In this document: positions 1 through 64,000 of the stretch, piece by piece
Layout of the letters: the number at the start of each line of letters is the position of its first letter
How positions within the stretch are numbered: the stretch's first letter is position 1
NCBI RefSeq assembly: GCF_964204865.1
Contig: NC_135264.1
Location: forward strand, 1,240,001 to 1,304,000
Length of the DNA: 64,000 nucleotides
Direction of reading: 5' to 3'
Source: Styela clava
Taxonomy: Eukaryota
Translations under genes and position numbers: made by a program
Notes under the pieces: generated by a model
Seen by the model: the letters and a program-made list of their open reading frames with translations, nothing else
Database searches by the model: none
Told to the model about the DNA's origin: nothing

Positions 1-1939
1 GCTCAGAGATCATTGTTCTATATTTTTGAGTGATGCGCGTAACTTTGCTTTCAGTAAATTTGCTTATACAAACACACACACTTTGCTCTGATTGCATATA
101 GAAGGAATGCACAAACTTCATGTGCGGCGAGCACCCTAATCATCATACACGAGTAGCAGACGTAAATTAACTCTTCGCTATATTTATCTCGGGAACTGAA
201 TGCCAAGCCCTGTATTATCCCTAAGATTAACAACTGAATAAAAAAAAATGTGGCTATGTACTGATTTATATTCTTCGAGTAAAGTTGTAAATTGATGATG
301 TTTTAGCCTTTCTTGATATAATTCGTACACTTTATCACAATTTTCACATTACTTGAATTTCGAATACAATTTATTGGAATGGTCGTGATCACAAATGTAC
401 TGATTGACTCGACATGGTTTGCAATACGCTAATCATTGTTATCAGATTTCCTATTTCCAGAGGTAAATAGTATCTTGTGCTACTATAATAGCAACCAGTC
501 GAACTTTACATATATTATTGCGATTTTGAGGAAAATCCATAACATGCACTGCGATTAATACTTCAGCCTTCTCCTCTTATGGAATTAGTTTGAAACGAGT
601 ACGCCAAAACCTGACAAAACTAGCACGTGGTGACTCAGTATTCTAAATTACCAAAATTATGTTGAAACCAATGCACCCATCGAAAATATTCATAACGGTC
701 GGTTGTAAAATAGCAAATATGCAATTTATATATATGTATTCCTATTTTATCGATTTGATCGACAACACGGGGTTATTTTCGCTGTACTTGGGCGACGGTA
801 ATATTTGGGCCACATTTTGCTGTCGCACAAATAGTTTGTACTTTATTTTCTTTAGGAGCAAAAAGTGTGAAACTTTTTGTGATTCTGGTTCTTGTCGACA
901 GTTTCTAGGCCCAGCTATCTATCTTGTAGTTGTTTTTGCTAAGTTGGGGCTACAAATATATATCATGATTTCTCTTTTTAGACCCGGTTATCTTTTGACA
1001 AGATTTTGAGGATTAACAGGAAATTTTTTTCGCTATCGTATTGTATTCCAATAATTCGCTGGAAACATGTCTGGAACTTGGAGTACTGTTATGGTAAATT
1101 TCACCCTAAATGTGCAAACTTGCAGACTGGACCTATTACGTCATATATAGTATGTATCTGCTTAGTCAGGAGCGATGAGAAGTCGGTTTTAGTTATCGAT
1201 TCAAATAAAGGATAAATTCAGTCGGATCTTGCTCGCCTTACCGTACTTGGTAAGGATTTCCCATAATTAATCGAATTGGTGGGGATATCACTTCAAGTGT
1301 GCAAAGTATCTCACTATCTAATTATGGCAGCCATGAGAATATATGGAGCAAACATAATAATCCTCTCCAGAGTGACAGAATAGAGTCTTTTCGTGATATT
1401 ATTAGGAGTGTTTATAGAGTTTCTTTTCAGGGTTTTGCTGATATATCAATTCAATGGACCATATATAAAAACTTCATTATGTTGTTTTGTTCTGCCAGCT
1501 AATATTTAGTAAGTTGCATATTAATAGTTTTATTTGAACTCCTGGATATGAATCACTGTTTGCCACAACTTGTGAATGAAGTTGCCAAAGTTCAATTCGT
1601 TACTTGAAAGTGAATATAATTTATTGAACAACTATCATAATGTCAAATATTCATTAGTTTCATAGACACCCGATTAGTTTTTGTTTTGAGCATTAAAGAT
1701 TAAGTTTTTCAAACCAATCAATTCTGTACATTCTAGCATTGCTCAATCAGAAAATTAACTAATAATACATATTACATATGATAACAATTTTTGATTTGGC
1801 AACATATTCCATATTCTTAACAACATGCTTGACTATTGCCGACTTTATTTATATTTTGCTTGAAAGCTAACAAAAAAGCGGCGACGTCGTCCCATAAACT
1901 GGTACCTATCTATATCGATAAATGAATATGAAACATTCA

Positions 1940-2169
1940 GTACTCCAGAAGTATGTGAACCAAGATGGCGGACACCGGAACATTGTATGTGTACAACGTT
2001 AGGGTTAGGCCATAATTTCAGGAACAAATACTACGGGACTCACTTGGGTATTCCCCGACCTTGTAATAGAACTAAGGAAAATTAGAATACAATTATGGCC
2101 TAATCCTAACCTGGTACACATCCTACGTACCGGTGTCCGCCATCTTGGTTCACATATTTCTGGAGCGCC
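1940..2169. mobile_element. MITE with long terminal inverted repeats
   Basis: CTCCAGAAGTATGTGAACCAAGATGGCGGACACCGG (1943-1978) is inverted at 2130-2165, and the imperfect IR extends to ~75 bp. Flanked by a direct repeat AAACATTCA (1931-1939 / 2170-2178). Confidence 0.88.
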
Positions 2170-5100
2170 AAACATTCATACCGGTACAATATTATATTTT
2201 CCCAAACCAAATCAACAAAATCATTTTTTTGCTGAAGATGCATTTTAGATCAAATAACGTTAGCGTGGTTTTCCTAATCGCAGATGTGGTGAATTACGAT
2301 GCTAACAAGAAAACAGACAAAAAACAAAGCGCTTTGCTTCCATTTTGAGGGTTTAATAAATGAAAGACGTTAAAGCGGTTCAATAAATGATTGAAGAAAT
2401 ATGTGCTTCATTGTACAGTATATAAGATAATTCGGAGTCATTCAAAAACATGTGGAAGGAAAGATGGTATTTGGAGAATGAAGAATTCGGTGAGGATAAA
2501 ACTAGTAAATATCGCAAGAAAAATCCTATGGTTGATCTGAAAAAAGAAGTTGTTCAGCAAATATCGGAAAAAAGACATATTGGCCAAATATCCGCAAACC
2601 GTTGGTATGATTGGAAAGTTATTTATCAGCCAAACCCCTCTTGTGCACTATAAAAGTTTATCTATTACCATTCATGAATATAAGTGATATAGCATTGTAA
2701 GCTGGCCTCTAAGTGAGTGTTGATTCTGAGTATGCCAACAAAACTACAATCAAAATCGGTGCGAGCCTGGTAAAATATGTTGGTGATCGACAAGGAATGT
2801 CTTTTTTTAACATCTGTATCTAATTCTCAAACTCAAAATTTATGTACCTATACATGTACCTTATGCTTTATGAGGAAGTGAATAAGCGATTGGTGTGAAA
2901 CTAAAAGTGGATGAGAAATAAATTTACTCTTACATTCTCTCTTAAAGATACTCAGGTTATTTTCTAATATGTAATATCGCCCCTCTTTTCTAAGTTTCTG
3001 ATAATGCATCTTTCAATTGGTTTTTAAATTCTTTAAAATTTCGGCACGAAACACGCGCACCAATTTTTGATCTACATATTGATTTTCCCTTATCTTAAAA
3101 ATGAAACTGGATTCTGAAACCATGCCCATTTTGGCAAATGAATATAGGTTATTTTTATTCATTTTGTAAAAATTGTTCAAAATACCTTCATAACGTTTCT
3201 GGACTTTGAATCGCTGACAACGAAATACTAGAAAAAGTGTGGTGCGTGATATATAGCGGTCATCGTGATATTTATTCTTGATTACTGTGTACTTTTACCA
3301 GGATTTTTCCGCATTGTTGTAAACACATAATATTAATTACATTAACTGGCGTAACTATTTTCCGACTATTAAATAAGCAAATCAGTTAATGGCCTATACA
3401 CTGTGGACTAATTTGGACGCATCCCACTCAGATATATATATTGCCTGAAATTGAAATTCAGATTAAAAAGATCTACTTAGCTCTTGAAATTTTTCTAACG
3501 AACTGGAACTCTGGCATATTTAAAAGCTCATGTTATTCTTTTAGCGACAGCATTCCTAATTAAACAAATGGGGTACAATTTGATGCTGAGACTTGTGGCA
3601 ACGCAGGAATTAGGACACGTCTATGTACGGAAAGTCTGAATTGCTCCTGACGATGCCGAGTTATTTCGTTTTCCACCCCCATTCCCTCTGTTCTCCTGTT
3701 TTAAATATATAATTATGCAACTTACGGTCATCAGAACACGAAATATTGCATTTATTAGGAAAAGTTTCTGGTAATGGTAAAAGTTTTCTGGAAATGGTAA
3801 CTATATTTGAAAGAATATATTTTATTTCAAAGAACGGGTAATTATTCAGGTGATGGTTCGATTTAATGGTGGGAGGTACCAAAATACAACGTGTAGTTTT
3901 AACTTGCTCATATAAATACTTTCAATTGTTAATACAATAAATTATCGCAAAACAACTTAATAATTATGGCGATTTCAAGACCCTCAACATCATGAATCGA
4001 TATTTTCTAGTTCTTTTGCCTAAAAGTGATGTAAAGCACGTGTAATGCACTTATTATAGACAAATACATTTGAATACAACAAAAAACGACATCGAACGCA
4101 CAAAATTGAGATAATCGATGAAACCCTATAGTAACTTCGATATGCGATAATTAGTTTTCTAACCCCATTTATTTGCGAATTTATTGCGTCTCTGAAATAC
4201 CAAGTGATTGGTATTGACATCATTGGTTTTCATCAAATATATCAAAAGTGATGGCCGAAAAAAACGATAAAAAAATAAATTTAAAATCCAATTTTTTCGA
4301 ATTTTATTGATGATAACATTTTTAGCTTTCTTATGTTGAAATATATCCGAATATACTAAAATTTTTTATCCAAATGCACTAGAACAAATTTTCCATTTTG
4401 GGGTCCGAGGTCATATAGGTAATTGAAACCACTCCCTTAAGATATAATTATAAAATTCTCACATCGACTAATGCAAAAAAAAAATTAAGTTTGACTGAAA
4501 ATTCGCTCATTTATATGAGTTTGAAGTTTAACTCACGACTTCGTAACTTTCAGCAATAAGTCATTTAACAGATAATCCAATTTATGAAATTATGGAAATT
4601 TTGTCATGTGGTATTCAAAACTCTACTATGAACAACTTTCAAAATATCGCTATTAGATCTCTTTTCAGGTTACACTTTGACCTCAATAAAATAGTCTATT
4701 CTATTTTTGAAATTGCAATTACTTCGCAAAATATAATTTTGTAGACGATGAGATTTTAGTTCTGAACAATTCCTGAACAATACTTTTTAGTATGTATACT
4801 GTCAATTTATTATTTTTCCATGTGTCTCATCTATTACGAGTATAAAAATAATTAAATGAGTAGTCTCATATTTTCATGTGCATGGTCTAATATCGTCTGT
4901 TACACGAGAAACTCATTTGTGATTAGGCAACCGAGAGCACTTCAGTTCGAAAGCGCAGTCGGAGTCAGATGTCGTTACGCACGACGAAACTTGATACGAA
5001 AGTATATTCGGGGTTTCGGGAACAAACGAACATTTTACAGGGAACTAATCCGTGCCAAACTTGGCAAGAAGGTCTGTCACGATGTCTACAAAACCCACAA

Positions 5101-7668
5101 AAGTGATCAGGCCAAAGGAAGAGGTTTATTTTTTGCAAAATCGGGGTTTTGGGTCTCGGATGCGAGTACCCGTCAATCTAGTCACACTCGAGTGATTTCA
5201 ATGTTTACAGGTCATTTAGCTCTGTTTCCGGGCAGAGCGTTTTGCAGACTATATTTTCACAAATATATTCAACGGGGTGGGCAGTGGCTTACAAGCAAAG
5301 CATTTAGGGGAAGCGTGAACGTTTTAAATGATGGACTATGATTAAATAGCCAGCTCGCGGTGTCGACCATATCCAATGATGTTCCTCATTCCCGCAAATA
5401 GGCTAAATAACGTAGTCCCTTGGAATTGGGCGACGACGATTGGGCACCAACTCCACTATATTTAAAACGAACTGTATTACTTGCGTGAAATTGTCATACC
5501 ATTTTTTATTGGAAACCGCTAAAAATAACGCTGTGAGTGGCTCACCATGTGCCACAGAAAACGAGTAGCCCAACTGCAGCAAAAATAACATGTGACCGAA
5601 ATGCAGCAAATAGATGTATGTATATATATATATACTACATAACAGGGCGTCATCAATTATATTTGTGAATTATATATATTTGTGAAGTCTGGTCAATAGT
5701 TAACCAGTTGCCCACCTGAATGAAATCCTCCAAAAGCACACAAAGTAGCCTACGCCACGATAAGTATATTATCACAAGATATTTCCAGCTCTTAAAATGA
5801 CGAACTGGACAGTGCGTGAAACATGTGTATATATGCATAATACGTCGCGGTTCTCTGAAGGCATAGTGTCCGCTGTGAATTACTACTCACTACTCACTAC
5901 TTTTATGGTATATATATATATATCACTGGAGCGTGATAAAGGTCTGCCTTTTATTGCAAAATTTATGTTTTATGTCTTCACCAAGGTTTTTTGTACTAAA
6001 TTATTGCAACGGTGCTAGGAGGACTGTTATTCTATTCTTTCTTATGTGTAGATTTTTAAATGATCAATTGTTAGTTTTATTCTACTGCATTCGAATAGAT
6101 TCCGCAAGCTGGAAGGAAAATCACTTGGAATGATCTTAGAGAAAAACAGCACACGCACTAAAGTATCAACAGAAATTGGAACGCACTTGTTAGGAGGACA
6201 TTCTTGCGTTATAACGTTATGAAGACGTTCAGGGCAGCAATAAAGCAGGGTCGGTAATTAATTAGAAGCAAGCTTTTAATTAGATTTTCTAGAGCAGGAT
6301 GGTCCAAAGTTGTCCGCTTCCGGGGCCACAAAATTATTTTTGCATTCTTCGGGGACCACAATAGTGCCAAGAATAGATAAACAGCGCAATACAGAACAAA
6401 CACTTCTCAATATTAGAATGAGTAAACATTGTTTGAATATGAATTGTCATTTCTGTTGAAAGCTACAATTTTAGGCATTTACCACGAATGACTAACTTTT
6501 AATTCATTTGTAATTGATACCTACATTTTAAGTAATTTACGTCAATGCGCTGAACTGCCCAGTAGTTCATTATTTCTTCACCATACTTAAAATATGCTAA
6601 ACAATCTTGTAGCTTTGGCAACGTAGGCCCGGATATGAGATAGCAAAATATGTGAGTGTTATCGGAAGAAGTAAACGACTAGTTTGAAGAGAAAGGTGTG
6701 AGAAAAGTGAGTGCACACGATGCACCTACCGTTGAATGGTTACGCCCTTTATTATCGACTTATAAAATGTAGAAATACTGTCTATATTAGTATTTATATA
6801 TATATACACATATATATATATATACCTTGATGGGGCGACTATAGTCGCGTGTTTCTAAATGTATTTTATCCAGCATGTAGTCGATATTTTTTTTTGTACA
6901 ACAACGTTCCACGCAATTGTCAAACCATGTAGTAAATCTAAATATCAATACCTTATAAGTAAATATATTCGCAAAATTGTAATTCATTAAAATATACATA
7001 CCGTTTTTTTCTATATGTCTTCAGCGTTTTACAATCTTTTATGATATAACGAGAATGCTATGAAAACGGGTGTTGTTAATTAACATGATAAACCAAGAAC
7101 AATAAAACTACTTTTAGACACATTGTTAATGGTCGCAATTAGTTGGTGAATGAAACCTATATAACCTAATCAACGTACACTGTAATTGCGATATAGATGA
7201 CCAGAACTCAATAAATCGGTACGATAGTAAAATGTATTAAATGTCAGTTTGTTAAGTGTATGAAAGTAAGATTCAGCAAAATTAAGAAGACGTCTCACCT
7301 ATTCGTAGCGTAGCCCGGTGACTGGTTGAGAAATGTGAGTCGCTTCTCTACGTTCCCGCTCAAATTGATTAGCGATATTACATATTCAATTACTGTAATT
7401 AAATAAGATAACGGTCTGCAATAAAGTTATGATTTATTAATCACATCGCATTCCCTAGCTTATCATGCGTCTCAGAGAAATTTGACCATATACTGCATGT
7501 TGATGATAATTTTACATGACCACAAACATTGCTGCATGATGTAAATTTGAGTTGTGGCATGCTTAATCAATAAATTACAATTCTTGAAATAGTTGGAGTT
7601 TGGGTATGTTGCTGCGTTTTCAACGTAGCGTTATCTTTGGGGGCGGCCTCCCTGATCGTATGCGATAA

Positions 7669-7758
7669 ATATGAGGGCGCTCACTGCGAATCGGGCAATT
7701 GGGGGACGCTGGCTTTCAGATCGAGCAATAGGGGGCGCTGGCAACAAATCGGGCAGTT
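7669..7758. repeat. Degenerate ~29-bp GC-rich tandem repeat
   Basis: ATCG(G/A)GCAAT..GGGGG(A)CGCTGGC unit, about 3 copies. Confidence 0.6.
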
Positions 7759-10700
7759 ACAAGAAATGTAATACCATGTGACATTTTTATTTACTCCAGT
7801 GATTTTGGTGTTGGGAATTTCTTGTTTTATTCAATCTATTATATTGTTTCGTTATATTTCAAGTGTAGCGCATTACATTATGGTTATTGACGTTTCAATC
7901 ACCATAGCCCTTCTATGTCACCGGCGTGTTTCGTTGTTCGAAGCGAATATTTAGGCATTATGGAAGCAGTTACCTATAATACGGCGTATTTCAGTCCAAA
8001 AGTCACATTTGCAACCGATGCGTTTGCTGTGTAATAAAACGTTTTTCAACGAAGCGATAAGCGTCTATATTTTAACAAAAATTTATCCGGGTGGAGCAGG
8101 CAAAAATGTTACATTTTTCAGACACTTTGTGACAATTTAAAATAGTAAAAACAAATTTATTCCAGAAAAGCGAATATGGTTTACTTGCAGGTGAGAAAAT
8201 CTAGCTGTCTAACATTGGCGACGAATTACCAAACCAGCAGTAAGGGAAGTTCTGGATACTGTTTTGCAATATAAGGCGTCGCCTTCCATTGAGTAATAAA
8301 GCAGTACAGAGACGAGTTTGTGAGATGGCTGCTGATAACGAAGAGGCTGAGCTGTTTAAGGAATACAGACTTTAGTCTTAAAATAAATGAGTTCACATTC
8401 TCAGGTAATTAGCCACTTCTACTCGAGTATGGAAGCGCAGTTATTACCATTTCATGGCGAACTGTGAGCGAACGAACTGTTGCGTCCTTAGCCATCGTCA
8501 TCTGTAAACCATGGCAAGTATATACCGCGGTATTGGCAAAGAGTATTGCCACGACAACGGCGGATTTGTCATGGTTTCAAGGCAGCTTCGGAATATATAT
8601 TCATCTGGTTTCGCCATGTACGCAGCATTTCTCGTGGTTTTGAACATGGACTAGATGGCAGATGAATACAGCTGTATCTAATTAGTATGATGTTACTTTG
8701 TGAACGCATGAATTACAGTTGTGAGCTGATAAGCCTGCATGTCGGCATCGTTTTTGCACAGAAAACGGGGCCCATTTCGCTACAGAAATATGGAATGGTC
8801 TGCTATGCTGATAAATTAGGCACCGTCACTAAAGTACTAATATATCGTGACGGTATCTGTTCTGCATTACCCACGAAATATACCTGATTTTCGCAAGTGA
8901 AGTTGTACTTCAGGTGGTGAATATAACAGGATGATGAACAGACTTTTTCATTGATACGTATCGGCATGACTATATTAGTTAGGCATTTGCAGTCTCAATA
9001 ATGTTTTTCCTCAATGTTTCTAAATGACAAACGGTATTCTTCGATTTTATAGGCGACTCTGAGCTTGTGTATTTATGCATGGTTACTGTTTTGATTTGAA
9101 GTACAATAGGAATTTGCTGTAGTTAGAAAGTGATGCAGCAGGTGTTGCCTCAAGTTCTGTGCTGAGGGTGTGACAGTAAGTGTAGAAAAACTGCGGACAT
9201 ACAATTGAATTTGCCGCAAAAGGTAGGGATTGACCTGGTCTCAAAACTTTAAATTTTAAAACTTTTCTTGTTTTTTTTTTTTTTTGTATATTTTGCTTAA
9301 TTAAATGTTTGCAAACACGCACCTTTCGTGCAACTTGTTATTCCCTTTTCTAGAATTTGTCGTTGGCTTCTTTTGAGGTTTCGTGTACATGGAAAAATTA
9401 TGAAAATAACATGACGTCCTTAGAAAAACATGATTGAATACATCCTTTCTGTAGTTTGTTGAAAATTATCTTGACAAAAATTTAAATGTAATGAATCTTC
9501 CGGTGTTCCAGGTATAATTAATTATAAGGTATAATAGAGTAAAGCTTTAGTAGATATGTTATCAATTTCAGTGTCCACAGTGGGGCGGGAATATCGGACA
9601 AGAGGCATTGTAGATACCAGCATGAATGAAAGAAAGGTAATACACGTTCTTTCATTCGCAATGGTTCGTAGTGACACAAAGTTAGATGAAATCGCCATCC
9701 AATTTAAAATGAGTGTCAAATACTAGATGAATTAAAAAAAGTCTTGTTAACGATTCAAATGTGGTGAAAAATGCCAATTGACCAAGCCAATATATAAAAG
9801 TCACTTAAAATCGCTCGGCAAAGTAAAGAAGATTTTATTCAATGAGGCCCAAACTACACTAATCAAATAGTAGTATTATGTATGGGTATTTGCCTCAAAA
9901 ATGTAACAGTATCTGCATAATAACTAAACAGTATGACAGAAGCAGGATACATGTTCAAGACGTTATTGGCCCAAGACACAGTTGTGCAACATGTACTTTT
10001 AATATTTGTATAATTGCCTCACAAAATGAATCAACACATGGAAATTACATACGCAGCATTATTTAACCCGCCACGGTTTCAATTTGCTGCCGCGGTACTC
10101 CACCTCGCGCCTTTATTAGTGGCATCAAAGCAGTTTTCCGCCAACATCAGGCATTCCAGCCATGGTATTGGGGCAACTTCAGGCGCCACAGAGTAGTAAT
10201 CTGCACTTGGAGGTATGTTTGTTTGGATAATGACGGGGCATAAAAACGCATATGCTCATTGGAGATTTTGATTTGAAGTGGCAGCTGACACCCCCAGAGA
10301 AAATAATCACAAGTTTCATTCACTTTTTTCATTTTCTTTCCGTAAAAGTCTCTAGTGAACTTCATTATGACGTTACCGCAAGCTTTGTTATTATTATTAA
10401 TCTTGTGGAAATATTAGGCGTCCCTACAGAAATGATGAGTTAAGACGCATAAATGTCTGAAGAAACTGCTATTCAAATTTATTATCAAACCGACTTTAAA
10501 AGAACTAAGTGTGAAATTTGCAGTTGGCTACTTTTTGCAAATTTGCTTTGATGGAAGTGTTCCAAGTGTTCGTCTGTCAGAACCAATCAATAAGGAAATT
10601 GATTTTAGGTCGCCCATTTTGAAAAAGATTTGTTCGCACAAATATTTAAGCAAAAAAGCACTCTTTTTGAAACCATGGTTTTTTTCGAATATGAAAGTTA

Positions 10701-11513
10701 TCTTGGTTGAGATCTTTCAAATCTGTCTCCTTTTGCAGACCAATCAGTTTTAATTGTATATATATATATTAGATAGTGCTTTGTAAACGTTTCTGTTGAA
10801 TGGCGAAGAGAATATATCAAACAAATGTTTAACAATAAATGTGTGATTTGAAGTCCTTGAAACACGCCAAAAATGCACACAAAAATTTGGGCCTGTTAAA
10901 GCTTTCTTGTTTTCAGGATCCATCAATCCAAAATTTGAACTTTTTGTTTCCTTGTGGGGGGCATTTGGCCCGCAGGTTGCGAACCCCCGATTTAAGGTAT
11001 CACGGGCCAAACGCTATTCAAATTTAAGTCCCTGAAAAATTCAACGAAATAAAAATTGAAACAAGGGCTTGTTTTAAATCAAACTTTTTCTGTAAATCTT
11101 TTTCTTTTTTCAATAAAATACCCCTCGCATCGCCGTGAAACTACACCAATACGTCGCGTTCTCACAGCTTCGCACGCTGCCGTAATCAAAAATGCGAGGA
11201 AAAACTCTTGCTTTGACTTTCACTTTTATCCAGTAACTTTATTGCTAAGTTACATCGAAGTCATACGATTTGAACAGGAATATTTATCCGAGATATCAGG
11301 AAGACGCTTTGAATAAAAAAATGCAAGAAAACTATGAAACACGGGCCTAGTACAACCTAATACAAATGCAGTTGGATCAGGGGCCGCTCACCATCTAAAT
11401 TTGGCAAAACAAGTGCGTTCATACAATTATGGAGAATATACTCAGATCGGCGGCAACTTACGTAGGTTCGAATCAGGACCGGATTTAGACGATGAGACAC
11501 CTTAGGCCGAGGG

Positions 11514-12411
11514 CAGGGTTCTTCAACTCAAAATATGTCCCTTTTTAAACTTTATTGACGACGCGGGCCAGAAACCAACAAACTAGGTACAAAATTGATA
11601 CACAAACAATACCAAAAGAAATTTGTATGTATTTTGTTGAAATTACATCTGAATCTTACACAAAACGAGACATGAAACATATTAATTTACTTGTGCTAGA
11701 TATTTGGCACCGTAATTTATGTAGCGGTGCTCGTCCGTTAGTCGTGTGCGGAGTAGGGCTGGGCATTTTCGAATACCTTGTGATTTCAGAATCGAATCGA
11801 ATAATTTTTTCGAATCGAATCGAATCTCGAATACTTGAAAATATATAATTGTAAGCGACTTTATTATAGTAATTGGTCCTCTCAACAAATGAATTACTGA
11901 AGACATAGAATGATTCACTCAGATAGATTACTGAGCGTTCACACAGAATAACAAACACGTTTTATCAATAACTCACTACAGAAAATAGTCATATGTTAGA
12001 ATTCCGTTGAAAAAATATGACTCAAATGAAAAAAAAATTGGGGAATTCACCTCGACCATTAGCGGAAAGATAAAAACAAGATGGCGGCGATTCGAAATTT
12101 AGCTCTGAACCGATTCGAATATTCGATTCGAAATGCCCAGCCCTAGTGCGGAGAAACCTTCTTCGGACACAATGATCTGACCGGAACTCGTTTATTTCGT
12201 CATAATAAAAATGCGACATGAAATTATTGAATTTGGTAAAGTGCAATAGCAATAGCATTTTTACAGTTTGTCGGACCGAACTCTTGATGTTGAATAACAC
12301 GATAAAACTTACTCCTAGTTGACATCGATCTATTTTAGTTTTTTTGTGGAAAAATCTCAACCATGACGCGGGCCTTGCGGGTCTCATGCGGCCGCGTGTT
12401 GGGGAGTCCTG
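11514..12411. mobile_element. Non-autonomous hAT (Charlie-like) element hosting a nested MITE
   Basis: Ends CAGGGTTCTTCAAC / GTTGGGGAGTCCTG, GCGGGCC subterminal motifs, 8-bp TSD GCCGAGGG/GCCTAGGG (7/8). Confidence 0.72.
11754..12145. mobile_element. hAT-type MITE (nested)
   Basis: TIR TAGGGCTGGGCATTT / AAATGCCCAGCCCTA, perfect 8-bp TSD GTGCGGAG, subterminal (TCGAA)n arrays at both ends. Confidence 0.92.
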
Positions 12412-13054
12412 GCCTAGGGCCTAGCTAAGACTATGCTAATTTTGAAGCCCCCTGTGTAACAATGTCTATTATACCGCCATAATGGGGATTTCGAGTGTAT
12501 GTATGGTGACATCACAAGTACAATATTAAATTGCGTGAATTACCAAACTTTGGCTAGTAGTTTTTAGTGAGATCTGACATAGTAAAAATTATATACTATA
12601 ATAATGCTTACATTCTTTGTTGATTAGATGAATTAATATACAAAGCTATATATATCAATATTTTTTTTATAAAATAAAGTCATTATTGCGGTAAAAACGG
12701 TTCAAATAATTTAAATTAGCATGCTTTGTCATTAAGGTGAAAAATTCATCAAATTTATACAAATTCGTTATTCGGCCGCATTTCTATTTTTTAATCTTTC
12801 AAATAGTGAATATTTGGTATTAATAACCTGAATAAAAATATGAGAACTTTAAATTTATAAACTGGCATTACAATTAAAAAACGATTTTAAATGAATAAAA
12901 CTTCAAGATTGATCGTCAAGGCTCTCGAAGTTTGAGGCTCCTAGGCTTTGTCTATACCTTGACTAATGGTATAATCGACTTTGGTTCGAATTCCATGAGT
13001 GATGTGACAATGTGCAAGAATATTGCTGGACTCCTCGCCCGTGACGTAATAACT

Positions 13055-13334
13055 CAGGGTGGTCCAAACCCAGGCCCGCGGGCCACATGTGGCCCGCCGC
13101 TTCATTATCTGTGGCCCGCGTCGCATTCGTAGAGGAATCAAAAATTGCATTTCTTGTTTTAAAATTAACCAAAAAATCTTTTGACATAATATTGCATCTC
13201 TAATGTCACTGAATTGACTGGTGTTATGGCTTACTGAGGCAACTATCGAAGTTAAATGAGCGAAGTTCTTGACACTATTGTGGCCCGCGAACAATGCAAA
13301 AGTAGTTTTGTGGCCCGCGGAGCTGCCAATCCTG
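13055..13334. mobile_element. hAT-type MITE
   Basis: CAGGGTGGTCCAA...GCCAATCCTG ends, repeated GTGGCCCGCG motifs, TSD TAATAACT/TAATAGCT (7/8). Confidence 0.8.
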
Positions 13335-16300
13335 TAATAGCTTATCGGTTGCGTCTTTTTCGGTCAACCACGTTTGTGGACGCATTGCGCCACAGCTTGA
13401 GAAGACGTGTATCGGAAATTCAATGATATTTATGATGGCGTTTATTTCAAATACGAAGCGATATGCAAGTTTTTACATTCATTTTTGTTTATTTTTAACC
13501 TATTTAATACGAAAAAAAACAGATAATAAAACCATTATATAAAAGAGGCAGATAAAAACTCGGTTTAATTAAAACAATTGTTTTTAAACAATTGAATTTG
13601 TATTAATCCCTCATCGGTTAATCCCTCAATTGGTTAATTTCTGGCCCAAGCCTTGTTTAACAAGATTTGTGTTTTTTTTTTGTGAATGTGTGTTGGTGAG
13701 CGCGCACATAATACTCATCTTGTTTTAAACTTTTTTAAAGGTTTTGCTCACTCTCCAGAATTCTCCATTTTTAATTTGTTTGTATTGTCAGATTGCGGAG
13801 TTTCCTAATAAACTATCTATCTAATGTTTCTGAGTACAATATTATTAATTTATTCAATGACTCGGATGTATTTGCTGCTCTGTATTAATATTATATTTTA
13901 TTAATGCTGTTATTGCTTCTTTGGACAGTTACAAAAATAGCTAAGTCAGTGCTTAAAATACGAATAGCTCGTGGAGCACTCAGGTTTCTCTTCTATTTTC
14001 CATACCTACCTTCAATCCTGGCCATATCGGGTCTCTCTCTAGAAACAGAGGGAAACCATGCACCTTCACTAAAAAGATGCAGACCAGAATTTTTTTACGT
14101 AGCGGAAGATAATCATCCACCTCATTTTAGATCACCAATAAAACGATATTAATTTAAACATAACACAGTTAGCTTTTAACAGTTAACTTTTCAATTCTTC
14201 AAACATTCCAATAATTCTCTGCAGGTACAAAAGAGACAAACCTGCGGTTGCCATACTGCTCTGTTACTTGAACAGTTTATACATAAAAATAGTTATACAT
14301 ATTGACAACAAGACTTTATACGCAAACGGGCAAAGTATCCACGACATGTGTTGAATTCAGTTTTAAAGTAAATGAGTTGCCCATATCATTAATGTCCAGT
14401 TAGGTTTTTTTGGTTATTTATTAATTTAAAAAAAAAAAACTTGTCTTTTTACGCCTCCATTTGGCATTTTGATAACTTAATGGCAGTGCAGTTAACGTTA
14501 GGTGTTCAATAATCGCAATGAATATATAATACCCGTGATATAACAATATAGAGCAGTTTTCATTTCCCTGTCGTAACTAGTGAATCAGAGATAAATTGAA
14601 TGCTACGTTATAAAGAAAAAGAAAATCGTAATATAAAATAAATATTAATTGCTTCCATGCTGCATTACCGGGACATTTAAATCTACCGAGCGGGGCGCTG
14701 AAAAAGTTTGTCAACGCCGACTGTCCCGGCTAAACCGGGACCTTTGTCGAGAAATAGAATTTGAAACAACACTCTGTTACGCTTCATGGCAAAGACATTT
14801 CAGTTGAAACTTTGGATTGATACTTCCGTTAAATGCGCCATTCTAGTGTCAGAAGACCTTGATTTCCTTTACTTTCTCTTTCCTACACGTACGCAATGGG
14901 GATATGGAATACACGTGCATAGGCATTTTCGGTTATAGGCCTCAATTAGCTTTATTAAAAGATTACAAGGAATATTATGATAATAATCGTTGCCGATGCG
15001 TGAGTTCTTTACAATTTTACTTATGGTGATGCGCCAGAAGCTACTGTCGGAGAACCAAAATTAATAATTTGTATTTTGTATGACCGTCAACACGTGACAG
15101 AACACACCAAACGTATCGACCAAATAATCGTTCATTTTTAACGATGCGTGATTGCCGATACGCTCTATTGGCGTTTATAAAAGCATGGCCTCTGGAGAGA
15201 TTCGGACGTAAATAGGCATACTATTTATTTTAAAATATTTTGAAGTAAATTGCCGCTTACAAAAACGTATCCGTTCTCTCCCGCAGATCAACTCCGCTGT
15301 TCGAATTGTAGCGGCAGCGTTGTATTTGTGGCGGCATAATCGTAGTATGTAACGCCATCCATGGGAAGGTTCTCATTTTGTCAAACTTTATCGACATAGT
15401 ATATAAGCTCGTCTACAAAGATGAAGTGCGTTACACCGCAGTGGCAATAAAGCAGCAGCTTGCTTACATTAAATTCCTTAGGTGCGGTTTATATTTAGAC
15501 GTTGTATGAGTTATATTATATATATCTGACAAGGCTTGTCGATACTTGGGTGGGGTTGTTATGCTTATTCGCCACACGTTGGTGTCGTAAAATTGCAGGG
15601 AATTTCAAAGCAATTTTAGACAGCAGAATAAAGACGGGGTTCATAAAATGGTATTTGCTTTGGTACTTCGATAGACGCCGTATATAAACGTGAAAAGCGA
15701 ACACTGGACGTCGTACCACGTGCTACAGGAGTGCAGCTTGGCCACCTTTTGCATCAGCGCTTGGAATATATTTTTTAGTCTGCCCCTACCAAACGAGTCA
15801 TACAATAACATTTCATAATTTTCGGTAAGCACTGCATTATGTGGTATTGGGTTTCGTTATCATATTGAAAACCGACACCGCATATTGATCTATTACGTTG
15901 ATTTCGTGACGAATGAATGAATGCTTTTGATGAGGTTACTCGAGTTCATTTGTACAAGTGTTGATCGCACTCAAGCACATATATATTGTTACCGATGCGT
16001 AACTCAAAGGTGTGCGCTCGGTTATTGACTGTTTTTGTCAATTTGTGTATTGGAATCGCAGAATAAAAATTTCAGTTTCCAACTCATTTATGCACTAAAC
16101 CTAAATCAGCCGGAATTCATCATTCATATCCAGTTACCTTATGTTATGTCAAAAATTATGCGGCATCCTGAAAGTGAAATGTACATGGCGTACTAAAATG
16201 ATTTGGTAAAAACACGGAACTAAAGAACTCGGTCATAGCGTGCAGGTTGATTTCCTGATCTGTGACTGGTGGTCGAAATTCCATTGAACACGATCCACCT

Positions 16301-17014
16301 TGATGCGCTATTACCAAACCTCGCGCTGTTTATATCTTCTGTTAATATTATCTCTAACTATTTGATAAATTCGCCTGATCGCTACGCGAAAAATAACTTA
16401 GACGCCTCGCCATGTACTTATCAAAATTTACTCTTGATACTTTTATTGAGCGAGGTAGCTTCCTGGTATATAGAACTTTTGATATGTTATTGCATGACGG
16501 CGGCAGAGTTTATATTGCACAGTTTATCGATCACCCACCTACTACAATGAAAGACTGTAAATAGTACAGTTGACTAAGGAAGTAACGCTTGATCCAGCGT
16601 AACTACATACAACATTGCTTCGGGCGATTATGAGTTTTAACGCAGGGTGTTAAATGAGGATTACTACATTTTCGTCTAATGGCTTCTGTGAAAATATTCG
16701 TAAACCATTGCTCGTAAAATAAAGGAAGGTTGATATTCGACCATAGCAGCACTTTGATAACTAGAACTCGATCGGTGTAACGTCTATTTTACTCCGTTCC
16801 CATCGTCTGCGTAAGTAAATAGCTTTTTGTTTGTATTTTCCAGTTTCGATAAAGAATTCTGATTCAACAAATGAGAGTAGAATTTACGTCCGGGTAGCAT
16901 AAGATTGTTTCGTTGCAAAGTACGCAACAAGTTCGAGCTACTAGACTACTGACACATCAATGCATGCTCTGAAGATAATTTTTTGTGATCGAAGCCACTA
17001 CTATTAGCGTTGTC

Positions 17015-17145
17015 ATGGAAACTGCGTACGCTTGTATATGGTTTGGTAGTGTGTGCATAGTTTGGTTTCCACTGTTACCAATTTTACTTCTTTTGTCGCT
17101 GCTATGTTGTTGGTGCTGCTGTTTCCGTAGACGAAAAAAGAGTGG
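17015..17145 (+). CDS. Alternative first coding exon A1: transmembrane segment, Cys cluster and basic stop-transfer (dystonin-a2-like)
   Basis: GTCATGG start with in-frame stop upstream (16976). Encodes [44 protein letters not shown]. Donor GG|GTGAGT at 17146 is phase 2 and matches the next exon. Too short for the ORF track. Confidence 0.8.
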
Positions 17146-20100
17146 GTGAGTTGATGTAACTTAATTTTGTATTCGTTTTTTACGCAACTTAAATTAAATG
17201 CCCTCGTTAAAACTGCCCCCCATTTTTTTAACTACTGCTCCAAGAGTATCCAGAGTATAAGAAAAATGGAACCTATTCATAATATGTCTTTTTACGTTGT
17301 TAAATTGATATCTTTGACTTAAGAAAGAGGCATTTTGACACATTGCACTACATTTGCTAAAATTGTTAGAAGTGCAAATCAAAGTTCTTTTCCTAATATT
17401 CTCCATGGCCGTACTTTATGCTTATAGCACAATTCACAAATTTGCAAGGTTCGTTGTCAGCCACGCTTTATTAAGCTATTTATGGATATCGACTGACTGA
17501 TTGTTTCCAACAAATTATATTGTAGACCGGATGTCATAGAAGTGCAATACGAAACGCAAGAAGAGTTGGAATGGTCCATCTTCATTCAGAAATGGGCAGC
17601 ACGGTTCATTGCATGTGCAATATGCAGAGGTTAGCGAATAACAAAATTAATTTTTCCGAATGTACATAAAAACTATTCATTTACTCTTCTTGGAACGTTG
17701 CGGCTTCTTTGCAACTTTTTTAGTTATTGTTTTCACACCTCGTTCAAGTGTTGAGTTATTTATATGTTATCTATTAGGGCGTTGTATTTATTAATATAAG
17801 GTATCAACAATCCTATTGTCGCCATCAACTAGTTTAAACGCACATGGCAGTTTACCATTCCACAGAAATGCGATTAGTCACCTCTCGCGGAACGTGAACC
17901 GATCATGGCGCAATGTCACTGTCGATCAACGATTCATATCTGACAGTGAATATCTTACTTGCGTCAAGTGTGCTGCATTTCGTTTAAATCAGTATCATTT
18001 GTTTAAATAATATTATCATGATAGTGATACAGCTCTGTACACCCCCTGTGAGGCCGCATGTCAGCCAGAAAAATGCGAAACTTATTGTCCGATCATCGGC
18101 GATAGCAGCAAATTTGCGACCCACATTTCCAAGAACATTTCATTCTGATCCTTTCTTGTCGTGTCATTCTGATTTTCCCGTGTCGGCTTTGATAGTACTT
18201 ATCGCCGCTGTATAATAATTAGTGAACAATAACTTCGCTACTGGCTTCGACATTTGTTGTCTTTTTTCTGTTTTTATTTTTCGCTCCTACGAAAACTTCC
18301 GTCATTGCGTATACCACTAGTACGATGCGCAGCCCGTCAGTGCTGCCATCGGCCCTTAATTTGTATTTACTAGAAATTAATGCTCTAAGTACAAATAGGG
18401 TGCTGACCACCGGGACGTGTGGAATTACCCCAATATCTTAGTGCGGTGCATCATCCCGTCGAGGCGCGCCGGCGTCATGTTTGTTAATTCTGACCGAATT
18501 GAAAATAATGGCATCGCTACTAATGATATATGCCCACAGAAATCTTAGTAAATTTAAATGAAATACTTTATCACTCAATTTGCTGTTTTGAAATTTATGA
18601 ATCGACCCAAAAAAATGTTTATATGTATATCATAGGCACTGGAAATAAGTAAATAAATATTCATATCGGAAACATAACTACACAATTTTTACGCATTTAT
18701 CGAAAGGTGGCTGCAAATTCTCTCGTGTTCGTATGAAGCCATTCAAGCGTTTGATTCAACAACGTGCGAGTACATTTCATTCAAGTCGCACAGATCACGT
18801 GTTACTATGTATTCAAATAGTAAAACGCCACACGAATATTCCAATATCCGATTTGATATTCGAAAATTTTGCAGTAATTACAACTTGCCACAACAATTAG
18901 CTTAAATCTGAGAATCTTTGAAACTTTCGAAAAACAGTAATTCTTTGTTTTATTTTTGATGAAAATAACCATGTAAGTGTGACTAGTTACTCAGAACATC
19001 ATGAAGACGCATACACAAAATTCTTGGTCACTAGTGGACATTGTCGGTAGTCCCGATGAATCGCTGAAAGTCATAGCAATTCCAGTGTTATTTAATGAGA
19101 AAAATACACTTTAATATATAGTTTCGTTTTAGCACTGTACATTACGTACGTGGGTGGTTTGATAGCCATTAGTAATGGATTAAGCTCTAAATGATGATAA
19201 TCCAGGTATGATTTGGTCAACAGACATGATTGTATGAGAGAAACGTTAAGTTATACGGTACTTGGCACGTACTCAATTAGTCAGTTGAGTGGAGAAATAA
19301 TTGGAATTGAGTTTTTCCTTTTCTTAGATATTGTTAGAGATTATAAATTTATATTATTATTCATTCTTATTAAATAATGCCTTATTATTTCAGACTCATG
19401 GAACATACTGGGGACAGAAGAAGAAGCAAAATCAATCATATTTTCTGATATCTTCCAGGTAAATATAGGACGAGACATATGGCATCAAATTCATTTTGCG
19501 TTCTACATGCTCCATAAAGTATCTGTCACAATGGCATATATGCCTATTTATGTGCGAAACTTGCCATCCAATCGAAGCTTATGATTTTGTATTGTTAAAA
19601 TGGAGATCTACGTAAAAACAAAAATCTTTTTCATGGATGCAGGCTTATTTTGAAGAGGAATTTGAGAAAAAGAATACAATCAAGTGGAAAGACAGTGGAT
19701 CAGGTGAAGATGGTTCTGGTGTGAGAAGGCGAAATGTCGCAGAAAAGAACGAGGAAGGAGAAATCGAAGGACAGGTTCGTGTGCGATGTGTGTAGGGTCG
19801 CTTTTCTACTTTGTGCCTTTACGTTACAGGTGTTATTCGTTTTTTATCACGCGAAAAACTTACTCTTTGCAGTCTATTGCTTTCCTCGATGCCGTCGCTC
19901 AAAGTTGAAATGCTGTCCCGAGGGCAATAATATTATTATATCAGATAAATGAGCATTGGTACTTTAATCGTGAAACAACACGTTAAACGCCGATGCTTTT
20001 ATATATTACATTTATGTTTTACGGTTTAAGCTTTACAATTGTTTTGAGTATATTATTAGAAAGTTTATTATTGTCATTGCCATAAATGTACCGCTTTAAT

Positions 20101-23100
20101 CAGAAAGGTAACTACATCGGTTTTGAATAAGTTTGCGGTGATAAACGTTAAATTAGGAATTGTTCTCAGGAACAGTAATAAGATTTACTACACATCAAGA
20201 CGTGACCGCGACTGTGCGTAAATTTACATTTATTTATTTTCGGTTTTTGATTTGTAAATTACATGAGTTGCGTTTATTTTTCGATGTTATATGTTATGAA
20301 GTCGCGAATAAAAAGTAAGATTCAAAATTCGTTCATCACTAAAATTAACTTACTGTCACAACGTCCAAACCATTTTGGTATTTGAAAATGTTATGCTATA
20401 TATATATATATATATAAATGCATATGCATTAGGTCAGATATTTAGTTGTTAACCACAGGTTATTCATCATGTCAAACATTGTCGATTAATTGTTCAACTC
20501 GAGTTGAAAAGTTGAATACAATTACATCCCCGTTGTCATTTAAATGTATACATACATACCCATCGCCTCTCTACACCTCGACATTTGATATTGCGCCTAA
20601 GCTTGGGAAACCAAACCCTCTTCTTGCTCTCCTTGAGCCGTCCAACAGGACCATTTTGATAACGGGCGTTTTGATTGTTCGTCCAATGCACGACGCTATA
20701 GCGCGCACACTGCGTAAATTCTTTCTGTGGGTGCTTAAGAAAGACCTTAGGGTCTTGATATATTTTCAACTAAGTGCAACATTGGTCTGGTTTGATCAAC
20801 CATTCACTATGCATTTGAACGGGTAGTTTATCTTATGATAATGCTTGGTCATTGAACGGTATGTAAACGCAATTCGATTCTTTGACGTCAGCACTTCTGT
20901 GGTTATTCTACCACAGAAGTCAGTAAAGTAATGAATGCAAGGGTGCAGTCATTCGTAGCTATTAATAAATGACAGCAATTAGAAAGATAGCGGTTGGTCT
21001 TATCAGTGTGTATTTTTTATTATTTTATTATGGGCAGTTATACACGAGGAAGTCTTGTTTTATATATTTGGATATTTGCGTTTTGAATTCTACTTCTACG
21101 TTATTGTATCATAAGCCCTATTATGGGGATGTTTTAACATCGCATTTAGCTCGCAAATTTGTGCATGTAACAGTGATTAGAATAAATATCAACACAGTAA
21201 GAAGAAGAACCCTGAAAAAGCTAGTTGAAATAACTCCAATACGACAACACATACAAATGTTCTGTAAAATCAAATCACTCGTTTTAAAGTACAAATGGTC
21301 CATTGCGATTTGCCTGAGTGAACACCAATAATTTATTGTGTAGCTGCGCCTCCTATTAACGATATAAATCTCATGACATATTTGTACTAAACCTGGGTAT
21401 TTGATTAGATTTATTGTAAATCAGAAAGATTCCAGCAGTGTGGTATTTTGGCCTTTTCGGCTCAGGCTCATTTGACATTGCAGGCAGGCACAGGCCACAC
21501 AAGTTGCCATGTCTCATTAATGACAAGTATTCCGAGAACGCCGTAACAATTCGTGCAATGTAACTAATGAGACTTATTTGAAATTAAGCCGAGGCGCTGA
21601 TCAATTTATATATTCGATGAAATATAAAAATGATTTCACTTCATACTTTACTCTACGCCAGCAGCTCGTTACGATTTTTTAATTTGATATTTAGATATAT
21701 AGTAATAGCCAGAAGAAAAGTTAGGTAGGTATGAATAAAAATACAAATTTGAACGTACGACATTGGCGTGAAAATTCTTTTGGGGTTTTCGAGGATTTTT
21801 CCGTAACCGAGGTAAAGTGGACATCTCGTATTTTTCACGTTTCCAGACAGTACGCACCAAGACGCAAAATATGCTATCTTGAATCGTTTGACATTGAATC
21901 AACCGATGACGAAAATTGACACCGGTACCGGCACCAGTACCAGTATCGTACTTACGTAATGAGCTACCAGTACCGGTTAGCAGTCAGCCAGCATCTTACC
22001 TGTACACTGTAGGCCATATACGGTAATTGATCACAGAACAGTTGTTCCCTTGCAAATTTTATGTTATTTACACTTTAGGACAGATAATTGATCACAGAAC
22101 AATTCCTCCCTTTCAAATTTTATGTTGTTTCCAGTAGACTCTCATCAAAATAAACAAATATAGTAGGCTACAGGTGCTACAACGCTTGCATTACTGCACT
22201 GGTAGGACCGTGAAAGAATAAGTTACGGTAATTTCATTGTGGTAAGACACCGGTACCGGCACCAGTACCAGTATCGTACTTACGTACTGAGCTACCAGTA
22301 CCGGTACCGAACCTGTAGGTCTGATATTCCGTTCCGCATACGATAGGCTATAAAACTTGCATTGCAGCATTAGTAATACCGCGGAAGGAATAAGTCAATT
22401 TCACTGCGTTACGGCACCGGTATGGCAACTTACCAGTACCGACCTACAGTAGCTGTAGTACTGAGCAAGACAATCGATCGCGAAACCGCTTGAAATAAGT
22501 GTAAAACAGTGTTCCCATGAGTAAAAATAAATACCGCGAAATTTTGTATGAAATATCATATCTCATAGGATTCATATAAAATTTAAGAATAAACAAAAGT
22601 AATAGCCTTCTAGCGAAAAAATTAATCTTCAACCACTGAAAATTTCAAAGCAATTGGTCCAGTATTCGAAGAGAAAAGCGACTTTTTAAAAACGTGTCAA
22701 AGAACAAGAACAAGAACAACAAGAACAACAACAACATAATATTGAAACGATCGTTATGTCCACTACGTGTCCAATAAATACTAAGCTATTTCGTGTTGAT
22801 TCGACGAATCGACTTTTACTTGCAATGAAGAAGAGTTTGAAATAAATTTGAAATACAGGGGATTTATGTTGTTTTCTAAATATATTTCAAAAATATGTAG
22901 TTTCAGTAAGGTCAGTATTTGTGGTTGGATTGACCGCTGCGTTCGTTTCCAACATTTTCATGCGCTTTCACCCCACCTTACGGCGTGTGTCGTTGCCTGC
23001 GTAATAAAGTGCGTAGACATAAGCGACAAGCCAGTCACTATGTATATATGCTTCATATATTCGACTCTAATCTTTCGATAAAAAAATATGGAGAGAACAA

Positions 23101-26100
23101 TCGTGACGGTGATATTACAAGAAATCAAAGATACCGCGATTTACCTGTCCATGAACCCTGAGTTATATTTATTCAATCAAACAATGGATTGATATATAAT
23201 GTGTTATTCTCGTTCTCGCTGTTCTGTATGCCATAATAAACGAAATACATTACTGTACTTTTCTGAAGTAAGCAGGCAGTTCCGGGCCAGATTTAGTGAG
23301 ATACGTGTACCCAAAAAAATACCAGATATTAAAGTACAATTGGCAATACAATCACGATGGTAAAAATTACATTGAACTTTGTTGCTATCTGGTAAGTCAT
23401 AGTAATTTTACGATATTCTGAACATCGTCCTAATGTGTACTCCTTTAATAAATAAAGTAAATTTATGGCATAATTGTTACAAATCGGGCGTTGGCTCTCT
23501 TTGGGCTTATTATTAACCAAATGAGATATGAAACAAAATCTGAGACATTGTTCTTCGTAATATTTCGATTTCTTCCTAGAAAACTTATAAGAATAATTAT
23601 CTATGTAATATTTCAGTGTATTGGAAACTTGTTTTGTTCTAAGATTTTACCTCCTTTGTGTTCATTGGATTTTCAATACGTCTATTTTATTTGATGGATA
23701 TGCTGATTTTATTATATGGATGATGGCTGAGTTTCCTATCACATGACATTATATTATATGGGTAATCAGTACAATTTATCGTTTCATTATTCGCGATAAC
23801 GACTTGATTCCTTTAGCTTTTATAGCGATTTTCACATTTCACCTTCACACGCTCTTTGGTTATAGTAAAAGAGAATTGAAAGCTTCGGTTATTGTTCCAC
23901 ATCATGATTTTGTAGGCTGTGCGCCTGTATTTGAATAGGGACTTAAGCACACATTTGTCTGATGTACTCCGTTTTCATACAAGTTATGATACGTTGTATG
24001 CGCCCAAGCTAATATGCTTCAGCATTTATAACAAAGCATTTATATAGAGTCATAGTACGTACACACAGCAATTTTCGGTACTTGAAACAATCTGCGTAGG
24101 TATTTGACAAGTGTAACCCGAGTGATACCATGCTTTTTAAGTTTCGCGAGTATATATAAATGTCATATTGCAGCCCGGCCAGAAAAAAAACATTTAAGGC
24201 AGTTGAACGGTTGATTCCAGTCAAAGTGTAATGAAGTTTTATGGGTGAGGCATGTCAGTGATTGAAATCGAAGGAGTAAAGCTTGTTAACAGGAATGGAA
24301 CGCCAATTATTTTTTAACAATTTACTCATTTCGTTTTAGATATGATATGTGGTATGCGTTTGTTATGTGTCAAGAATTCTTGACAGGCTAGCTCTAAGTT
24401 GCTCAAAAACGTAACGGAAGAAAATAGTCTAGGAATAGAAAACACATGATATCACATCGACTGCTGAAAGCATGGAATCTCCAGATTCTGTTCCTCGAGG
24501 AGAAAGTCAATCCAAGGACCATCAAAATTTAAATGAGTGCGTCAATCTCGTTCTAGAATCGCAATCAGGCGTGTCGGAATCTGAAAATCTCGAAGAAGAT
24601 GTCTTTTTGAGCCAGGTCATAGATGACAACGATGACGAATTTTCCACTCCTCCCACCACCCCAACAACAACACGCCAGAAGTCAACTCCCCAAAACAATA
24701 AAGTTAAATCGCCATCAATAAGCACGATAATGAATAGAAATCAAACTACCGCATATTGGTGTTCGGATTCACCAGATTCTAAGGTAATTGAGATAATAAT
24801 TGTACTTTAACTCTGTGTTCGTGATCGTGTATTTAGATCTAGACATGTTTCTATTCTGACCTTAATCCAAAATTCAGATAATAAGTATTAGAGAAACGTA
24901 TACATTTATTATGTTTATATATAAAAAAAATTTGTGTCATGTTTTCAATAAATAAATAAAAATTAGGTACTAGAAAAAACATTAACATGACTTGACATGA
25001 AACTTTCAGATATCAATTGCTGATCAAGCAAGTGGAGTTCTAAGTGCTTTTGCTATTTCAATGCTCGAGGTACGTTATATTGTTTTGTTTAAAGCCTAAT
25101 TCAAAACATTTTGTGCACTAATCGCCGAGTCGGTGTGAAACAGTCCGCGCATCTCAAGTTATCAGGCAAAAACTACGAACTTACTAGAAATAAGATCAAT
25201 CAGTTAAAGTTGAATAATTTACTGATGACAAGACATGTGTAGTATGCGAGTTGTCGAAGTATAGATATGCAAGCATGCACTCCAAAGAGTTGACGAAATA
25301 TTCACAAAAATATTTGTCGCATTTTACAGGGTATAAAATATGACACAGCTATAATGATTCATTACTGTGCAATACAGCGGCGTTTCGATATTTTTAATTG
25401 ATGTAGAAATCATACTGAAGCTAACGGCCACATATTTGTAAGACTGAGATAACCCTATTGTGCATATTTGACTGAGCACTTCAACTTAATCTTTGCAAAT
25501 AATTTAGTTCATTGGCATGATAGATAATTTGGTAGACATAATAAATTCATGTTATATGAGGTCAAGTTGTAGTTGTCTTACTTATCAAATATATGATAAA
25601 CAAATGTACATATCTTGATACAAATCTCTGAGATATATTTTTATAAATTATTTTATTGCCTGCTATTTCAATATTGAGTGAAAATGAAGTTATGTTTATA
25701 AATATGCAATTACTTCAAATTCCACATTGGTTATTGAACACAGTAAACTCTGGGAACGATTCAATGGTTTTATTATACATAATTTCGTCTGAGATGGTGA
25801 TTGCTTTCGCAGGAGAATTTAGACATCAAATACGAATATAAATTCCCTTTTTTTTATTCATTTTTAAGTCTTGATTCTTCTCCATATCGTTTCCTGACTG
25901 TAGACCGCGAACGCTCTTGTTGAAACGTTCGTATTTCTAGATTATAAAAATATGTTAAGCCTATCCCACAATAAAGAATATACTCTATCTCTGGGACGTG
26001 TTTTCTTTTTAATACAAACAATTTGAGACGAACACCAATTTGCTCCAGCTGTAATTCGTTCAATTATTAGTGACATATTATAATGACGAACTTTCTGCAG

Positions 26101-29100
26101 GCCACTATAATAAAATTTTATGACTTTGAAATCATACCATATGCTCGCATGTAGTGTTGGCTCTCGGATTTCGTAATTTCACTGTCTTTCTAGATTCATG
26201 AATTTTTTATAGCACGCATGATAACGCTTTTACTGCCTCACCACCTCAACGACTAATAATATGAGTGTGTATTTTTGTATGAATCAAGCTATATCACGCC
26301 TCAATGTAACATTGGGCATAATTATTTGTTCATTTTATCCTACAAAATTGGTTTCGCAATGGGTATTTAGGGAATTTACATACTTCTTCCGAGCATGTAG
26401 GTCACGTTCAACTCAGTTTCATTTCGCAATGCATGTCCATCTGGACGTTTTCCCGTTTTGCGATTTCCCCTTTTTCTTGCAGTACAGCTCTTATCAATAA
26501 TGCATGCACCCCGCTGCGCAAATGCGTTCCAACTCACAATAAAGACGCGAAGACTTTGGAAAACGCGGGTATCTCTTTCATGCGTTTATCGTTTATCGAT
26601 TTTTTTGTTGTTAGACTTCGTCTCAAAAACAAATTTTCATTTAATAGTAGACGACTACTGATCGCACTGATCTTGGTCTCAAGTGTTACTGTACAAGCCC
26701 ATAGTTTACAGTGGGTGATTTTTAGGTAGATAGTCTCTAGATTTGAAGCATTTGATTGAAATACATTAGGCTAGCAGGTTATATATATGTCACCGTACAA
26801 GGTCTGCGTTATTTCAATTCTTTGGAATTCTGGACATATCAAGAACCTTTCAAGAAATATTTGTCGGGTTTCTGTTGTGTTTTCGCCGTTAAACTTGCGA
26901 AACATGTTTTCATATGGGAATTGAGACCACATAAACGGTTATTTGGCTTGCCTCTGCTTTACCGGTATTTCTGTTATTACTCATTGAATCAAGTCCAAAT
27001 CGTTTCTCGAAACGGCTTTAACGTTTAGCCAAGGATAATTATCTCTGGCGAATTTGAGAAAGAAGCGCTAATTAAGCTTGTACCAATAATTGTTAAAATA
27101 AATTGAGACTTCTTTAGCTGTACTGGAGCTAGGACAAAAATATATTAAAATCGCCCAGCTAGAAACGTACTTCACATTGAGACTTTACAAACTGAGCAAA
27201 TTGAAGGGATAGCTTATAGAGTTCGGAAATATCTCGAATATAATCAGTTTGTTACACAGATTGGATAAAATGATGTTTTATCAGTGTATGCGATTATGAT
27301 TTACGTTTAATATAAACTCTGTAGACAATTGTGTGACTTATTAATGAAAGATGACGGATGAAAAGAAACATGAACAAAAGTATGAAAGCTTGAATCTCAA
27401 TTTGTTTACGGAGGCTGCTTCTGACTACAAAGTCAACTCGCACAGTAAAAATGTTCAAGAGGACAAAATAAATGTAACGGAGAGATCGGATTTGGAAATA
27501 TATGACAATCAATATGGATTTAACGTTTTCGAAGAAAAAACTAACAACGAAATTAATATGGTTATCAGTATAGATTCAGATACTGATGATCATTCTCCAA
27601 CAGCTGAAAATGTTGAAGGTAGGAATAGCGATCGATTAAAACAATCGTTGTCCAGTCAAACCCTTTCTCCCGATACGCCCTCTGGCGTTGATAAAATAAT
27701 GGAAAATATCGATCAATTAATTCAGATCAAATTAGCCATATCTGAAGGGAACATCCCAAATGATGCTTCGTCGGATGAGATACTAGATTATGTTAAAGCA
27801 GATACAATGGAAATGAGGAAAGAAAACAACACTACTCGTCGTTTCCAGGATGTACAAGAAGCAAACACCCCAGAAGAAGGAATCCATGAAAACCAACGAT
27901 TATCTATTTTGAGTGTCGATAGCTCAGCCGATGGAGATTTGGTAATCGATGAAAATACCATAACTGTAACTGAACCAAGCAGTTCTTACGAAACAACAGA
28001 AAATACAATCAAACTTTGGGATAAGATGCTAGGAAATCGCGATACACATTATGATAGATTCGTATCGTCTTGCCCAGAAAAACTTTATCTGAGTTGCACG
28101 AGAGATACCGCTGCGGCCAGCAATGAGTTGGCTGGCACACAAAATATTCATTCTCGTTCGGGTTCTTTTCATAGCAACGATGGAAAATTTGAACTAGTCG
28201 GAATAAGCGGAACTTGCAAAATTACTGGAAGTAGTAGCGTGACCTCTGATCTTTTTCGGTCGTCTGGCCAGGAAAGTCCACAAAAAGATGACTCATCCGA
28301 TGAGATTGAAGATATGTGCCTTGACGCGATACGAAGACTGTCTCTGAGCGCCCCAGAGCATCTTTCGCGTCATAATAGTCGGGACGAATTTGACAACAAG
28401 TCAACAGCTACGCCTATTACTACAGGTACCGCCTCACCTTTTATGTTTTCTAATGAGGCACAAGAAGCACTTGGTGATGACGAATTAAGATATAGATTTG
28501 CTTTTTGTTCTGATAATAGCGGCCCTACAACTGATGTTGAGAGTGCATATGATAGAGATATTGATATGTTGTCGGAGGAAGGATGTCTCGATAGAGACGG
28601 CATTCTGAAAGAAGAAGATCTACGACGTGCTATTTTTGATGCGTTTCACGATCTCAATTGCAGTCACACACATGCGACTTCTTTGCAACCGGGCGTCACT
28701 TGTGATTCACTGGAATTGGTCGGAGATTATGACGTTGTGCCAACCGACAATTTACCTGGGGGTGGAAATAAGAATGAAGGGACTGGTGATCCAGTCAAAT
28801 ATCATTCTTCAGATGACGACTGTAATTTTCCGCTCCACCATAGTAATAGTAAATCTTATGCCCCTTCAAATGGTATTCTCTTGGATAATGAACGACGACA
28901 TACATTGCGGAGCCTCTTGATGAATGCCCCTCCAGTGCCAATACTACATCCTCATGCCAGTGCCGATCATAATACACCTGATGGAGATAATATTAACGAA
29001 AATGCTTCAGAATGCAATGGTACGGATCTGGAAATGGATGCAGTCGATTCTATATCATTTACTGCTTTAAAAAACCACAGAGCAAATGAGGCCAGCACTG

Positions 29101-32100
29101 GGCGTCTTGTATCTCCGAAAGTTGAACAAGAAACTGAAGAGCAACCTTCATTTGAGACCAATCAAAACTTAAATCTACATATTCAAAACATAGGTGAACA
29201 AATATTTCCCGACGATCCAGATTCTTGTCGTGATTCCGCCTTCTATGGCTCCAGAGAAGATACTTCACCAGATATGCCTTCGTTACCCACCGTTACAATC
29301 GACTACTTCGTATCAACAGATACTTCTATCCAGCGTATGGATGGATCTTCTCCGGACCGGGACGGGTCTTTAATAATCGAGAAAGAAGATCTTGATTCGG
29401 ACAATGATCTTTCAATGACGCCTTCCATGTCAATAAGCAGTTTTCTTCCTTCTGAGACACAGTCTGTGAATATTCCCTTTTCGATGACCTCGAAATTTTC
29501 AACCTCACCAGAAACACATGTGACTGCTGCATCATCGCTCCCGGAATACAATTTTGCACAACATGAAGGTGGAATAAATTTACAAAACGTAACAAAGAAA
29601 AAAAGAAATAAAAAAATGTCTCGAAGAGCAAATTCAAAAACCGGAAATGAAACTAATAGAGTAGCTGCATCCGATGCGTCTCAAATCAAATCGAAGCAGA
29701 GGACAATCACGCGAAGCACCTCGACATCGAAAAGAAAATCAAGCCCTGTCAACCGTAAATGCATGCTATCATTAAGTCAAACTAATTCTCAAGTGCTGAA
29801 AATTAATGAAAAAGCCAGTGCTGGGCGTACTTCCGTTTCTCTCGCTTCTTCAAGACAATTACAATCAAGAAAAAGCAACTGCTCGTCCATGGTAAACTCG
29901 GATCACAAAATAACAGACATAAACAGAAAAATGAAGAAGAAAGTTCCAAAACAACACAAACCTAATACGCTGACATTCAAACCAGATGATGTAAAATTAC
30001 GGCCACCAACGAGACGAGGGAGGGATGCCACGAAGCGTAGATCATGGCCTCCAATGCTGTCTGATCAATCGTTCAAAAAAGTAGGCTTGAAACGATCTCT
30101 ATCTTTTCGCGACGGAATAAATAGGATCAACAGTTTGACCAATGGCTACAAAGACTTCGTCCCTCTGTCTCCCGAGAAAAGAGATATAAGTCGTCGCGCC
30201 CACAGTGAAGGTTCCGTTGCTTCTTCCCAACTCACAATTTTTAGACAAAGTAATAAAATTGGAAGACTTCTAGAAAGTAATAGGAGGCATACTGAAAACC
30301 GAATTACACCGAGAGGGACACTTAGAGATCGTCAACCAGGGGAAAAGTATGATAAGAAGGCTGCGAAAACTCAGAATTTAGCTTCTGCAAAGAAAAGCAC
30401 AAATGCGAGAAAAATACGCAAAAAAGATGACCAGGCTCAACGAAAGGCAAGCAGCTCAACTGAAAGTTTTGCTAAAGAAAACTTGTACAGTTCTGAACCA
30501 AGCCACGTTACAAAGATGTCTTCAAAAAGTTCCCGAAGCAGATCGTCGAGATTATATAGATCTTCTTGTTCTGAAGAAGGTTTACGTCGTCAACGAAATC
30601 CATCTTCAAGTCAGGACCGTTCACCAACTGTAAGATCTCGTATCACTTCCAACTCTAGCGCTCCAAGTACAAAAACTCCACCGAATACGCGGAAACCGTC
30701 TATTCCCCGAAAGTCGGCTCCAGATTTTATACAGCAAAATCGAATTAAGTCAACACGACAAAAACCCATTGGGGCCATCAGAGCGCTCGGTAGCAATCTA
30801 CAAAAAGCATCGGAATTGTCTAAATTGAGAAGAAAAATAAGGGCCCCAGAAATCAAGAATTATTCCTCTCGGAAAGCGCATACATTTGAAAAATCTTTGA
30901 AGAAGAATAAGAGCCCAGTAAAACCAAAAATATACAAGGCAATGCATAAGGTAAGGTCGGTTCGATAGTATTGTTTTGACGAAATCGTATTGCATCCACT
31001 GTTTGTTTCACTGTTTTATCATGTTTTGCTGGTGAAAAGTTGTAAGAAAAATCTGTCATCCCTGTTAGTATTTTCAAGTAATGTTTCCTCTCAAATGACC
31101 ATCTATCCGTTTGCAGTTGACAATTATAAAATTTTACAGTGCGTGCCGAGATCGTTAAAGCGTATAGTAACAGACGATATCACCGACCAGAAAAATTAAC
31201 TATAGAAAAGTAAATGAAGCTTTTAATACTCTGCAGTTTTTTATGACCTTTTAACTATTATAATCACTAGTTTAGTAGCATCGCAAATTGGTAACATAAA
31301 CTTGTGATGGGTCAGTGAACCGGAAATTGCTTCCGTTTCTACGATTTCCTTCCGTTAGGTATGGGTTAAAAAAGGGGATTTTGTATATCTATAATTCAAA
31401 CTCGGCCAAAAATGGTATGGTTAAAGATTTGAATGTCTCGTTGTTGAGTTTTTATGTCGTCATTTGTTTGCTCATGAGCATGCAGAAAGCTCTATACCTA
31501 TATTCTGTTGCATTGTGTTCATAGTCTTTATGATATGTGGTTGTTGAGTTAACAGCATGTCTGTCGATAGTTAGCAAGTCAGTCATTTTATCAACAGTTC
31601 TTACGATGAAGTTAATTTTTGAAGGTGCTTCTCGAGTTTTGAATGTGTAACGCTAAGGTAAAACTTGACGAAGTAGTCCTGTTGCTAAAACAATAGTTTT
31701 ATCGCAAAATTATTTAGGATATGTTACGTCGGGTGTTCTAACACTTGATATTGCAGTGTTCCTCCCCTCGAAAATTGTCCCAATATTACAATAGAAAATT
31801 TATTCATTTCACCTAACAAGATTTGAAAGTATGTAATCTGGAATACAGCAATTCGTTTCATTTTAACCTCGTTTTTATTTTATTTTAATCTATATTTGGG
31901 CTTTGCGCTCACGTTCGAACATGTACATTCGTTTTCTTAAGCATCAATATTTGATTAAATTAGCTTTGGGATTGCACCAGATGTGTTTCAATCGGATTCC
32001 GAATAAAGAGCTCATAGCACGCTATCGAGCGTGATTTATTAATGAAATACGACAACAAATCACCGCTCAAGATCGGTTAATATAATATACGACCGGGACT

Positions 32101-35100
32101 AAACGATTTTTAATGTGTATTCAGAATGCCAATGTTATTTTCGTTTGCTTCTGTCATTGAACAAATATTGCGTAAATAATCTACCACACCTAAATGTCAA
32201 CGTTGTGTCAGGTTGCTGAAAAACGTAGCGTTACGGTTTGTTTAATTTCTATTTTTGTAAATGATTTCTGGCTGCATTGTAACATATATTATTTGTGACG
32301 AACGACATTAAGCATGTTGTAAAATTGTCAATACTGATGACATGACGGCAGCACAAAAAGTGGGTGATTTATTTGAAATGGCCTTGATCTTTAGGTTTAA
32401 CAAGAGGTAAGCAATTTCGGCTTTTCTCTAAACATACGTAGGCTATAACTTATTTCCAAATTTTCGGGCCGGATATCCTCTGTACATTTCAACAGCAAAT
32501 GAATAAATTCTTAGTTTCAACTTCGATATTGCTTCTTTCGATAGGAAACTTCTAGGCACTAATGACCAGCCACGTGTGTTCATATTATATTATACTTGTT
32601 TTGATTAACGCTTCAGCAGTTGTGGGAAGTTGTTGGAATAAGTCAAAATGCTAGGGTAATATTACACCTTTGTCTTTAGAGTTTCAAGCGTTTCATAACA
32701 AATTGGTAACACTATCTCAAACTATGACACGTGATGGTAAAAATATAACGAGTGAAAAGCATGGCTAATAGATAAATAGTTGTTGTTTGGCGGGAGTATA
32801 TTTGTGCGATGTTTGAGCTGAGTTACCGGCAACTTTGGACTGGCAAGGAATCGAATCCATAAACGCGCAATTCGAAAGAGGGTCGAATAGTTCAAAACAA
32901 AAGAAACTATTGTTGTGATATTTGATGGGCTGAGCCGCGACGCTAAAACCGGTTGTGTCATGGAAGAAGCGAATACACGTAAAGTCAAACTTATTGTACA
33001 TTTCAACGTGTAAACAAAAGGGTGTAAAGGTGATGGCACGGCGATCCCCCGTTAAATAAAGGCGTGTATTTCCGGCATTACTGAATTCCACTGATATATA
33101 TTGATTTTAAAGTTGAGACTTAATTTATGACTTATCATTTCTAATGTTTTGCGCGAGAATAGAGAGGTTCATTAGTATAGCGTGGTGACGTGATTTTTGA
33201 ACGGTATTATTCCAAGTACCCATATTAATCATCGAGCAATGTGGCATTTTGATGGACTAGATGCGAGGATATTGTGGAGAGACAGAACTGTAATCGCGGC
33301 TATCTATAATAAATTCAAGTCCAAAATTAAAGTTAAATTATTTGACTTCTACGTTGTAAAATAGCTCTAATAATCTTATTATGACGTAGATTGCGGTGTG
33401 TATGTTGTATTTTTAATGAACATAGCACACTTGCGTATGATCATCAATGTTATTGATAGCCTCTTGGTTCCATAATTGCCGGTGTGACTGAGCTATCAAT
33501 GAAATTCTGAACACTCAAATCACGGTTGGCTGAATAGACAAGTACGATCGGACACTTGCTTGTAACCGTATCGCCGATTGTAAGTTATTTCCCTACACTC
33601 GATCCCCCGATAAATTAAGATAAAAACCCGTGTTTGACGAGGAACAAACTCAGGAAATAAGGAAGACTTATTGAAAATATTTTAAAATGGGTCATTAGAT
33701 TAAAATGTTTCAGGATTCAACTTACGTGTTTGGACAGGAAAGTAGCTCAGGCTATTCAGACGTCTGCTTTTGGTTCGCACGAGTAACCAGAAACTTTCAC
33801 AACCTTCGTCTTCGATATCAGACAAAGGATTTTTTCGTTTTCGTTGGCATTTCGACATTCCAAAATTAAAAAGGAGTATTTTCTAGCTAGTTGTGAATTT
33901 CAATACAATTTTTCAAACTTCTGTAGGATATAAACACGAACTGGCGTTGTAGTGTATCAGCGTGATTTGCATATGAGGAAAAGCATAACGGGACATCATG
34001 TTAGAAAGATAATAAGGAAGTGTAGAAGTATTATTTTGATAGTTTGTTGGTTGAATGGTAGAGTAAACGGATATTTAAATGAAAAGTTTGCTTGTTTACC
34101 TTGATTTTTCGAACAACGAACGAGTTTCATGAATAGACAAATAATCTTTCAATTTTTATGAATAATAATGTAAATTTATTTGAAAATTTAGAATATTATT
34201 TCATCGGGACGAAATTAAAATCATTAAATATTCGTCGAATAATAATATATTTTCATCAATTTGAGGTTTTTGCCTAAACTTATCAGCTAAAAATGCAGCG
34301 CATGGCGTTGTAGTCAAGCTCGATATGATTTGTTTTATACCAATCACTGTTGTATCGTAATAAAGGTAAGTCAAACTCAAAATATATTTTATCATATATA
34401 TTCATAATTTTGTATAAGAAAGTGAAGAAGTAAGTGAGTGTGAAAGAAACCTCAATATTGTCTGTTTTAACTAAGAATCGCATTCTCCGACATTTTGCAT
34501 ACCATATAGTTTTAGATCCTATTCCCCTGGACGCACTCTCACATGAAACGAGTGTCGGACGAATATAATTATCCAGCTTATTTTGAATATGTTTATTAAT
34601 TCAGATGGATGATCTGCACTCTGTTCGCTTTAACGCATTCAATCATGTATTTGCTACAAATATTTTGTATAATTGAGTATGAATAAGATTTATGGGTTCC
34701 GATTTTAGCGAATTTGTATTCTCTACTGCGGTCAACGTGACATTCCACGTGTTTTAGCTCGAAGGTCTTTGCTCGATTCACTCTAATTCTGGCACATATC
34801 CGGAGGCTTCAATATTATATTATGAAATATATTTCACACAAGAGCTTAACGTATTAACAGACTAAAGTATAGCATGGTCGGCAGTGCATAAGCGTCAGTC
34901 TTTGCGTTGAGCAGACTTTGGGTTGTCGTGTGATTTGTTGTTTGTGATTTTTTGGAGGAACTATGGCTAACCTTGACTGTGATCAAGCGTTAGAGTGGCA
35001 GGTAAATATACCCATATTTTTTCGAATTTCAGCGGGGTGGCAACATGATGAAGTTTCGGGGTTATATGTTATCAAAGTTCCTTCCGGCTTATACCATTGG

Positions 35101-38100
35101 GAGGATATGTCCATATTGTTTACGTTTTGATTAGCTGTTCTCCGAAATCAGAATCGAGTATCCCTATGATATCATCTCTAATGTAAACGATTCGCTTGAA
35201 GAAAATTGTATTTTTAAAGTAAACGAACTAAGGCAACTATGAAGATTATATAACGAAAATGTACTAAGGTGTTGATTGAAACAACCCAGAAACTAATTTT
35301 TTCTCCTAATAAATAGTTGATTTCATTCCCAACGACTCTTTCTTATGAACAATTTTGGAGATGTTGTTCTCCGTTTTGGCGCCACACCCTGCAGCGCTTG
35401 GTGAAATCACGGCTAACATCGGCCTTGTCGTCATGGTTTCGGTGTGAAAATATCCTAGCAAAGCCAGTCATTAAAACACTTCAGTCCCTCAATGTCTTTG
35501 TTGTTCACCGAATTCTTTTCAAGGATTTGCGTTATCGATTTTTATGTTTTCTTGGATTTCACATTGGTCTTTCTATATTCATACTTGACGGACATTTTTG
35601 AGCTCTTGATCTAATGATATCGTCTTTGTCTACCTTGCTTAGGAAGCTTTCTTAAGGCGTATGCCAAAAATGAATTAGATAGCCAGGCAATATAATATAT
35701 ATACCTGCTCTATAAACAGTGGCCGTCACTACCGGGTAAATTTAGGTCAAATATCAAATTCATTTTGGAATACTTGTTTTTTCCTTTCTGTGATGATGTA
35801 ATCCTAACATCTGGTCAGATGGAATCAGTCTAGCCTCCGTTTCTGAACCTTCTGTGAAGTCATAATATATACCTTGCAATCGATGATCACATGTGTGAAC
35901 ATCACCGGCTTAATAGTTCATATAAGCTACAGCAAACGTTATAAATTATTGTCAAATGTCAAGCCATTTCTGAGACAGGAAGAATTTTTACACGGAAATC
36001 TGAGTCGGATTCAAAAAATGCTGTATTAGTTCCAGTTTAATCCAGTCTTTTATAACGCCACTAAGTTTCTTGTGAGTTGCGACGGTAATTATCTTTATTC
36101 TGGAAATCATTGCACTGTTCTCATTTCTCGGGCAAGATTCAGTTATGAATTTTAACATAGATTGAGTTGATTTAGTATTAATTTAAAGCTGGTCGAGTGG
36201 TCGAACCTGGTGTCTTCGACAGTAATTTGAAAAAGCTTCCAAACTTCTATTAAGAAAACAACCTCATTCATGATCGTTGAGTCTGAGCATACCTATACGG
36301 CACTACTCTGGACGGATTGCAGTACCATATTTACCCCAGTTCTTAATTTATAGCTAGTATTCATTTTAATTGCAGAGACCAATGTCAGGCAGCGATGATA
36401 CCTTAGGGGAGGCCTCCCCCAACCTCCCATGGAATCGTACACAACATAATTATCAGAACAAAGAGAATAATGAAGCGACGATTTTGAACGCTGCGGAAAG
36501 GGCAGTCATCCGTATCGCTGGTGAGTCACTTCGTATTTCATTCATTATTCATAAATTTGTCTCCGTGTTCAATGCTTTCAAGTATGTATGGTACAGTCTC
36601 TTAAGCTCTAGCTTGATGGAAATGGACATTTTTGATATTATCATGCAAAAAAAATACAATCTCTAAAGAACTAGAGCGGTATCTGATGAGCTGTGTCTTG
36701 AAGCTGAAACACCGAAATGTTTCTGAAGTTTTTATTTAAAAAAGCTTTCAGTCTGCGGCTTCTGCCAGAATACGTGACTCTGAAATTTATCTCAAAGTGG
36801 TAAATTATTCATGCGTTTTTGGATTTAAAAAAAAAGTATATTCCCTTCAATACTCCCGAGAGCGTCGTATCGCAATCTATGTTTAGCAATTTCTAAATGG
36901 GTACAAATCCCACAGTAATTCACTTTCCAACATCAGAGTTGGGATAAATATATAGTTTTAATAGTCATTCGACTGGCATCCTGCATAGCGGGCTTATTGG
37001 CCTGCCACAGTGATAGTGGCTTCGATTTTGCGGCGGCCACGCAAGCTCCTATCAACTGGGGTGTATCCAGTGGTGGGATTCAAATCTTTTGTCAGCCGGT
37101 TCCATCATACAACTGTCGAATTTTCAGGCGGTTCTGTTACAAAAAGTCATGTAATGCTAACCGGTTCGCTGATCTCATAAAATTCATAGAACCAGTGCGA
37201 ACCGGTTGAATCCCACCATTGGATGTATTGTATTAAAAAATTTCTTTTAATGTTCTCAAAGATCTCTAGCCCGAATCACCTCTCCGGATAGCGCATACCC
37301 GCTGCCCTAACCCGTAGTTGTAATTCTCAACAATATTGCCCGGTAATGATGGTAACCTCATTGAAATTCTAAAATCTGCTATCGACACTTGTGTTAGTAT
37401 TAATTAACAATGATTCGAAACGTGGACTATATATTGACGAAATAGAGGTTGAAAGCGAGATCATGCCTAATTAAGCATAATCTTGCCATTATAATCGCCA
37501 GAATTGATTATTGATTGAATGTAAAATGGATTTGTTCTTATTTTCCATATGTTAAAGCGGATTGTTGGTTTATAGTAGTACTCTGAATGAAGCGTGATCG
37601 CTTACATGTGAATTTAGCGGTTTTTAAATTTCAGTCTCTACCAGCTGTAATTTGGTCATATTAGAGACATAGCGTGTTTAAATACTTCCGGAAAATGCGC
37701 TATGAGTGATTTATAACTTGTCAATTGGAAATGTGATTTTTATGAATTAAAACGAGAGGATTGAGCGTGGGATAGCATATTTAGATAATTTTATGAAGTT
37801 TCTTTCGGTTTTTAGCATAAGCACAGTAACAATTTGTATCTTGCTCAGCATGCGTAGTAAGGATGAAAATTGATATAGCGAACAAACGACAAGTCTTTTT
37901 ATGTAATATAATATAATAAATCAAGAAAAATGCACTTTTCCCTGACGTGAACAATTTTGGGCTTCGGATTCTAATTTTGGTCCTATCCTGTTTTTACTTT
38001 TTGTTGAATGCGGCCACGGGTTTCACAACAGTGGCATACGGTTAGGGGCATTCAGGGATACCTATCAAAGAGGAGAAAAAAGTACCAAACTTTCATTGAG

Positions 38101-41100
38101 GCTTTTTTGATGCAATTGTTTTGTATATTGCATTTTTTTCGAAATATGAGTATATACCGTAGTTGTGTCATCAGTGCATGTATATGACCGAGATACGCTG
38201 AGAAACTAAAATGACTTGCTTGCCCTCTATACTTAGCTCGTATGAGATATTGAGGGATTGCACCCTTATGCTCAATTCAACCCTAGCACATATTTCCTGA
38301 TTTCTGAAATGGTAACAACGCTCCTTAAAGTATTCCATTCTTGAGCAGAACCGTATCTAAGCAGTTCATAATTCATATCAAGAATTCCGTATCTCTATTG
38401 TAATAAGAATGTCTGTAATACTCTGTATATATACTCATATATATATATACGGGAATCATCCGACGTTTCTGAAACGCTATAGGTGTGCGTGGTCGATAGT
38501 AACACGGTGATTTTAAGATGTTTCACGACAGAGTCGCGATTTTGCGAGTACTAGTTGACCTATTCAAAAAAAATAACTTCTAATATGGAATTTGTTTCTG
38601 CTCGTGAGATTGCATAGTTGATGTTAATTCTTGTATTATTTATGAGAATAATCCAATGGAAATATCCACATCGGAATTTACATCAGTCGTGTATGTACGA
38701 AAGAAGTTTACTCGTTTTAGTGTTAGTTTCTACACTGTTGTCGTCATAGTTCCTGGTTTTCACATTATACTCGCCCTCAAATTAGCAGCTGTCCGATTCG
38801 TGGGCAACCGAATCAGATGTTAGACTCTGCCTGTCATGTCTATTATTGCAATCGCTTCTTGTTGTCTGCTGTTTGCCACCTCGTCAACGGGTTGATATTT
38901 CTTGTCTGGAAAGGGAAACATCACAGCTCGTTAGTCTGTTCAGTTATTTGTGATATGCCCTTGAAACTAGACGTATGTTGGATGTCGGGTTTAGTATAAA
39001 CTAGGTACTTCGAATGATACTGAATTCGAATATGTAGCTAGCACGTACCCACACGTAATTGATTGTTTTTGTTACCAAGTCTGTTGAGAAAATGGAGCGA
39101 TTGTCATTTAGATTTTGTTTAGAAATGTATTTTATGCAGCAAACCATGAGTTTGGAAGATAAGCAGTGATTAGGAAAGGGAAATTAAAAATATTTTACTG
39201 CAAACAATTTAATAACCATGCAACACCAAAGTCAGTCAAATAATGTAAAACATTTTAATCTGACGGAGAAAGCCCGTTGAAAGTTTATGTTGTGGATGCT
39301 GCGGCAGAATATTTTCGCCCAACCATAAACATAATTTGGTATTCGTTACAGGCGAATTTCACCTCGCCTTGGGCACTGCATATTAACGATACGTTTTGCA
39401 ATGAGACATGGCAAAATAATAAAAATTAATTTTGTGGTGAAGCGAAGTTGGTTACAACATTTGGGGCGTTGTGTAAAATTGTTTCTAACTATGTAGGTTG
39501 TGAACCTGATACTATGAAATGCAGTTATGGTCAAATGAATACTTCATGAACGCGATTCTAAATTCATTTGATTTAGTTTGCTATGGGCGTTGACTTTGAT
39601 GCGGTAGAATGGCACAAACTAATAAGATCGCAATGAAGTTTTGACATACAGAGGCCTATTCCAGCTGTGATTTCAAACAAGTTATGGAATTGGGCATATG
39701 GTTTACCTAGCGATACTTGCTGGTTATAGAATTAGTTTATGAATCTATATATAACTTAGAAAGATTGAAAACCCATTCTATTGCCACATCCCGTCTTCTC
39801 TTTTTGGTGTGAGCTAATGTGATTTAAACTTCGCATAAATATTTCATTAAACACAGATCGATAGGAAGGAAAATAGTCTATGGTAGCCTGTGAAGCAATG
39901 GAATGTTAGGCCGTCGAGCAAGTCAGGTTGTTTATTTACAGAACTTTTCTGTCAGATTTGGGAAATGATATTCCATCGGAATATTGGTTAAGCATGGCCC
40001 ATTTATCAACTAAACATGTTGGGCGGCGTTGCTAAATCGCCCGTCATCAATGAAAAGGGGTTTTGAGTACTAGTCGAGTATACAGTCACAAAATTGATAC
40101 TAGACCAAGAGTTGATCAAATACACGTTGCATAGTGTGACAACCATATACTGTACCAGAGTAGTTTAGTATCATCGAAGCTTAATACTAGAGCTCTTGAA
40201 AATAGCTGAAATTTATTTGCCATGGTAGTTGATGTCATGACTTTTAAATTTCCACTTAAAATGAAAGACGGGTTGAAAGAGTTATATATTGTTGGGGCAT
40301 CACACACAGACTTTTATATATTACATTTGCTTAGGAGACAAACTGCGCCTTTCCCAAGTAAAGTCATGAATTGCGTTTAGGAAATCGAGACCATTGCGGC
40401 ATGTTTAGTTTTAAATCTAATTCTCCCCAGGAACGAGAAATTGATCACATGCATACGTTGCATTGCAGCACATTAATCAAATCTAGAATGATTTTGAGAG
40501 TAAGGTCCATGTGTTATGAGGTTTAAGAATTTAACCGCCTTAGTTGAGATGGAAAGTAGAAAACCATTGGAAATGATTCGATTTGGTAGAAAACTTCTGT
40601 TCTTATTGGTGAAGTCGACTTCGCGTAAAATGAAATTTCGATCTATGACTGGATTAAGATTAACTCGAAGGCTAGCCAGTGTTGACTAATTGAATTAATA
40701 GAATAAATAGCACTAAATTCACGAGCTTGCTTTCATTGTATCTTGTTTTGTTTTAAATCAGGTGTTAGGACCGTAGTGGGGTGGTGTGTAGCTCGTTGCT
40801 TTGTGATATCGGGCATTCTTAAAACATCAACTCTTTAATTTGGAATTTCGAGATTTGGCCTATTTTGGGTACATATCACCGACACCACCTTAATTTTAAT
40901 TTCCACACGCGACATCGTCTGCGTTATTTACGAAGCCGATGTTCAACATTTAGAAGAAGAGTCCCATACAAAAATTTCCCGTTTTTTTAAACGGCTTCTG
41001 AGTGCTTTTCCTGGGCTCTCTTTTCGCCGTTACTACTGTAGCGCAGGAAGCATCATGGACTGGAACGAAGCCGCTTGGAGCGATAGGGAGCATGGAACGA

Positions 41101-44100
41101 TTACCGAGGAGGAACAGGAGGCCATGGATGCTTATGTGCTAGCAATGAGGTGGTTCAGAGGTATGTTGTGTCGTTGCGGTCTTTGATCCCGCATACTGTG
41201 TTTTTGAAATTTTCTGATTTTCAATATTTATTTATTTGCACGAGCTTCAATCGCAGTGATCTTTAGCGATGTCATGCTCGCAGTATCGGTTAGGTGTGAC
41301 TGAAAAAGCAAGCTCTTATAGAGAAAACATTAGTGGGGTTTGTGGGTTCAACCGAGAGGCGCATTTAATGTTAGTATTATTCCAAAAATTATCGAATGTG
41401 CATTTGAAGAGCATGGTATACAATACGCAGTGGCGTAGCATCCACCCCCGCAACCCCTGCGGTCGCGGGAGGGCCCACAGCGCAAAGGGGCCCAAGCGGT
41501 TAGAATTTAGAAATTTAAACCGCAAAACCAAACGTTGCATTGCAAAACAAGTAATGCACATCTTATAACGTTGGTGTTAGTTCTGCTCAAATCGTTTTGT
41601 TACGTAACAATGTCAGGGAGTCGTCGATTTTCGGCGTCTTGTGGTTTGATCGCACCGGCAAAATTAGGAAGGCTGTCAGAATGATGTCGAAAGCAAAGCC
41701 TCTCAGTGGCGCACAGAAACGCAGAAAAGGGGCAGAAGAGAAAGTACGTATGAAAAAAATTAAAGTAACCAAGATAAACGGAAAATTTTTGGTTACCATT
41801 GCTTTCTAATAGCGACATGTTATGCTTTTTGACGAAATAAAAAAAAGCGTTGTTTTAGCTTATGTCCGAGAGTTTTTAGGGTCATTTCCACGAAATATTT
41901 TTGCGGGGGGGGCCCACGAGAGTCTTGCTACGCCACTGACAATACGTATAAAAGACATGTTAGTTTTTCGAACATTTATAGATATTTGACAGTTCTGGGG
42001 ATATACCTACTTATCATTGCTTCATATCACCCATCTTAATTAAACGAGTCAACTTTATTTCTCACCCCTTTTATCTAACATAATAGAGTTCAATTAACCC
42101 GCGCCCGAAAAAAACCCAAAGCGCTAGTGGCAGAAAATTGTATCAGTTATCCTCGTGCTTTTGTGCTATTTTTGAGAAAATAAATGCAGTGAAGCGGAAC
42201 GCTATTTTCATTTCGAGCACATCCTTGAGTAAACTCAGTGTTATACCAGGGTTTCGCGCCGGTTATATGAATATTTTAGATACAGTTCGATGGGTAGCGG
42301 TATACTGCGCATTTCAGTACAGGTGGGTGGAAATAAAATCGGTATTGTAACGTTATAGTAAAAGCAAGACGGATCACTAGGGTGTAGCCACAAAGATTTA
42401 GTTATATACATTGAGTTGTGTTTTAATATAGTAGTCGTGCTGTATAACACTATGGACGCTAACTTCGACCATAATTCCTGGCCTCAAATCAAATAGTGTT
42501 TTCGCTCCAGGTAATTTTGTCGTTTAGTCTGTGAACTTTTACGGATATCTTTAGGCTATCTCTACACTACATCGTAAATACATCAATTGTAATAATAACA
42601 TATGCCGCTATTCATGTAGCGGTCGTGTAATAAAAGAAAACGTACCTTCTTTCCGCTGCACAAACATCGGGTCTATTATTCCAATGGTAAATATACTTCT
42701 TGACTCCAGGAAAAACATTGTATAAGGGTATAGTAAGGGCGTCTCAGGTATACGGTCACGCAGATTAGTGTTACTGATGAATTTTTAAAGTTGATAACAT
42801 TGAAGATTCATCATTACAACACCCAGAAATAGAATCGAGGGCGGTTGAGCACCAGTTTTTTTTTAAATTTAATTTGTTTTTATCAAAATAGTCCATTTGC
42901 CATTAAAACTGTCATGAATATCATCTCACGAGGGGTGTCATAAGCTGTTTAGCGATAGTGGTGAATGATTAACCCAGTTAGACATATTTGTCATGGGTGG
43001 CTAGGATGTTTATGTGGTGTTTCAAAGAGGATTCTAATATAATTTGTTTTATAATATTTTAGCGCATTCAATGGTATTCGCTGACAAAGGGCGTTCTTTG
43101 GTATTTCATAGCTTTGTTAAATGCATGAGTGACATGTAATATTCATAGATTAAACGCTCTGGGTCAGTTGGTCAGTTGTTTGATATCTCAGAGTAGATTC
43201 CCCGGTACCGATTGATCAATTTATTGTCCTATTGATCGTTGACGTACGTAATTTTACTTTCGAGTTTTGTTTAGTTGCCCAAGATATGATTATCGGATTA
43301 TAATGTTTTCGAGTATGTAATGAGGACCTACGTTATCGAGATGGCATAGCTTACTATACGTTTTGATATGAGCTGGTTTACAAGTTAGCACTAAAGTAGT
43401 AAGGTAGTTAGCTTGTCTATCGCTTTGTTCGTTCAGTGCAAAAAATAGGCCAGGAGAATAACCTGGGATTCAATTTGAGCATTAGGAAGCAATCAAAATT
43501 GAGTGGCCAAATTACAACATTAATCGTTCATTTTGTTGATTTCCTAGCTCAACTGGTTTGCACTGGGACATCGTGCAATATCCAAGTACTGGAATATAAT
43601 CCCATATTAGACTAGCCGAACTCTTTAAAGTGGGAATTAAAAACAGCTGAAACTTTGCGTTTTAGTGAGGGAAAGGGATAGGGAGGTGCGAGTTAGCAAC
43701 TAAACATTCGAGCTTCTTCAGTTTATAGGTTTTATTGGGCAATGAAAGAAGCAGCGTGGAATTCACGCCGTTCGAAGTGATTATTCGTGACCGCTCATCC
43801 ATGAAAATGGATTTCGCGTTAATAGTATTCGGGAATATTGCTGAGCGTATTAAAATATTTTTGTCTTAATCCGTGGATATTCCGTTGAATTGCCCGGGCA
43901 TGGTTAGCGATGGCGATGAATTTTGGAACCTAATGGGTTATATTAGATAGAAACAGATGAAAGTGCGATATAATATTACTAATATAGGTAACATGCTGCT
44001 GATATAAAGCCCCGGGCGAAACTGAGGCAGAAATATTCTATTTATTTCGTTAGAAAAGATTATGGAACGCTGTGCAGAAGTTTGTTTTTATCGATATGCC

Positions 44101-47100
44101 GAGAAATTTTACACCAGGTTTGAGATATCCGCGCACGCCCATTTTTTTGAATAACTTGCGCACTTTCGTGGCTCACACGATAGAATATCTCAAACTACAG
44201 AATTTGGTCTTCATCATTAACGTAGAAATATGCGGTTGGAGTATGTGCAAACAGAGTCCATGAGTCATGAGAATAGCCTATTAAAGAAGCACTAAGAATG
44301 TATTTATCGAATGCAGTTGGGTATCATGGACTTGTTCTGAACATTTCGAAATCCATGGTACATTATCTCAATTTATTAATACATTTAGGGGGACTATTAT
44401 TCGAGTTCAGATTTTGGGAAAGATTAGATATGCAGAATGTTTATAGACTAGTTGTTCAATGTAAGGCCGCATCATAATATGAAGTATATATTTTCTGAAT
44501 TGATCAATAGTAGCTTCTGGGGGCAACAATATATAGTTCGTTGGGGCTACTAATGTAATCGCGTAAATTTTTAATTCAATTAGGATCCTAATAATGCGAA
44601 ATAAAATCGCATACTTATTTGGAGTATCGAATTGAAAAATAACAATAATTTTGTATTTCTGCTTATAGAGAAGCTTATGGAAAGCTGGATATTGTCTAAG
44701 TGGCTCAGATAATGCGACATAATTTTTAGTTGTAGTCTGTGTCTGTTGATAACTAAAGCAAATCATGGGGTCACAATCAAGTAAAATCGAAGGTACATAA
44801 CCGGATCCGGATTGTGAGCTTTTGTAATTGTATCCAACTTCCATAGCCTCCGCCCAGGAAGCATCACCAACGGACCAAAATATAAATTTGTTTACTCATA
44901 TACAACTGGACTCCGAAGAACATATTCTCTTCGTTCCTCTCAAGGGAAAACTGAATTTGGAAGCCGACAGGCTACATTCTTTCACCGTAGACGATACTAG
45001 TCAGTACGGTAGTCAGTCGATTCCACTCAGCTGTCTAGAGGTTTTCCAAGTACGTCGTGTAGTCGTAGCAAATACGCCTGTTATACCTGTTGGCATATCT
45101 TGACTAGAAATTTGAAGGTTTCCATCGTGGTAGAGTCGGAATTATTTGAGATGGCTCAGCACTCTTATATTCGATCCTCAACTGGTCAGGACATCATGGC
45201 CAACGTGATAGTAAAATACTGTGGTAAGTACATTACAGAACTGTTGTTTTCAAGGGTGTCAAGGGTTTATGTGTGTAGGTGTGTCAGTGGATTTTGGGGG
45301 AAATCGGTTTCGAATTGTTTCCGCAATGTTCCCACTGTTACTGTTTCCCACGATACTCGGTGAGAGCATGTTTCGAGCTTTCAGGTGATAACCTTTTTAA
45401 ATATGACTAAATTTGCGCTAAAGCAATCTAACAAAAGTACACGGAATGTTGTTATGAACATCTGGCGAATGGGGAATACAGCCGGTTAGTTGGAAGTTTG
45501 TGTTTCTATTACATTTTTCTCATAAAATATACCAGCCGAAATTGTGATATATATGAACCATTGTCGAATTGCATTGATGTGATTCCGGGATGCAATAAAT
45601 TAACAGCGTGCACACAAACATATTCAACGTGAACTAAACTCTGTGCATTGCCTTAAAAATGTTTCCGCGACAGAACGGCGGAAATCTGTATTTCAATCAT
45701 CTCAATCATAAATGAAAACCACGAAGTCACGTTTCAACACATTATTATCTTTCGCCCTCTAACGGACGCTGACGGATTTTTTCGTGAATTTAATTCATTC
45801 CATTTACCATATTTCACACTATTAGGAGAAATTAGTTAACAAAGATGTTTTTCGCTCTATTCGCGCCAAATGTGTATAGCATTAATAAATATTTCAACAG
45901 ATCTATCTCATCGCTGGATATGCGTCGATTGCGTCGATATTTTATTTCCCCATATACGATACAGGGAAGTACAGAGTTAAATCTTGATTTGTGTATTCCG
46001 AGAAGACGCCTCTCATAAGAAGAAATCACGTTATTCATTCAAGCGTAGATTCATTTGAATTTGATCGGTTCAATTTTGTGGTTAATGTATAATAAAACAA
46101 AATTTATGTATAGTTCAGTGCATGGAATTTAATGTATAGTTTCGCGACGCTTGCTTTGTTGTTTCGAGAATCATGTGTGCTTTTTGGGCGTTTACTATAA
46201 CGTTGAAAGGTCACTTCTCCCGTTTCAAACTTTACTAACGAAAGTACTGTTGAATTGTAACGCCCAAGATTTCGTTTAGCCAGTGGAGAGTATGAATGGG
46301 GACCTAATGTATCGTATTGGCGTTATGATTTTTATAGCATAGCTGAAATCGCTCGCTTTTTTGGGAAATCCGCGTTAGGTTGGTTATTATTTTGGTAGGG
46401 GTGTTCAAAATGAATTCTTACGCAATCAAGATATTTCTTGGTACAATAGCACTATTACCATTTTTTTGACGATTTTCTGAAATATCAGTCTCTCTCGTAT
46501 AGTTGAATTGTCTTAAAACATTGTTTGGTCTTTAGAGCTGTGAGTCGTAAACGCAGCAAATGTATCTTTTATAGGTATTTATTGCAGAACATTTAAATAT
46601 GTAACACATTTCCATGTCAGTTCACTTACATGAGCTGCCTGTAGGCAATTTACTCGAAGAAATAAAAGAGCTTTATTATCCGCGCAGATATTTCGAGAAC
46701 ACTGCCGAACTATGTGTTTTGATTTTGCGTGTTCAACTGTTTCGAATTTCCACTACTCATTTATTTCATCTATTTAATAGTGAGAGAACGAAATGATGTT
46801 GTATTGTCGTATTTTATATCTCATTGAGAAGGAGCATATAGTTTTGAATAAGATACAAAGAGAAATCGCATAGATGATCCAAGATTCGACAGATAAAAAA
46901 AAACTTCAGTATTCAGTATAAATATTATTATATAACATTCCGCGGTCAAATTATGGCGGCTAGAAAAAATTTCACGAAAATTCAGTGTGCACGGGTTTTG
47001 CACAATGCGGCAAACTTATATACAGTAATCTTATTTTAAATACTTACGCGAATTAATTAAAACATACTCTCAGAAGTTTTATAATAATACCCATTTCTGC

Positions 47101-50100
47101 GATGCTATTTTTCGAATCTTTGCAGTTTTCGATTTAATAGGAGCAACAATTATTGTTTGTCAGACCAGGATTGCTCGGTAATTAATTCAATTGTCAGCAT
47201 TGTGTTTCAGGCAAACTAAAGAGTTCACGCACTGCAATAGGCATGTACCTATTTTAGTTCGGAAGTATGTAACGTGTTCTGTAGGTACATTGTGCGCTTG
47301 GGACTATAATAATATGCTTTCAAGTCTTGTTTGCTCTGGGTATCACAGTGTAAGAAATAAATTGGCTTGGATGTTGGTGGATGACATCGAGAAATCTTCT
47401 TGACCCACTTTTACTCGGAAAACCAAATGAGCTGAGCTCACAAGTGGTTAATTGTTATGTCAAAAATATAATAACGTCAAATAAAAAAACGTTTGAAGAA
47501 AATATCATTCATTCAATAATAATTTTCTTTCAATGTTTGATGATGAAATGTCCTTTAATTTCAGTCGAAGCACATGTTCGCTCTCACCCACGTAATATAT
47601 ATTTTGTCGCTGCAGCTATTCCAAATTGACTGTCGTTTAACATAGGTGGACATAAAAATTCCGCTTGTAAAATGATTGAGTGGTCACTAAGTATCACTTT
47701 TGTGTTTTTTAAATGTTTGCGGAATATATTATTATAAACACTGTTTAAAAGAGCACCGAATTAACATGAGGCCGAATGTATGTATAGCCGCACTACTATA
47801 TGTAGTGTTCGTTTGTTTCCAATAGCCCGCTGTAAACGATGAAAAATTTACTTCGCAATTTCAGTAAATCGAACAGAACTTCCAACATCTCGATAATACT
47901 GCTAGAAGGGAGAGAAAGAGACCGAGGGATATAAACCGGCTTCTGCTATTCGCGCTTAAGTACACACTACCCAATATAAAGTTAAGAACAGCTTAACTGG
48001 TGTCGATCCACTTCTTCGACGCCAAGTGGTGCCTGCTTTTATAAGGCCGATAAAAAGCTCCAGGACCGTTACATATTAGTATGGTTATTCAAGCGAACCT
48101 TCTGTGCGGCGTACACTGTTATTCGTTTTTTCAGATGAGGATAAAAAGTTTTGCGTGGATTTGGCATTCTATTTGGGAGCGACTTTTCGTTTAGGTCAAT
48201 CTGGTTTATTTTCAATGTCGCGAAATAGGATTTTGTGACATTTTCAAACTCGCAAGTTTTGCGTGGACGGTCACGTGGTTGTCTCGCTATTTTCATAATA
48301 GCAACTCTCAGGGCGCCATATCGATTTTTACCTTCAGAAGTTAAATAATGATACTGTAGAAAAAATTGTTTAATAATACAACTTTTTGTAATATTCAATA
48401 TGGAGTACCTCTTATCAATCGATATCGCCAGCTTTTTGTCCCTAATTCTTTACTACACTCCATACTTGGCGTTTTATAATTCCATATCACAATCCTGGCT
48501 GATGAGGCAGTTTACTCGGGAACTATGGACAAATTTCATTCAATTTTTTAAAGCGTGGTAGTGAATGTCAATAATTGTTCAGCAAGCAAAGAAGGAGATA
48601 ACCCTCTGCGAGTTTGTGAGAGAATAAAAAGAGAAAAAATTTGGAAAAACTGCTTTATGTTTCTTTTTCAAAAAGACATTACTAAAATGTGTTTTCGTAC
48701 CCGGCGTATTTTATCATCGTTTTCTTTTCGAGACGTGTAGCATTACTAAAATGACGATAGTTTACGTTTTGCGCCTAACTAACATATGAAGCGTGAAAGC
48801 TAGTTTTGCCTACGGGGCTTAGCGGACGACAGTGCCACGAGGCGTTATGGCGTTTCTTATAATAATATATCGTACCGGTATGATAGATTTCAGCAATAGT
48901 TTTAACAAATGCAATTGTAAGGCTTTTTACTGAGGAAATATGCAATTGAACAGTGAAAGGATTTTTTGATTGATGAACTCAGTGGTGTGATTGGACATGA
49001 ACTACAGATGAATCGGTTTACTTTCATTAAATACTCAGTTGCATTGTTGGTTTTGCATTTCTTGGCGTTGAAAGCCGTTTTGTTTAAGTTAGATGACTGG
49101 AAGAAACTTTCTTGTAACGTGATCTGGTCATTTATTGTTTCTTTAGGTTAGACGTAATGTTGATGCCGAAGGGCCATTTAGTGGCCATTTATCAATCACT
49201 TTTTGAAGACGGGGTTTGTGTAGCACAAAAAACAGTTCGCGGACCTCATGAGTATATTACCATAGGTAGTGGAGGAGCGCCTATACTCAATTTACACGTG
49301 GTAAAAGCTATGCAGTCACTGACTTCAAAGGGTGTTGTTAGACAAACATTTTGTTGGAGACATTACTACTGGACATTGACTGATTCTGGAATACAGTACC
49401 TTCGTGACTTTTTGCACCTTCCACCAGAAATTATACCCAATACTTTGAAACGTGGTGTTAGGGCGCCAACTGCTAGGTTAGGTGCAGGGAGAGGTCGAAC
49501 GCTACAGAAACAGTCGTCTGACGTTGCGGAACAAAGTAGGAACCAATATCGCGGAAAAGTGGATTCTCCCAGACCAGCATTTGGGCGTGGGAGAGATAAA
49601 GTCGCAGATGCCGGTGCGGGCTCAAGCGCCTCGTTTAGTTTCTATTCACGTCAATCGGGCATGGAATTTCGCGGTGGGTACAGAAGAGAGGAGCAAATGG
49701 AACAAGCAAACGCGGTAAACGGATATGCCGGATACAATGGGAACTGGCGTAGCGAAGGCGGTGAAGCGACAAAGTATACTAAGGAGAGAGAGGGATATAA
49801 AAGCGAATTACGTGATAATACCAAGCGCAATGAACCGTTCGGCCAGAAACGTGAAAACTTCGCAAAGAGAAGTTATCCGGAAGACGACAGACGGAAATAC
49901 ACGAGCACCGCAAGTCAAGATGGAAACAATGTAGACCAAAATTGGAGGCAGAAATCGCAAGATATCAGCTCAGAAACGAGAGATGTCAATCAAGTGACAT
50001 CGCCTGAAGAAATTGTTCAACCGACAACGTCGAACGAGAGCGGATCAACTTTCCTTAAAGTTTCCGAAACGAAAACACATTCGAGGAGTATTCACACAGG

Positions 50101-53100
50101 AGTAGGTGAAGAGGATTACCTTAGTCAAACCACTGTGGTGCAGTATTCAACATCAGTGCGTCAGGAATATACTCAGGAAGAAAAACAAGAATCTGGAAGG
50201 AGGGAGGAAGAGGAGGAGGAAGAAGAAGATATTGATATGTGGCGATCAAGAAGAGTAACTTCGGAAAATCCCGATTACAATGATAGCATTGAATCGAAAA
50301 TTGATGAAGGGAGAGGTGGAATACATTTTAAATTTAGGATTATTATTTCTGTTTCGCAACCTCTAGTGTCATTAGTTATACAAGCTTAATCAGAAAAGGT
50401 TGATTAGCACTATATGAATATATCAGTCGCACTAAACTTCACGTGGTACTTGCGAGAACATTTTAATTCTCTTGAAATTAAGGGTTTAGACGCTATGTAG
50501 TGAACTTTCGTTTCAAAATTGGCTACGCCCTTATTGAAACGTTTATTACTGCTTAGTGCGATGTGTGCATATTATTATAGAAAATGGTACTGGTCGATAG
50601 TTTATAGCCGATTTGCGATTTGTCAAAGCAGTCTTCATGGCTCTTCAGTAAATAACATTTCCTATGCAAACACCGTAAACACGTGTCAGGATAAGAACGC
50701 CACTAGTGCTCACTTTTAATCTTAATGTCCTACCACGTCATGTAAATGGTTTGTGTGTGGGAACATGGAACGTTCAATTTTTCAGTGTTGATTCAAACGT
50801 TAGCATAATCGCCGCGAGTGTTCCGTATATTACCTTTATAAGCAATGCTGTGGTTTGGTTGTCGTAAAATTCTTTTCGGGATTGGATGGATTTATAGTTT
50901 GTATATTTTGAAATTCTTAAAGCTGATTTTGGCTTTACTAAGAATTGAATTTATTTTGCTATGGGAATGAACCGAAATGGCTCGAGTTTAACGTTTCAAT
51001 GATGCCTACGGCATGTGCGTGTGGTCGATGTCAAAATCACTTTAATATGGATAGAAGTTGTCGTAAATCATATTTATAATATAACGCGACTGCTTCCCAT
51101 GGTTGGGTTTCTATTTCTTCAAAGTATCCACGATAAAAAGCTACTAATTTGCTGTCGTTTTTTGTAGTGTCATTATTGAAGAAACAAGTATAAGATTTCT
51201 ACTTATACGTGTCAAAACTTCATATTATTGTTCGATCACAACGGGCATTAATAACAAGCATTATCCTATATAAGATATCCCAGGCTAATCTCAATATGTT
51301 GAATTCATTGATATTTCGCCACAGGGTTCTGTAGGCTTGTGCGTTAATGAAACTCGATATCGACCTAGCTGAATTAGCAAGGTATAATATGAATGTTGTA
51401 TCAACACATAATAGAATGCTATTCCATGTATATGTATGAGTGACTCGAGACTAAAGAATTCCATTCGGGTGTATCGTAGCGTTCGAATCTCTTTATTTCG
51501 CATCGAAAAAACGATTAACTAGCAATTTTGAATGAGTTCATTTCAGTGCGATTTCATTTTTCAACCAACTTGTATTTTTTGGCTTTGAACTGATGACAAA
51601 GTCAACACTGTATAACACTTTGAATTGGACATGGAATTTGACGAACTTGATATAATTCATAGTTTCAACAAATTAATTTTTATTTCAGATGAACGCGACA
51701 AAGTACAGAAAAAGACATTTACAAAATGGATAAACAAGCATTTAGTCAAGGTATGTGTATATTTTTTAGATACTTTTGACATCGCAGTACATGAGCATAA
51801 ATTGGTTCAGTCGAATCTAATAAGAAATATTTTCAGTGTTATAGTTCCATCTTCGACTATAAGTATTTAAAATGACTGCATGGGATTGCGCAGCGACATT
51901 TATGGGAGGGATATAGTAGGGTAAACCTTGCATTTTATGCTCAAGTTTTAGAATTCCTAATAACCAACACCAACAACAAACGACCCGTATTATCGTAAAT
52001 TACCAGCTCTTTTATTATCTCGTTGAAGCCACTTTGTGAGCATAAATGTGTTGTAGACGTGAACAACTTTCCTCGGGCTATTGTATTACTTTATTTTTTT
52101 TTTAATGACTTACCTACCAACTGGTGTGTCAATGGTGGCTTTGCTTGGTGATTAAAATCCGCTGTATGGATCCATGTTTCGTAGGAGAAGAATACTTATT
52201 ATTGACTCACTTATGGACCAGCCATGAACGCATGATGACATTCGCGCCTGACCTTGATTGCTCATATATATCATTGCGGGTATACTCTTCTTTAAGGCGG
52301 CTATTTCATAGGACTTCTTTTCCTCAGCTACCTTCTGATAATGTGAAGACAAAATCGAAATCCCCGTTTTACGCAAGCCCTATTATTTGTAATTAACACA
52401 GTGCCTTTAGTGATTACTCGTTAATTGCCGATTCCGATGCATCGGTCGTACGTATTCGAAAACCGTTATCATGACACCAGCTACCAAATAACCCATAACC
52501 TCTTTTGTACTTCTGGATAAAAACGATTTTCGAAGTTCCCAGTTATGTGCAGTGCAATATTACATTATATTAATTTATTACAGACCCGAAGACAAGTGGA
52601 TAATTTATATGAAGATTTGAGAGATGGCCACAACTTGATCGCATTACTGGAAGTTTTATCTGGCGAAACCTTGGTGAGATTATTTTCGTTTTATGTAATC
52701 AGTTTAGTCGCTCAAACAAGCGTAAGTTTTGTATGGAATACTCTTATAGAGAATAGAATTAAATTTCCCGCCAAAACCATATTCGTTGCTTTGGATTATT
52801 GTTTGTTATTTCACTTCTGTATTAGGACAGAAATAATACGTTTTGATAAGATTCTCTCGTTTCTGCTTTTGTTGAAGGCATATAATTTTGTTGGAGTCCC
52901 AATTATTTTTTTGCGAAGCAGCGTGTTGTCGACTTTCCCATGGTTATAGATCTTCGCGTGGTCTTCGAAAAATCCAGCAAGTGACAACGTTTACTTTTAG
53001 AAATGGAAATTTTCATTAAGATGCCGATTTTGGACTTGAATATAGTTTTCATGAAATCGCGTGACAAAATATTGACGACTACTTCAGTCATTTACATTCT

Positions 53101-56100
53101 TTCAAATCTGCTTTCTACTTGATGAGTTTTAATTCATATTGAAAATTACCATCAGAATTTCAGTGAATGATTTCAATATTTTGACTATATAGGTTAACTT
53201 AAATAAATAACTGTTTGTCTGTTTGTTTCAATATTTCTTATTGGAATATTTTTTTCTCATATCCATTTAGTTTTCAATATCAGTTGAGGTCTCGTATGAT
53301 ATGGCAATTTGCAAAGAATGCCATCGCCCCACTTACGAAATTTGCCGCCAGAAATGCGCAGGACTGCATTTCTCTAATGATTTATTTAAATCAGTGAGTC
53401 GCCTGACAGTCTTGGGTTTCGTCTGTTTTACCTACTTTTGATTTGCTATGACGATTTGAAAATGATCCAGTGAAAGTTGAGCTATTACATGATTTAACAC
53501 ATAGCTATGATAATTGTGCGTGCGTGTGTGTGGCCCCTTTTACGCATGTTTTGTTTTGAACATGAAGCGTACTCAATTTGAAATTCAAGGTCTCGTTCTT
53601 GCGTGGTATGATGCCAGTGTGGTGGTTTGCGTAGGCGTGAATGTCAATTTCATCATAGGCGCGGTAATACCAAACCTTAATCCCGTCTACTAGAAATGCC
53701 AGGTCGTCAAAATAGGAAACCCTATATTTATCTAGTTGTTTTATTTAAAACCGATGGAATTAAATTCAAATTGTATTATGATAAATTGTATTATAATAAC
53801 ATTGTCAAACAGTATCACTCATGAGCAAAAATTAACATCATGCTTAAAATGGGTCGTTCATCCAATTTCGTAACCTAAACGAGTTTATCGCTACAAACCT
53901 TTCTTTCTGATATGCGTACAATTCATACACATCTAAGATTATCCTTACTAATACAAAAATTCCATTTCAAAGATTTTTAGCTTTTCTTTGGCTCTTTCTT
54001 TACTTTATTTTTCTTTATTTTTCATAATCCTTTTCCTCTTTTCTCTTTCTATCTACAAAGCCGCGCGAAGGAGACTACATGAATCAAATGCGTTTGGTAA
54101 GTCAACGAAACTACGCGGCATTATACCTGTGCAATAATATTAGACTAATTGTGCAGAAAGATGCCTTTATTCCTAATGCCTTCACTCATCTACTTTTCGT
54201 TTTCTATATTATACTTGACACTTGACTGGATCTTCTTGTTTGATATCATTTGCTCAGGGTAACTGTTGTCCAGGTCGATTAAATGGTTATAAATTACCAA
54301 TAGAAAAATGCTATAAAATTTTGTCAGACCAGAATTAAATGTAGATATCAAGTTTTAAACGAGGTACGATATATGTATAGTCATGTAAACTCTGTTACTT
54401 ATCGATATGTTTAATTTCAAATTAACGCGCATTTTTTAAGTGAAATGTTTATTTTTAGCCGAGAGAAAAGGGTCGAATGAGATTTCACAGACTTCAAAAT
54501 GTGCAGATAGCTTTAGACTATTTGAAGAAACGAAAGGTAAATTGCATTTTTCTTTAAGCACATACATTTTTGGGTAATTTTTTGGACTATACGTGATCTG
54601 GATAAATTTCCGAATTTCATATTTCAGCTTCGTCTTGTCAATATAAGAAATGACGACATAACAGATGGAAATCCGAAACTCACACTCGGACTTGTGTGGA
54701 CAATCATTCTTCATTTCCAGGCAAGTTATGTGACGTCATCTTACCTTCGGTCCATCTATGACTGCTGATATAATCGTCTTTTGTTATTTATTTGTATTAT
54801 CTGTAACTTTAATTTGTTGCTATTATATTAAAACAATTAATTTTCCTTTCAATTAGATTGAGGACATAGCCGTTGAAGGCGAAGATGATCTTTCTGCAAA
54901 ACAAGCCTTGTTATTGTGGGCTCAACGAAATATGGAAGGATACGACGATATCAGGGTCACCAATTTTACGTCTTCGTGGAGAGACGGAAAAGTTTTTAAT
55001 GCAATTTTACACAGGAATAGGTATTTTTCGTTTTTTTTTTGTATTAAAGAATGAAAATTTCATTTTTATATATTTCATTTTTTATTTTTCCAGACCTGAC
55101 CTCATTGACATGGATCAAGTACGTAAGTCAGACAACAAATCGAATCTAGAAAATGCGTTTTCAGCGCTCGAGAAGGAAGTTGCAGTGACAAGATTGCTGG
55201 ACCCAGAAGGTAGAGTACTTCAGCAAAGATTTATGAATGAAACCCAGCATTTACTTTTTCACCAACGCACGATAAGAGTTCGGTTTCAGCATGATTATAG
55301 ATAGTCGCCGATGTTATTTATATTCATATATTTTTAAAATTCCGATCTGATGTGTCATTTTGTTTATTTCAGCCTCGCCCTACCAATTGTCTCGTTTTGC
55401 ATTTTTGCTTACGAAATACTTTATAAGGTTAGTCAAGGTCATGTACGGAAATCTCTTATGTTTTTCGTATTTGTATACAGATGTTGATGTCGACAAACCA
55501 GACGAGAGATCGTTGATTACGTACGTTTCATCGTTGTACGACGCCTTTCCAAAAGTTCCTCCATTCCCGATTTCAATCACAGTCGAAGTATGTAGAGATA
55601 TTATGATTTTACTGATCTATTTTTTGACATCAATTCTAGAAAATAATAATAATAAAACCTACCAATACAGGGTTACTAGCAAGTTTTTATTTCTTCATGG
55701 ATATTCAATGCTGACCTTGTTGAACTTGTGACATACCAAAACCTGGTGTACTTAGGAATTGCGAATTATTTTTCAGGAATGGCAATTCACTTGGGAAGAA
55801 TATCGAATTCTTGTGACATCAATTCTAGAATGGATTCAGAAACAAATTGTCATTCTACGAAGACGTGAAGGCATACCATGTCAAACAGTGACAGAAGCCA
55901 AAAATTTAATTCACGAAATAAAACTTTTCCAAGAGAACGAGCTAGCTAGAAAAGAGGTGAGAACATCTGGCAATGAAGTATATTATATGTATATCGTTCG
56001 TGACTGTTGTTTGTTAAGTTGTTTGTTGATCATATTTGCTATATGAACATGAACTATGATTCAATATACATGTTATTTTAAAAAGGGTAAATATGCTTTC

Positions 56101-59100
56101 AATATCATCATGCCTCTAATCATACTTTATATCATCATTATCGCTGTTTATTTAGGCGGACAAGAATCTTGTAAGCCCAAAATATTGCGACCTGGAACAA
56201 ATGTCGCAAAAATCATTGGGACGATTTGAAATTCCCGCCGGATATGAACCAGCAAAAGTTGAAGCGGCATGGCAAGAACTGATGGCCGCAAATGATGAAA
56301 GAGAAGGTGTCCTTACAGCTGAATACAGAAGGTACGTCGAACATTTTATTGAATTAGAATTTGTTGGTAAAATTTATTTTATTTTTTATTTTTATTTTTT
56401 TAGATTGGAAAAACTTCATAATCTTGTACTAAAAATCACAAGCGAAGCGAGCGAATGCCGCACAAAACTGGAAGGAGCCGAAAAACTTATTAAAATCGTA
56501 AGTTAACTGGTTAAATATTGACTTTGTTCAATTTTATTGATTATTATTGAATCAACGATTGAGTAAATTGTTCAGCAAACGAGGATTGGAAATAATTTTC
56601 TAGATAGTAACTTTTTTTGCTCTAGAGTAGACATTACTCAATTTTACGTTGTTCTAGATTGAAGCAGAAGGCGATGATTCCGACCAAATGCAAAAACAAG
56701 TTAATGCATTGCTTGGCGACAGCGAAAAAGAAATCCGAGTTATGTTTGTTGACGTACAAACTCTCAAAGATGCCGAATATCATCAAGCAGATGACATGTA
56801 CAAAACGTAAGTTTTGGTGTGTTTATATGAGATTTTAGAGTCAATGTCGATTAATCGCATTTTATGTTTTTTTTTAAATTAGAAAATGATGAAATAAATA
56901 ACAGTTGGTAATATTCTCCATTTGAACTTTTGAATTGGCCCCGACTTGGAAATAATAGGCAATGTAATCCAATGTACGGGTACATCATTTTTCATTTTTT
57001 TCTAAATTTTAGAGTCTTTTTGCTTCACGAAAAGTGGGTCGCACTACGTTCAACCTACACCACTGCACTCAAGGACGCACCGAATGTACGTTCAGCAATT
57101 TTAGCTCGTCTCAGACCCAAACTCCAAGACACAAAAGAATATATTTCTCTTCAAGGTGCTCTAAGATGGGTGGCTGACAAAACGGTAATTTTGTTTTTCT
57201 ATATTTCCGTATATCTCATTATTCTCATGACGTAGTATCGTTTGAATAACATCGTCGTTTTTAAACAGAGGGAAACAGAATCATTTCCACTGGGAGATGA
57301 TCTACCAAAAGTTGAAAACCAGTTGGCTGTGTTCAAAGCATTAGAAGACGAAGTTGATAAATTCAATGCTGACGTTAGAGAGTGTCAGAAAGCAAAGGTA
57401 AATTGTCGCGAAATCATTATTGTTGTAACTGAAGTACGTTTGTGGGAATTTTTATTGAAACTAAATACAAATATATTCTCTTTTTGCAGGATGCTTTTGA
57501 TAAAGGAAGTGAAGATTGTAAGAGATATTGTCAAGATTTGTCACAACTTGAAGTCAACTATTCACTTCTGCAGGTATGCATGGTTTCGGATATTATGATT
57601 GAACTATTGTACAAATGGAAATGTGTTATAATGTATGTTTTATATTGTTAAATAGAATGCCGTGGAGATTCGTGAAGGTCAAATTTCTTCTCTGCTCAAG
57701 TTCATACGTGAAGCAACACAACATCTTATGTGGCTCAATGAAATAGAAGACAACGAAATAAACAGGGATTTTACGCAATATACATCTGACGTTGAACCTC
57801 TCGAGAAACAATTATCTGTACGTAAATTTATGTTTGTTCAACTTTTATATCTAGTAACTTAGTGATGATGTCATATGTTTTATTACGTCATACAGAGAAT
57901 GAAATCGGATGTCCAATCACACGATACTTCATTCAAATCTACCATTCACGACGGGGAACGATTAGTCCACGAAAACCACCCTGCAAGAAATACAGTTCAG
58001 GCTTACCTCACTCAACTAAACAATCAATGGGAATGGATACAGAGTTTAGGATATTGTCTACAGCAACATATACTGCAATTGAACCAGTACCAACAGGTAT
58101 GAGACGGTTTAAACCAGTTTTATTGAAATGGTCAGATGTTACCAAGACATTCTTGGTAATTGGGAGTGAAACGTTTTAGTCATTTTTTTTTATATTATCT
58201 ATTCACGTCGAGGAACGAAATCAATAGATTTCTGTATTTGTTTAGTTTCACACCGATTGCGGAAAAGCCGAGACATTTTTGCGTGATCGCGAATCGGACT
58301 TGGATGAAAAAATGCGTGAAATATCTCCTGATACTGAGCCTGATCGTGCAGAGCATATTTTCCGTGACATATTCGTAAGATGATTTTAATTTATATTTTT
58401 TCAAACGATTTATTTCTAGTTTTTATTATTTATAGTACTAGAAAATACAATTCTATCATATTATTATTTATTACTTAATTTCGCACAATCAACTATTCCA
58501 TATTTTATGAACAAACAATCAAAATTTATATCTTTTCATTTATTTACCACAGTTTGAATTCTCGGTAAGTCAGCTTGTCGAATGCAGAGTGCTTATCTTC
58601 TTCACGTGTGTTTATTCTTGTTTTTCAACATTATTTTCAATGTTAATTATTTATTTGTCTCAGTGTTCTTTTACTTTTAGTTGATGTTTTTATTTTAGCT
58701 CAGCTACCTATATGTCCCTTTTAAATATTTTGAATTAAAATATTATCTTACTGATTAATTTGAAATAAAAGTAGTTGGATTTTCTTAATCTGATTCTTTA
58801 GTTTAGTCTAGAGTTTATCTATGATCTTATCGTCCTTGGATAGAATGAATTTGCTGTATTCGTTGTTTGTGGTTCTTGTAAAACAATCTTGTAAGAAATT
58901 GTATTTGAATGGCCTTACATTCCTGAATTTCTTGCGATATATTTTAAATTTAAATTTACTAACATGTAAAAAAATATGAAAACTTGTCTTTTTTACTCAA
59001 ATTTTTGAAAAATATGTTTTGCATATTGCGCAATTTGAGTAATCTATTTAGGTTTTCTCAATCAATTTAATTTTTCATTAGTAGATGTAATAGGTGTCAA

Positions 59101-62100
59101 AATTATTGAGATGTCGATTTCTAATTTTTCAAGTCAGCTTACTTACATTTAGTTTTAGCGTCTTTTCTTTATTAAATTATGTTAAAATGCCACAATAAAG
59201 AGGCTGTATTGAACACATGCATCTATATCGCCTTTTTCTTTCACTTTTTGAATTAACATTGCGCACTGAATTCAAGTTATCAATAATTATTCATCTTCAT
59301 TTCTGTTATCAGTTTTTTTTTCCGTTTTTCATTTTGGATGATTTTGTTTTGCGTTAAGCTGTAAGTTGAAATGTATTATCAGTGGCGATTTGTAACAACT
59401 GGCAATGTAAGTTGTGTATTTTGAATAAGTTTATTCGAAATTGCTTGAAACTATGATTTGTACGTATCTATACTTAAAACTAAAAGTTTATTTGTCATCT
59501 CTGTATACTGATGTGAATGAATGAACAACTGCAGCATTAAATCGAAAATTGTGACTTTTGTATGATAAAAAAAAACGTAGCAAAAATGAAATTTTTCTCG
59601 CTAACAACTAGATTATATTGAAGAAAACACTTGCTTCTGCATGATCTTTCTCCCATATCGTTTTTGTTTGTTTGGAAGTATTTTCATCTCTCAAACATGC
59701 TGTTAAGTGCATGATCTTAAAAGCTTTTATGAAAATGTTAAAGACTAAAAATAAATTATTTTGAAATATTTTCCCTTGCAGCAAATAAAAGAAGATTTGG
59801 AAAAATTTAAACCAACTGTAACAAACTTGATTGCTCGCAGCAAAGATATACCGTGCGTAGAAGAAAGACCAAACCCGGTTATCAAAGATTCTAAATCGAC
59901 TGTACAAGCTTTGTGTAGTTATAAGCAAATGAATGTAAGAAATGGAACTTTGTGATATTATTTCTTTTTTGTTTTGTTCGTCACGACTTTTTATTGTTTT
60001 ATTTCAGCTTTCTATCGCTAAGAGTGAAGAATGTGCTTTGGTAGACAAACCTCAACCGACGAGATGGGTCGTTATCAACTCCGTTCAACAACAAGGAGAA
60101 GCTCCGTCGGCAATTTTTGTCATACCGCCTCCTAGTGCTAAATCTATCTCTCGCGCCCAGGCTCTAGAACGAGATTATCTGGCGTTTTTGGAATTGTGGC
60201 GTGAAAGACATGCCAGAGTACAGCTATTAGTGGCCATTAACAACCTTCAAAGAAGTATCGGATACGTATCATCGTGGACGGTAGAATCGGTGAGTCAAAA
60301 TATTCGAATAAAATTTGAGCATAGTATTAGTGATGAAAGGTCTGTAATTTTATTACTGTCTTTTTATTCGTTATAGTATCGTCTTTTAAGTCCTATTGAA
60401 CGGGATCAAGCATTGAGGAATTTGAAAGACGGTCTCAAAGGAATTGAAGATACGGAATCAAATGATCCAACCTTGACTGTCAAAATCGCCTCTCTACGCG
60501 TCGAAGTTCAAAGATGTCTAAAACTTGCTGAATCTCTTTCTAAACAAATGGACCAGGGTAAGCAGTTGTGCTAAATATCTTCGTATACGACATTAAACAA
60601 ACCTAAAACTGAATTTGAATTGTTTTATAGATGACAAGGACGAAGAGCAATGCCGTACTTACATTTCACGATTAAACGTAATTCTTCGTCGACTCAACAC
60701 TATTGATGGAGTTGTTTCTGTTCGAGTGAAAACAGCTCTTCCAAGAGACGTCGCTAGTGTGCAACATGTCATCAATGACCACGAGGTAAAGTGATTTTAC
60801 TATTATAATCCGATAGTTTCTGTGGATGATTATGTGTGATTCGATTTTTGACGTTTATGTACTTTATCTTCAGAGCTCAGTGGTTGAACTCAAAACAATC
60901 CAACCTCAGTACGCGGAAGTACGTGAAGGTTCAAAACAAATCATGGAAAGAGAGGATTGTTCTGCTCCATCAAAGGAGGAACTCGGCAATCAACTTGAAG
61001 TAGTTGAGAAAAAATGGGATCGAACATGGAATATTTCTACTCTGTACTTTGACAAGTAAAATAGTTTTTTTTTTATTTGATCAACAGCTGATAAAAACTA
61101 GTTCATGAGAATAATATATCATGTTTTATCCACAGGTTGAAAATGGTCTACGTTGTTGTGCAATCGACAAAAGAAGCGCAAAATATTGTTTCAGGCGTCG
61201 AAACGAAGATTGAAGAAAATAAAGAAATCCCGAAAGATTCGGATAGCTTGAGAAAACAACAAATCATTTACCAGGTTTGTGGAAAGGGTGGCTTTCAATT
61301 TTTTTACTTAATCTATTGCTTCATACCGTGCCTACGGTTTTCCTGAGAAATGGAGAACTCAAGATTAATTGTTATTTAAAATCATTGTTCAATAATAGTA
61401 ACTATGAGTTTCTAGTCTATTTAAAATAGTGTCGTAATACCCAAGATATTTTGTGATCTAATTTTTCGATTATTATTACGTTCTATTTTAACTTGTTTTA
61501 TGTAATGTAGACTGCCAATACAAAGACTCATGTAAGTACTGAAATAAAGTACAAACAACACCACATCACCATTTTCATAGCATCATATTGAGTCTCCTTC
61601 TTCATTTTGCCATTATATTTATATGGGTGACAAAATTATCATTTTTGATGAACTTTCATATTGCGTTAATATGGTTGACATTAAAATTTTTAATTTTACT
61701 GTGCTTTCATTCATTTAGAAAAAAAAAATAATTTTGATAATGAACCATTTATTCTTAGTAGGTTCTGTCTTCGTTTGGCTGGTTAAAAACATTTTGACCT
61801 GCGAAAGTCATCTAAATATAACATTATATATAAGTTTGCATGTGGTGACATGGTCTTGGAATTTCAGAAATATTCATCCTTTAGTACATATCATTCAATG
61901 ATCTGAGTTTTTATTCGATATAGATTACATAATTCAAACAAAGGAAACCATGGGCTTTATTACCTTTAATGTCCTAATGATATTTTGTTGCATTATAAAA
62001 ACAGTGTTGTTTCTAAGCATTAAAACTCGAAGCGACGTTCAAAAATTTTGATGTCAATATGTGTGACTTTTGAGATTAAAACTCCATTAATATGATTGCC

Positions 62101-64000
62101 ACACAGTTTTTGCTACAGACTCCAATAATAAGAAATGACATATTTTGACTAGTGTTAAATTTGTTAATTCTCAATTCAAGGAAATGCGAGACACTCTTGA
62201 AAAGAATCACCCCCTTATCGTAAATCTGCAACGAGATGCCCAAAAGGCGAATGAAATTGGCACCAAACTTGTGAAGGTAGCAAATACCCAAGATAATAAA
62301 GTTACCGAAGACGTGGACGTTCAGAAATATACTGCTGATGTCAAGGACGTCGTAGACAGATGGCAAGTTTGCAAAGTCTTCGTCGATGAAAGGTGATTAT
62401 GGTTTATCTAGTTGTCTAATCCGTACCATGAATCAAATTTGCGTTTAGACGACTTTTTTTCAGTAGTCTACTTTTAATTTTTCAGTCCAATGTAGGTTTA
62501 AAGGGTTTTGAACTTTTTTCATACAATGTTTTACTATACTTTCTTTTTACTTTTTTAAGGTTGACAAAATTCAGCGATTTATTGCCGAAAGCACAGCAAG
62601 GTATGTAAACTTTTTATTTAAAAAAAATACTTGCGAACTCGATAAAGCCATAATTTGAATTTAATTTTCCAGGCGAAGCGGATGAACAGCGAGCTAAATC
62701 TCTAATCGACCGTCTAAATAAATTGCTAGCCACCCTTGACAGCATTTCGACTAGCCAAGAGGCTCAAATGGCAGTTTGGCTGCCACGATCGGTACCGGCA
62801 CTCCAGCAAGCCGAAGATAGTCAAGGAGTATGAATCTTTTTTTTTGATATTTGTGGTTTTTATGAGTTTTCACGACATATGACACTGCTAAAACGAAATG
62901 CTAGGTTCTGACTGTGCAACATTATTTTCCAGACTGTGGTGAAACGAGTCGAAGATTTGAAACCCGAATACGACTCTGCTCAAACTGTCGTAGTTAACTT
63001 CATCAACGAGGAAACCTCTGGCTTGGCACCGAGCATACCGTTCTTACGTGACACACTTCACAAAGTCCAGGAGAAGTGGGCGATTGTATGGCTCATGACG
63101 CACGTTTACTTCGAAAAGTACATATTTTGTAATATATAATGCATAAAGTGATTTGTGATTAATTTATGAATAATGATTTATAGTTAGTTTATCATTATTG
63201 ATTCTAACATTGTAAATATATTAATGACGTCATATATTTACGCCTTTTAGGATCAAAGGACTCCTTTACACACAAAGTGCGATAATCGAATGTGAGAAGG
63301 CGGTATCATCATACGAAAAAATAATTTCAGAAAGATCTCATTCCACGACGGATGTCGATGCGCTACGTAAAAGAAATGACATCTTCCAGGTTTGCTGCAT
63401 TTTACAAGTTATATAAAGAGCCATGTCAAGCAATGTGATTTTTAAAACAGTTTTAGTAATTTTTTCCTATACTTCAATACAATCTCCCTTTTTCTCGTAT
63501 AGAAATTGGCTGCTGACATTCCAGTACACGACTCAAATTTCGATGCTTTGTCAAAAAATCTGATTTCTACTCGCGAAGTTTCTCATCAATTGCCTCCTAC
63601 TATTGCCGATAAATGCAACAGCGATTTGGAAGCTTATTCTAACGATATTGAAGATTTACAACGTCGATGGGAAGAAGCAAAATCGAAACTTACAATGTTG
63701 GCTGATCAAGTGAAAATCCAGCTGCCGAAAATGGAAAAAGGTATTTGGTTTAAAATTTTTACATGAAATTATAATTTCAACTTTGGGAAATGGGATTCTG
63801 TATTGAGAACATCAGAACTGCTATTTATTTAAAGCACTTTGCACGTTACTAAGTATCGTTTTGTGCAAACTCTGCGTGCAAGCACAAACACTCGCTTAAA
63901 TATTGTGATTGAACATAAATTTACCAATAATTTTTTATTTATTAAATATTTTTCTTCTTTAGCTGCTGCTCAAGAACGTTTATTGTCGGATATTCTTTCT
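17015..64000 (+). CDS. Plectin/dystonin/MACF1-family (spectra)plakin gene, 5' part, with multiple alternative first exons; runs off the window
   Basis: Spliced GT-AG exons give one continuous frame with [21 protein letters not shown] (CH1), CH2, plakin spectrin repeats and SH3. An S10 first exon is a plectin hallmark. Other first exons resemble dystonin/MACF1, so paralog identity is not resolved. Confidence 0.95.
17526..17629 (+). CDS. TM-isoform exon A2
   Basis: attgtag|A...GAG|gttagc, 104 nt, phase 2 to 1; [34 protein letters not shown], no stops. Confidence 0.75.
19394..19458 (+). CDS. TM-isoform exon A3
   Basis: ttatttcag|AC...CAG|gtaaat, 65 nt, phase 1 to 0; (D)[21 protein letters not shown]. 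Confidence 0.78.
19643..19774 (+). CDS. TM-isoform exon A4
   Basis: atgcag|GCT...CAG|gttcgt, 132 nt, phase 0 to 0, purine-rich; [44 protein letters not shown]. In phase with the linker exon at 36376. Confidence 0.72.
21918..22445. repeat. Complex local direct repeats
   Basis: ~60-bp GACACCGGTACCGGCACCAGTACCAGTATCGTACTTACG... at ~21918 and ~22247. ~45-bp TAATTGATCACAGAACA... at ~22024 and ~22086. A further degenerate copy runs to ~22445. Confidence 0.85.
22700..22735. repeat. (AAGAAC/AAC)n microsatellite
   Basis: agaacaagaacaagaacaacaagaacaacaac seen directly. Confidence 0.8.
24472..24783 (+). CDS. Alternative N-terminal exon B (acidic, Ser/Thr/Pro-rich, 104 codons)
   Basis: AGCATGG start, disordered-protein composition, AAG|gtaatt donor at phase 0. 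Compatible with the acceptor at 36376, or with aag|ATG at 27351. Confidence 0.7.
27351..30950 (+). CDS. Giant (3600 nt, 1200 codons) low-complexity alternative N-terminal exon C
   Basis: 1205-codon ORF with a strong donor AAG|gtaagg at 30951, exactly on a codon boundary just before the ORF stop. Phase 0 fits the linker exon at 36376. N-half acidic, C-half Ser/Arg/Lys-rich; no recognisable folded domain. Confidence 0.8.
34963..35001 (+). CDS. Short alternative first coding exon D ([13 protein letters not shown])
   Basis: ACTATGG Kozak context, 13 codons, CAG|gtaaat donor at phase 0, 1.4 kb upstream of the phase-0 linker exon. Confidence 0.6.
36376..36520 (+). CDS. Linker exon homologous to the plectin-1c / dystonin-2 / MACF1 N-terminal exon
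   Basis: ttgcag|AGA...CTG|gtgagt, phase 0 to 1; [23 protein letters not shown]...[13 protein letters not shown]. Splicing to 51689 gives [13 protein letters not shown], matching the vertebrate 'TLPWNL...[15 protein letters not shown]' motif. Confidence 0.93.
37068..37221. mobile_element. Short hAT-type MITE
   Basis: TIR CAGTGGTGGGATTCAA / TTGAATCCCACCATTG, internal CCGGTT motifs, degenerate TSD GGTGTATC/GATGTATT. Confidence 0.82.
41055..41160 (+). CDS. Alternative first coding exon E (plectin-1f / dystonin-1-like)
   Basis: ATCATGG start; [35 protein letters not shown]; GAG|gtatgt, phase 1. The junction EEQEAMDAY...FRDERDK parallels the recalled dystonin-1 EEQEYLQAY...YKDERDK. Confidence 0.85.
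41428..41938 (+). mobile_element. hAT internal-deletion derivative retaining the transposase N-terminus
   Basis: TIR CAGTGGCGTAGCA / TGCTACGCCACTG, perfect 8-bp TSD ACAATACG, internal [16 protein letters not shown] stub. Confidence 0.9.
45151..45223 (+). CDS. Alternative first coding exon F (possibly plectin-1a-like)
   Basis: GAGATGG start; [24 protein letters not shown]; G|gtaagt donor at phase 1, fitting the common exon. Confidence 0.72.
49157..50315 (+). CDS. PLEC: Alternative first coding exon G: S10 (plectin/RPS10) domain plus charged disordered extension
   Basis: MLMPK...[15 protein letters not shown]...[55 protein letters not shown] is the RPS10/plectin S10 domain. Donor GAG|gtggaa at 50316 is weak but phase 1, matching the common exon. 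The symbol reflects plectin isoform-1 architecture only. Confidence 0.88.
51689..54720 (+). CDS. Common exons encoding CH1 of the actin-binding domain
   Basis: Exons 51689-51750 (62 nt), 52584-52673 (90), 54459-54536 (78), 54628-54720 (93): [14 protein letters not shown]; [20 protein letters not shown]; [22 protein letters not shown]; [29 protein letters not shown]. Confidence 0.97.
54061..54096 (+). CDS. 36-nt cassette microexon in CH1 (plectin exon 3-alpha equivalent)
   Basis: ~80-nt pyrimidine tract, then aag|CCG...TTG|gtaagt; [12 protein letters not shown], phase 0-0. Confidence 0.85.
54857..55587 (+). CDS. Common exons encoding CH2
   Basis: Exons 54857-55020, 55094-55209, 55481-55587: [11 protein letters not shown]...[25 protein letters not shown]...NLENAF...[30 protein letters not shown]. 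Confidence 0.97.
55777..60557 (+). CDS. Plakin domain, approximately SR1-SR6 with the inserted SH3
   Basis: Phase-consistent exons 55777-55956, 56156-56331, 56404-56497, 56658-56806, 57013-57184, 57269-57397, 57490-57573, 57656-57817, 57896-58096, 58246-58374, 59782-59934, 60008-60289, 60377-60557. Motifs [27 protein letters not shown]...[12 protein letters not shown]. Confidence 0.93.
58553..58564 (+). CDS. Predicted 12-nt microexon (FEFS)
   Basis: ttttcatttatttaccacag|TTTGAATTCTCG|gtaagt, phase 0-0, inside a 1.4 kb intron among ~100-nt introns. Confidence 0.72.
60631..62600 (+). CDS. Plakin SR7-SR8 module, copy 1
   Basis: Exons 60631-60785 (155 nt), 60874-61055 (182), 61136-61274 (139), 62181-62392 (212), 62560-62600 (41). 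Confidence 0.9.
61511..61531 (+). CDS. Predicted 21-nt microexon (TANTKTH)
   Basis: ttgttttatgtaatgtag|ACTGCCAATACAAAGACTCAT|gtaagt, phase 0-0, in an enlarged 0.9 kb intron. Confidence 0.65.
62673..63740 (+). CDS. Plakin SR7-SR8 module, copy 2
   Basis: Exons 62673-62827 (155 nt), 62933-63117 (185), 63251-63389 (139), 63503-63740 (238). Same intron phases and similar motifs as copy 1. Confidence 0.88.
63963..64000 (+). CDS. Next core exon (truncated by the window end)
   Basis: ttcttctttag|CT, phase 1; (A)[12 protein letters not shown]. Confidence 0.8.
   Translation, partial: MLLKNVYCRIFF

Follow-up and report, generated by a model that had tools for sequence, protein, structure and literature searches.

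The S10-like first exon of plectin is conserved across vertebrates, and to our knowledge its origin is obscure; in the literature searched, we found no report of an S10-like plakin exon outside vertebrates. The plectin gene chooses among about a dozen first exons, and non-coding exons lying further upstream are spliced into its exon 1c (PMC8468861). In dystonin the N-termini determine localisation, with a transmembrane domain at the N-terminus of BPAG1a2 (PMC3279385, PMC3352950). Drosophila short stop and C. elegans vab-10 likewise produce N-terminal isoforms from several promoters or 5′ exons (PMC3352950).

Here we analyze a window of 64,000 nt from the stolidobranch ascidian Styela clava, in which a sequence-only reading had placed an array of interchangeable plectin-type and dystonin-type N-termini on one plakin gene, possibly an ancestral repertoire later partitioned among the vertebrate paralogs. 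That observation and its interpretation hold in part. Positions are those of the window unless the contig, C19, is named.

A single plakin locus and its common exon

The window covers the 5′ part of the sole CH1-CH2-plakin (spectraplakin/plectin-like) gene in the genome, whose conserved body is encoded by the following features.

51689–51750, + strand: common exon of 62 nt, encoding the start of CH1 (21 protein letters) and beginning in phase 1 (sequence; convergence of all joints)
52587–55560, + strand: exons for the remainder of the actin-binding domain, CH1 and CH2 (tblastn of Pogona plectin)
56156–64000, + strand: plakin-domain exons, with the SH3 exon at 60008–60289 (tblastn, Pfam SH3_10)

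Exons within 51689–55560 align with residues 61–306 of Pogona plectin at 49–80% identity (tblastn), and the best PDB matches for the actin-binding domain are the actin-binding domains of plectin and MACF1. The 3′ boundary of the common exon coincides with the point at which Pogona plectin isoforms diverge, right after ..NKHLMK. Residues 808–948 of Pogona plectin match the SH3 region of the plakin domain (tblastn), and SH3_10 (PF17902) matches at C19:1300005–1300127 (60005–60127 of the window) and nowhere else in the genome. In the whole-genome search the plakin SH3 exon and the Pfam SH3_10 model each matched this locus alone, which bears out the assumption of a single plakin locus with no second CH1-CH2-plakin gene. 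Plectin repeats (C19:1313–1338 kb) and a GAS2 domain (C19:1374–1376 kb) lie downstream on the same strand and contig, suggesting a gene that may span at least 119 kb, through the plectin repeats to GAS2.

Upstream of the common exon, all the exons listed by the sequence-only reading were found, with phases as claimed and only small slips in their coordinates. As exons and phases were verified in the sequence, the two-tier phase logic proposed for them, in which phase-0 ends fit a linker exon and phase-1 ends fit the 62-nt exon, is real at the sequence level.

Exons shown or proposed to join the common exon

Four 5′ exons end in phase 1 and fit the common exon, and one of them is preceded by a trans-splice acceptor.

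36376–36520, + strand: linker exon, homologue of plectin exon 1c, with phase-0 acceptor TTGCAG|AGA and phase-1 end ..AERAVIRIA + G (tblastn, RNA contigs)
41055–41160, + strand: candidate first exon of 36 codons, ending ..TTCAGAG|GTATGT in phase 1 (break-points of contigs)
45151–45223, + strand: candidate first exon of 24 codons, ending ..ACTGTG|GTAAGT in phase 1 (break-points of contigs)
49145–49146, + strand: AG of the spliced-leader (SL) trans-splice acceptor of the S10 exon (X4 contig)
49147–50315, + strand: S10 exon, with a 10-nt 5′ UTR, coding sequence from 49157 (386 codons + 1 nt) and donor GAG|GTGGAA in phase 1 (Pfam, RNA joint, orthologues)

Two of these exons are of plectin type, as had been proposed. 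The 49157 ORF matches S10_plectin (PF03501) over residues 3–99 (E 1.8e-32; 111.7 bits, cut-off 26.9), and the remaining S10_plectin matches in the genome all fall within the RPS10 gene, a single locus that has introns. The exon encodes an exapted, intronless, near full-length RPS10 copy followed by a tail of about 210 aa. Its orthologues in four related species (P0001, P0002, P0003, P0005) are conserved up to the donor (..ESKIDEGR + G), and 7 of its 13 polymorphisms are synonymous, where 21.5% would be expected. For the linker, a tblastn search of the whole window with the N-terminus of Pogona plectin 1c gave its best match at exactly 36385–36519 (E 3.7e-6, 40% identity over 50 aa), aligning with the 3′ end of the exon (..LPWN.., ..AERAV(I/L)RIA).

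Transcript evidence comes from contigs of four runs (X1–X4) from three studies, covering 45751–51750. These runs were labelled RNA by guess; splicing, the SL and a contig depth confined to exons in that region argue for RNA. Junctions onto 51689 were looked for, and both the S10 exon and the linker exon are joined there. The S10-to-common joint 50315|51689 (GT..AG) occurs in 4/4 runs. In two runs, X1 and X2, the final 10 nt of the linker precede 51688; the 11-mer at the linker end occurs once in the window, and its joined form is missing from genomic DNA. The S10 exon is therefore used in plakin mRNA, in a position and of a kind equivalent to exon 1 of vertebrate plectin, and so is the linker, the homologue of plectin exon 1c. 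Both are spliced to the common exon in RNA contigs, and the gene has several alternative N-termini, as the earlier reading had claimed.

As an intronless RPS10 copy located in an intron, the S10 ORF might instead be a nested retrogene or pseudogene outside the plakin mRNA. The 50315|51689 contigs contradict this, with an in-frame GT..AG joint to the CH1 exon in four runs; moreover, the ORF extends 210 aa beyond the RPS10 homology to end exactly at the plakin donor, and the motif next to that donor is kept in four other species. We regard such a retrogene as extremely improbable.

The S10 mRNA receives its 5′ end through spliced-leader trans-splicing, as seen in one run (X4), and the acceptor precedes the ATG by 10 nt. 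The X4 contig has 19 additional nt before 49145; these, together with the AG, are identical to the 3′-terminal 21 nt of the stolidobranch SL as published (25 nt; compared from Botryllus, Boltenia and Halocynthia). An 18-mer of the SL has 1367 copies in this genome and 5 in the control, and GT follows one copy.

Break-points of the contigs at the common acceptor give pieces of two lengths, 33 nt starting 4 nt upstream (X1 and X4) and 31 nt starting 2 nt upstream (X3 and X4). The ends of the additional exons are deduced from the lengths of these contigs, not read as letters. These are the pieces that k=31 graphs would yield if further exons ending ..AGAG and ..TG joined the common acceptor: the 33-nt contigs require an ..AGAG exon besides S10, and the 31-nt contigs a ..TG exon besides the linker. 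In X4 the depth of the shared 33-nt piece is 108, compared with 28 for the S10 contig. The 41055 (..CAGAG) and 45151 (..TGTG) exons match these ends, which points indirectly to their being joined to the common exon as well. In the 15 kb from the linker to the common exon, a control scan found phase-1 'ATG...GT' candidates on both strands (7 on +, 3 on −), so that the short exons carry no significance by sequence alone; the 45151 exon is the sole phase-1 candidate there with a donor score of at least 5. No similarity of either exon to plectin exons 1f or 1a was detectable by tblastn.

Candidate upstream modules and a proposed mechanism

Upstream of the linker lie further candidate modules ending in phase 0.

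17015–17145, + strand: candidate transmembrane (TM) first exon, encoding a hydrophobic segment at the N-terminus, clustered Cys residues and the basic run RRRKK, with its best donor, GG|GTGAGT, at 17146 (sequence)
19643–19774, + strand: candidate final exon of the TM chain, acidic, with a phase-0 end (sequence)
24472–24783, + strand: candidate first exon of 104 codons, AAG|GTAATT, phase 0 (ORF)
27351–30950, + strand: giant candidate exon of 1200 codons (3.6 kb) with a strong donor, AAG|GTAAGG, phase 0 (ORF)
34963–35001, + strand: candidate first exon of 13 codons, CAG|GTAAAT, phase 0, no better than chance (sequence)

The hydrophobic segment at 17015 has a mean hydropathy of 2.67 over 19 aa and is followed by RRRKK, the shape of a signal anchor. 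Over both strands of the window, a TM segment, a basic tail and a good donor come together once, by criteria set post hoc, and at least 10 alternative in-frame exon paths could form the TM chain. The proposed dystonin-type TM module goes as far as a candidate ORF of convincing signal-anchor shape. The 24472 ORF (112 aa) closes 9 codons past its donor. The 27351 ORF reaches 1205 aa in DNA of about 36% GC, a length far above chance, and the exon is present in one copy in the genome; a search among proteins of 660–2100 aa returned no homologue. Neither of these two ORFs has a Pfam match.

We consider alternative N-termini via phase-1 5′ exons joined to the 62-nt exon to be the best explanation as a whole, and a probable one. 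Alternative 5′ coding exons would be joined in phase 1 to the CH1-starting exon, so as to place varied N-termini on one large protein body, and the 41055 and 45151 exons may be joined to it likewise. The linker could accept phase-0 exons from upstream (the TM chain, 24472, the 3.6-kb exon, 34963); if no coding exon preceded it, translation might start from its own ATG, as in plectin 1c. By analogy with vertebrates, the different N-termini would target the cytolinker to different sites in the cell.

Alternatively, the proximal tier alone may be real, made up of S10, the linker and one or two of the short exons. The linker acceptor would then serve SL trans-splicing with translation from the linker's own ATG, 24472 and 27351 would make up a gene of their own, and the TM ORF and the 34963 ORF would have arisen by chance. 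The joints come from contigs over 45751–51750, the stretch covered, and none involves an upstream module; the adjoining S10 exon is demonstrably SL trans-spliced; and codon 3 of the linker is an in-frame ATG with ..SG.. after it, resembling the MSG.. start of plectin 1c. The path of the TM chain is ambiguous, and the giant ORF lacks a homologue, plakin-related or other. However, 24472 and 27351 have good phase-0 donors a few codons before the ORF closes, which is exon-like and unlike terminal coding sequence, and the phases of the upstream modules fit the linker acceptor. The TM ORF has a complete signal-anchor shape and then a strong donor, and in vertebrates splicing of upstream exons into exon 1c is known (PMC8468861). 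We judge a proximal tier alone to be unlikely.

Origin of the S10 exon and comparison with known systems

In the S10 tree, tunicate plakin S10 and vertebrate plectin S10 form two separate, well-supported clades on a backbone without resolution. Constraining them to one clade costs 7.3 lnL (AU p 0.055), and placing the tunicate clade with chordate RPS10 costs 9.1 lnL (p 0.094). RGGY is found in lamprey and fish plectin S10, in tunicate RPS10 and in tunicate plakin S10, and RGGF in vertebrate RPS10; the occurrence of RGGY in plectin S10 against RGGF in vertebrate RPS10 indicates that the plectin capture is old. The S10 data are compatible with the suggested ancestral repertoire, and also with two separate captures.

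Ascidians and vertebrates may each have gained an RPS10 retrocopy before the same exon, an independent capture to which we assign somewhat less than an even chance. Ribosomal-protein retrocopies are common. The two S10 clades are fully supported and are not sisters in the best tree, the one-clade constraint carries the cost given above, the strict shared derived residues of tunicate and plectin S10 amount to one, and no common motif was found in their tails past the RPS10-like part. Yet the one-clade tree survives at 0.05 and placement with chordate RPS10 is worse too. Both exons are near full-length intronless copies from the RPS10 ATG, joined to the same target exon in the same phase, and the RGGY/RGGF pattern implies an old plectin capture. 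An S10 exon captured once and then lost from DST and MACF1 also requires fewer unlikely events.

We tentatively propose, as a conjecture that may well prove wrong, that the last common ancestor of tunicates and vertebrates already carried S10 and 1c-type exons on its one spectraplakin gene, with S10 kept after the vertebrate duplications by the plectin lineage only. The choice of N-terminus in ascidians would be made largely as SL trans-splicing at internal acceptors competes with cis-splicing from exons further upstream on one long pre-mRNA, and not by a promoter for each exon.

S10 and 1c-type exons in the same splice position mean either that these N-termini are more than 500 million years old, predating the vertebrate duplications, or that the same retrocopy was recruited twice; either origin speaks for a functional role of S10 on a cytolinker. 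In ascidians, N-terminal targeting isoforms, which in vertebrates are spread over PLEC, DST and MACF1, can be studied on a single gene, and a trans-splice acceptor can define an 'alternative first exon'.

The ascidian gene closely resembles vertebrate PLEC (exons 1, 1a-1g joined to exon 2). In both, the alternative first coding exons all join an exon starting D-ERD(K/R)VQKKTFTKW, one of them is S10/RPS10-derived, one is of 1c type and ends ..AERAV(I/L)RIA, and the common exon ends at the identical residue. An S10 exon spliced in frame to the CH1-starting exon is also found in Pogona, piranha and lamprey plectin, and the four long S10-bearing proteins whose names were looked up (lamprey, fish, lizard) are all plectin, with no dystonin or MACF1 among them. 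Unlike in PLEC, the 5′ end of the ascidian S10 exon comes from spliced-leader trans-splicing, its tail past the RPS10-like part is unrelated, and counterparts of exons 1a or 1f are not detectable. The ascidian gene also probably continues to a GAS2 domain, a domain missing from placental plectin; GAS2 does occur in many non-placental 'plectin' models, which are about 7000 aa long (compare PMC8782857 on MACF1CTL).

With dystonin (BPAG1a1, a2, a3) and MACF1 the ascidian gene shares CH1-CH2 and the plakin domain, and would share plectin repeats and GAS2 if these downstream domains belong to it. The candidate 17015 exon would resemble the BPAG1a2 N-terminus in shape; a search directed at DST sequences brought up plectins only. 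Like short stop and vab-10, the gene is a single invertebrate spectraplakin gene with N-terminal variants. We know of no S10 or 1c-type exons in those two genes, and unlike them the ascidian gene has specific exons in common with vertebrate plectin.

A multi-start plakin gene and its common exon

The locus is a genuine multi-start plakin gene, with two of its N-terminal exons proven, two likely and four unproven. All the exons listed in the sequence-only reading, with their phases, are present in the sequence, their ends slightly corrected. Database searches took the exons singly. The common exon, the linker and three candidate 5′ exons lie at these window positions:

24472-24783, + strand: candidate 5′ exon, phase 0 end
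27351-30950, + strand: giant candidate 5′ exon, phase 0 end
34963-35001, + strand: candidate 5′ exon, phase 0 end
36376-36520, + strand: linker exon, phase 0 start behind TTGCAG, phase 1 end
51689-51750, + strand: common exon (62 nt), start of CH1, beginning in phase 1 with AT

As the common exon begins in phase 1 with AT, every phase-1 exon ending in G makes the Asp of D-ERDKVQKK.

RNA contigs of four runs from three studies (X1-X4) were examined over 45751-51750, where all forms converge. These runs were labelled RNA by guess alone, yet their depth is confined to exons and their contigs are spliced. The 3′ end of the S10 exon (CDS 49157-50315) is joined to 51689 in 4/4 runs, with removal of a 1373-nt GT..AG intron, so this exon belongs to the plakin mRNA. 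In contigs of two runs, CCGTATCGCT precedes 51688; with a following G it forms an 11-mer found once in the window, at the linker 3′ end. The joined linker/common-exon sequence, searched as a 27-nt junction pattern, is absent from genomic DNA, and together these observations place a splice between the linker and the common exon. The plectin-type part of the earlier reading stands.

In X1 and X2 the S10 contigs reach no further than 51707, and pairs of short contigs differing by one letter continue from there, indicating that the 62-nt exon carries a common polymorphism at about 51708. Contigs of depth 2-3 in two runs also cover 46413-46742, in the intron between exon 45151 and the S10 exon, where no obvious ORF or splice site was seen; they may stem from the S10 outron, from intronic RNA or from a repeat.

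Fitting of the phase-1 exons to the common exon had also been proposed for exons 41055 and 45151 (named by their starts). Contig joints establish it for S10 and the linker, and contig break-points make it likely for these two. A Logan contig ends wherever k=31 paths come together. The exon 3′ ends read ..GGGAGAG (S10), ..TTCAGAG (41055), ..TCGCTG (linker) and ..ACTGTG (45151). Joining of all four to 51689 would require the graph to have a 33-nt piece reaching 4 nt upstream, from the two ..AGAG exons, and a 31-nt piece reaching 2 nt upstream, from the two ..TG exons. X1 contains the 33-nt piece, X3 the 31-nt piece and X4 both; X2 has neither, its S10 and linker paths continuing undivided for 11 nt. 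The X4 ..AGAG piece has a depth of 108 versus 28 for the S10 contig, so most of it comes from another ..AGAG exon. These pieces support, without proving, joining of 41055 and 45151 to the common exon, as the distinguishing letters were not displayed. By sequence alone the two exons are unremarkable, with seven comparable short-exon candidates on the + strand and three on the − strand. Plectin 1f had been considered as a counterpart of 41055, and plectin 1a as one of 45151; both were rejected, as tblastn with the first exons of Pogona (lizard) plectin gave no match at either exon.

The same tblastn search of the whole window placed the Pogona 1c exon exactly on linker positions 36385-36519 (E 3.7e-6), anchored by ..LPWN.. 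and a terminal ..AERAV(I/L)RIA. Plectins alone made up the best 120 matches of a region search that used plectin 1c as its seed. The linker has its own ATG at codon 3. Vertebrate exon 1c receives splices from three non-coding exons (PMC8468861), a precedent for a 1c-type exon accepting upstream exons. A weak second 1c match (E 0.019) lies within the giant exon at 28758-28910, where ..SNGILLD..R..LR aligns to ..SNGTVLDPAERAVLR. Either decay of a duplicated linker motif or chance could account for this match.

The S10 exon and its spliced leader

Residues 3-99 of the S10 exon match Pfam S10_plectin (E 1.8e-32). Homology to RPS10 extends to ..FRGGY at about residue 175, and the ORF then continues for about 210 aa up to the donor. 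The true RPS10 gene lies on a different contig and has at least three introns, whereas the plakin S10 exon has none, identifying the latter as a retrocopy. That it is an RPS10 retrogene merely nested in the locus is ruled out by the spliced contigs joining it to the common exon. Four proteins from Logan assemblies share 40-52% identity across the whole exon, all ending ..ESKID(E/D)GRG at the donor. Among polymorphisms of the exon in the RNA runs, 7/13 are synonymous against 21.5% expected, including 3/3 inside the RPS10-like part. The S10 exon is coding, under constraint and conserved within a clade.

S10 contigs start at the acceptor before 49147, and one bears a spliced leader (SL): its 19-nt overhang and the AG after it match exactly the last 21 nt (3′) of the 25-nt SL published for the stolidobranch ascidians Botryllus, Boltenia and Halocynthia (PMC3795323, table 1 and supplement). 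The earlier reading of the organism as a tunicate is correct. Another S10 contig crosses this acceptor unspliced, as an outron would. SL trans-splicing sets at least one alternative 5′ end of the plakin gene. The SL 18-mer has 1367 copies in the genome versus 5 for a reversed control. Copies lie in unrelated flanks, and one (L001) has a GT after the SL and on that account resembles an SL RNA gene. Many copies form same-strand pairs 6.3-6.5 kb apart, and three (L003, L007, L008) have left and right flanks in common, suggestive of an SL sequence placed in the terminal repeats of a retroelement.

Long S10-bearing proteins looked up by name are all vertebrate plectins; one of them is a 6670-aa plectin-like isoform from lamprey. 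In a tree of 43 S10 domains, for which two RPS10 exons of this genome were concatenated, the tunicate plakin copies, plectin copies and chordate RPS10 are each strongly supported on an unresolved backbone, and the genome's own RPS10 clusters with vertebrate RPS10 (support 99/99). Constraining the tree to unite the tunicate with the plectin copies lowers lnL by 7.3 (AU p 0.055), and uniting the tunicate copies with chordate RPS10 instead lowers it by 9.1 (p 0.094). Tunicate and plectin S10 have only one strict shared derived residue, and no shared motif was found in the tails of their exons. RGGY, considered as a shared derived feature, is instead ancestral: it occurs in lamprey and fish plectin, tunicate RPS10 and the tunicate plakin exon, with RGGF in vertebrate RPS10. 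The plectin capture is therefore old, which does not decide the origin question, and we regard a single S10 origin and two captures as about equally probable.

Upstream candidate modules

The ORF of the giant exon (1205 aa, single copy in the genome) cannot be due to chance; six codons ahead of its stop lies the strong phase-0 donor that ends the exon. We found no Pfam domain in it, no paralogue in the genome and no homologue among proteins of 660-2100 aa. At 27345-27351 the ATG of the giant ORF stands directly after AG, with a stop two codons upstream; exon 24472, ending in phase 0, could also splice in frame onto 27351. The candidate TM exon fits the classical form of a signal anchor and is followed by a good donor, with ten in-frame solutions for the onward path. 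A TM N-terminus is documented for dystonin-a2 (PMC3279385, PMC3352950). The array may include a dystonin-type part and may reflect an ancestral repertoire, as the earlier reading proposed.

Gene identity and comparison with vertebrate plakins

The rest of the window, beyond about 51.7 kb, has + strand exons for an actin-binding domain of plakin type and for a plakin domain, and the closest solved structures to the former are the plectin and MACF1 actin-binding domains. The same contig and strand carry plectin repeats (C19:1313-1338 kb) downstream of the window and, further on, a GAS2 domain (C19:1374-1376 kb), making a full spectraplakin spanning at least 119 kb likely. In the 377-Mb genome, the plakin SH3 exon and Pfam SH3_10 match at this locus only. 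The remaining CH2-like matches (48-56% identity), at other loci, are presumably other CH-domain proteins. The locus is the sole CH1-CH2-plakin gene of the genome. The Pfam Spectrin_2 profile matched nowhere in the genome and is uninformative.

Further plectin repeats occur at C4:3704133-3749463 (− strand), C6:5972542-5975175, C6:13905854-13906198 and C9:22902065-22903445. With no CH or plakin-SH3 exon detectable nearby, these may be plakin-repeat-only genes.

The literature searched describes neither S10 nor 1c-type exons for any tunicate plakin. The origin of plectin-like plakins has been placed in the tunicate-vertebrate ancestor (PMC9145010), and PLEC and MACF1CTL have been proposed to derive from fission of a MACF1-like gene (PMC8782857). 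In a region search, GAS2 was present in many 'plectin' models (about 7000 aa) from non-placental species. An ascidian gene combining plectin-type 5′ exons with a GAS2 end fits this picture.

What the first reader, a model, noticed from the sequence alone, without database searches (positions are those of the whole stretch)
17015..19774. Hidden four-exon membrane-anchored N-terminus absent from the ORF track
Seen: four small exons chain without stops through phases 2, 1, 0, 0. They begin with a ~25-aa hydrophobic stretch followed by CCWCCCF and RRRKK. Known: dystonin-a2 has an N-terminal TM followed by a CCW-basic motif (recalled) that targets ER/perinuclear membranes. Inference: this is a signal-anchored, probably palmitoylated isoform with the actin-binding domain cytosolic, implying deep conservation of a membrane-tethered spectraplakin.
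Basis: partly seen in the sequence, partly recalled or inferred. Interest (0 to 1): 0.75.

Follow-up and report, generated by a model that had tools for sequence, protein, structure and literature searches.

The report
Membrane-anchored start of sea-squirt spectraplakin
Four small expressed exons in the sea squirt Styela clava, filed in the public annotation as a separate unnamed gene, are spliced in RNA onto the lead exon of the giant cytoskeletal linker gene downstream and would give it a membrane anchor like that of mammalian dystonin-a2.

Summary
The four exons (17015-17145, 17526-17629, 19394-19458, 19643-19774; phases 2, 1, 0, 0) are real and transcribed. Spliced GT..AG contigs join them in 4 of 4 runs laid, from 3 studies.

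Exon 1 encodes a very hydrophobic stretch of about 32 residues, then CCWCCCF and RRRKK.

In 2 of 4 runs, both from one study, the contig runs from exon 4 straight into an exon at 36376-36520. That exon ends in AERAVIRIA and matches the lead of plectin-1 in PDB 3f7p, where it lies directly before the CH1 sequence. Its phase fits the CH1 exon at 51689. I did not see the last junction in RNA.

The window is Styela clava, a tunicate. NCBI files the four exons as a separate 161-aa "uncharacterized protein LOC144411898", with a different last exon at 24557-24607.

I found no sequence relative of exon 1 in 1.84 billion representative proteins. Homology to dystonin-a2, palmitoylation and membrane targeting therefore remain inference.

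Best reading: an alternative, signal-anchored 5' lead of the single tunicate spectraplakin, a new member of a known kind.

The parts
16873..17014 (+). 5' untranslated part of exon 1. RNA contigs begin at 16873 (X6), 16912 (X2) and 16928 (X1) and lie on the genome without an upstream joint. Two short upstream ATGs sit at 16960 and 16964. The nearest in-frame stop is at 16976.
17015..17145 (+). Exon 1 coding part: a short N-terminal stub (META), a hydrophobic stretch of about 32 residues, CCWCCCF, then RRRKK. It ends in phase 2 with donor GG|GTGAGT.
17526..17629 (+). Exon 2 (own-frame peptide [34 protein letters not shown]). It ends in phase 1. No Pfam family matches.
19394..19458 (+). Exon 3 ([21 protein letters not shown]). 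It ends in phase 0.
19643..19774 (+). Exon 4 (acidic and Gly-rich, ends ...EGEIEGQ). Phase 0, donor CAG|GTTCGT. Reading through the donor gives 6 more codons and a TAG at 19793-19795.
24557..24610 (+). Alternative last coding exon of the NCBI model XP_077965718.1 ([17 protein letters not shown] plus stop). Its acceptor is ttctag|AAT. It lies inside a longer ORF in another frame. I did not test it against RNA.
36376..36520 (+). Exon 5, the plakin lead exon (…SPNLPWN…AERAVIRIA plus G). It starts in phase 0 and ends in phase 1. The 30 loose letters shown behind 19774 in X1 and X2 equal its first 30 bases.
51689..51750 (+). First CH1 exon (AT|GAA… = [21 protein letters not shown]). It enters in phase 1, which fits exon 5. 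I inferred the junction with exon 5 and did not see it in RNA.

Best explanation
Exons 1-4 are an alternative 5' lead of the single Styela clava spectraplakin gene.

Shown:
- Transcription starts at or before about 16873.
- The exons are spliced E1-E2-E3-E4, and E4 is spliced to E5.

Inferred from reading phase and from plectin:
- E5 joins the CH1 exon at 51689.

Inferred from sequence:
- The first roughly 37 residues act as a reverse signal-anchor. The N-terminal stub is very short and uncharged to acidic, the core is long and very hydrophobic, and five basic residues follow it.
- Such a segment should be caught by SRP and inserted into the ER membrane with the N-terminus in the lumen. The actin-binding domain and the giant rod would then stay in the cytosol, tethering actin and microtubules to ER or perinuclear membranes, as reported for mammalian dystonin-a2.
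- The five cysteines of CCWCCC sit at the cytosolic end of the helix, the usual place for S-acylation.

Possible but not shown here:
- Short products that carry the anchor alone: the 161-aa NCBI model, or a product of about 151 aa by read-through of the exon 4 donor.
For: -: X1 (683-nt record) and X2 (699-nt record) hold 5'UTR-E1|E2|E3|E4 with GT..AG joints. Both then carry 164 further letters, and the first 30 shown (the tool prints no more) equal window 36376-36405. X5 holds E2|E3|E4 and X6 holds E1|E2|E3.
- the phases fit. E4 ends in phase 0, E5 starts in phase 0 and ends in phase 1, and the CH1 exon enters in phase 1.
- in PDB 3f7p_A (plectin-1), residues 23-67 align to E5 residues 10-48 with LPWN and 9 of 9 AERAVIRIA. 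Residues 69-88 align to the CH1 exon (E 2.1e-07). One residue lies between them, where the split codon G|AT falls.
- the downstream exons match plectin and MACF1 CH1, CH-domain pieces, and the plakin SH3_10 domain (1.7e-07).
- mean hydropathy of aa 5-27 is 2.16. The five residues after the hydrophobic stretch carry +5, and the N-terminal flank carries -1.
- the exons are single-copy in the genome.
- dystonin-a2 precedent.
Against: - I did not see the E5-CH1 junction. The contigs carry 19 letters beyond E5 that the tool did not print.
- The E4-E5 link comes from 2 of 4 runs laid, both from one study (P1).
- The runs are labelled 'RNA?' as a guess. Only their splicing shows that they are RNA.
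- NCBI models E1-E4 with a different last exon as a separate gene.
- X5 has a 214-nt contig (19706-19919) that runs unspliced over the exon 4 donor.
- No relative of E1 was found (2 hits: the NCBI protein itself and a spurious repeat protein), and none of the NCBI protein (itself only, among proteins of 89-282 aa).
- I ran no dedicated TM or topology predictor. A review notes that another group disputed the dystonin TM report.
Confidence: 0.7

Rival explanations
1. A separate small gene. The four exons make only a small single-pass membrane protein of 151-161 aa (NCBI LOC144411898) nested at the 5' end of the spectraplakin locus. On this reading the E4-E5 contigs are minor read-on or chimeric transcripts.
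For: -: the NCBI model XP_077965718.1 joins E4 to 24557-24607, with a good acceptor.
- in X5 a contig reads through the exon 4 donor, which would add 6 codons and a stop.
- GENCODE also lists a truncated dystonin form that carries the TM part.
Against: -: in X1 and X2 a single contig passes from E4 into E5 without a break. No contig that I laid shows the 24557 junction, but that place was outside the stretch laid.
- E4 ends in phase 0 and E5 opens in phase 0.
- Other unspliced intron pieces exist (X2, 21268-21435), so the X5 piece may be pre-mRNA.
- Both products may coexist, which would not refute the main reading.
Confidence: 0.15
2. A mitochondrial outer-membrane signal anchor like plectin 1b, rather than an ER anchor.
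For: (PMC2426950, passages): the plectin 1b lead has a TM at aa 5-27 and a net positive C-terminal flank, and it inserts into the outer mitochondrial membrane. The Styela lead has the same layout, and the gene is related to plectin.
Against: The same paper stresses moderate hydrophobicity (mean 1.491). The Styela segment scores 2.16 over aa 5-27 and 2.49 at best, and it is about 32 residues long, which favours SRP and the ER. The plectin 1b lead is one exon of 38 residues; here there are five exons.
Confidence: 0.1
3. Another topology. The 32-residue stretch, with prolines at positions 19 and 22, forms a hairpin or wedge with both ends in the cytosol, or it is a cleaved signal peptide.
For: The stretch is longer than a plain 20-residue helix and has the pair of prolines WFPLLP near its middle.
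Against: There is no small-residue cleavage motif before the basic cluster. A cleaved signal would put a cytoskeletal linker inside the ER lumen. Thirty-two residues is short for a full hairpin. I ran no predictor.
Confidence: 0.05

Closest known systems
Dystonin-a2 / BPAG1a2 N-terminal transmembrane lead (mouse, human)
   Same: Both are isoform-specific leads upstream of the CH1 exon of a spectraplakin that begin with a TM segment. Papers report ER, nuclear-envelope and perinuclear targeting with a cytosolic actin-binding domain. An a2-specific siRNA sense strand printed in PMC3279385 reads FLLLLL in one frame (translated by hand), so that lead is Leu-rich as well.
   Different: No tool could give me the dystonin-a2 sequence, so homology is untested. 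The Cys-Trp-basic motif in dystonin is recalled only. The Styela lead has no detectable relative. The host is a tunicate with one spectraplakin, not a vertebrate DST paralogue. PMC3352338 calls the TM domain unique to dystonin-a2 among spectraplakins.
Plectin isoform 1b signal-anchor (exon 1b)
   Same: Both have an N-terminal TM at about aa 5-27 with a positive C-terminal flank on a plakin with an actin-binding domain.
   Different: Plectin 1b is moderately hydrophobic (1.491), mitochondrial and encoded by one exon. The Styela lead scores 2.16-2.49, carries a cysteine cluster and spans five exons.
Plectin-1 lead seen in PDB 3f7p (…LPWN…AERAVIRIA before CH1)
   Same: Exon 5 of the Styela lead aligns to it, with 9 of 9 identities at the end and the same position directly before CH1.
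   Different: The whole-database E-value is only 0.54, because the match is short. In Styela this exon is internal to the TM isoform. It also has an in-frame ATG at 36382.
Microsomal reverse signal-anchors (N-lumenal, C-cytosolic), as in cytochrome P450s. This comparison comes from established knowledge, not from a call.
   Same: Both have a very short N-terminal stub and a hydrophobic core followed by a basic cluster.
   Different: Here the passenger is a giant cytoskeletal linker, and the helix ends in a CCWCCC cluster.

Membership tests
Alternative 5' lead of a spectraplakin/plakin gene | Spliced in RNA to a lead exon of the plakin gene | tested here: met
   in X1 and X2 (2 of 4 runs laid) the contig passes from 19774 into letters equal to 36376-36405.
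Alternative 5' lead of a spectraplakin/plakin gene | That lead exon is joined to the CH1 exon | tested here: inconclusive
   The phases fit, and the two parts are contiguous in plectin 3f7p_A, residues 23-67 and 69-88. The 19 letters after E5 in the contigs were not shown.
Alternative 5' lead of a spectraplakin/plakin gene | Downstream exons encode CH domains and a plakin domain | tested here: met
   plectin 1.2e-07 and MACF1 3e-07. CH-domain pieces (below the Pfam cut-off, being exon fragments) and SH3_10 at 1.7e-07, above the cut-off.
Dystonin-a2-type TM lead | TM segment at the extreme N-terminus, with the basic flank on the C-terminal side | tested here: met
   (hydropathy and charge count only; no dedicated predictor).
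Dystonin-a2-type TM lead | Sequence homology to the vertebrate a2 lead | not testable with these tools
   No tool returned a dystonin-a2 sequence. The search with E1 found no relative, but representatives at 50% identity may be other isoforms. The two primary papers are not held.
Dystonin-a2-type TM lead | ER, nuclear-envelope or perinuclear localisation | not testable with these tools
   Needs a tagged construct.
Plectin-1b-type mitochondrial signal anchor | Moderate TM hydrophobicity (1.491 in plectin 1b) | tested here: not met
   2.157 over aa 5-27 and 2.491 for the best 23-residue window. One search gives the plectin value.
Plectin-1b-type mitochondrial signal anchor | Net positive charge just after the TM | tested here: met
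   RRRKK, +5.
S-acylated juxtamembrane cysteine cluster | Cysteines at the cytosolic end of the TM | tested here: met
   CCWCCC directly before RRRKK.
S-acylated juxtamembrane cysteine cluster | Acyl groups actually attached | not testable with these tools
   Needs acyl-biotin exchange or a similar assay.

The most novel reading that the evidence does not exclude
The membrane-anchored isoform is ancestral. On this reading the single spectraplakin of the common ancestor of tunicates and vertebrates already carried a TM lead beside an [13 protein letters not shown] lead and an S10-type lead. Dystonin-a2 (ER) and perhaps plectin 1b (mitochondria) would be its descendants, and MACF1 would have lost it. 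The anchor may also be released as a small membrane protein of its own (151-161 aa) that competes with or regulates the giant form.
Probability: 0.35. Interest if true: 0.6.

Novelty: new member of a known kind. Interest (0 to 1): 0.45.

Why it matters
A review held here calls the TM domain of dystonin-a2 unique among spectraplakins (PMC3352338). Another notes that the TM report itself was disputed (bioRxiv 10.1101/122010).

An expressed TM lead on the single, unduplicated spectraplakin of a tunicate would matter in two ways. It would argue that membrane tethering is an old and selected feature of this family. It would also offer a simple chordate in which to test what the tether does. Loss of dystonin-a2 causes ER stress and sensory neurodegeneration in mice (PMC3279385).

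There is a practical consequence too. The public annotation splits this lead off as an unnamed gene, so comparative surveys of spectraplakin isoforms would miss it.

Tried and rejected
Searches that found nothing:
- Exon 1 (44 aa) against 1.84 billion representative proteins gave 2 hits. One is the NCBI protein of this locus. The other is a 1682-aa tandem-repeat protein that matches 16 residues 30 times, which I take as spurious.
- The NCBI protein against 5.8 billion proteins, restricted to 89-282 aa, returned itself only among 35 candidates.
- Pfam on each exon alone gave nothing above any cut-off.
- I thought exon 2 might hold a second TM or an amphipathic helix. I rejected this: its best 18-residue hydropathy is 1.18 and its hydrophobic moment is at most 0.34.

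Other checks:
- The loose end at 21918 is not an exon joint of this gene. The letters before it lie at 22216-22245, and the 60 bases at 21918-21977 repeat at 22246-22305.
- I asked whether another exon shares the last letters of E5, which could explain why the contigs stop 19 letters after it. None does, so this stays unexplained. A polymorphism at that point is one possibility.

Literature:
- Searches found no description of a TM lead on a tunicate or other invertebrate spectraplakin.
- What I saw of each paper: 10.1101/122010, passages. PMC3279385, passages and reference list. PMC3352950, passages. PMC3352338, passages. PMC9145010, passages. PMC2426950, passages.
- Supplements are closed. 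Supplementary Figure S3 and the tables of PMC9145010 may list tunicate plakin sequences that I could not see.

Full report
**What is there**

The window is AT-rich eukaryotic DNA with no N. On the + strand an ATG at 17015 opens a frame that reads [43 protein letters not shown] and ends at a GG|GTGAGT donor at 17145. Three more small exons follow, all with AG/GT borders: 17526-17629, 19394-19458 and 19643-19774. I first placed the exon 1/2 border one base off and corrected it from the joints.

The hydrophobic stretch is exceptional. Its best 19-residue Kyte-Doolittle mean is 2.67, and only 1 of 682 stop-to-stop segments of 40 aa or more in the six frames of the window reaches that value. The nearest in-frame stop upstream of the ATG is at 16976, and two short upstream ATGs lie at 16960 and 16964.

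**Is it expressed, and how is it spliced?**

A search for sequencing runs listed 12 runs of one organism. Four runs from one sample hold 0.90-0.94 of the sampled words, as DNA would. Six hold 0.07-0.14, about the share that the exons make of the stretch. Two hold next to none.

I laid 4 of the 12 runs on 16000-21999: X1 and X2 from study P1, X5 from P2, X6 from P3. All are Logan contigs labelled 'RNA?' as a guess, but the contigs are spliced at GT..AG. The results:
- The E1-E2 joint is in 3 of 4 runs (X1, X2, X6).
- The E2-E3 joint is in 4 of 4.
- The E3-E4 joint is in 3 of 4 (X1, X2, X5).
- Contigs begin at 16873, 16912 and 16928 with no upstream joint, so exon 1 is a first exon.
- In X1 and X2 one contig holds all four exons and then 164 more letters. 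The first 30 shown, AGACCAATGTCAGGCAGCGATGATACCTTA, are the first 30 bases of an exon at 36376.

Three results count against a simple picture:
- This last link comes from one study only.
- X5 has a 214-nt contig (19706-19919) that crosses the exon 4 donor unspliced, which would add six codons and a stop at 19793.
- X2 has a further unspliced piece in the intron (21268-21435), which suggests that some pre-mRNA is present in these runs.

**Where the transcript goes next**

The exon at 36376-36520 opens in phase 0, as exon 4 ends. It encodes …SPNLPWN…AERAVIRIA and ends in phase 1 at G|GTGAGT. The first CH1 exon (51689-51750) has a strong acceptor and enters in phase 1. The split codon G|AT gives D, followed by [20 protein letters not shown].

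In the solved structure 3f7p chain A (plectin-1), residues 23-67 align to exon 5 with LPWN and 9 of 9 AERAVIRIA. The E-value is 0.54, weak because the match is short. Residues 69-88 of the same chain align to the CH1 exon at E 2.1e-07. So the two parts are contiguous in a vertebrate plakin, with one residue between them, just where the split codon lies.

Downstream exons match CH-domain pieces and the plakin SH3_10 domain.

I infer the E5-CH1 junction and did not see it. The contigs hold 19 letters beyond exon 5 that the tool did not print. I left out the joined E1-E5-CH1 model and neither searched nor folded it.

**Whose gene it is**

Exon 1 searched alone against 1.84 billion representative proteins found two proteins.
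- One is a tandem-repeat protein that matches 16 residues 30 times, which I take as spurious.
- The other is a 161-aa protein identical over residues 1-44. NCBI names it 'uncharacterized protein LOC144411898 [Styela clava]', XP_077965718.1.

The NCBI protein is E1-E4 exactly as read here, followed by 17 residues encoded at 24557-24607 behind a ttctag acceptor. So the public annotation files the four exons as a separate small gene with another last exon.

The exons are single-copy in the genome. The NCBI protein has no relative among proteins of 89-282 aa in 5.8 billion sequences (itself only).

**How it most likely works**

The N-terminal flank (META) carries -1. The five residues after the hydrophobic stretch carry +5. 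By the positive-inside rule, which is established knowledge and not a call, such a segment inserts with its N-terminus outside and the rest in the cytosol. This is the only topology that makes sense for an actin-binding domain.

Mean hydropathy over aa 5-27 is 2.16. Plectin 1b, whose similar layout sends it to the outer mitochondrial membrane, is reported at 1.491 (PMC2426950). The higher value and the length of about 32 residues favour SRP and the ER.

The CCWCCC cluster sits at the cytosolic edge, where S-acylation usually occurs. This is a prediction only.

One allele, seen in X6, differs at five places in exon 1. Read by hand, these give two synonymous changes plus Ala4Thr and Leu26Phe, which keep the segment hydrophobic. 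This is a very small sample.

**Comparison with what is known**

Papers held here state that dystonin-a2 has an N-terminal TM domain that places it at the ER and at perinuclear membranes (PMC3279385, PMC3352950, PMC3352338; passages). A review adds that another group disputed this, and that no function is known for the lead sequences of Drosophila Shot (10.1101/122010).

PMC3352338 calls the TM domain unique to dystonin-a2 among spectraplakins. PMC9145010 places the plakin/spectraplakin split at the common ancestor of tunicates and vertebrates, and the DST/MACF1 duplication later.

My searches found no TM lead described for a tunicate or other invertebrate spectraplakin.

I could not obtain a dystonin-a2 sequence from any tool, and the two primary papers are not held.

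**Verdict**

The exons form an expressed alternative lead that RNA joins to the plakin lead exon, with a convincing signal-anchor sequence. Homology to dystonin-a2, acylation, localisation and the last junction are untested, and a short anchor-only product may coexist.
- It is a new member of a known kind and of moderate interest.

Noticed in passing
window 49157-50315: A 386-codon first exon with a full Plectin/S10 domain (Pfam S10_plectin, 1.8e-32). It has a GT donor at 50316 in phase 1, which fits the CH1 exon directly.
   Followed up: partly
window 24472-24786: An ORF that opens with ATG and reaches a TCTAAG|GTAATT donor in phase 0, so it would fit exon 5 as yet another first exon. The last exon of the NCBI small-gene model lies inside it in a different frame.
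   Followed up: partly
window 27351-30968: An open frame of 1205 codons, rich in serine and charged residues, with no Pfam family. It lies in the intron between exons 4 and 5, and the X1/X2 contigs skip it.
   Followed up: no
window 21918-21977 and 22246-22305: A 60-base direct repeat rich in ACCGGTACC-like units. RNA contigs over about 22000-22305 have very high depth (139-612) in all 4 runs laid, far above the spectraplakin exons. This could be an abundant repeat-derived or separate transcript.
   Followed up: partly
window 21268-21435: A 168-nt unspliced contig in X2 only (depth 4.9) inside the long intron. It could be pre-mRNA or an unannotated exon.
   Followed up: no
window 36382: Exon 5 has an in-frame ATG six bases after its acceptor (RP-M-SGSDD…). 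The same exon could therefore start translation in transcripts that lack exons 1-4.
   Followed up: no
window 16960-16978: Two short upstream ATGs in the 5' untranslated part of exon 1. The in-frame one is closed by a stop within a few codons.
   Followed up: partly

What the first reader, a model, noticed from the sequence alone, without database searches (positions are those of the whole stretch)
49157..50315. Near-full-length, intronless RPS10 copy used as a plakin first exon
Seen: similarity to ribosomal protein eS10 continues past the ~100-aa S10 domain. [16 protein letters not shown]...MEFRGGYRR mirrors the recalled RPS10 C-tail [23 protein letters not shown], including RG/RGG motifs. 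A further ~210 charged residues and a phase-1 donor follow. Known: vertebrate plectin isoform 1 has an S10 domain, with similarity largely limited to the N-terminal part. Inference: this is an exapted RPS10 retrocopy that preserves more of the original insertion. It either dates the S10-plakin fusion before the vertebrate split or is an independent capture, and it could tether RNA or ribosomes to the cytoskeleton.
Basis: partly seen in the sequence, partly recalled or inferred. Interest (0 to 1): 0.8.

Follow-up and report, generated by a model that had tools for sequence, protein, structure and literature searches.

The report
Ribosomal-protein-derived first exon of sea-squirt plakin
A sea-squirt cytoskeleton-linker (plakin) gene makes a version of its protein whose head is an ancient, intron-free copy of ribosomal protein eS10, and it appears to be the same head that vertebrate plectin isoform 1 carries, so this odd fusion is probably older than vertebrates.

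Summary
ORF 49157-50389 (+) has a Pfam S10_plectin domain (E 1.8e-32) and aligns with eS10 over residues 1-163, against 1-153 of 165.

RNA contigs from 4 of 4 runs (4 studies) splice 50315|51689 (GT..AG) onto the exon that begins (D)[13 protein letters not shown]. None runs into the intron. The exon is not cis-spliced at its 5' end. It carries a tunicate-type spliced leader at acceptor 49146|49147.

The genome's own RPS10 has three introns inside the region that this exon covers without any.

Four unnamed relatives conserve the exon: S10 domain 71% identity, eS10 tail 44%, linker 20%, last 32 residues 60%.

It is most likely the orthologue of vertebrate plectin exon 1:
- it sits at the same junction residue;
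- it follows a plectin-1c-type exon;
- it shares derived residues;
- it has a G[RK]GR motif found in tunicates, lampreys and a chimaera but in 0 of 159 canonical eS10.

ML trees and AU tests alone do not decide this. Lamprey plectin keeps the eS10 tail too, so near-full-length retention is not unique. Function is untested.

The parts
49145..49146 (+). AG of a trans-splice acceptor (..tttctttAG|GTTAGACGTAATG)
   Evidence: RNA contigs of X1, X6 and X13 begin at 49145. X6 carries 19 further letters that lie nowhere in the window. Those letters occur 730 times in the genome and match the 'Chordata 1' spliced-leader consensus in Table 1 of PMC3795323.
49147..49156 (+). 10-nt 5' UTR between the spliced leader and the ATG
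49157..49453 (+). eS10 N-terminal (S10_plectin, winged-helix type) domain, residues 1-99
   Evidence: Pfam E 1.8e-32. eS10 chains E 2.5e-36. 71% mean pairwise identity and 49 of 99 invariant columns among 5 orthologues. No difference among RNA contigs of 4 runs here.
49454..49687 (+). Homologue of the eS10 C-terminal tail, residues 100-177 ([36 protein letters not shown], 9-residue insert, FRGGYRR)
   Evidence: shuffles, hhalign E 1.1e-6. 44% identity among orthologues with 13 of 78 columns invariant. Not found by a tail-only PDB search.
49688..50218 (+). Variable, acidic, Ser/Thr/Gln-rich linker, residues 178-354
   Evidence: 20% mean identity and 0 of 177 invariant columns. 10 of the 11 differences among RNA contigs lie in residues 178-386 (6 non-synonymous, 4 synonymous). 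No Pfam family above cut-off.
50219..50315 (+). Conserved end of the exon, residues 355-386 (EEDx[19 protein letters not shown]), plus the first base (G) of the split Asp codon. Phase-1 donor G|GTGGAA.
   Evidence: 60% identity with 12 of 32 columns invariant. Junction in 4 of 4 runs.
50316..51688 (+). Intron (GT..AG, 1373 nt)
   Evidence: Skipped in contigs of X1, X3, X6 and X13. Depth is 0 in all four runs across 50349-51530.
51689..51750 (+). Common exon 2: (D)[20 protein letters not shown], the start of calponin-homology domain 1
52584..52675 (+). Common exon 3: [30 protein letters not shown] (CH1)
   Evidence: Junction 51750|52584 in 4 of 4 runs. Translation.
36382..36520 (+). Alternative upstream first coding exon of plectin-1c/MACF1 type (..[13 protein letters not shown]). 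It has a phase-1 donor and also joins 51689.
   Evidence: Sequence. Loose ends CCGTATCGCT at 51688 in X1 and X13. blastp to Pogona plectin isoforms X7/X8, residues 16-65, E 3.7e-6 in a small database.

Best explanation
This is an alternative first coding exon of the single plakin (plectin/MACF1/dystonin-type) gene of a tunicate, and it receives a spliced leader by trans-splicing. It descends from a processed (intron-free) copy of the ribosomal protein gene RPS10 that landed in the 5' region of the plakin gene. That copy lost its stop codon and acquired a phase-1 donor that joins the exon starting (D)ERDKVQKK.

Most likely this capture happened once, before tunicates and vertebrates split. On that reading the exon is the orthologue of exon 1 of vertebrate plectin (isoform P1).

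The product is a plakin isoform built from four parts ahead of the actin-binding domain:
- an eS10 winged-helix domain;
- the RG/RGG-rich eS10 tail;
- a freely evolving acidic spacer;
- a conserved 32-residue piece directly before the actin-binding domain.

Inferred, not shown: the head works as an isoform-specific docking module. It would decide where in the cell this plakin isoform anchors filaments, as the P1 head does in vertebrates. There it is perinuclear and binds Siah, endophilin B2 and beta-synemin according to the review PMC8468861.

Shown here: sequence homology, absence of the parental introns, expression and splicing, and conservation.
For: Homology:
- Pfam S10_plectin matches with E 1.8e-32.
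- eS10 aligns over 1-163 against 1-153 of 165 residues.
- The tail is significant by shuffles and hhalign.

Retrocopy origin:
- The genome holds one canonical RPS10 on another contig with 4 coding exons.
- The plakin exon spans all three of its intron positions without an intron.

Use:
- Junction 50315|51689 (GT..AG) is seen in 4 of 4 runs from 4 studies.
- No contig enters the intron or reaches stop 50389.
- A spliced leader lies on the 5' end in X6.

Host gene: the downstream exons match MACF1 and plectin CH domains best (E 4.7e-16 and 2e-15, against 1.6e-8 for dystrophin).

Selection:
- Four orthologous ORFs, P0001-P0004, are 41-50% identical overall.
- By region, identity is 71% in the S10 domain, 44% in the tail, 20% in the linker and 60% in the last 32 residues.
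- There are 0 differences in residues 1-100 among RNA contigs, against 10 in residues 178-386.

Orthology with plectin exon 1:
- Seven Pogona plectin N-termini all diverge directly before DERDRVQKKTF. That is the residue split by the junction here.
- A 1c-type exon lies upstream of the S10 exon. The review PMC8468861 says variant numbers follow genome position, with 1c as variant 1 and isoform 1 as variant 6.
- Shared derived states at columns invariant in 28 of 28 canonical eS10: R8L (plectin 18/18, tunicate 3/4), Q60T (17/18, 4/5) and E18D (14/18, 4/5). There are 0 shared derived residues with the genome's own eS10.
- G[RK]GR after LHLPPEIVP occurs in 5/5 tunicate sequences, 0/159 canonical, 0/79 other and 5/147 plectin-type. 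Those five are exactly the three lamprey and two chimaera sequences.
- A KV[DE].PR insert after YR is shared with the chimaera.
- In the second tree, canonical eS10 (22 rows) form one side of a branch (89/93, 84% of bootstrap trees). The two plakin groups sit together on the other side.
Against: - The first tree (54 rows, including three partial rows for the own eS10 exons) did not join tunicate and vertebrate plakin S10. It placed own eS10 exon 3 next to the tunicate plakin clade (93/73). That row fills 22% of the columns and was partly misaligned.
- AU tests reject neither the joint plakin clade (dlnL 1.47, p 0.277) nor the rival clade of plectin S10 plus vertebrate eS10 (dlnL 4.18, p 0.225).
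- The 89/93 branch is not at the 'starred' level. It joins two long branches, so long-branch attraction is possible.
- Single derived residues can recur. An acanthocephalan eS10 (P0076) has D18 and T60, and a fungal one (P0124) has L8 and D18.
- No full-length tunicate canonical eS10 was in any tree. Joining the own exons was left out, and none was listed.
- Spliced-leader letters were seen in 1 of 4 runs only.
- Nothing here tests the function.
Confidence: 0.8

Rival explanations
1. Independent capture. Tunicates and vertebrates each inserted an RPS10 retrocopy into the 5' region of their plakin gene, and the shared residues are convergent changes after release from the ribosome.
For: - Tree 1 does not join the two plakin groups and places own eS10 exon 3 beside the tunicate plakin clade (93/73).
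- The AU test does not reject plectin S10 plus vertebrate eS10 as a clade (p 0.225).
- Convergent D18/T60 or L8/D18 occur in divergent eS10 of an acanthocephalan and a fungus.
- RPS10 mRNA is abundant, so retrocopies are frequent raw material (general knowledge).
Against: - It needs the same donor gene, the same host gene, the same place (after the 1c-type exon, before exon 2) and the same junction residue twice.
- The G[RK]GR motif and the KV[DE].PR insert are shared with the earliest-branching vertebrate plectins and are absent from 159 canonical eS10.
- There are 0 shared derived residues with the genome's own eS10.
- Tree 2 separates all canonical eS10 from both plakin groups (89/93).
- The genome holds no other RPS10 retrocopy (3 matches in all).
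Confidence: 0.12
2. The head keeps an eS10-like activity. It binds RNA or the 40S subunit (winged helix plus RG/RGG tail) and so ties mRNPs or ribosomes to the plakin-organised cytoskeleton. This is a rival about function, compatible with the origin given above.
For: - The eS10 tail, including GRGR and FRGGY, is kept in 5 of 5 tunicate sequences and in lampreys.
- The S10 domain has 49 of 99 invariant columns.
- RG/RGG motifs commonly bind RNA, and Pfam's description of the domain suggests RNA binding (both recalled, not from a call).
Against: - 25 of 98 columns that are conserved in canonical eS10 are changed in the tunicate copies, including R8, E18 and Q60, which are invariant in 28 of 28 eS10.
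- The second Lys of the DKK motif is hydrophobic in 4 of 5.
- The review of plectin isoforms (passages seen) lists protein partners for the P1 head and has 0 occurrences of 'ribosom'.
Confidence: 0.15
3. A separate small gene: a stand-alone eS10 paralogue ending at stop 50389 that merely lies inside a plakin intron.
For: The ORF is closed by a stop at 50389, 24 codons after the donor.
Against: All contigs that cover the exon end at 50313/50315 and continue at 51687/51689. Depth is 0 in 50349-51530 in 4 of 4 runs. Conservation in the orthologues stops exactly at ..IDEGRG.
Confidence: 0.02

Closest known systems
Exon 1 of vertebrate plectin (isoform 1, P1)
   Same: - A single exon encodes an S10_plectin domain at the very N-terminus.
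- It is one of several alternative first exons joined to the exon that starts (D)[12 protein letters not shown].
- It shares derived residues and motifs.
- Lamprey keeps the eS10 tail as well.
- Teleost and anuran forms also have a long spacer before the CH domain.
   Different: - The host is the single tunicate plakin gene, not one of the vertebrate paralogues.
- It is trans-spliced to a spliced leader.
- It lacks the MVAG extension before MLMP seen in most of the vertebrate plectin-type sequences.
- It has its own 209-residue acidic spacer and a conserved IESKIDEGR end, for which I saw no vertebrate counterpart in the sequences printed.
- There is a 9-residue insert between F.F and FRGGY.
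Ribosomal protein eS10 (RPS10)
   Same: Homologous over essentially the whole length of eS10, 1-153 of 165. The order of motifs is the same down to RGGY.
   Different: - It has no stop after the RGG tail and is fused to a plakin.
- It has no introns, whereas the own RPS10 has three.
- 25 of 98 conserved eS10 columns are changed.
- It is therefore not expected to serve as the ribosomal protein. The genome has a normal RPS10.
Retrocopy-derived fusion exons such as TRIM5-CypA (recalled, not from a call)
   Same: A processed copy of a housekeeping gene landed in another gene and became a coding exon that gives the host protein a new binding head or tail.
   Different: - Here the retrocopy supplies the N-terminus through an alternative first exon.
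- It is hundreds of millions of years old.
- It has been kept across two subphyla.
Alternative N-termini of spectraplakins (MACF1, dystonin, Drosophila Shot; recalled) and plectin 1c
   Same: An array of alternative first exons feeds one common exon 2. The window also has the [13 protein letters not shown] exon, which matches Pogona plectin isoforms X7/X8.
   Different: None of those heads derives from a ribosomal protein.

Membership tests
Pfam PF03501 S10_plectin | Match to the family HMM above the curated cut-off | tested here: met
   111.7 bits against a cut-off of 26.9. Residues 3-99 match profile positions 1-91 of 93.
Functional ribosomal protein eS10 | Stand-alone protein of about 150-180 residues that ends after the RGG tail | tested here: not met
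   The frame stays open for 209 more residues and is spliced to the CH domain exons.
Functional ribosomal protein eS10 | Keeps the residues that are invariant in canonical eS10 | tested here: not met
   25 of 98 conserved columns are derived in the tunicate plakin copies, including R8, E18 and Q60, which are invariant in 28 of 28 canonical rows.
Processed retrocopy (retrogene-derived exon) | Lacks the introns of the parental gene, which exists elsewhere with introns | tested here: met
   The own RPS10 on contig C4 has coding exons at L003 1495-1635, 2281-2455 and 2985-3109, and at L002 2504-2539. The plakin exon is continuous across all three boundaries.
Processed retrocopy (retrogene-derived exon) | Poly(A) remnant and target-site duplications | not tested
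   Not looked for. At this age (41-50% protein identity between orthologues) they are not expected to survive.
Plectin isoform-1-type first exon | Host gene is a plakin (CH-CH actin-binding domain followed by the plakin domain) | tested here: met
   The exon at 54598-54738 matches MACF1 (E 4.7e-16) and plectin (E 2.1e-15) CH domains best. The exon at 55762-55965 matches the MACF1 (E 0.0022) and plectin (E 0.19) plakin-domain chains weakly.
Plectin isoform-1-type first exon | Joins the common exon at the residue before ERD.VQKKTF | tested here: met
   Junction G|AT GAA CGC in 4 of 4 runs. Seven Pogona plectin N-termini diverge at the same residue. The codon phase in vertebrates was not testable with these tools.
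Plectin isoform-1-type first exon | Lies downstream of the 1c-type first exon | tested here: met
   The 1c-type exon is at 36382-36520 and the S10 exon at 49147-50315. The vertebrate order is taken from a passage of PMC8468861, not from a genome.
Plectin isoform-1-type first exon | Shares derived characters with vertebrate plectin S10 against canonical eS10 | tested here: met
   R8L, Q60T, E18D and a one-residue insert near position 29. G[RK]GR occurs in 5/5 tunicate sequences, in lampreys and a chimaera, and in 0/159 canonical eS10.
Plectin isoform-1-type first exon | Groups with vertebrate plectin S10 in a tree | tested here: inconclusive
   Tree 2: canonical eS10 against both plakin groups, 89/93. 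Tree 1: the groups are not joined. AU p is 0.277 for the joint clade and 0.225 for the rival clade.
SL trans-spliced mRNA (tunicate) | Leader sequence on the 5' end of the transcript, joined at an AG acceptor and not encoded nearby | tested here: met
   A 19-nt loose end before 49145 in X6 (1 of 4 runs). It has 0 matches in the window and 730 in the genome. It is identical to part of the 'Chordata 1' consensus.

The most novel reading that the evidence does not exclude
The eS10-derived head has kept an RNA- or 40S-binding activity for more than half a billion years. On this reading the S10 isoform of the chordate plakin (tunicate plakin, lamprey and jawed-vertebrate plectin P1) physically anchors ribosomes or mRNPs to the filament network near the nucleus. 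Constraint on the RG/RGG tail in tunicates and lampreys would be the trace of that activity.
Probability: 0.12. Interest if true: 0.8.

Novelty: new member of a known kind. Interest (0 to 1): 0.42.

Why it matters
The N-terminal head of plectin isoform 1 is the longest isoform-specific piece of plectin. Its resemblance to a ribosomal protein is recorded in the Pfam family name, yet in five searches of the paper library I found no paper on where it came from or what the fold does.

A transcribed, conserved counterpart in a tunicate does three things:
- It dates the RPS10-plakin fusion to before the tunicate-vertebrate split, and so before the duplications that gave plectin, MACF1 and dystonin.
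- It shows which parts are under selection: the domain, the RG/RGG tail and the piece next to the actin-binding domain, but not the spacer.
- It offers a simple chordate with a single plakin gene in which the function of the head can be tested.

It is also a clean, very old example of a retrocopy turned into an alternative first exon.

Tried and rejected
1. A stand-alone eS10 paralogue ending at 50389 is rejected by the RNA contigs.

2. An upstream cis exon for the 19 loose letters is rejected. There are 0 matches in the window and 730 in the genome, and the letters match a published spliced-leader consensus.

3. In-frame entry from the 1c-type exon into acceptor 49147 is rejected by reading the sequence. 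A phase-1 donor gives G+GT then TAG.

4. Recent retrocopy or gene conversion with the own RPS10 is rejected. There is only local, moderate similarity exon by exon and 0 shared derived residues.

5. The tail-only search of PDB sequences found nothing. I then used shuffles and hhalign.

6. Likelihood trees and two AU tests did not settle single against double capture.

7. The search for long S10-bearing proteins with lamprey P0048, residues 1-200, found 282 hits. The 120 listed are all vertebrate plectins. Hits 121-282 were not shown, so an annotated tunicate or amphioxus protein could be among them.

8. The profile search with the five tunicate exons returned only P0001-P0004 as relatives with E-values far ahead of the rest: by BLASTP they cover 98-100% of the query for three and 45% for P0004, then come a fish protein and ordinary eS10.

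9. The canonical eS10 search listed no tunicate eS10 among its best 120 of 1732. As a result, no tree holds a full-length tunicate eS10.

10. One search translated the 1c-type exon in the wrong frame, which was my slip. One search repeats it correctly.

11. Paper searches found nothing on the origin of the plectin S10 exon or on an S10-plakin in tunicates. In one search, 160 papers held at least 3 of the 4 terms, and the 20 listed show 0 occurrences of 'S10 domain'. This covers the held library only, and subscription papers are not in it.
   - I saw passages of PMC3795323, PMC9145010, PMC8468861 and PMC8782857, and otherwise only search listings.
   - The species behind the 'Chordata 1' leader are in a supplementary table of PMC3795323 that I could not see.

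12. The spliced plakin model and the own RPS10 were handled exon by exon. The joined step was left out throughout, so the own eS10 entered tree 1 as three separate partial rows.

13. Depth figures were not used to rank isoforms.

Full report
WHAT IS THERE. The + strand ORF 49157-50389 (410 aa) starts MLMPKGHL. It matches Pfam S10_plectin over residues 3-99 (E 1.8e-32, 111.7 bits against a cut-off of 26.9). Against the sequences of solved structures, all 60 hits shown (of 64 matched) are eS10 chains. The 165-residue mammalian-type chain aligns with query 1-163 over its residues 1-153 (E 2.5e-36).

The tail was tested on its own.
- A search with residues 101-182 alone finds no eS10 at E<=10.
- The Smith-Waterman score of the tail against each of 28 canonical eS10 tails exceeds 300 shuffles at p<=0.01 in 28 of 28 (median z 5.2).
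- A profile-profile comparison of five tunicate tails with 28 canonical tails gives 91% probability and E 1.1e-6 over 39 columns.

After FRGGYRR come 209 residues with 36% charged residues, net acidic. No Pfam family matches them above its cut-off.

IT IS EXPRESSED AND SPLICED AS PROPOSED. The one reads call laid contigs of four runs from four studies on 47000-52900.
- In 4 of 4 runs a contig covers 49145-50313 and continues at 51687. With the tool's 'cut +2' this is 50315|51689, GT..AG.
- Depth is 0 in all four runs across 50349-51530. This also shows that these runs, whose kind was only guessed, are RNA.
- No contig reaches stop 50389.
- The next junction, 51750|52584, is also seen in 4 of 4.

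The codon split by the first junction is G|AT (Asp). The reading then continues [20 protein letters not shown] and [30 protein letters not shown], which is the start of a calponin-homology domain. A later exon (54598-54738) matches the CH domains of MACF1 (E 4.7e-16) and plectin (E 2.1e-15) far better than dystrophin (1.6e-8). The exon at 55762-55965 weakly matches the MACF1 (E 0.0022) and plectin (E 0.19) plakin-domain chains. I searched these exons one by one. The joined model was not built or searched.

THE 5' END. Contigs of X1, X6 and X13 begin at 49145, the AG of ..tttctttAG|GTTAGACGTAATG. X6 carries 19 more letters. These have 0 matches in the window but 730 in the genome, with 0 for the reversed control. 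In the ten loci fetched they are followed by AG in 9 of 10, and then by unrelated sequence. The 19 letters plus AG are part of the 25-nt 'Chordata 1' spliced-leader consensus in Table 1 of PMC3795323 (passage seen). The species list is in a supplement I could not open.

Among chordates only tunicates trans-splice (general knowledge). Earlier notes of this scan call the genome Styela clava. I did not verify the species. So the S10 exon is the first coding exon of a trans-spliced mRNA with a 10-nt UTR. Leader letters were seen in 1 of 4 runs. An X3 contig runs unspliced to 49132.

A second first exon, 36382-36520 (..[13 protein letters not shown], phase-1 donor), also joins 51689. The loose end CCGTATCGCT is seen at 51688 in X1 and X13. 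This exon matches residues 16-65 of Pogona plectin isoforms X7/X8 (E 3.7e-6 in a small database).

RETROCOPY ORIGIN. A whole-genome scan with PF03501 gives three matches: this exon and two exons of one gene on contig C4. That gene is a normal RPS10 with four coding exons. These are L003 1495-1635, 2281-2455 and 2985-3109, and L002 2504-2539, ending ..TATFEF|RGGYGRGRGAP*. The plakin exon is continuous across all three intron positions.

It is not a recent copy. Exon-by-exon alignments are only moderately similar. At columns conserved in canonical eS10, the tunicate plakin copies share 0 derived residues with the own eS10.

CONSERVATION. A search of 1.84 billion representatives gave 1194 hits at E<=0.001. 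The four best, P0001-P0004 (318-431 aa, unnamed Logan contigs), align over the whole exon at 41-50% identity. A profile search found no further full-length relatives.

Mean pairwise identity by region:

| Region | Identity | Invariant columns |
|---|---|---|
| S10 domain | 71% | 49 of 99 |
| eS10 tail | 44% | 13 of 78 |
| Linker | 20% | 0 of 177 |
| Last 32 residues (EEDx[18 protein letters not shown]) | 60% | 12 of 32 |

Conservation stops at the donor. Among the RNA contigs there are 11 single-base differences: 0 in residues 1-100, 1 synonymous in 101-177, and 6 non-synonymous plus 4 synonymous in 178-386.

RELATION TO VERTEBRATE PLECTIN. Many of the 150 listed hits are long proteins that start MVAGMLMP.. 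with the match at residues 5 onward. The named ones include lamprey plectin-like (P0048, 6670 aa), Pogona plectin and piranha plectin b. A search with P0048 residues 1-200 found 282 long proteins, and the 120 listed are all vertebrate plectins.

The lamprey exon keeps the eS10 tail (..GAGRGRG..SAQSFEFRGGY..) and reaches the CH domain at residue 200. Teleost and frog plectins have about 900-2000 residues between S10 and CH. So 'S10 plus tail' and 'S10 plus long spacer' both exist in vertebrates.

Evidence for one origin:
- Same junction residue. Seven Pogona N-termini diverge directly before DERDRVQKKTF.
- Same order, with the 1c-type exon upstream (review passage).
- Derived states at columns invariant in 28 of 28 canonical eS10: R8L (plectin 18/18, tunicate 3/4), Q60T (17/18, 4/5) and E18D (14/18, 4/5).
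- A one-residue insert near position 29.
- G[RK]GR after LHLPPEIVP in 5/5 tunicate sequences, 0/159 canonical, 0/79 other and 5/147 plectin-type. Those five are the three lamprey and two Callorhinchus sequences.
- A KV[DE].PR insert shared with Callorhinchus.

Trees:
- Tree 1 (54 rows, including three partial own-exon rows) gives each plakin group as a clade (100/98 and 100/96) but not as sisters. It puts own exon 3 beside the tunicate clade (93/73).
- The AU test does not reject the joint clade (p 0.277).
- Tree 2 (40 rows, chimaera added, no partial rows) puts all 22 canonical eS10 on one side of a branch (89/93).
- The AU test does not reject plectin S10 plus vertebrate eS10 either (p 0.225).
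- Single residues can converge, as in an acanthocephalan and a fungal eS10.

I weigh the positional identity and the multi-residue motifs more heavily than the unresolved trees, and put one capture at about 0.8-0.85.

HOW IT PROBABLY WORKS. Shown: an alternative, trans-spliced first exon puts an eS10-derived winged-helix domain, an RG/RGG tail, a free spacer and a conserved pre-ABD motif in front of the plakin actin-binding domain.

Inferred: like other plakin first exons, it sets where this isoform docks. For vertebrate P1 the review PMC8468861 (passages) reports a 180-residue specific sequence, binding sites for Siah, endophilin B2 and beta-synemin, and a perinuclear location. It does not mention ribosomes (0 occurrences).

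An RNA or 40S-binding role remains possible but untested. 25 of 98 conserved eS10 columns have changed, which argues against simple occupation of the eS10 site. From memory, the DKK motif in the eS10 tail holds the lysines ubiquitinated by ZNF598. Here the second is hydrophobic in 4 of 5.

NOVELTY. This is a new member of a known kind: the tunicate counterpart of plectin exon 1. Five paper searches found nothing on it in the held library. PMC9145010 (passage) only states that the human-like plakin derives from the common ancestor of tunicates and vertebrates. Whether the public annotation of this genome already models the isoform could not be checked.

Noticed in passing
G000, e.g. L008/L009 (C1:13883919 and 13890238), L010/L011, L012/L013: The spliced-leader 19-mer occurs 730 times in the genome. 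Many copies come in same-strand pairs about 6.3-6.5 kb apart with identical flanks, as if carried in the terminal repeats of a mobile element or in retroposed leader-bearing copies.
   Followed up: partly
window 36382-36520: A plectin-1c/MACF1-type first coding exon (..[13 protein letters not shown]) with its own acceptor (ttgcag|AGACC) and a phase-1 donor. Its junction to 51689 shows as loose ends in X1 and X13.
   Followed up: partly
window 49640-49670 (residues about 163-171): The tunicate copies have a 9-residue insert (YSRQSGME-like, ending EF) between F.F and FRGGY. This is exactly where the last intron of the canonical RPS10 lies. Lamprey plectin has no insert there.
   Followed up: no
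P0401 / P0036 (Callorhinchus milii, XP_042187634.1): A 169-172-residue protein named '40S ribosomal protein S10a-like' starts MVAGMLMPL.. and carries the plectin-type derived residues. It looks like the plectin S10 first exon called as a separate gene.
   Followed up: partly
P0087, P0363, P0349, P0285, P0325, P0292: Teleost and anuran plectin isoforms with the S10 head have about 900-2000 residues between the S10 domain and the CH domain. Teleosts share a conserved end there (..DDLDYDVLEEL..WDHSL.EPE.KTFPNF.ED).
   Followed up: no
L003 1480-1500 (own RPS10): The canonical RPS10 also has an acceptor directly before its ATG (tttcag|GATG). It probably receives the spliced leader or a short 5' exon as well.
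   Followed up: no
window 49409: One X3 contig (depth 4.7 of 14.5) lacks one base inside the S10 domain. The other three runs do not show it. It is probably an assembly error or a rare allele.
   Followed up: no
P0076 (Neoechinorhynchus agilis), P0124 (Tilletia indica): Divergent canonical eS10 proteins of an acanthocephalan and a fungus carry some of the same substitutions (D18/T60, L8/D18) as the plakin-type S10. This is a warning that single sites converge.
   Followed up: partly

Follow-up and report, generated by a model that had tools for sequence, protein, structure and literature searches.

Gene model at the locus

The analysed window, to which plain position numbers refer, is a 64,000-nucleotide stretch of Styela clava DNA (G000:C19:1240001-1304000, i.e., NC_135264.1 positions 1,240,001-1,304,000). 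A cellulose synthase domain (PF03552) and a GH6 domain (PF01341), both above the cut-off, lie 2 kb apart on the same strand elsewhere in the genome (L012, G000:C9:16177457-16180164); this combination, which we take to be a tunicate marker, placed the host in Tunicata. A plectin-like gene starts within the window and runs past its end. Upstream of the array described below it comprises the following features:

49157..50315, plus strand: first exon with the Plectin/S10 domain (PF03501, E 1.6e-32); its phase-1 donor fits the exon at 51689
51689..55587, plus strand: actin-binding domain with its two CH domains, encoded in seven exons (tblastn identity to lizard plectin P0072, 56-86%)
55777..60557, plus strand: N-terminal plakin-domain exons up to spectrin repeat SR6, with the SH3 domain in SR5, assigned by profile scores and PF17902

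Modelled with 45 exons, the stretch from S10 to SR9 reads through 2648 codons without a stop; the link from the S10 first exon to exon 2 belongs to the model and was not seen in reads. The separate profiles of the upstream plakin domain covered SR4 to SR6 and gave 94 bits for SR4, 114 bits for SR5 plus SH3 and 27 bits for SR6. The plakin SH3 inserted in SR5 was above the PF17902 cut-off, and at least one plakin-type SH3 above the cut-off is present genome-wide (one was found). SR6, SR7, SR8 and SR9 follow in that order, with SR7-SR8 present five times, thus exceeding the canonical limit of nine spectrin repeats with one SR7-SR8 pair. If SR1 to SR3 are present, the plakin domain totals 17 repeats.

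The last SR9 exon is spliced directly to the first plakin-repeat exon in contigs of runs X5 and X6. The C-terminal plakin repeats (PF00681) form about five motif blocks, after which a stop occurs at L003 ~2806; the tail is short and Ser/Arg rich, as in vertebrate plectin. No central coiled-coil rod exon was found in the 4.2-kb intron after SR9, where all plus-strand frames were of 81 codons or fewer, and for this reason the gene is called plectin-like and not plectin proper. We consider it likely that this is a tunicate plectin/spectraplakin gene in whose message SR6 is followed by five tandem SR7-SR8 pairs and then by one SR9, with the extra repeats likely acting as a spacer.

Several further features of the locus were noted. 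Low-depth contigs of X1, X5 and X6 cover L009 8645-9772, in the intron after SR9, and could represent a retained intron, a short 3' end or pre-mRNA. Beyond the plectin-type stop and 3' end at L003 ~2806, more plakin-repeat exons and spectrin, EF-hand and GAS2 exons lie on the same strand, a layout that fits either a dystonin-like locus or a PLEC plus MACF1CTL pair. Within the spectrin-repeat half, a 437-codon frame at L005 ~4893 (G000:C19 ~1347893) has a Met-Gly Cys-rich start motif and is a possible internal start of a MACF1CTL-like, lipid-anchored product. A 36-nt microexon flanked by AG and GT (54061-54096) lies between CH1 exons; the lizard plectin isoforms P0072 and P0064 have an insert of 12 residues that matches it in place, length and ends, and it may be an ancient alternative exon. 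The contigs of X4 and X7 are consistent in length with its being left out. The CH region also contains a GC-AG intron donor at 54720, and a possible alternative first exon with a Met-Gly myristoylation-type start and a phase-1 donor was spotted by eye at ~44765-44792. Farther upstream, a 1206-codon open frame (27348-30965, plus strand) had no Pfam match.

Exon structure of the SR7-SR8 array

The exons of the array that fall in the window are as follows:

60631..60785, plus strand: 155-nt exon A of copy 1, encoding the first half of SR7, phase 1-0
60874..61055, plus strand: 182-nt exon B of copy 1, encoding the second half of SR7, phase 0-2; PF21097 E 0.007, below the cut-off
61136..61274, plus strand: 139-nt exon C of copy 1, encoding helix A of SR8, phase 2-0
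62181..62392, plus strand: 212-nt exon D of copy 1, encoding helices B-C of SR8, phase 0-2
62560..62600, plus strand: 41-nt adaptor exon between copies 1 and 2, phase 2-1; a 41-nt exon stands at the same place in contig L010
62673..62827, plus strand: 155-nt exon A of copy 2, phase 1-0
62933..63117, plus strand: 185-nt exon B of copy 2, phase 0-2
63251..63389, plus strand: 139-nt exon C of copy 2, phase 2-0
63503..63740, plus strand: copy 2 exon D with an adaptor-like tail fused to it, 238 nt, phase 0-1
63963..64000, plus strand: beginning of the 155-nt exon A of copy 3, a phase-1 exon running past the window end

All these exons have AG/GT ends and follow the phase series 1,0,2,0,(2),1. A sequence-only reading had proposed a tandem duplication here, with exon sizes of 155/182/139/(212+41) and 155/185/139/238, repeated phases and matching motifs, and all of these were present in the sequence. 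The intron difference that it noted between the copies was likewise confirmed, copy 1 having 212 plus 41 nt where copy 2 has a fused 238-nt exon. Its possible third copy from 63963 proved real, and two more lie beyond the window, giving five in total. Copies 3 to 5 occupy G000:C19:1303963-1307474 (1303963-1308273 with SR9), with exon sizes of 155/182/142/235, 155/185/142/223 and 155/182/139/194, after which come three exons, of 166, 183 and 99 nt.

Exon A measures 155 nt in all five copies, and the internal phases are 0, 2 and 0 in every one. The copies are 19-30% identical to each other, yet all 10 pairs align end to end (E <= 1e-12); copies 1 and 2 gave a BLASTP E of 9e-20 at 24% identity. 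Ahead of SR9, copy 5 closes in phase 2, at the position where copy 1 has its extra intron, and it does so in both species with the array (see below). A proline near the end was found at six of eight copy junctions. The structural model of copy 2 exon D is a two-helix hairpin (pLDDT 88) whose helix continues through this proline, so that a proline hinge at the junctions, which we had considered, finds no support in the model.

Identity of the copies as SR7-SR8

Homologs were collected with the SH3 exon, which retrieved 62 proteins, 24 of them of at least 700 residues. The names among the 20 looked up were vertebrate MACF1, dystonin, plectin and desmoplakin, plus one amphioxus and one spider protein. 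SR profiles were built from 16 of the 24 long homologs (vertebrate and amphioxus plakins) scoring at least 78 bits on the profile of the copies, a selection that is not fully independent since it used the copies' own profile. The limits of the repeats were drawn by eye on lizard plectin, with the PDB matches as a guide. The outgroups are vertebrate heavy, the named ones including one partial amphioxus and one truncated spider protein.

The nontunicate SR7-8 profile produced five full-length matches on the gene model, of 134, 76, 73, 49 and 102 bits, in agreement with the earlier assignment of the duplicated unit to SR7-SR8. The SR9 profile produced one match, located after the array and weak (15 bits alone, 70 bits as SR8-9). 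Taken in isolation, the copies matched the SR7-8 profile along its full length with 56-141 bits, and none exceeded 1.3 bits on SR9; leave-one-out scores on the SR7-8 profile were 115-166. Among the controls, 500 shuffles reached no more than 7.3 bits and the best of 139 rod windows reached 30. For copy 2, the values were 83.5 bits on canonical SR7-8 versus 0.2 on SR9; thus, this copy does not fit SR9 or the rod repeats better, an outcome that would have spoken against duplication. Copies 1 and 5 were the closest to canonical SR7-8, as expected for the units that keep contact with SR6 and SR9.

Comparison with known structures pointed the same way: the best PDB matches of the exon-D profile were plectin 5J1G and 5J1I (residues 162-231, E 7e-7), a result repeated with two species. 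Structure 5J1G is plectin SR7-8. The other structure, 5J1I, covers plectin SR7-9 (PMC11203604). The exon A and exon B profiles had no significant PDB match, no repeat exon was above the cut-off in Pfam searches of single exons, and Foldseek with the exon-D hairpin, which is too small to be informative, returned no match at E <= 0.001.

Helical similarity could in principle make ordinary spectraplakin rod repeats, or a diverged SR9, pass for SR7-8. Rod windows do reach 30-36 bits on the SR profiles, and the exon A and B profiles alone gave weak PDB matches or none; against this stand the scores of the isolated copies on SR7-8 and SR9 and the exact repetition of the intron positions, which together leave such a misreading a very slim chance.

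Among the 24 long homologs, all labelled as nontunicate or unnamed, 22 had a match to the SR7-8 module and none had two full modules; the remaining 2 end too early to show a match. In the snake gene model P0017, a near-identical duplicate of part of SR8 occurs at residues ~500-720, probably as an artefact of assembly or annotation. No tunicate ortholog was named among the 20 homologs looked up, a weak negative, the other protein searches having covered sequences of up to 2000 residues.

Splicing of the copies

On whether the copies are included together, as the sequence-only reading requires, or are mutually exclusive, seven spliced-type runs from three studies and one unspliced run were brought to bear. 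The runs were presumed to be RNA, and their contigs skip GT-AG introns. From SR6 to copy 3 exon A, the complete joint table (11 rows, 4 runs) contained joints of consecutive exons only; its 11 rows correspond to 10 introns and one shifted duplicate, so that 10-11 introns were joined between the last SR6 exon and copy 3 exon A. In X2, X4 and X7, which come from two studies, a single contig spans SR6 to copy 3 without any skipping joint, and the 41-nt adaptor exon was joined on both sides in all seven spliced-type runs. Farther downstream, joints between copies 3 and 4, 4 and 5, and 5 and SR9 were found, among the joints listed, in X1, X5 and X6, and none in X10. In X6, part of copy 1 exon D was uncovered, as a gap in cover. 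One X7 contig is 6788 nt long, a length that agrees to within 3 nt with the total for exon 2 through the final SR9 exon; this suggests a single, unbranched route across the five copies, with branching at either end.

The joints of consecutive exons and the single contigs over copies 1 to 3 indicate that the copies are co-included and not mutually exclusive. Copies 1 to 4 are of phase 1-1 and could be skipped in frame, as would suit a set of alternative or mutually exclusive cassettes with one or a few copies in each protein. Such an arrangement is largely refuted for the major isoforms by the strictly consecutive joints from SR6 to copy 3 and by the joints seen from copy 3 to 4, 4 to 5 and 5 to SR9, and we regard it as highly improbable. 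Minor skipping isoforms are possible, given that contigs drop rare variants.

Second species and age of the array

A search with exon B retrieved two sequences, P0097 and P0098, both specific to copy 2: they were identical to copy 2 exon B at 45 of 56 and 37 of 59 positions, respectively, versus only 10-16 identical positions with the other copies. P0098 led to two metagenome contigs, L010 and L011, 99.9% alike. L010 contains 23 exons without a stop and five copies, every exon A being of 155 nt and the phases being those of the window gene; it has the 41-nt adaptor after copy 1 and the phase-2 end after copy 5. The part of the contig analysed stops short of the SR9 and rod region of this species. 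The SH3 exon is only 32% identical between L010 and the window gene, and the L010 animal is thus a distant relative, presumably also a tunicate to judge from the array that both genes share.

Identity between the species at the same position was 32, 38, 23, 31 and 29% for copies 1 to 5, compared to 27-47% for unduplicated plakin exons, and reached 60% for copy 2 exon B. The best BLAST match across species was the copy at the same position for four of the five copies, the exception being copy 3, whose best match was copy 5, by 2 bits. In the tree, copies 1, 2 and 4 paired across species with support of 99/96, 100/98 and 99/98, respectively, whereas copies 3 and 5 were not firmly paired (59/54 for copy 3; copy 5 unsettled). 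Copies 2 to 5 grouped apart from copy 1 (98/94). Monophyly of all copies had support of only 88/78 and 84/77, and a clade of copies 2 to 4, such as a single intron loss would predict (93/87 with one species), was not recovered with two, although it was not rejected (AU P = 0.19). Species-specific amplification, with the five copies of the window gene as one clade, was rejected (AU P = 3e-61).

The occurrence of the same five copies, phases and adaptor in a distant species indicates that the array is ancient, and copy number and copy identity appear to have stayed fixed after it formed. This bears out the earlier proposal of an old, strongly divergent duplication (19-30% identity between copies). 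The same proposal called the array lineage specific; the lineage is a deep one, since the distant second species has all five copies.

An assembly artefact, or recent or dead duplicates, might be suspected from the near-identical partial duplicate of the same region in P0017. The low identity between the copies, the lack of stops, splicing in three studies and the array of the second species make this explanation scarcely credible. We are nearly certain that the architecture is real, expressed as a spliced message and ancient.

Proposed origin of the array

Because copy 5 ends in phase 2 at the site of the extra intron of copy 1, the native block is taken as phase 1-2, and the 41-nt exon is best read as an adaptor that makes the block 1-1. 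The symmetric, phase 1-1 amplification put forward from the sequence thus stands for copies 1 to 4, but the native block is not symmetric and owes its symmetry to the adaptor. The hydrophobic spacing of the adaptor continues like the start of canonical SR9, and its end resembles SR6 before SR7, over 13 residues, too short a stretch to test.

In the proposed scheme, the block of four exons, entered in phase 1 and left in phase 2, would first have been duplicated together with the 41-nt adaptor exon. This event would have joined the beginning of the SR9 exon to a donor of phase 1 and given rise to copies 1 and 5 and to a symmetric unit. Further duplication of this unit would then have filled in copies 2 to 4. 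These inner copies lack the adaptor intron, plausibly through a single loss.

Discussion

The gene shares with vertebrate plectin (PLEC) the S10 first exon, two CH domains, the SH3-bearing plakin domain, the SR7-SR8-SR9 order and the plakin repeats, and differs from it in having five SR7-8 pairs instead of one and in that no coiled-coil rod exon was found. Spectrin-family rods lengthen by intragenic tandem duplication of exon modules with repeated intron phases, and surprise at the array is limited by how common repeat expansion is in such rods; the unit amplified here is distinct in being a two-repeat pair that needs an adaptor exon. In dystonin/BPAG1 and MACF1b, a long spectrin rod of single generic repeats follows the plakin repeats. 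Unlike in these spectraplakins, it is here a plakin-specific pair that is amplified, inside the plakin domain. The plakin repeats come directly after the plakin domain in MACF1b as well (PMC5979291), and a rodless splice form of plectin exists (PMC11774597). MACF1CTL adjoins PLEC (PMC8782857), which may be compared with the spectrin, EF-hand and GAS2 exons downstream here.

The plakin domain is described as having up to nine repeats (PMC9145010; 10.1101/681072). Ciona PLEC and MACF1CTL are given as uncertain in the supplement of PMC8782857, where the Ciona gene ids 113474048 and 100175356 appear, and the excerpt of PMC7397655 mentions a Ciona plectin ortholog without its architecture. Extra SR7-8 pairs in any plakin were not described in the literature searched, which did not extend to subscription papers, supplementary figures or database domain annotations, so that prior notice is possible.

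As to function, a spectrin repeat is ~5 nm long. The eight extra three-helix repeats, ~950 residues, would lengthen the distance from the actin-binding head to the plakin-repeat tail by ~40 nm, and the array would form a spectrin-type, probably nondimerising spacer in a protein that has no coiled-coil rod of the vertebrate type. SR7-8 is described as a linear, fairly rigid arm (PMC3726778; PMC11203604), and spectrin repeats are described as spacers (PMC5979291); the coiled-coil rod of vertebrate plectin also dimerises (PMC11774597). A long coiled coil follows SR9 in lamprey P0014 and lizard P0013, and none does in the partial amphioxus P0003. The rigid arm, the precedent for spacers and the lack of a rod here make a spacer role the best guess, a prediction that we hold with slightly better than even confidence.

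The array might instead be maintained because its copies act as separate modules that bind partners or sense force, and not mainly for its length. Such modules would be in keeping with the positional identity conserved across distant species (23-38%, near the 27-47% of unduplicated plakin exons), with the particular conservation of copy 2 exon B and with the interaction of an SR8 deletion with mechanotransduction mutants in Caenorhabditis elegans (10.1101/681072). However, positional identity also follows from an old duplication without homogenisation, and the two roles are compatible with each other; we consider the modular role unlikely as the main one and retain the spacer as our working prediction.

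More speculatively, tunicates, with the five-copy SR7-SR8 array, and vertebrates, with a dimerising rod exon, may have lengthened a rodless chordate plectin ancestor independently, and tunicate plectin would then be a monomeric, unfoldable-spring version with a 17-repeat plakin domain throughout the subphylum. We put this forward tentatively, the odds being somewhat against it.

Plakin domains of up to nine repeats have been described from worms to humans, and eight more repeats break that rule. Their number, fixed across distant members of the sister group of vertebrates, marks SR7-SR8 as a self-contained, stackable unit, and, if the proposed origin holds, the array clearly illustrates how an adaptor exon can render an asymmetric block of exons duplicable. 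The array may further account for the listing of tunicate plakin genes as uncertain in identity (PMC8782857, supplement). Finally, the array offers a natural test of the purpose of the plectin rod, i.e., length versus dimerisation.
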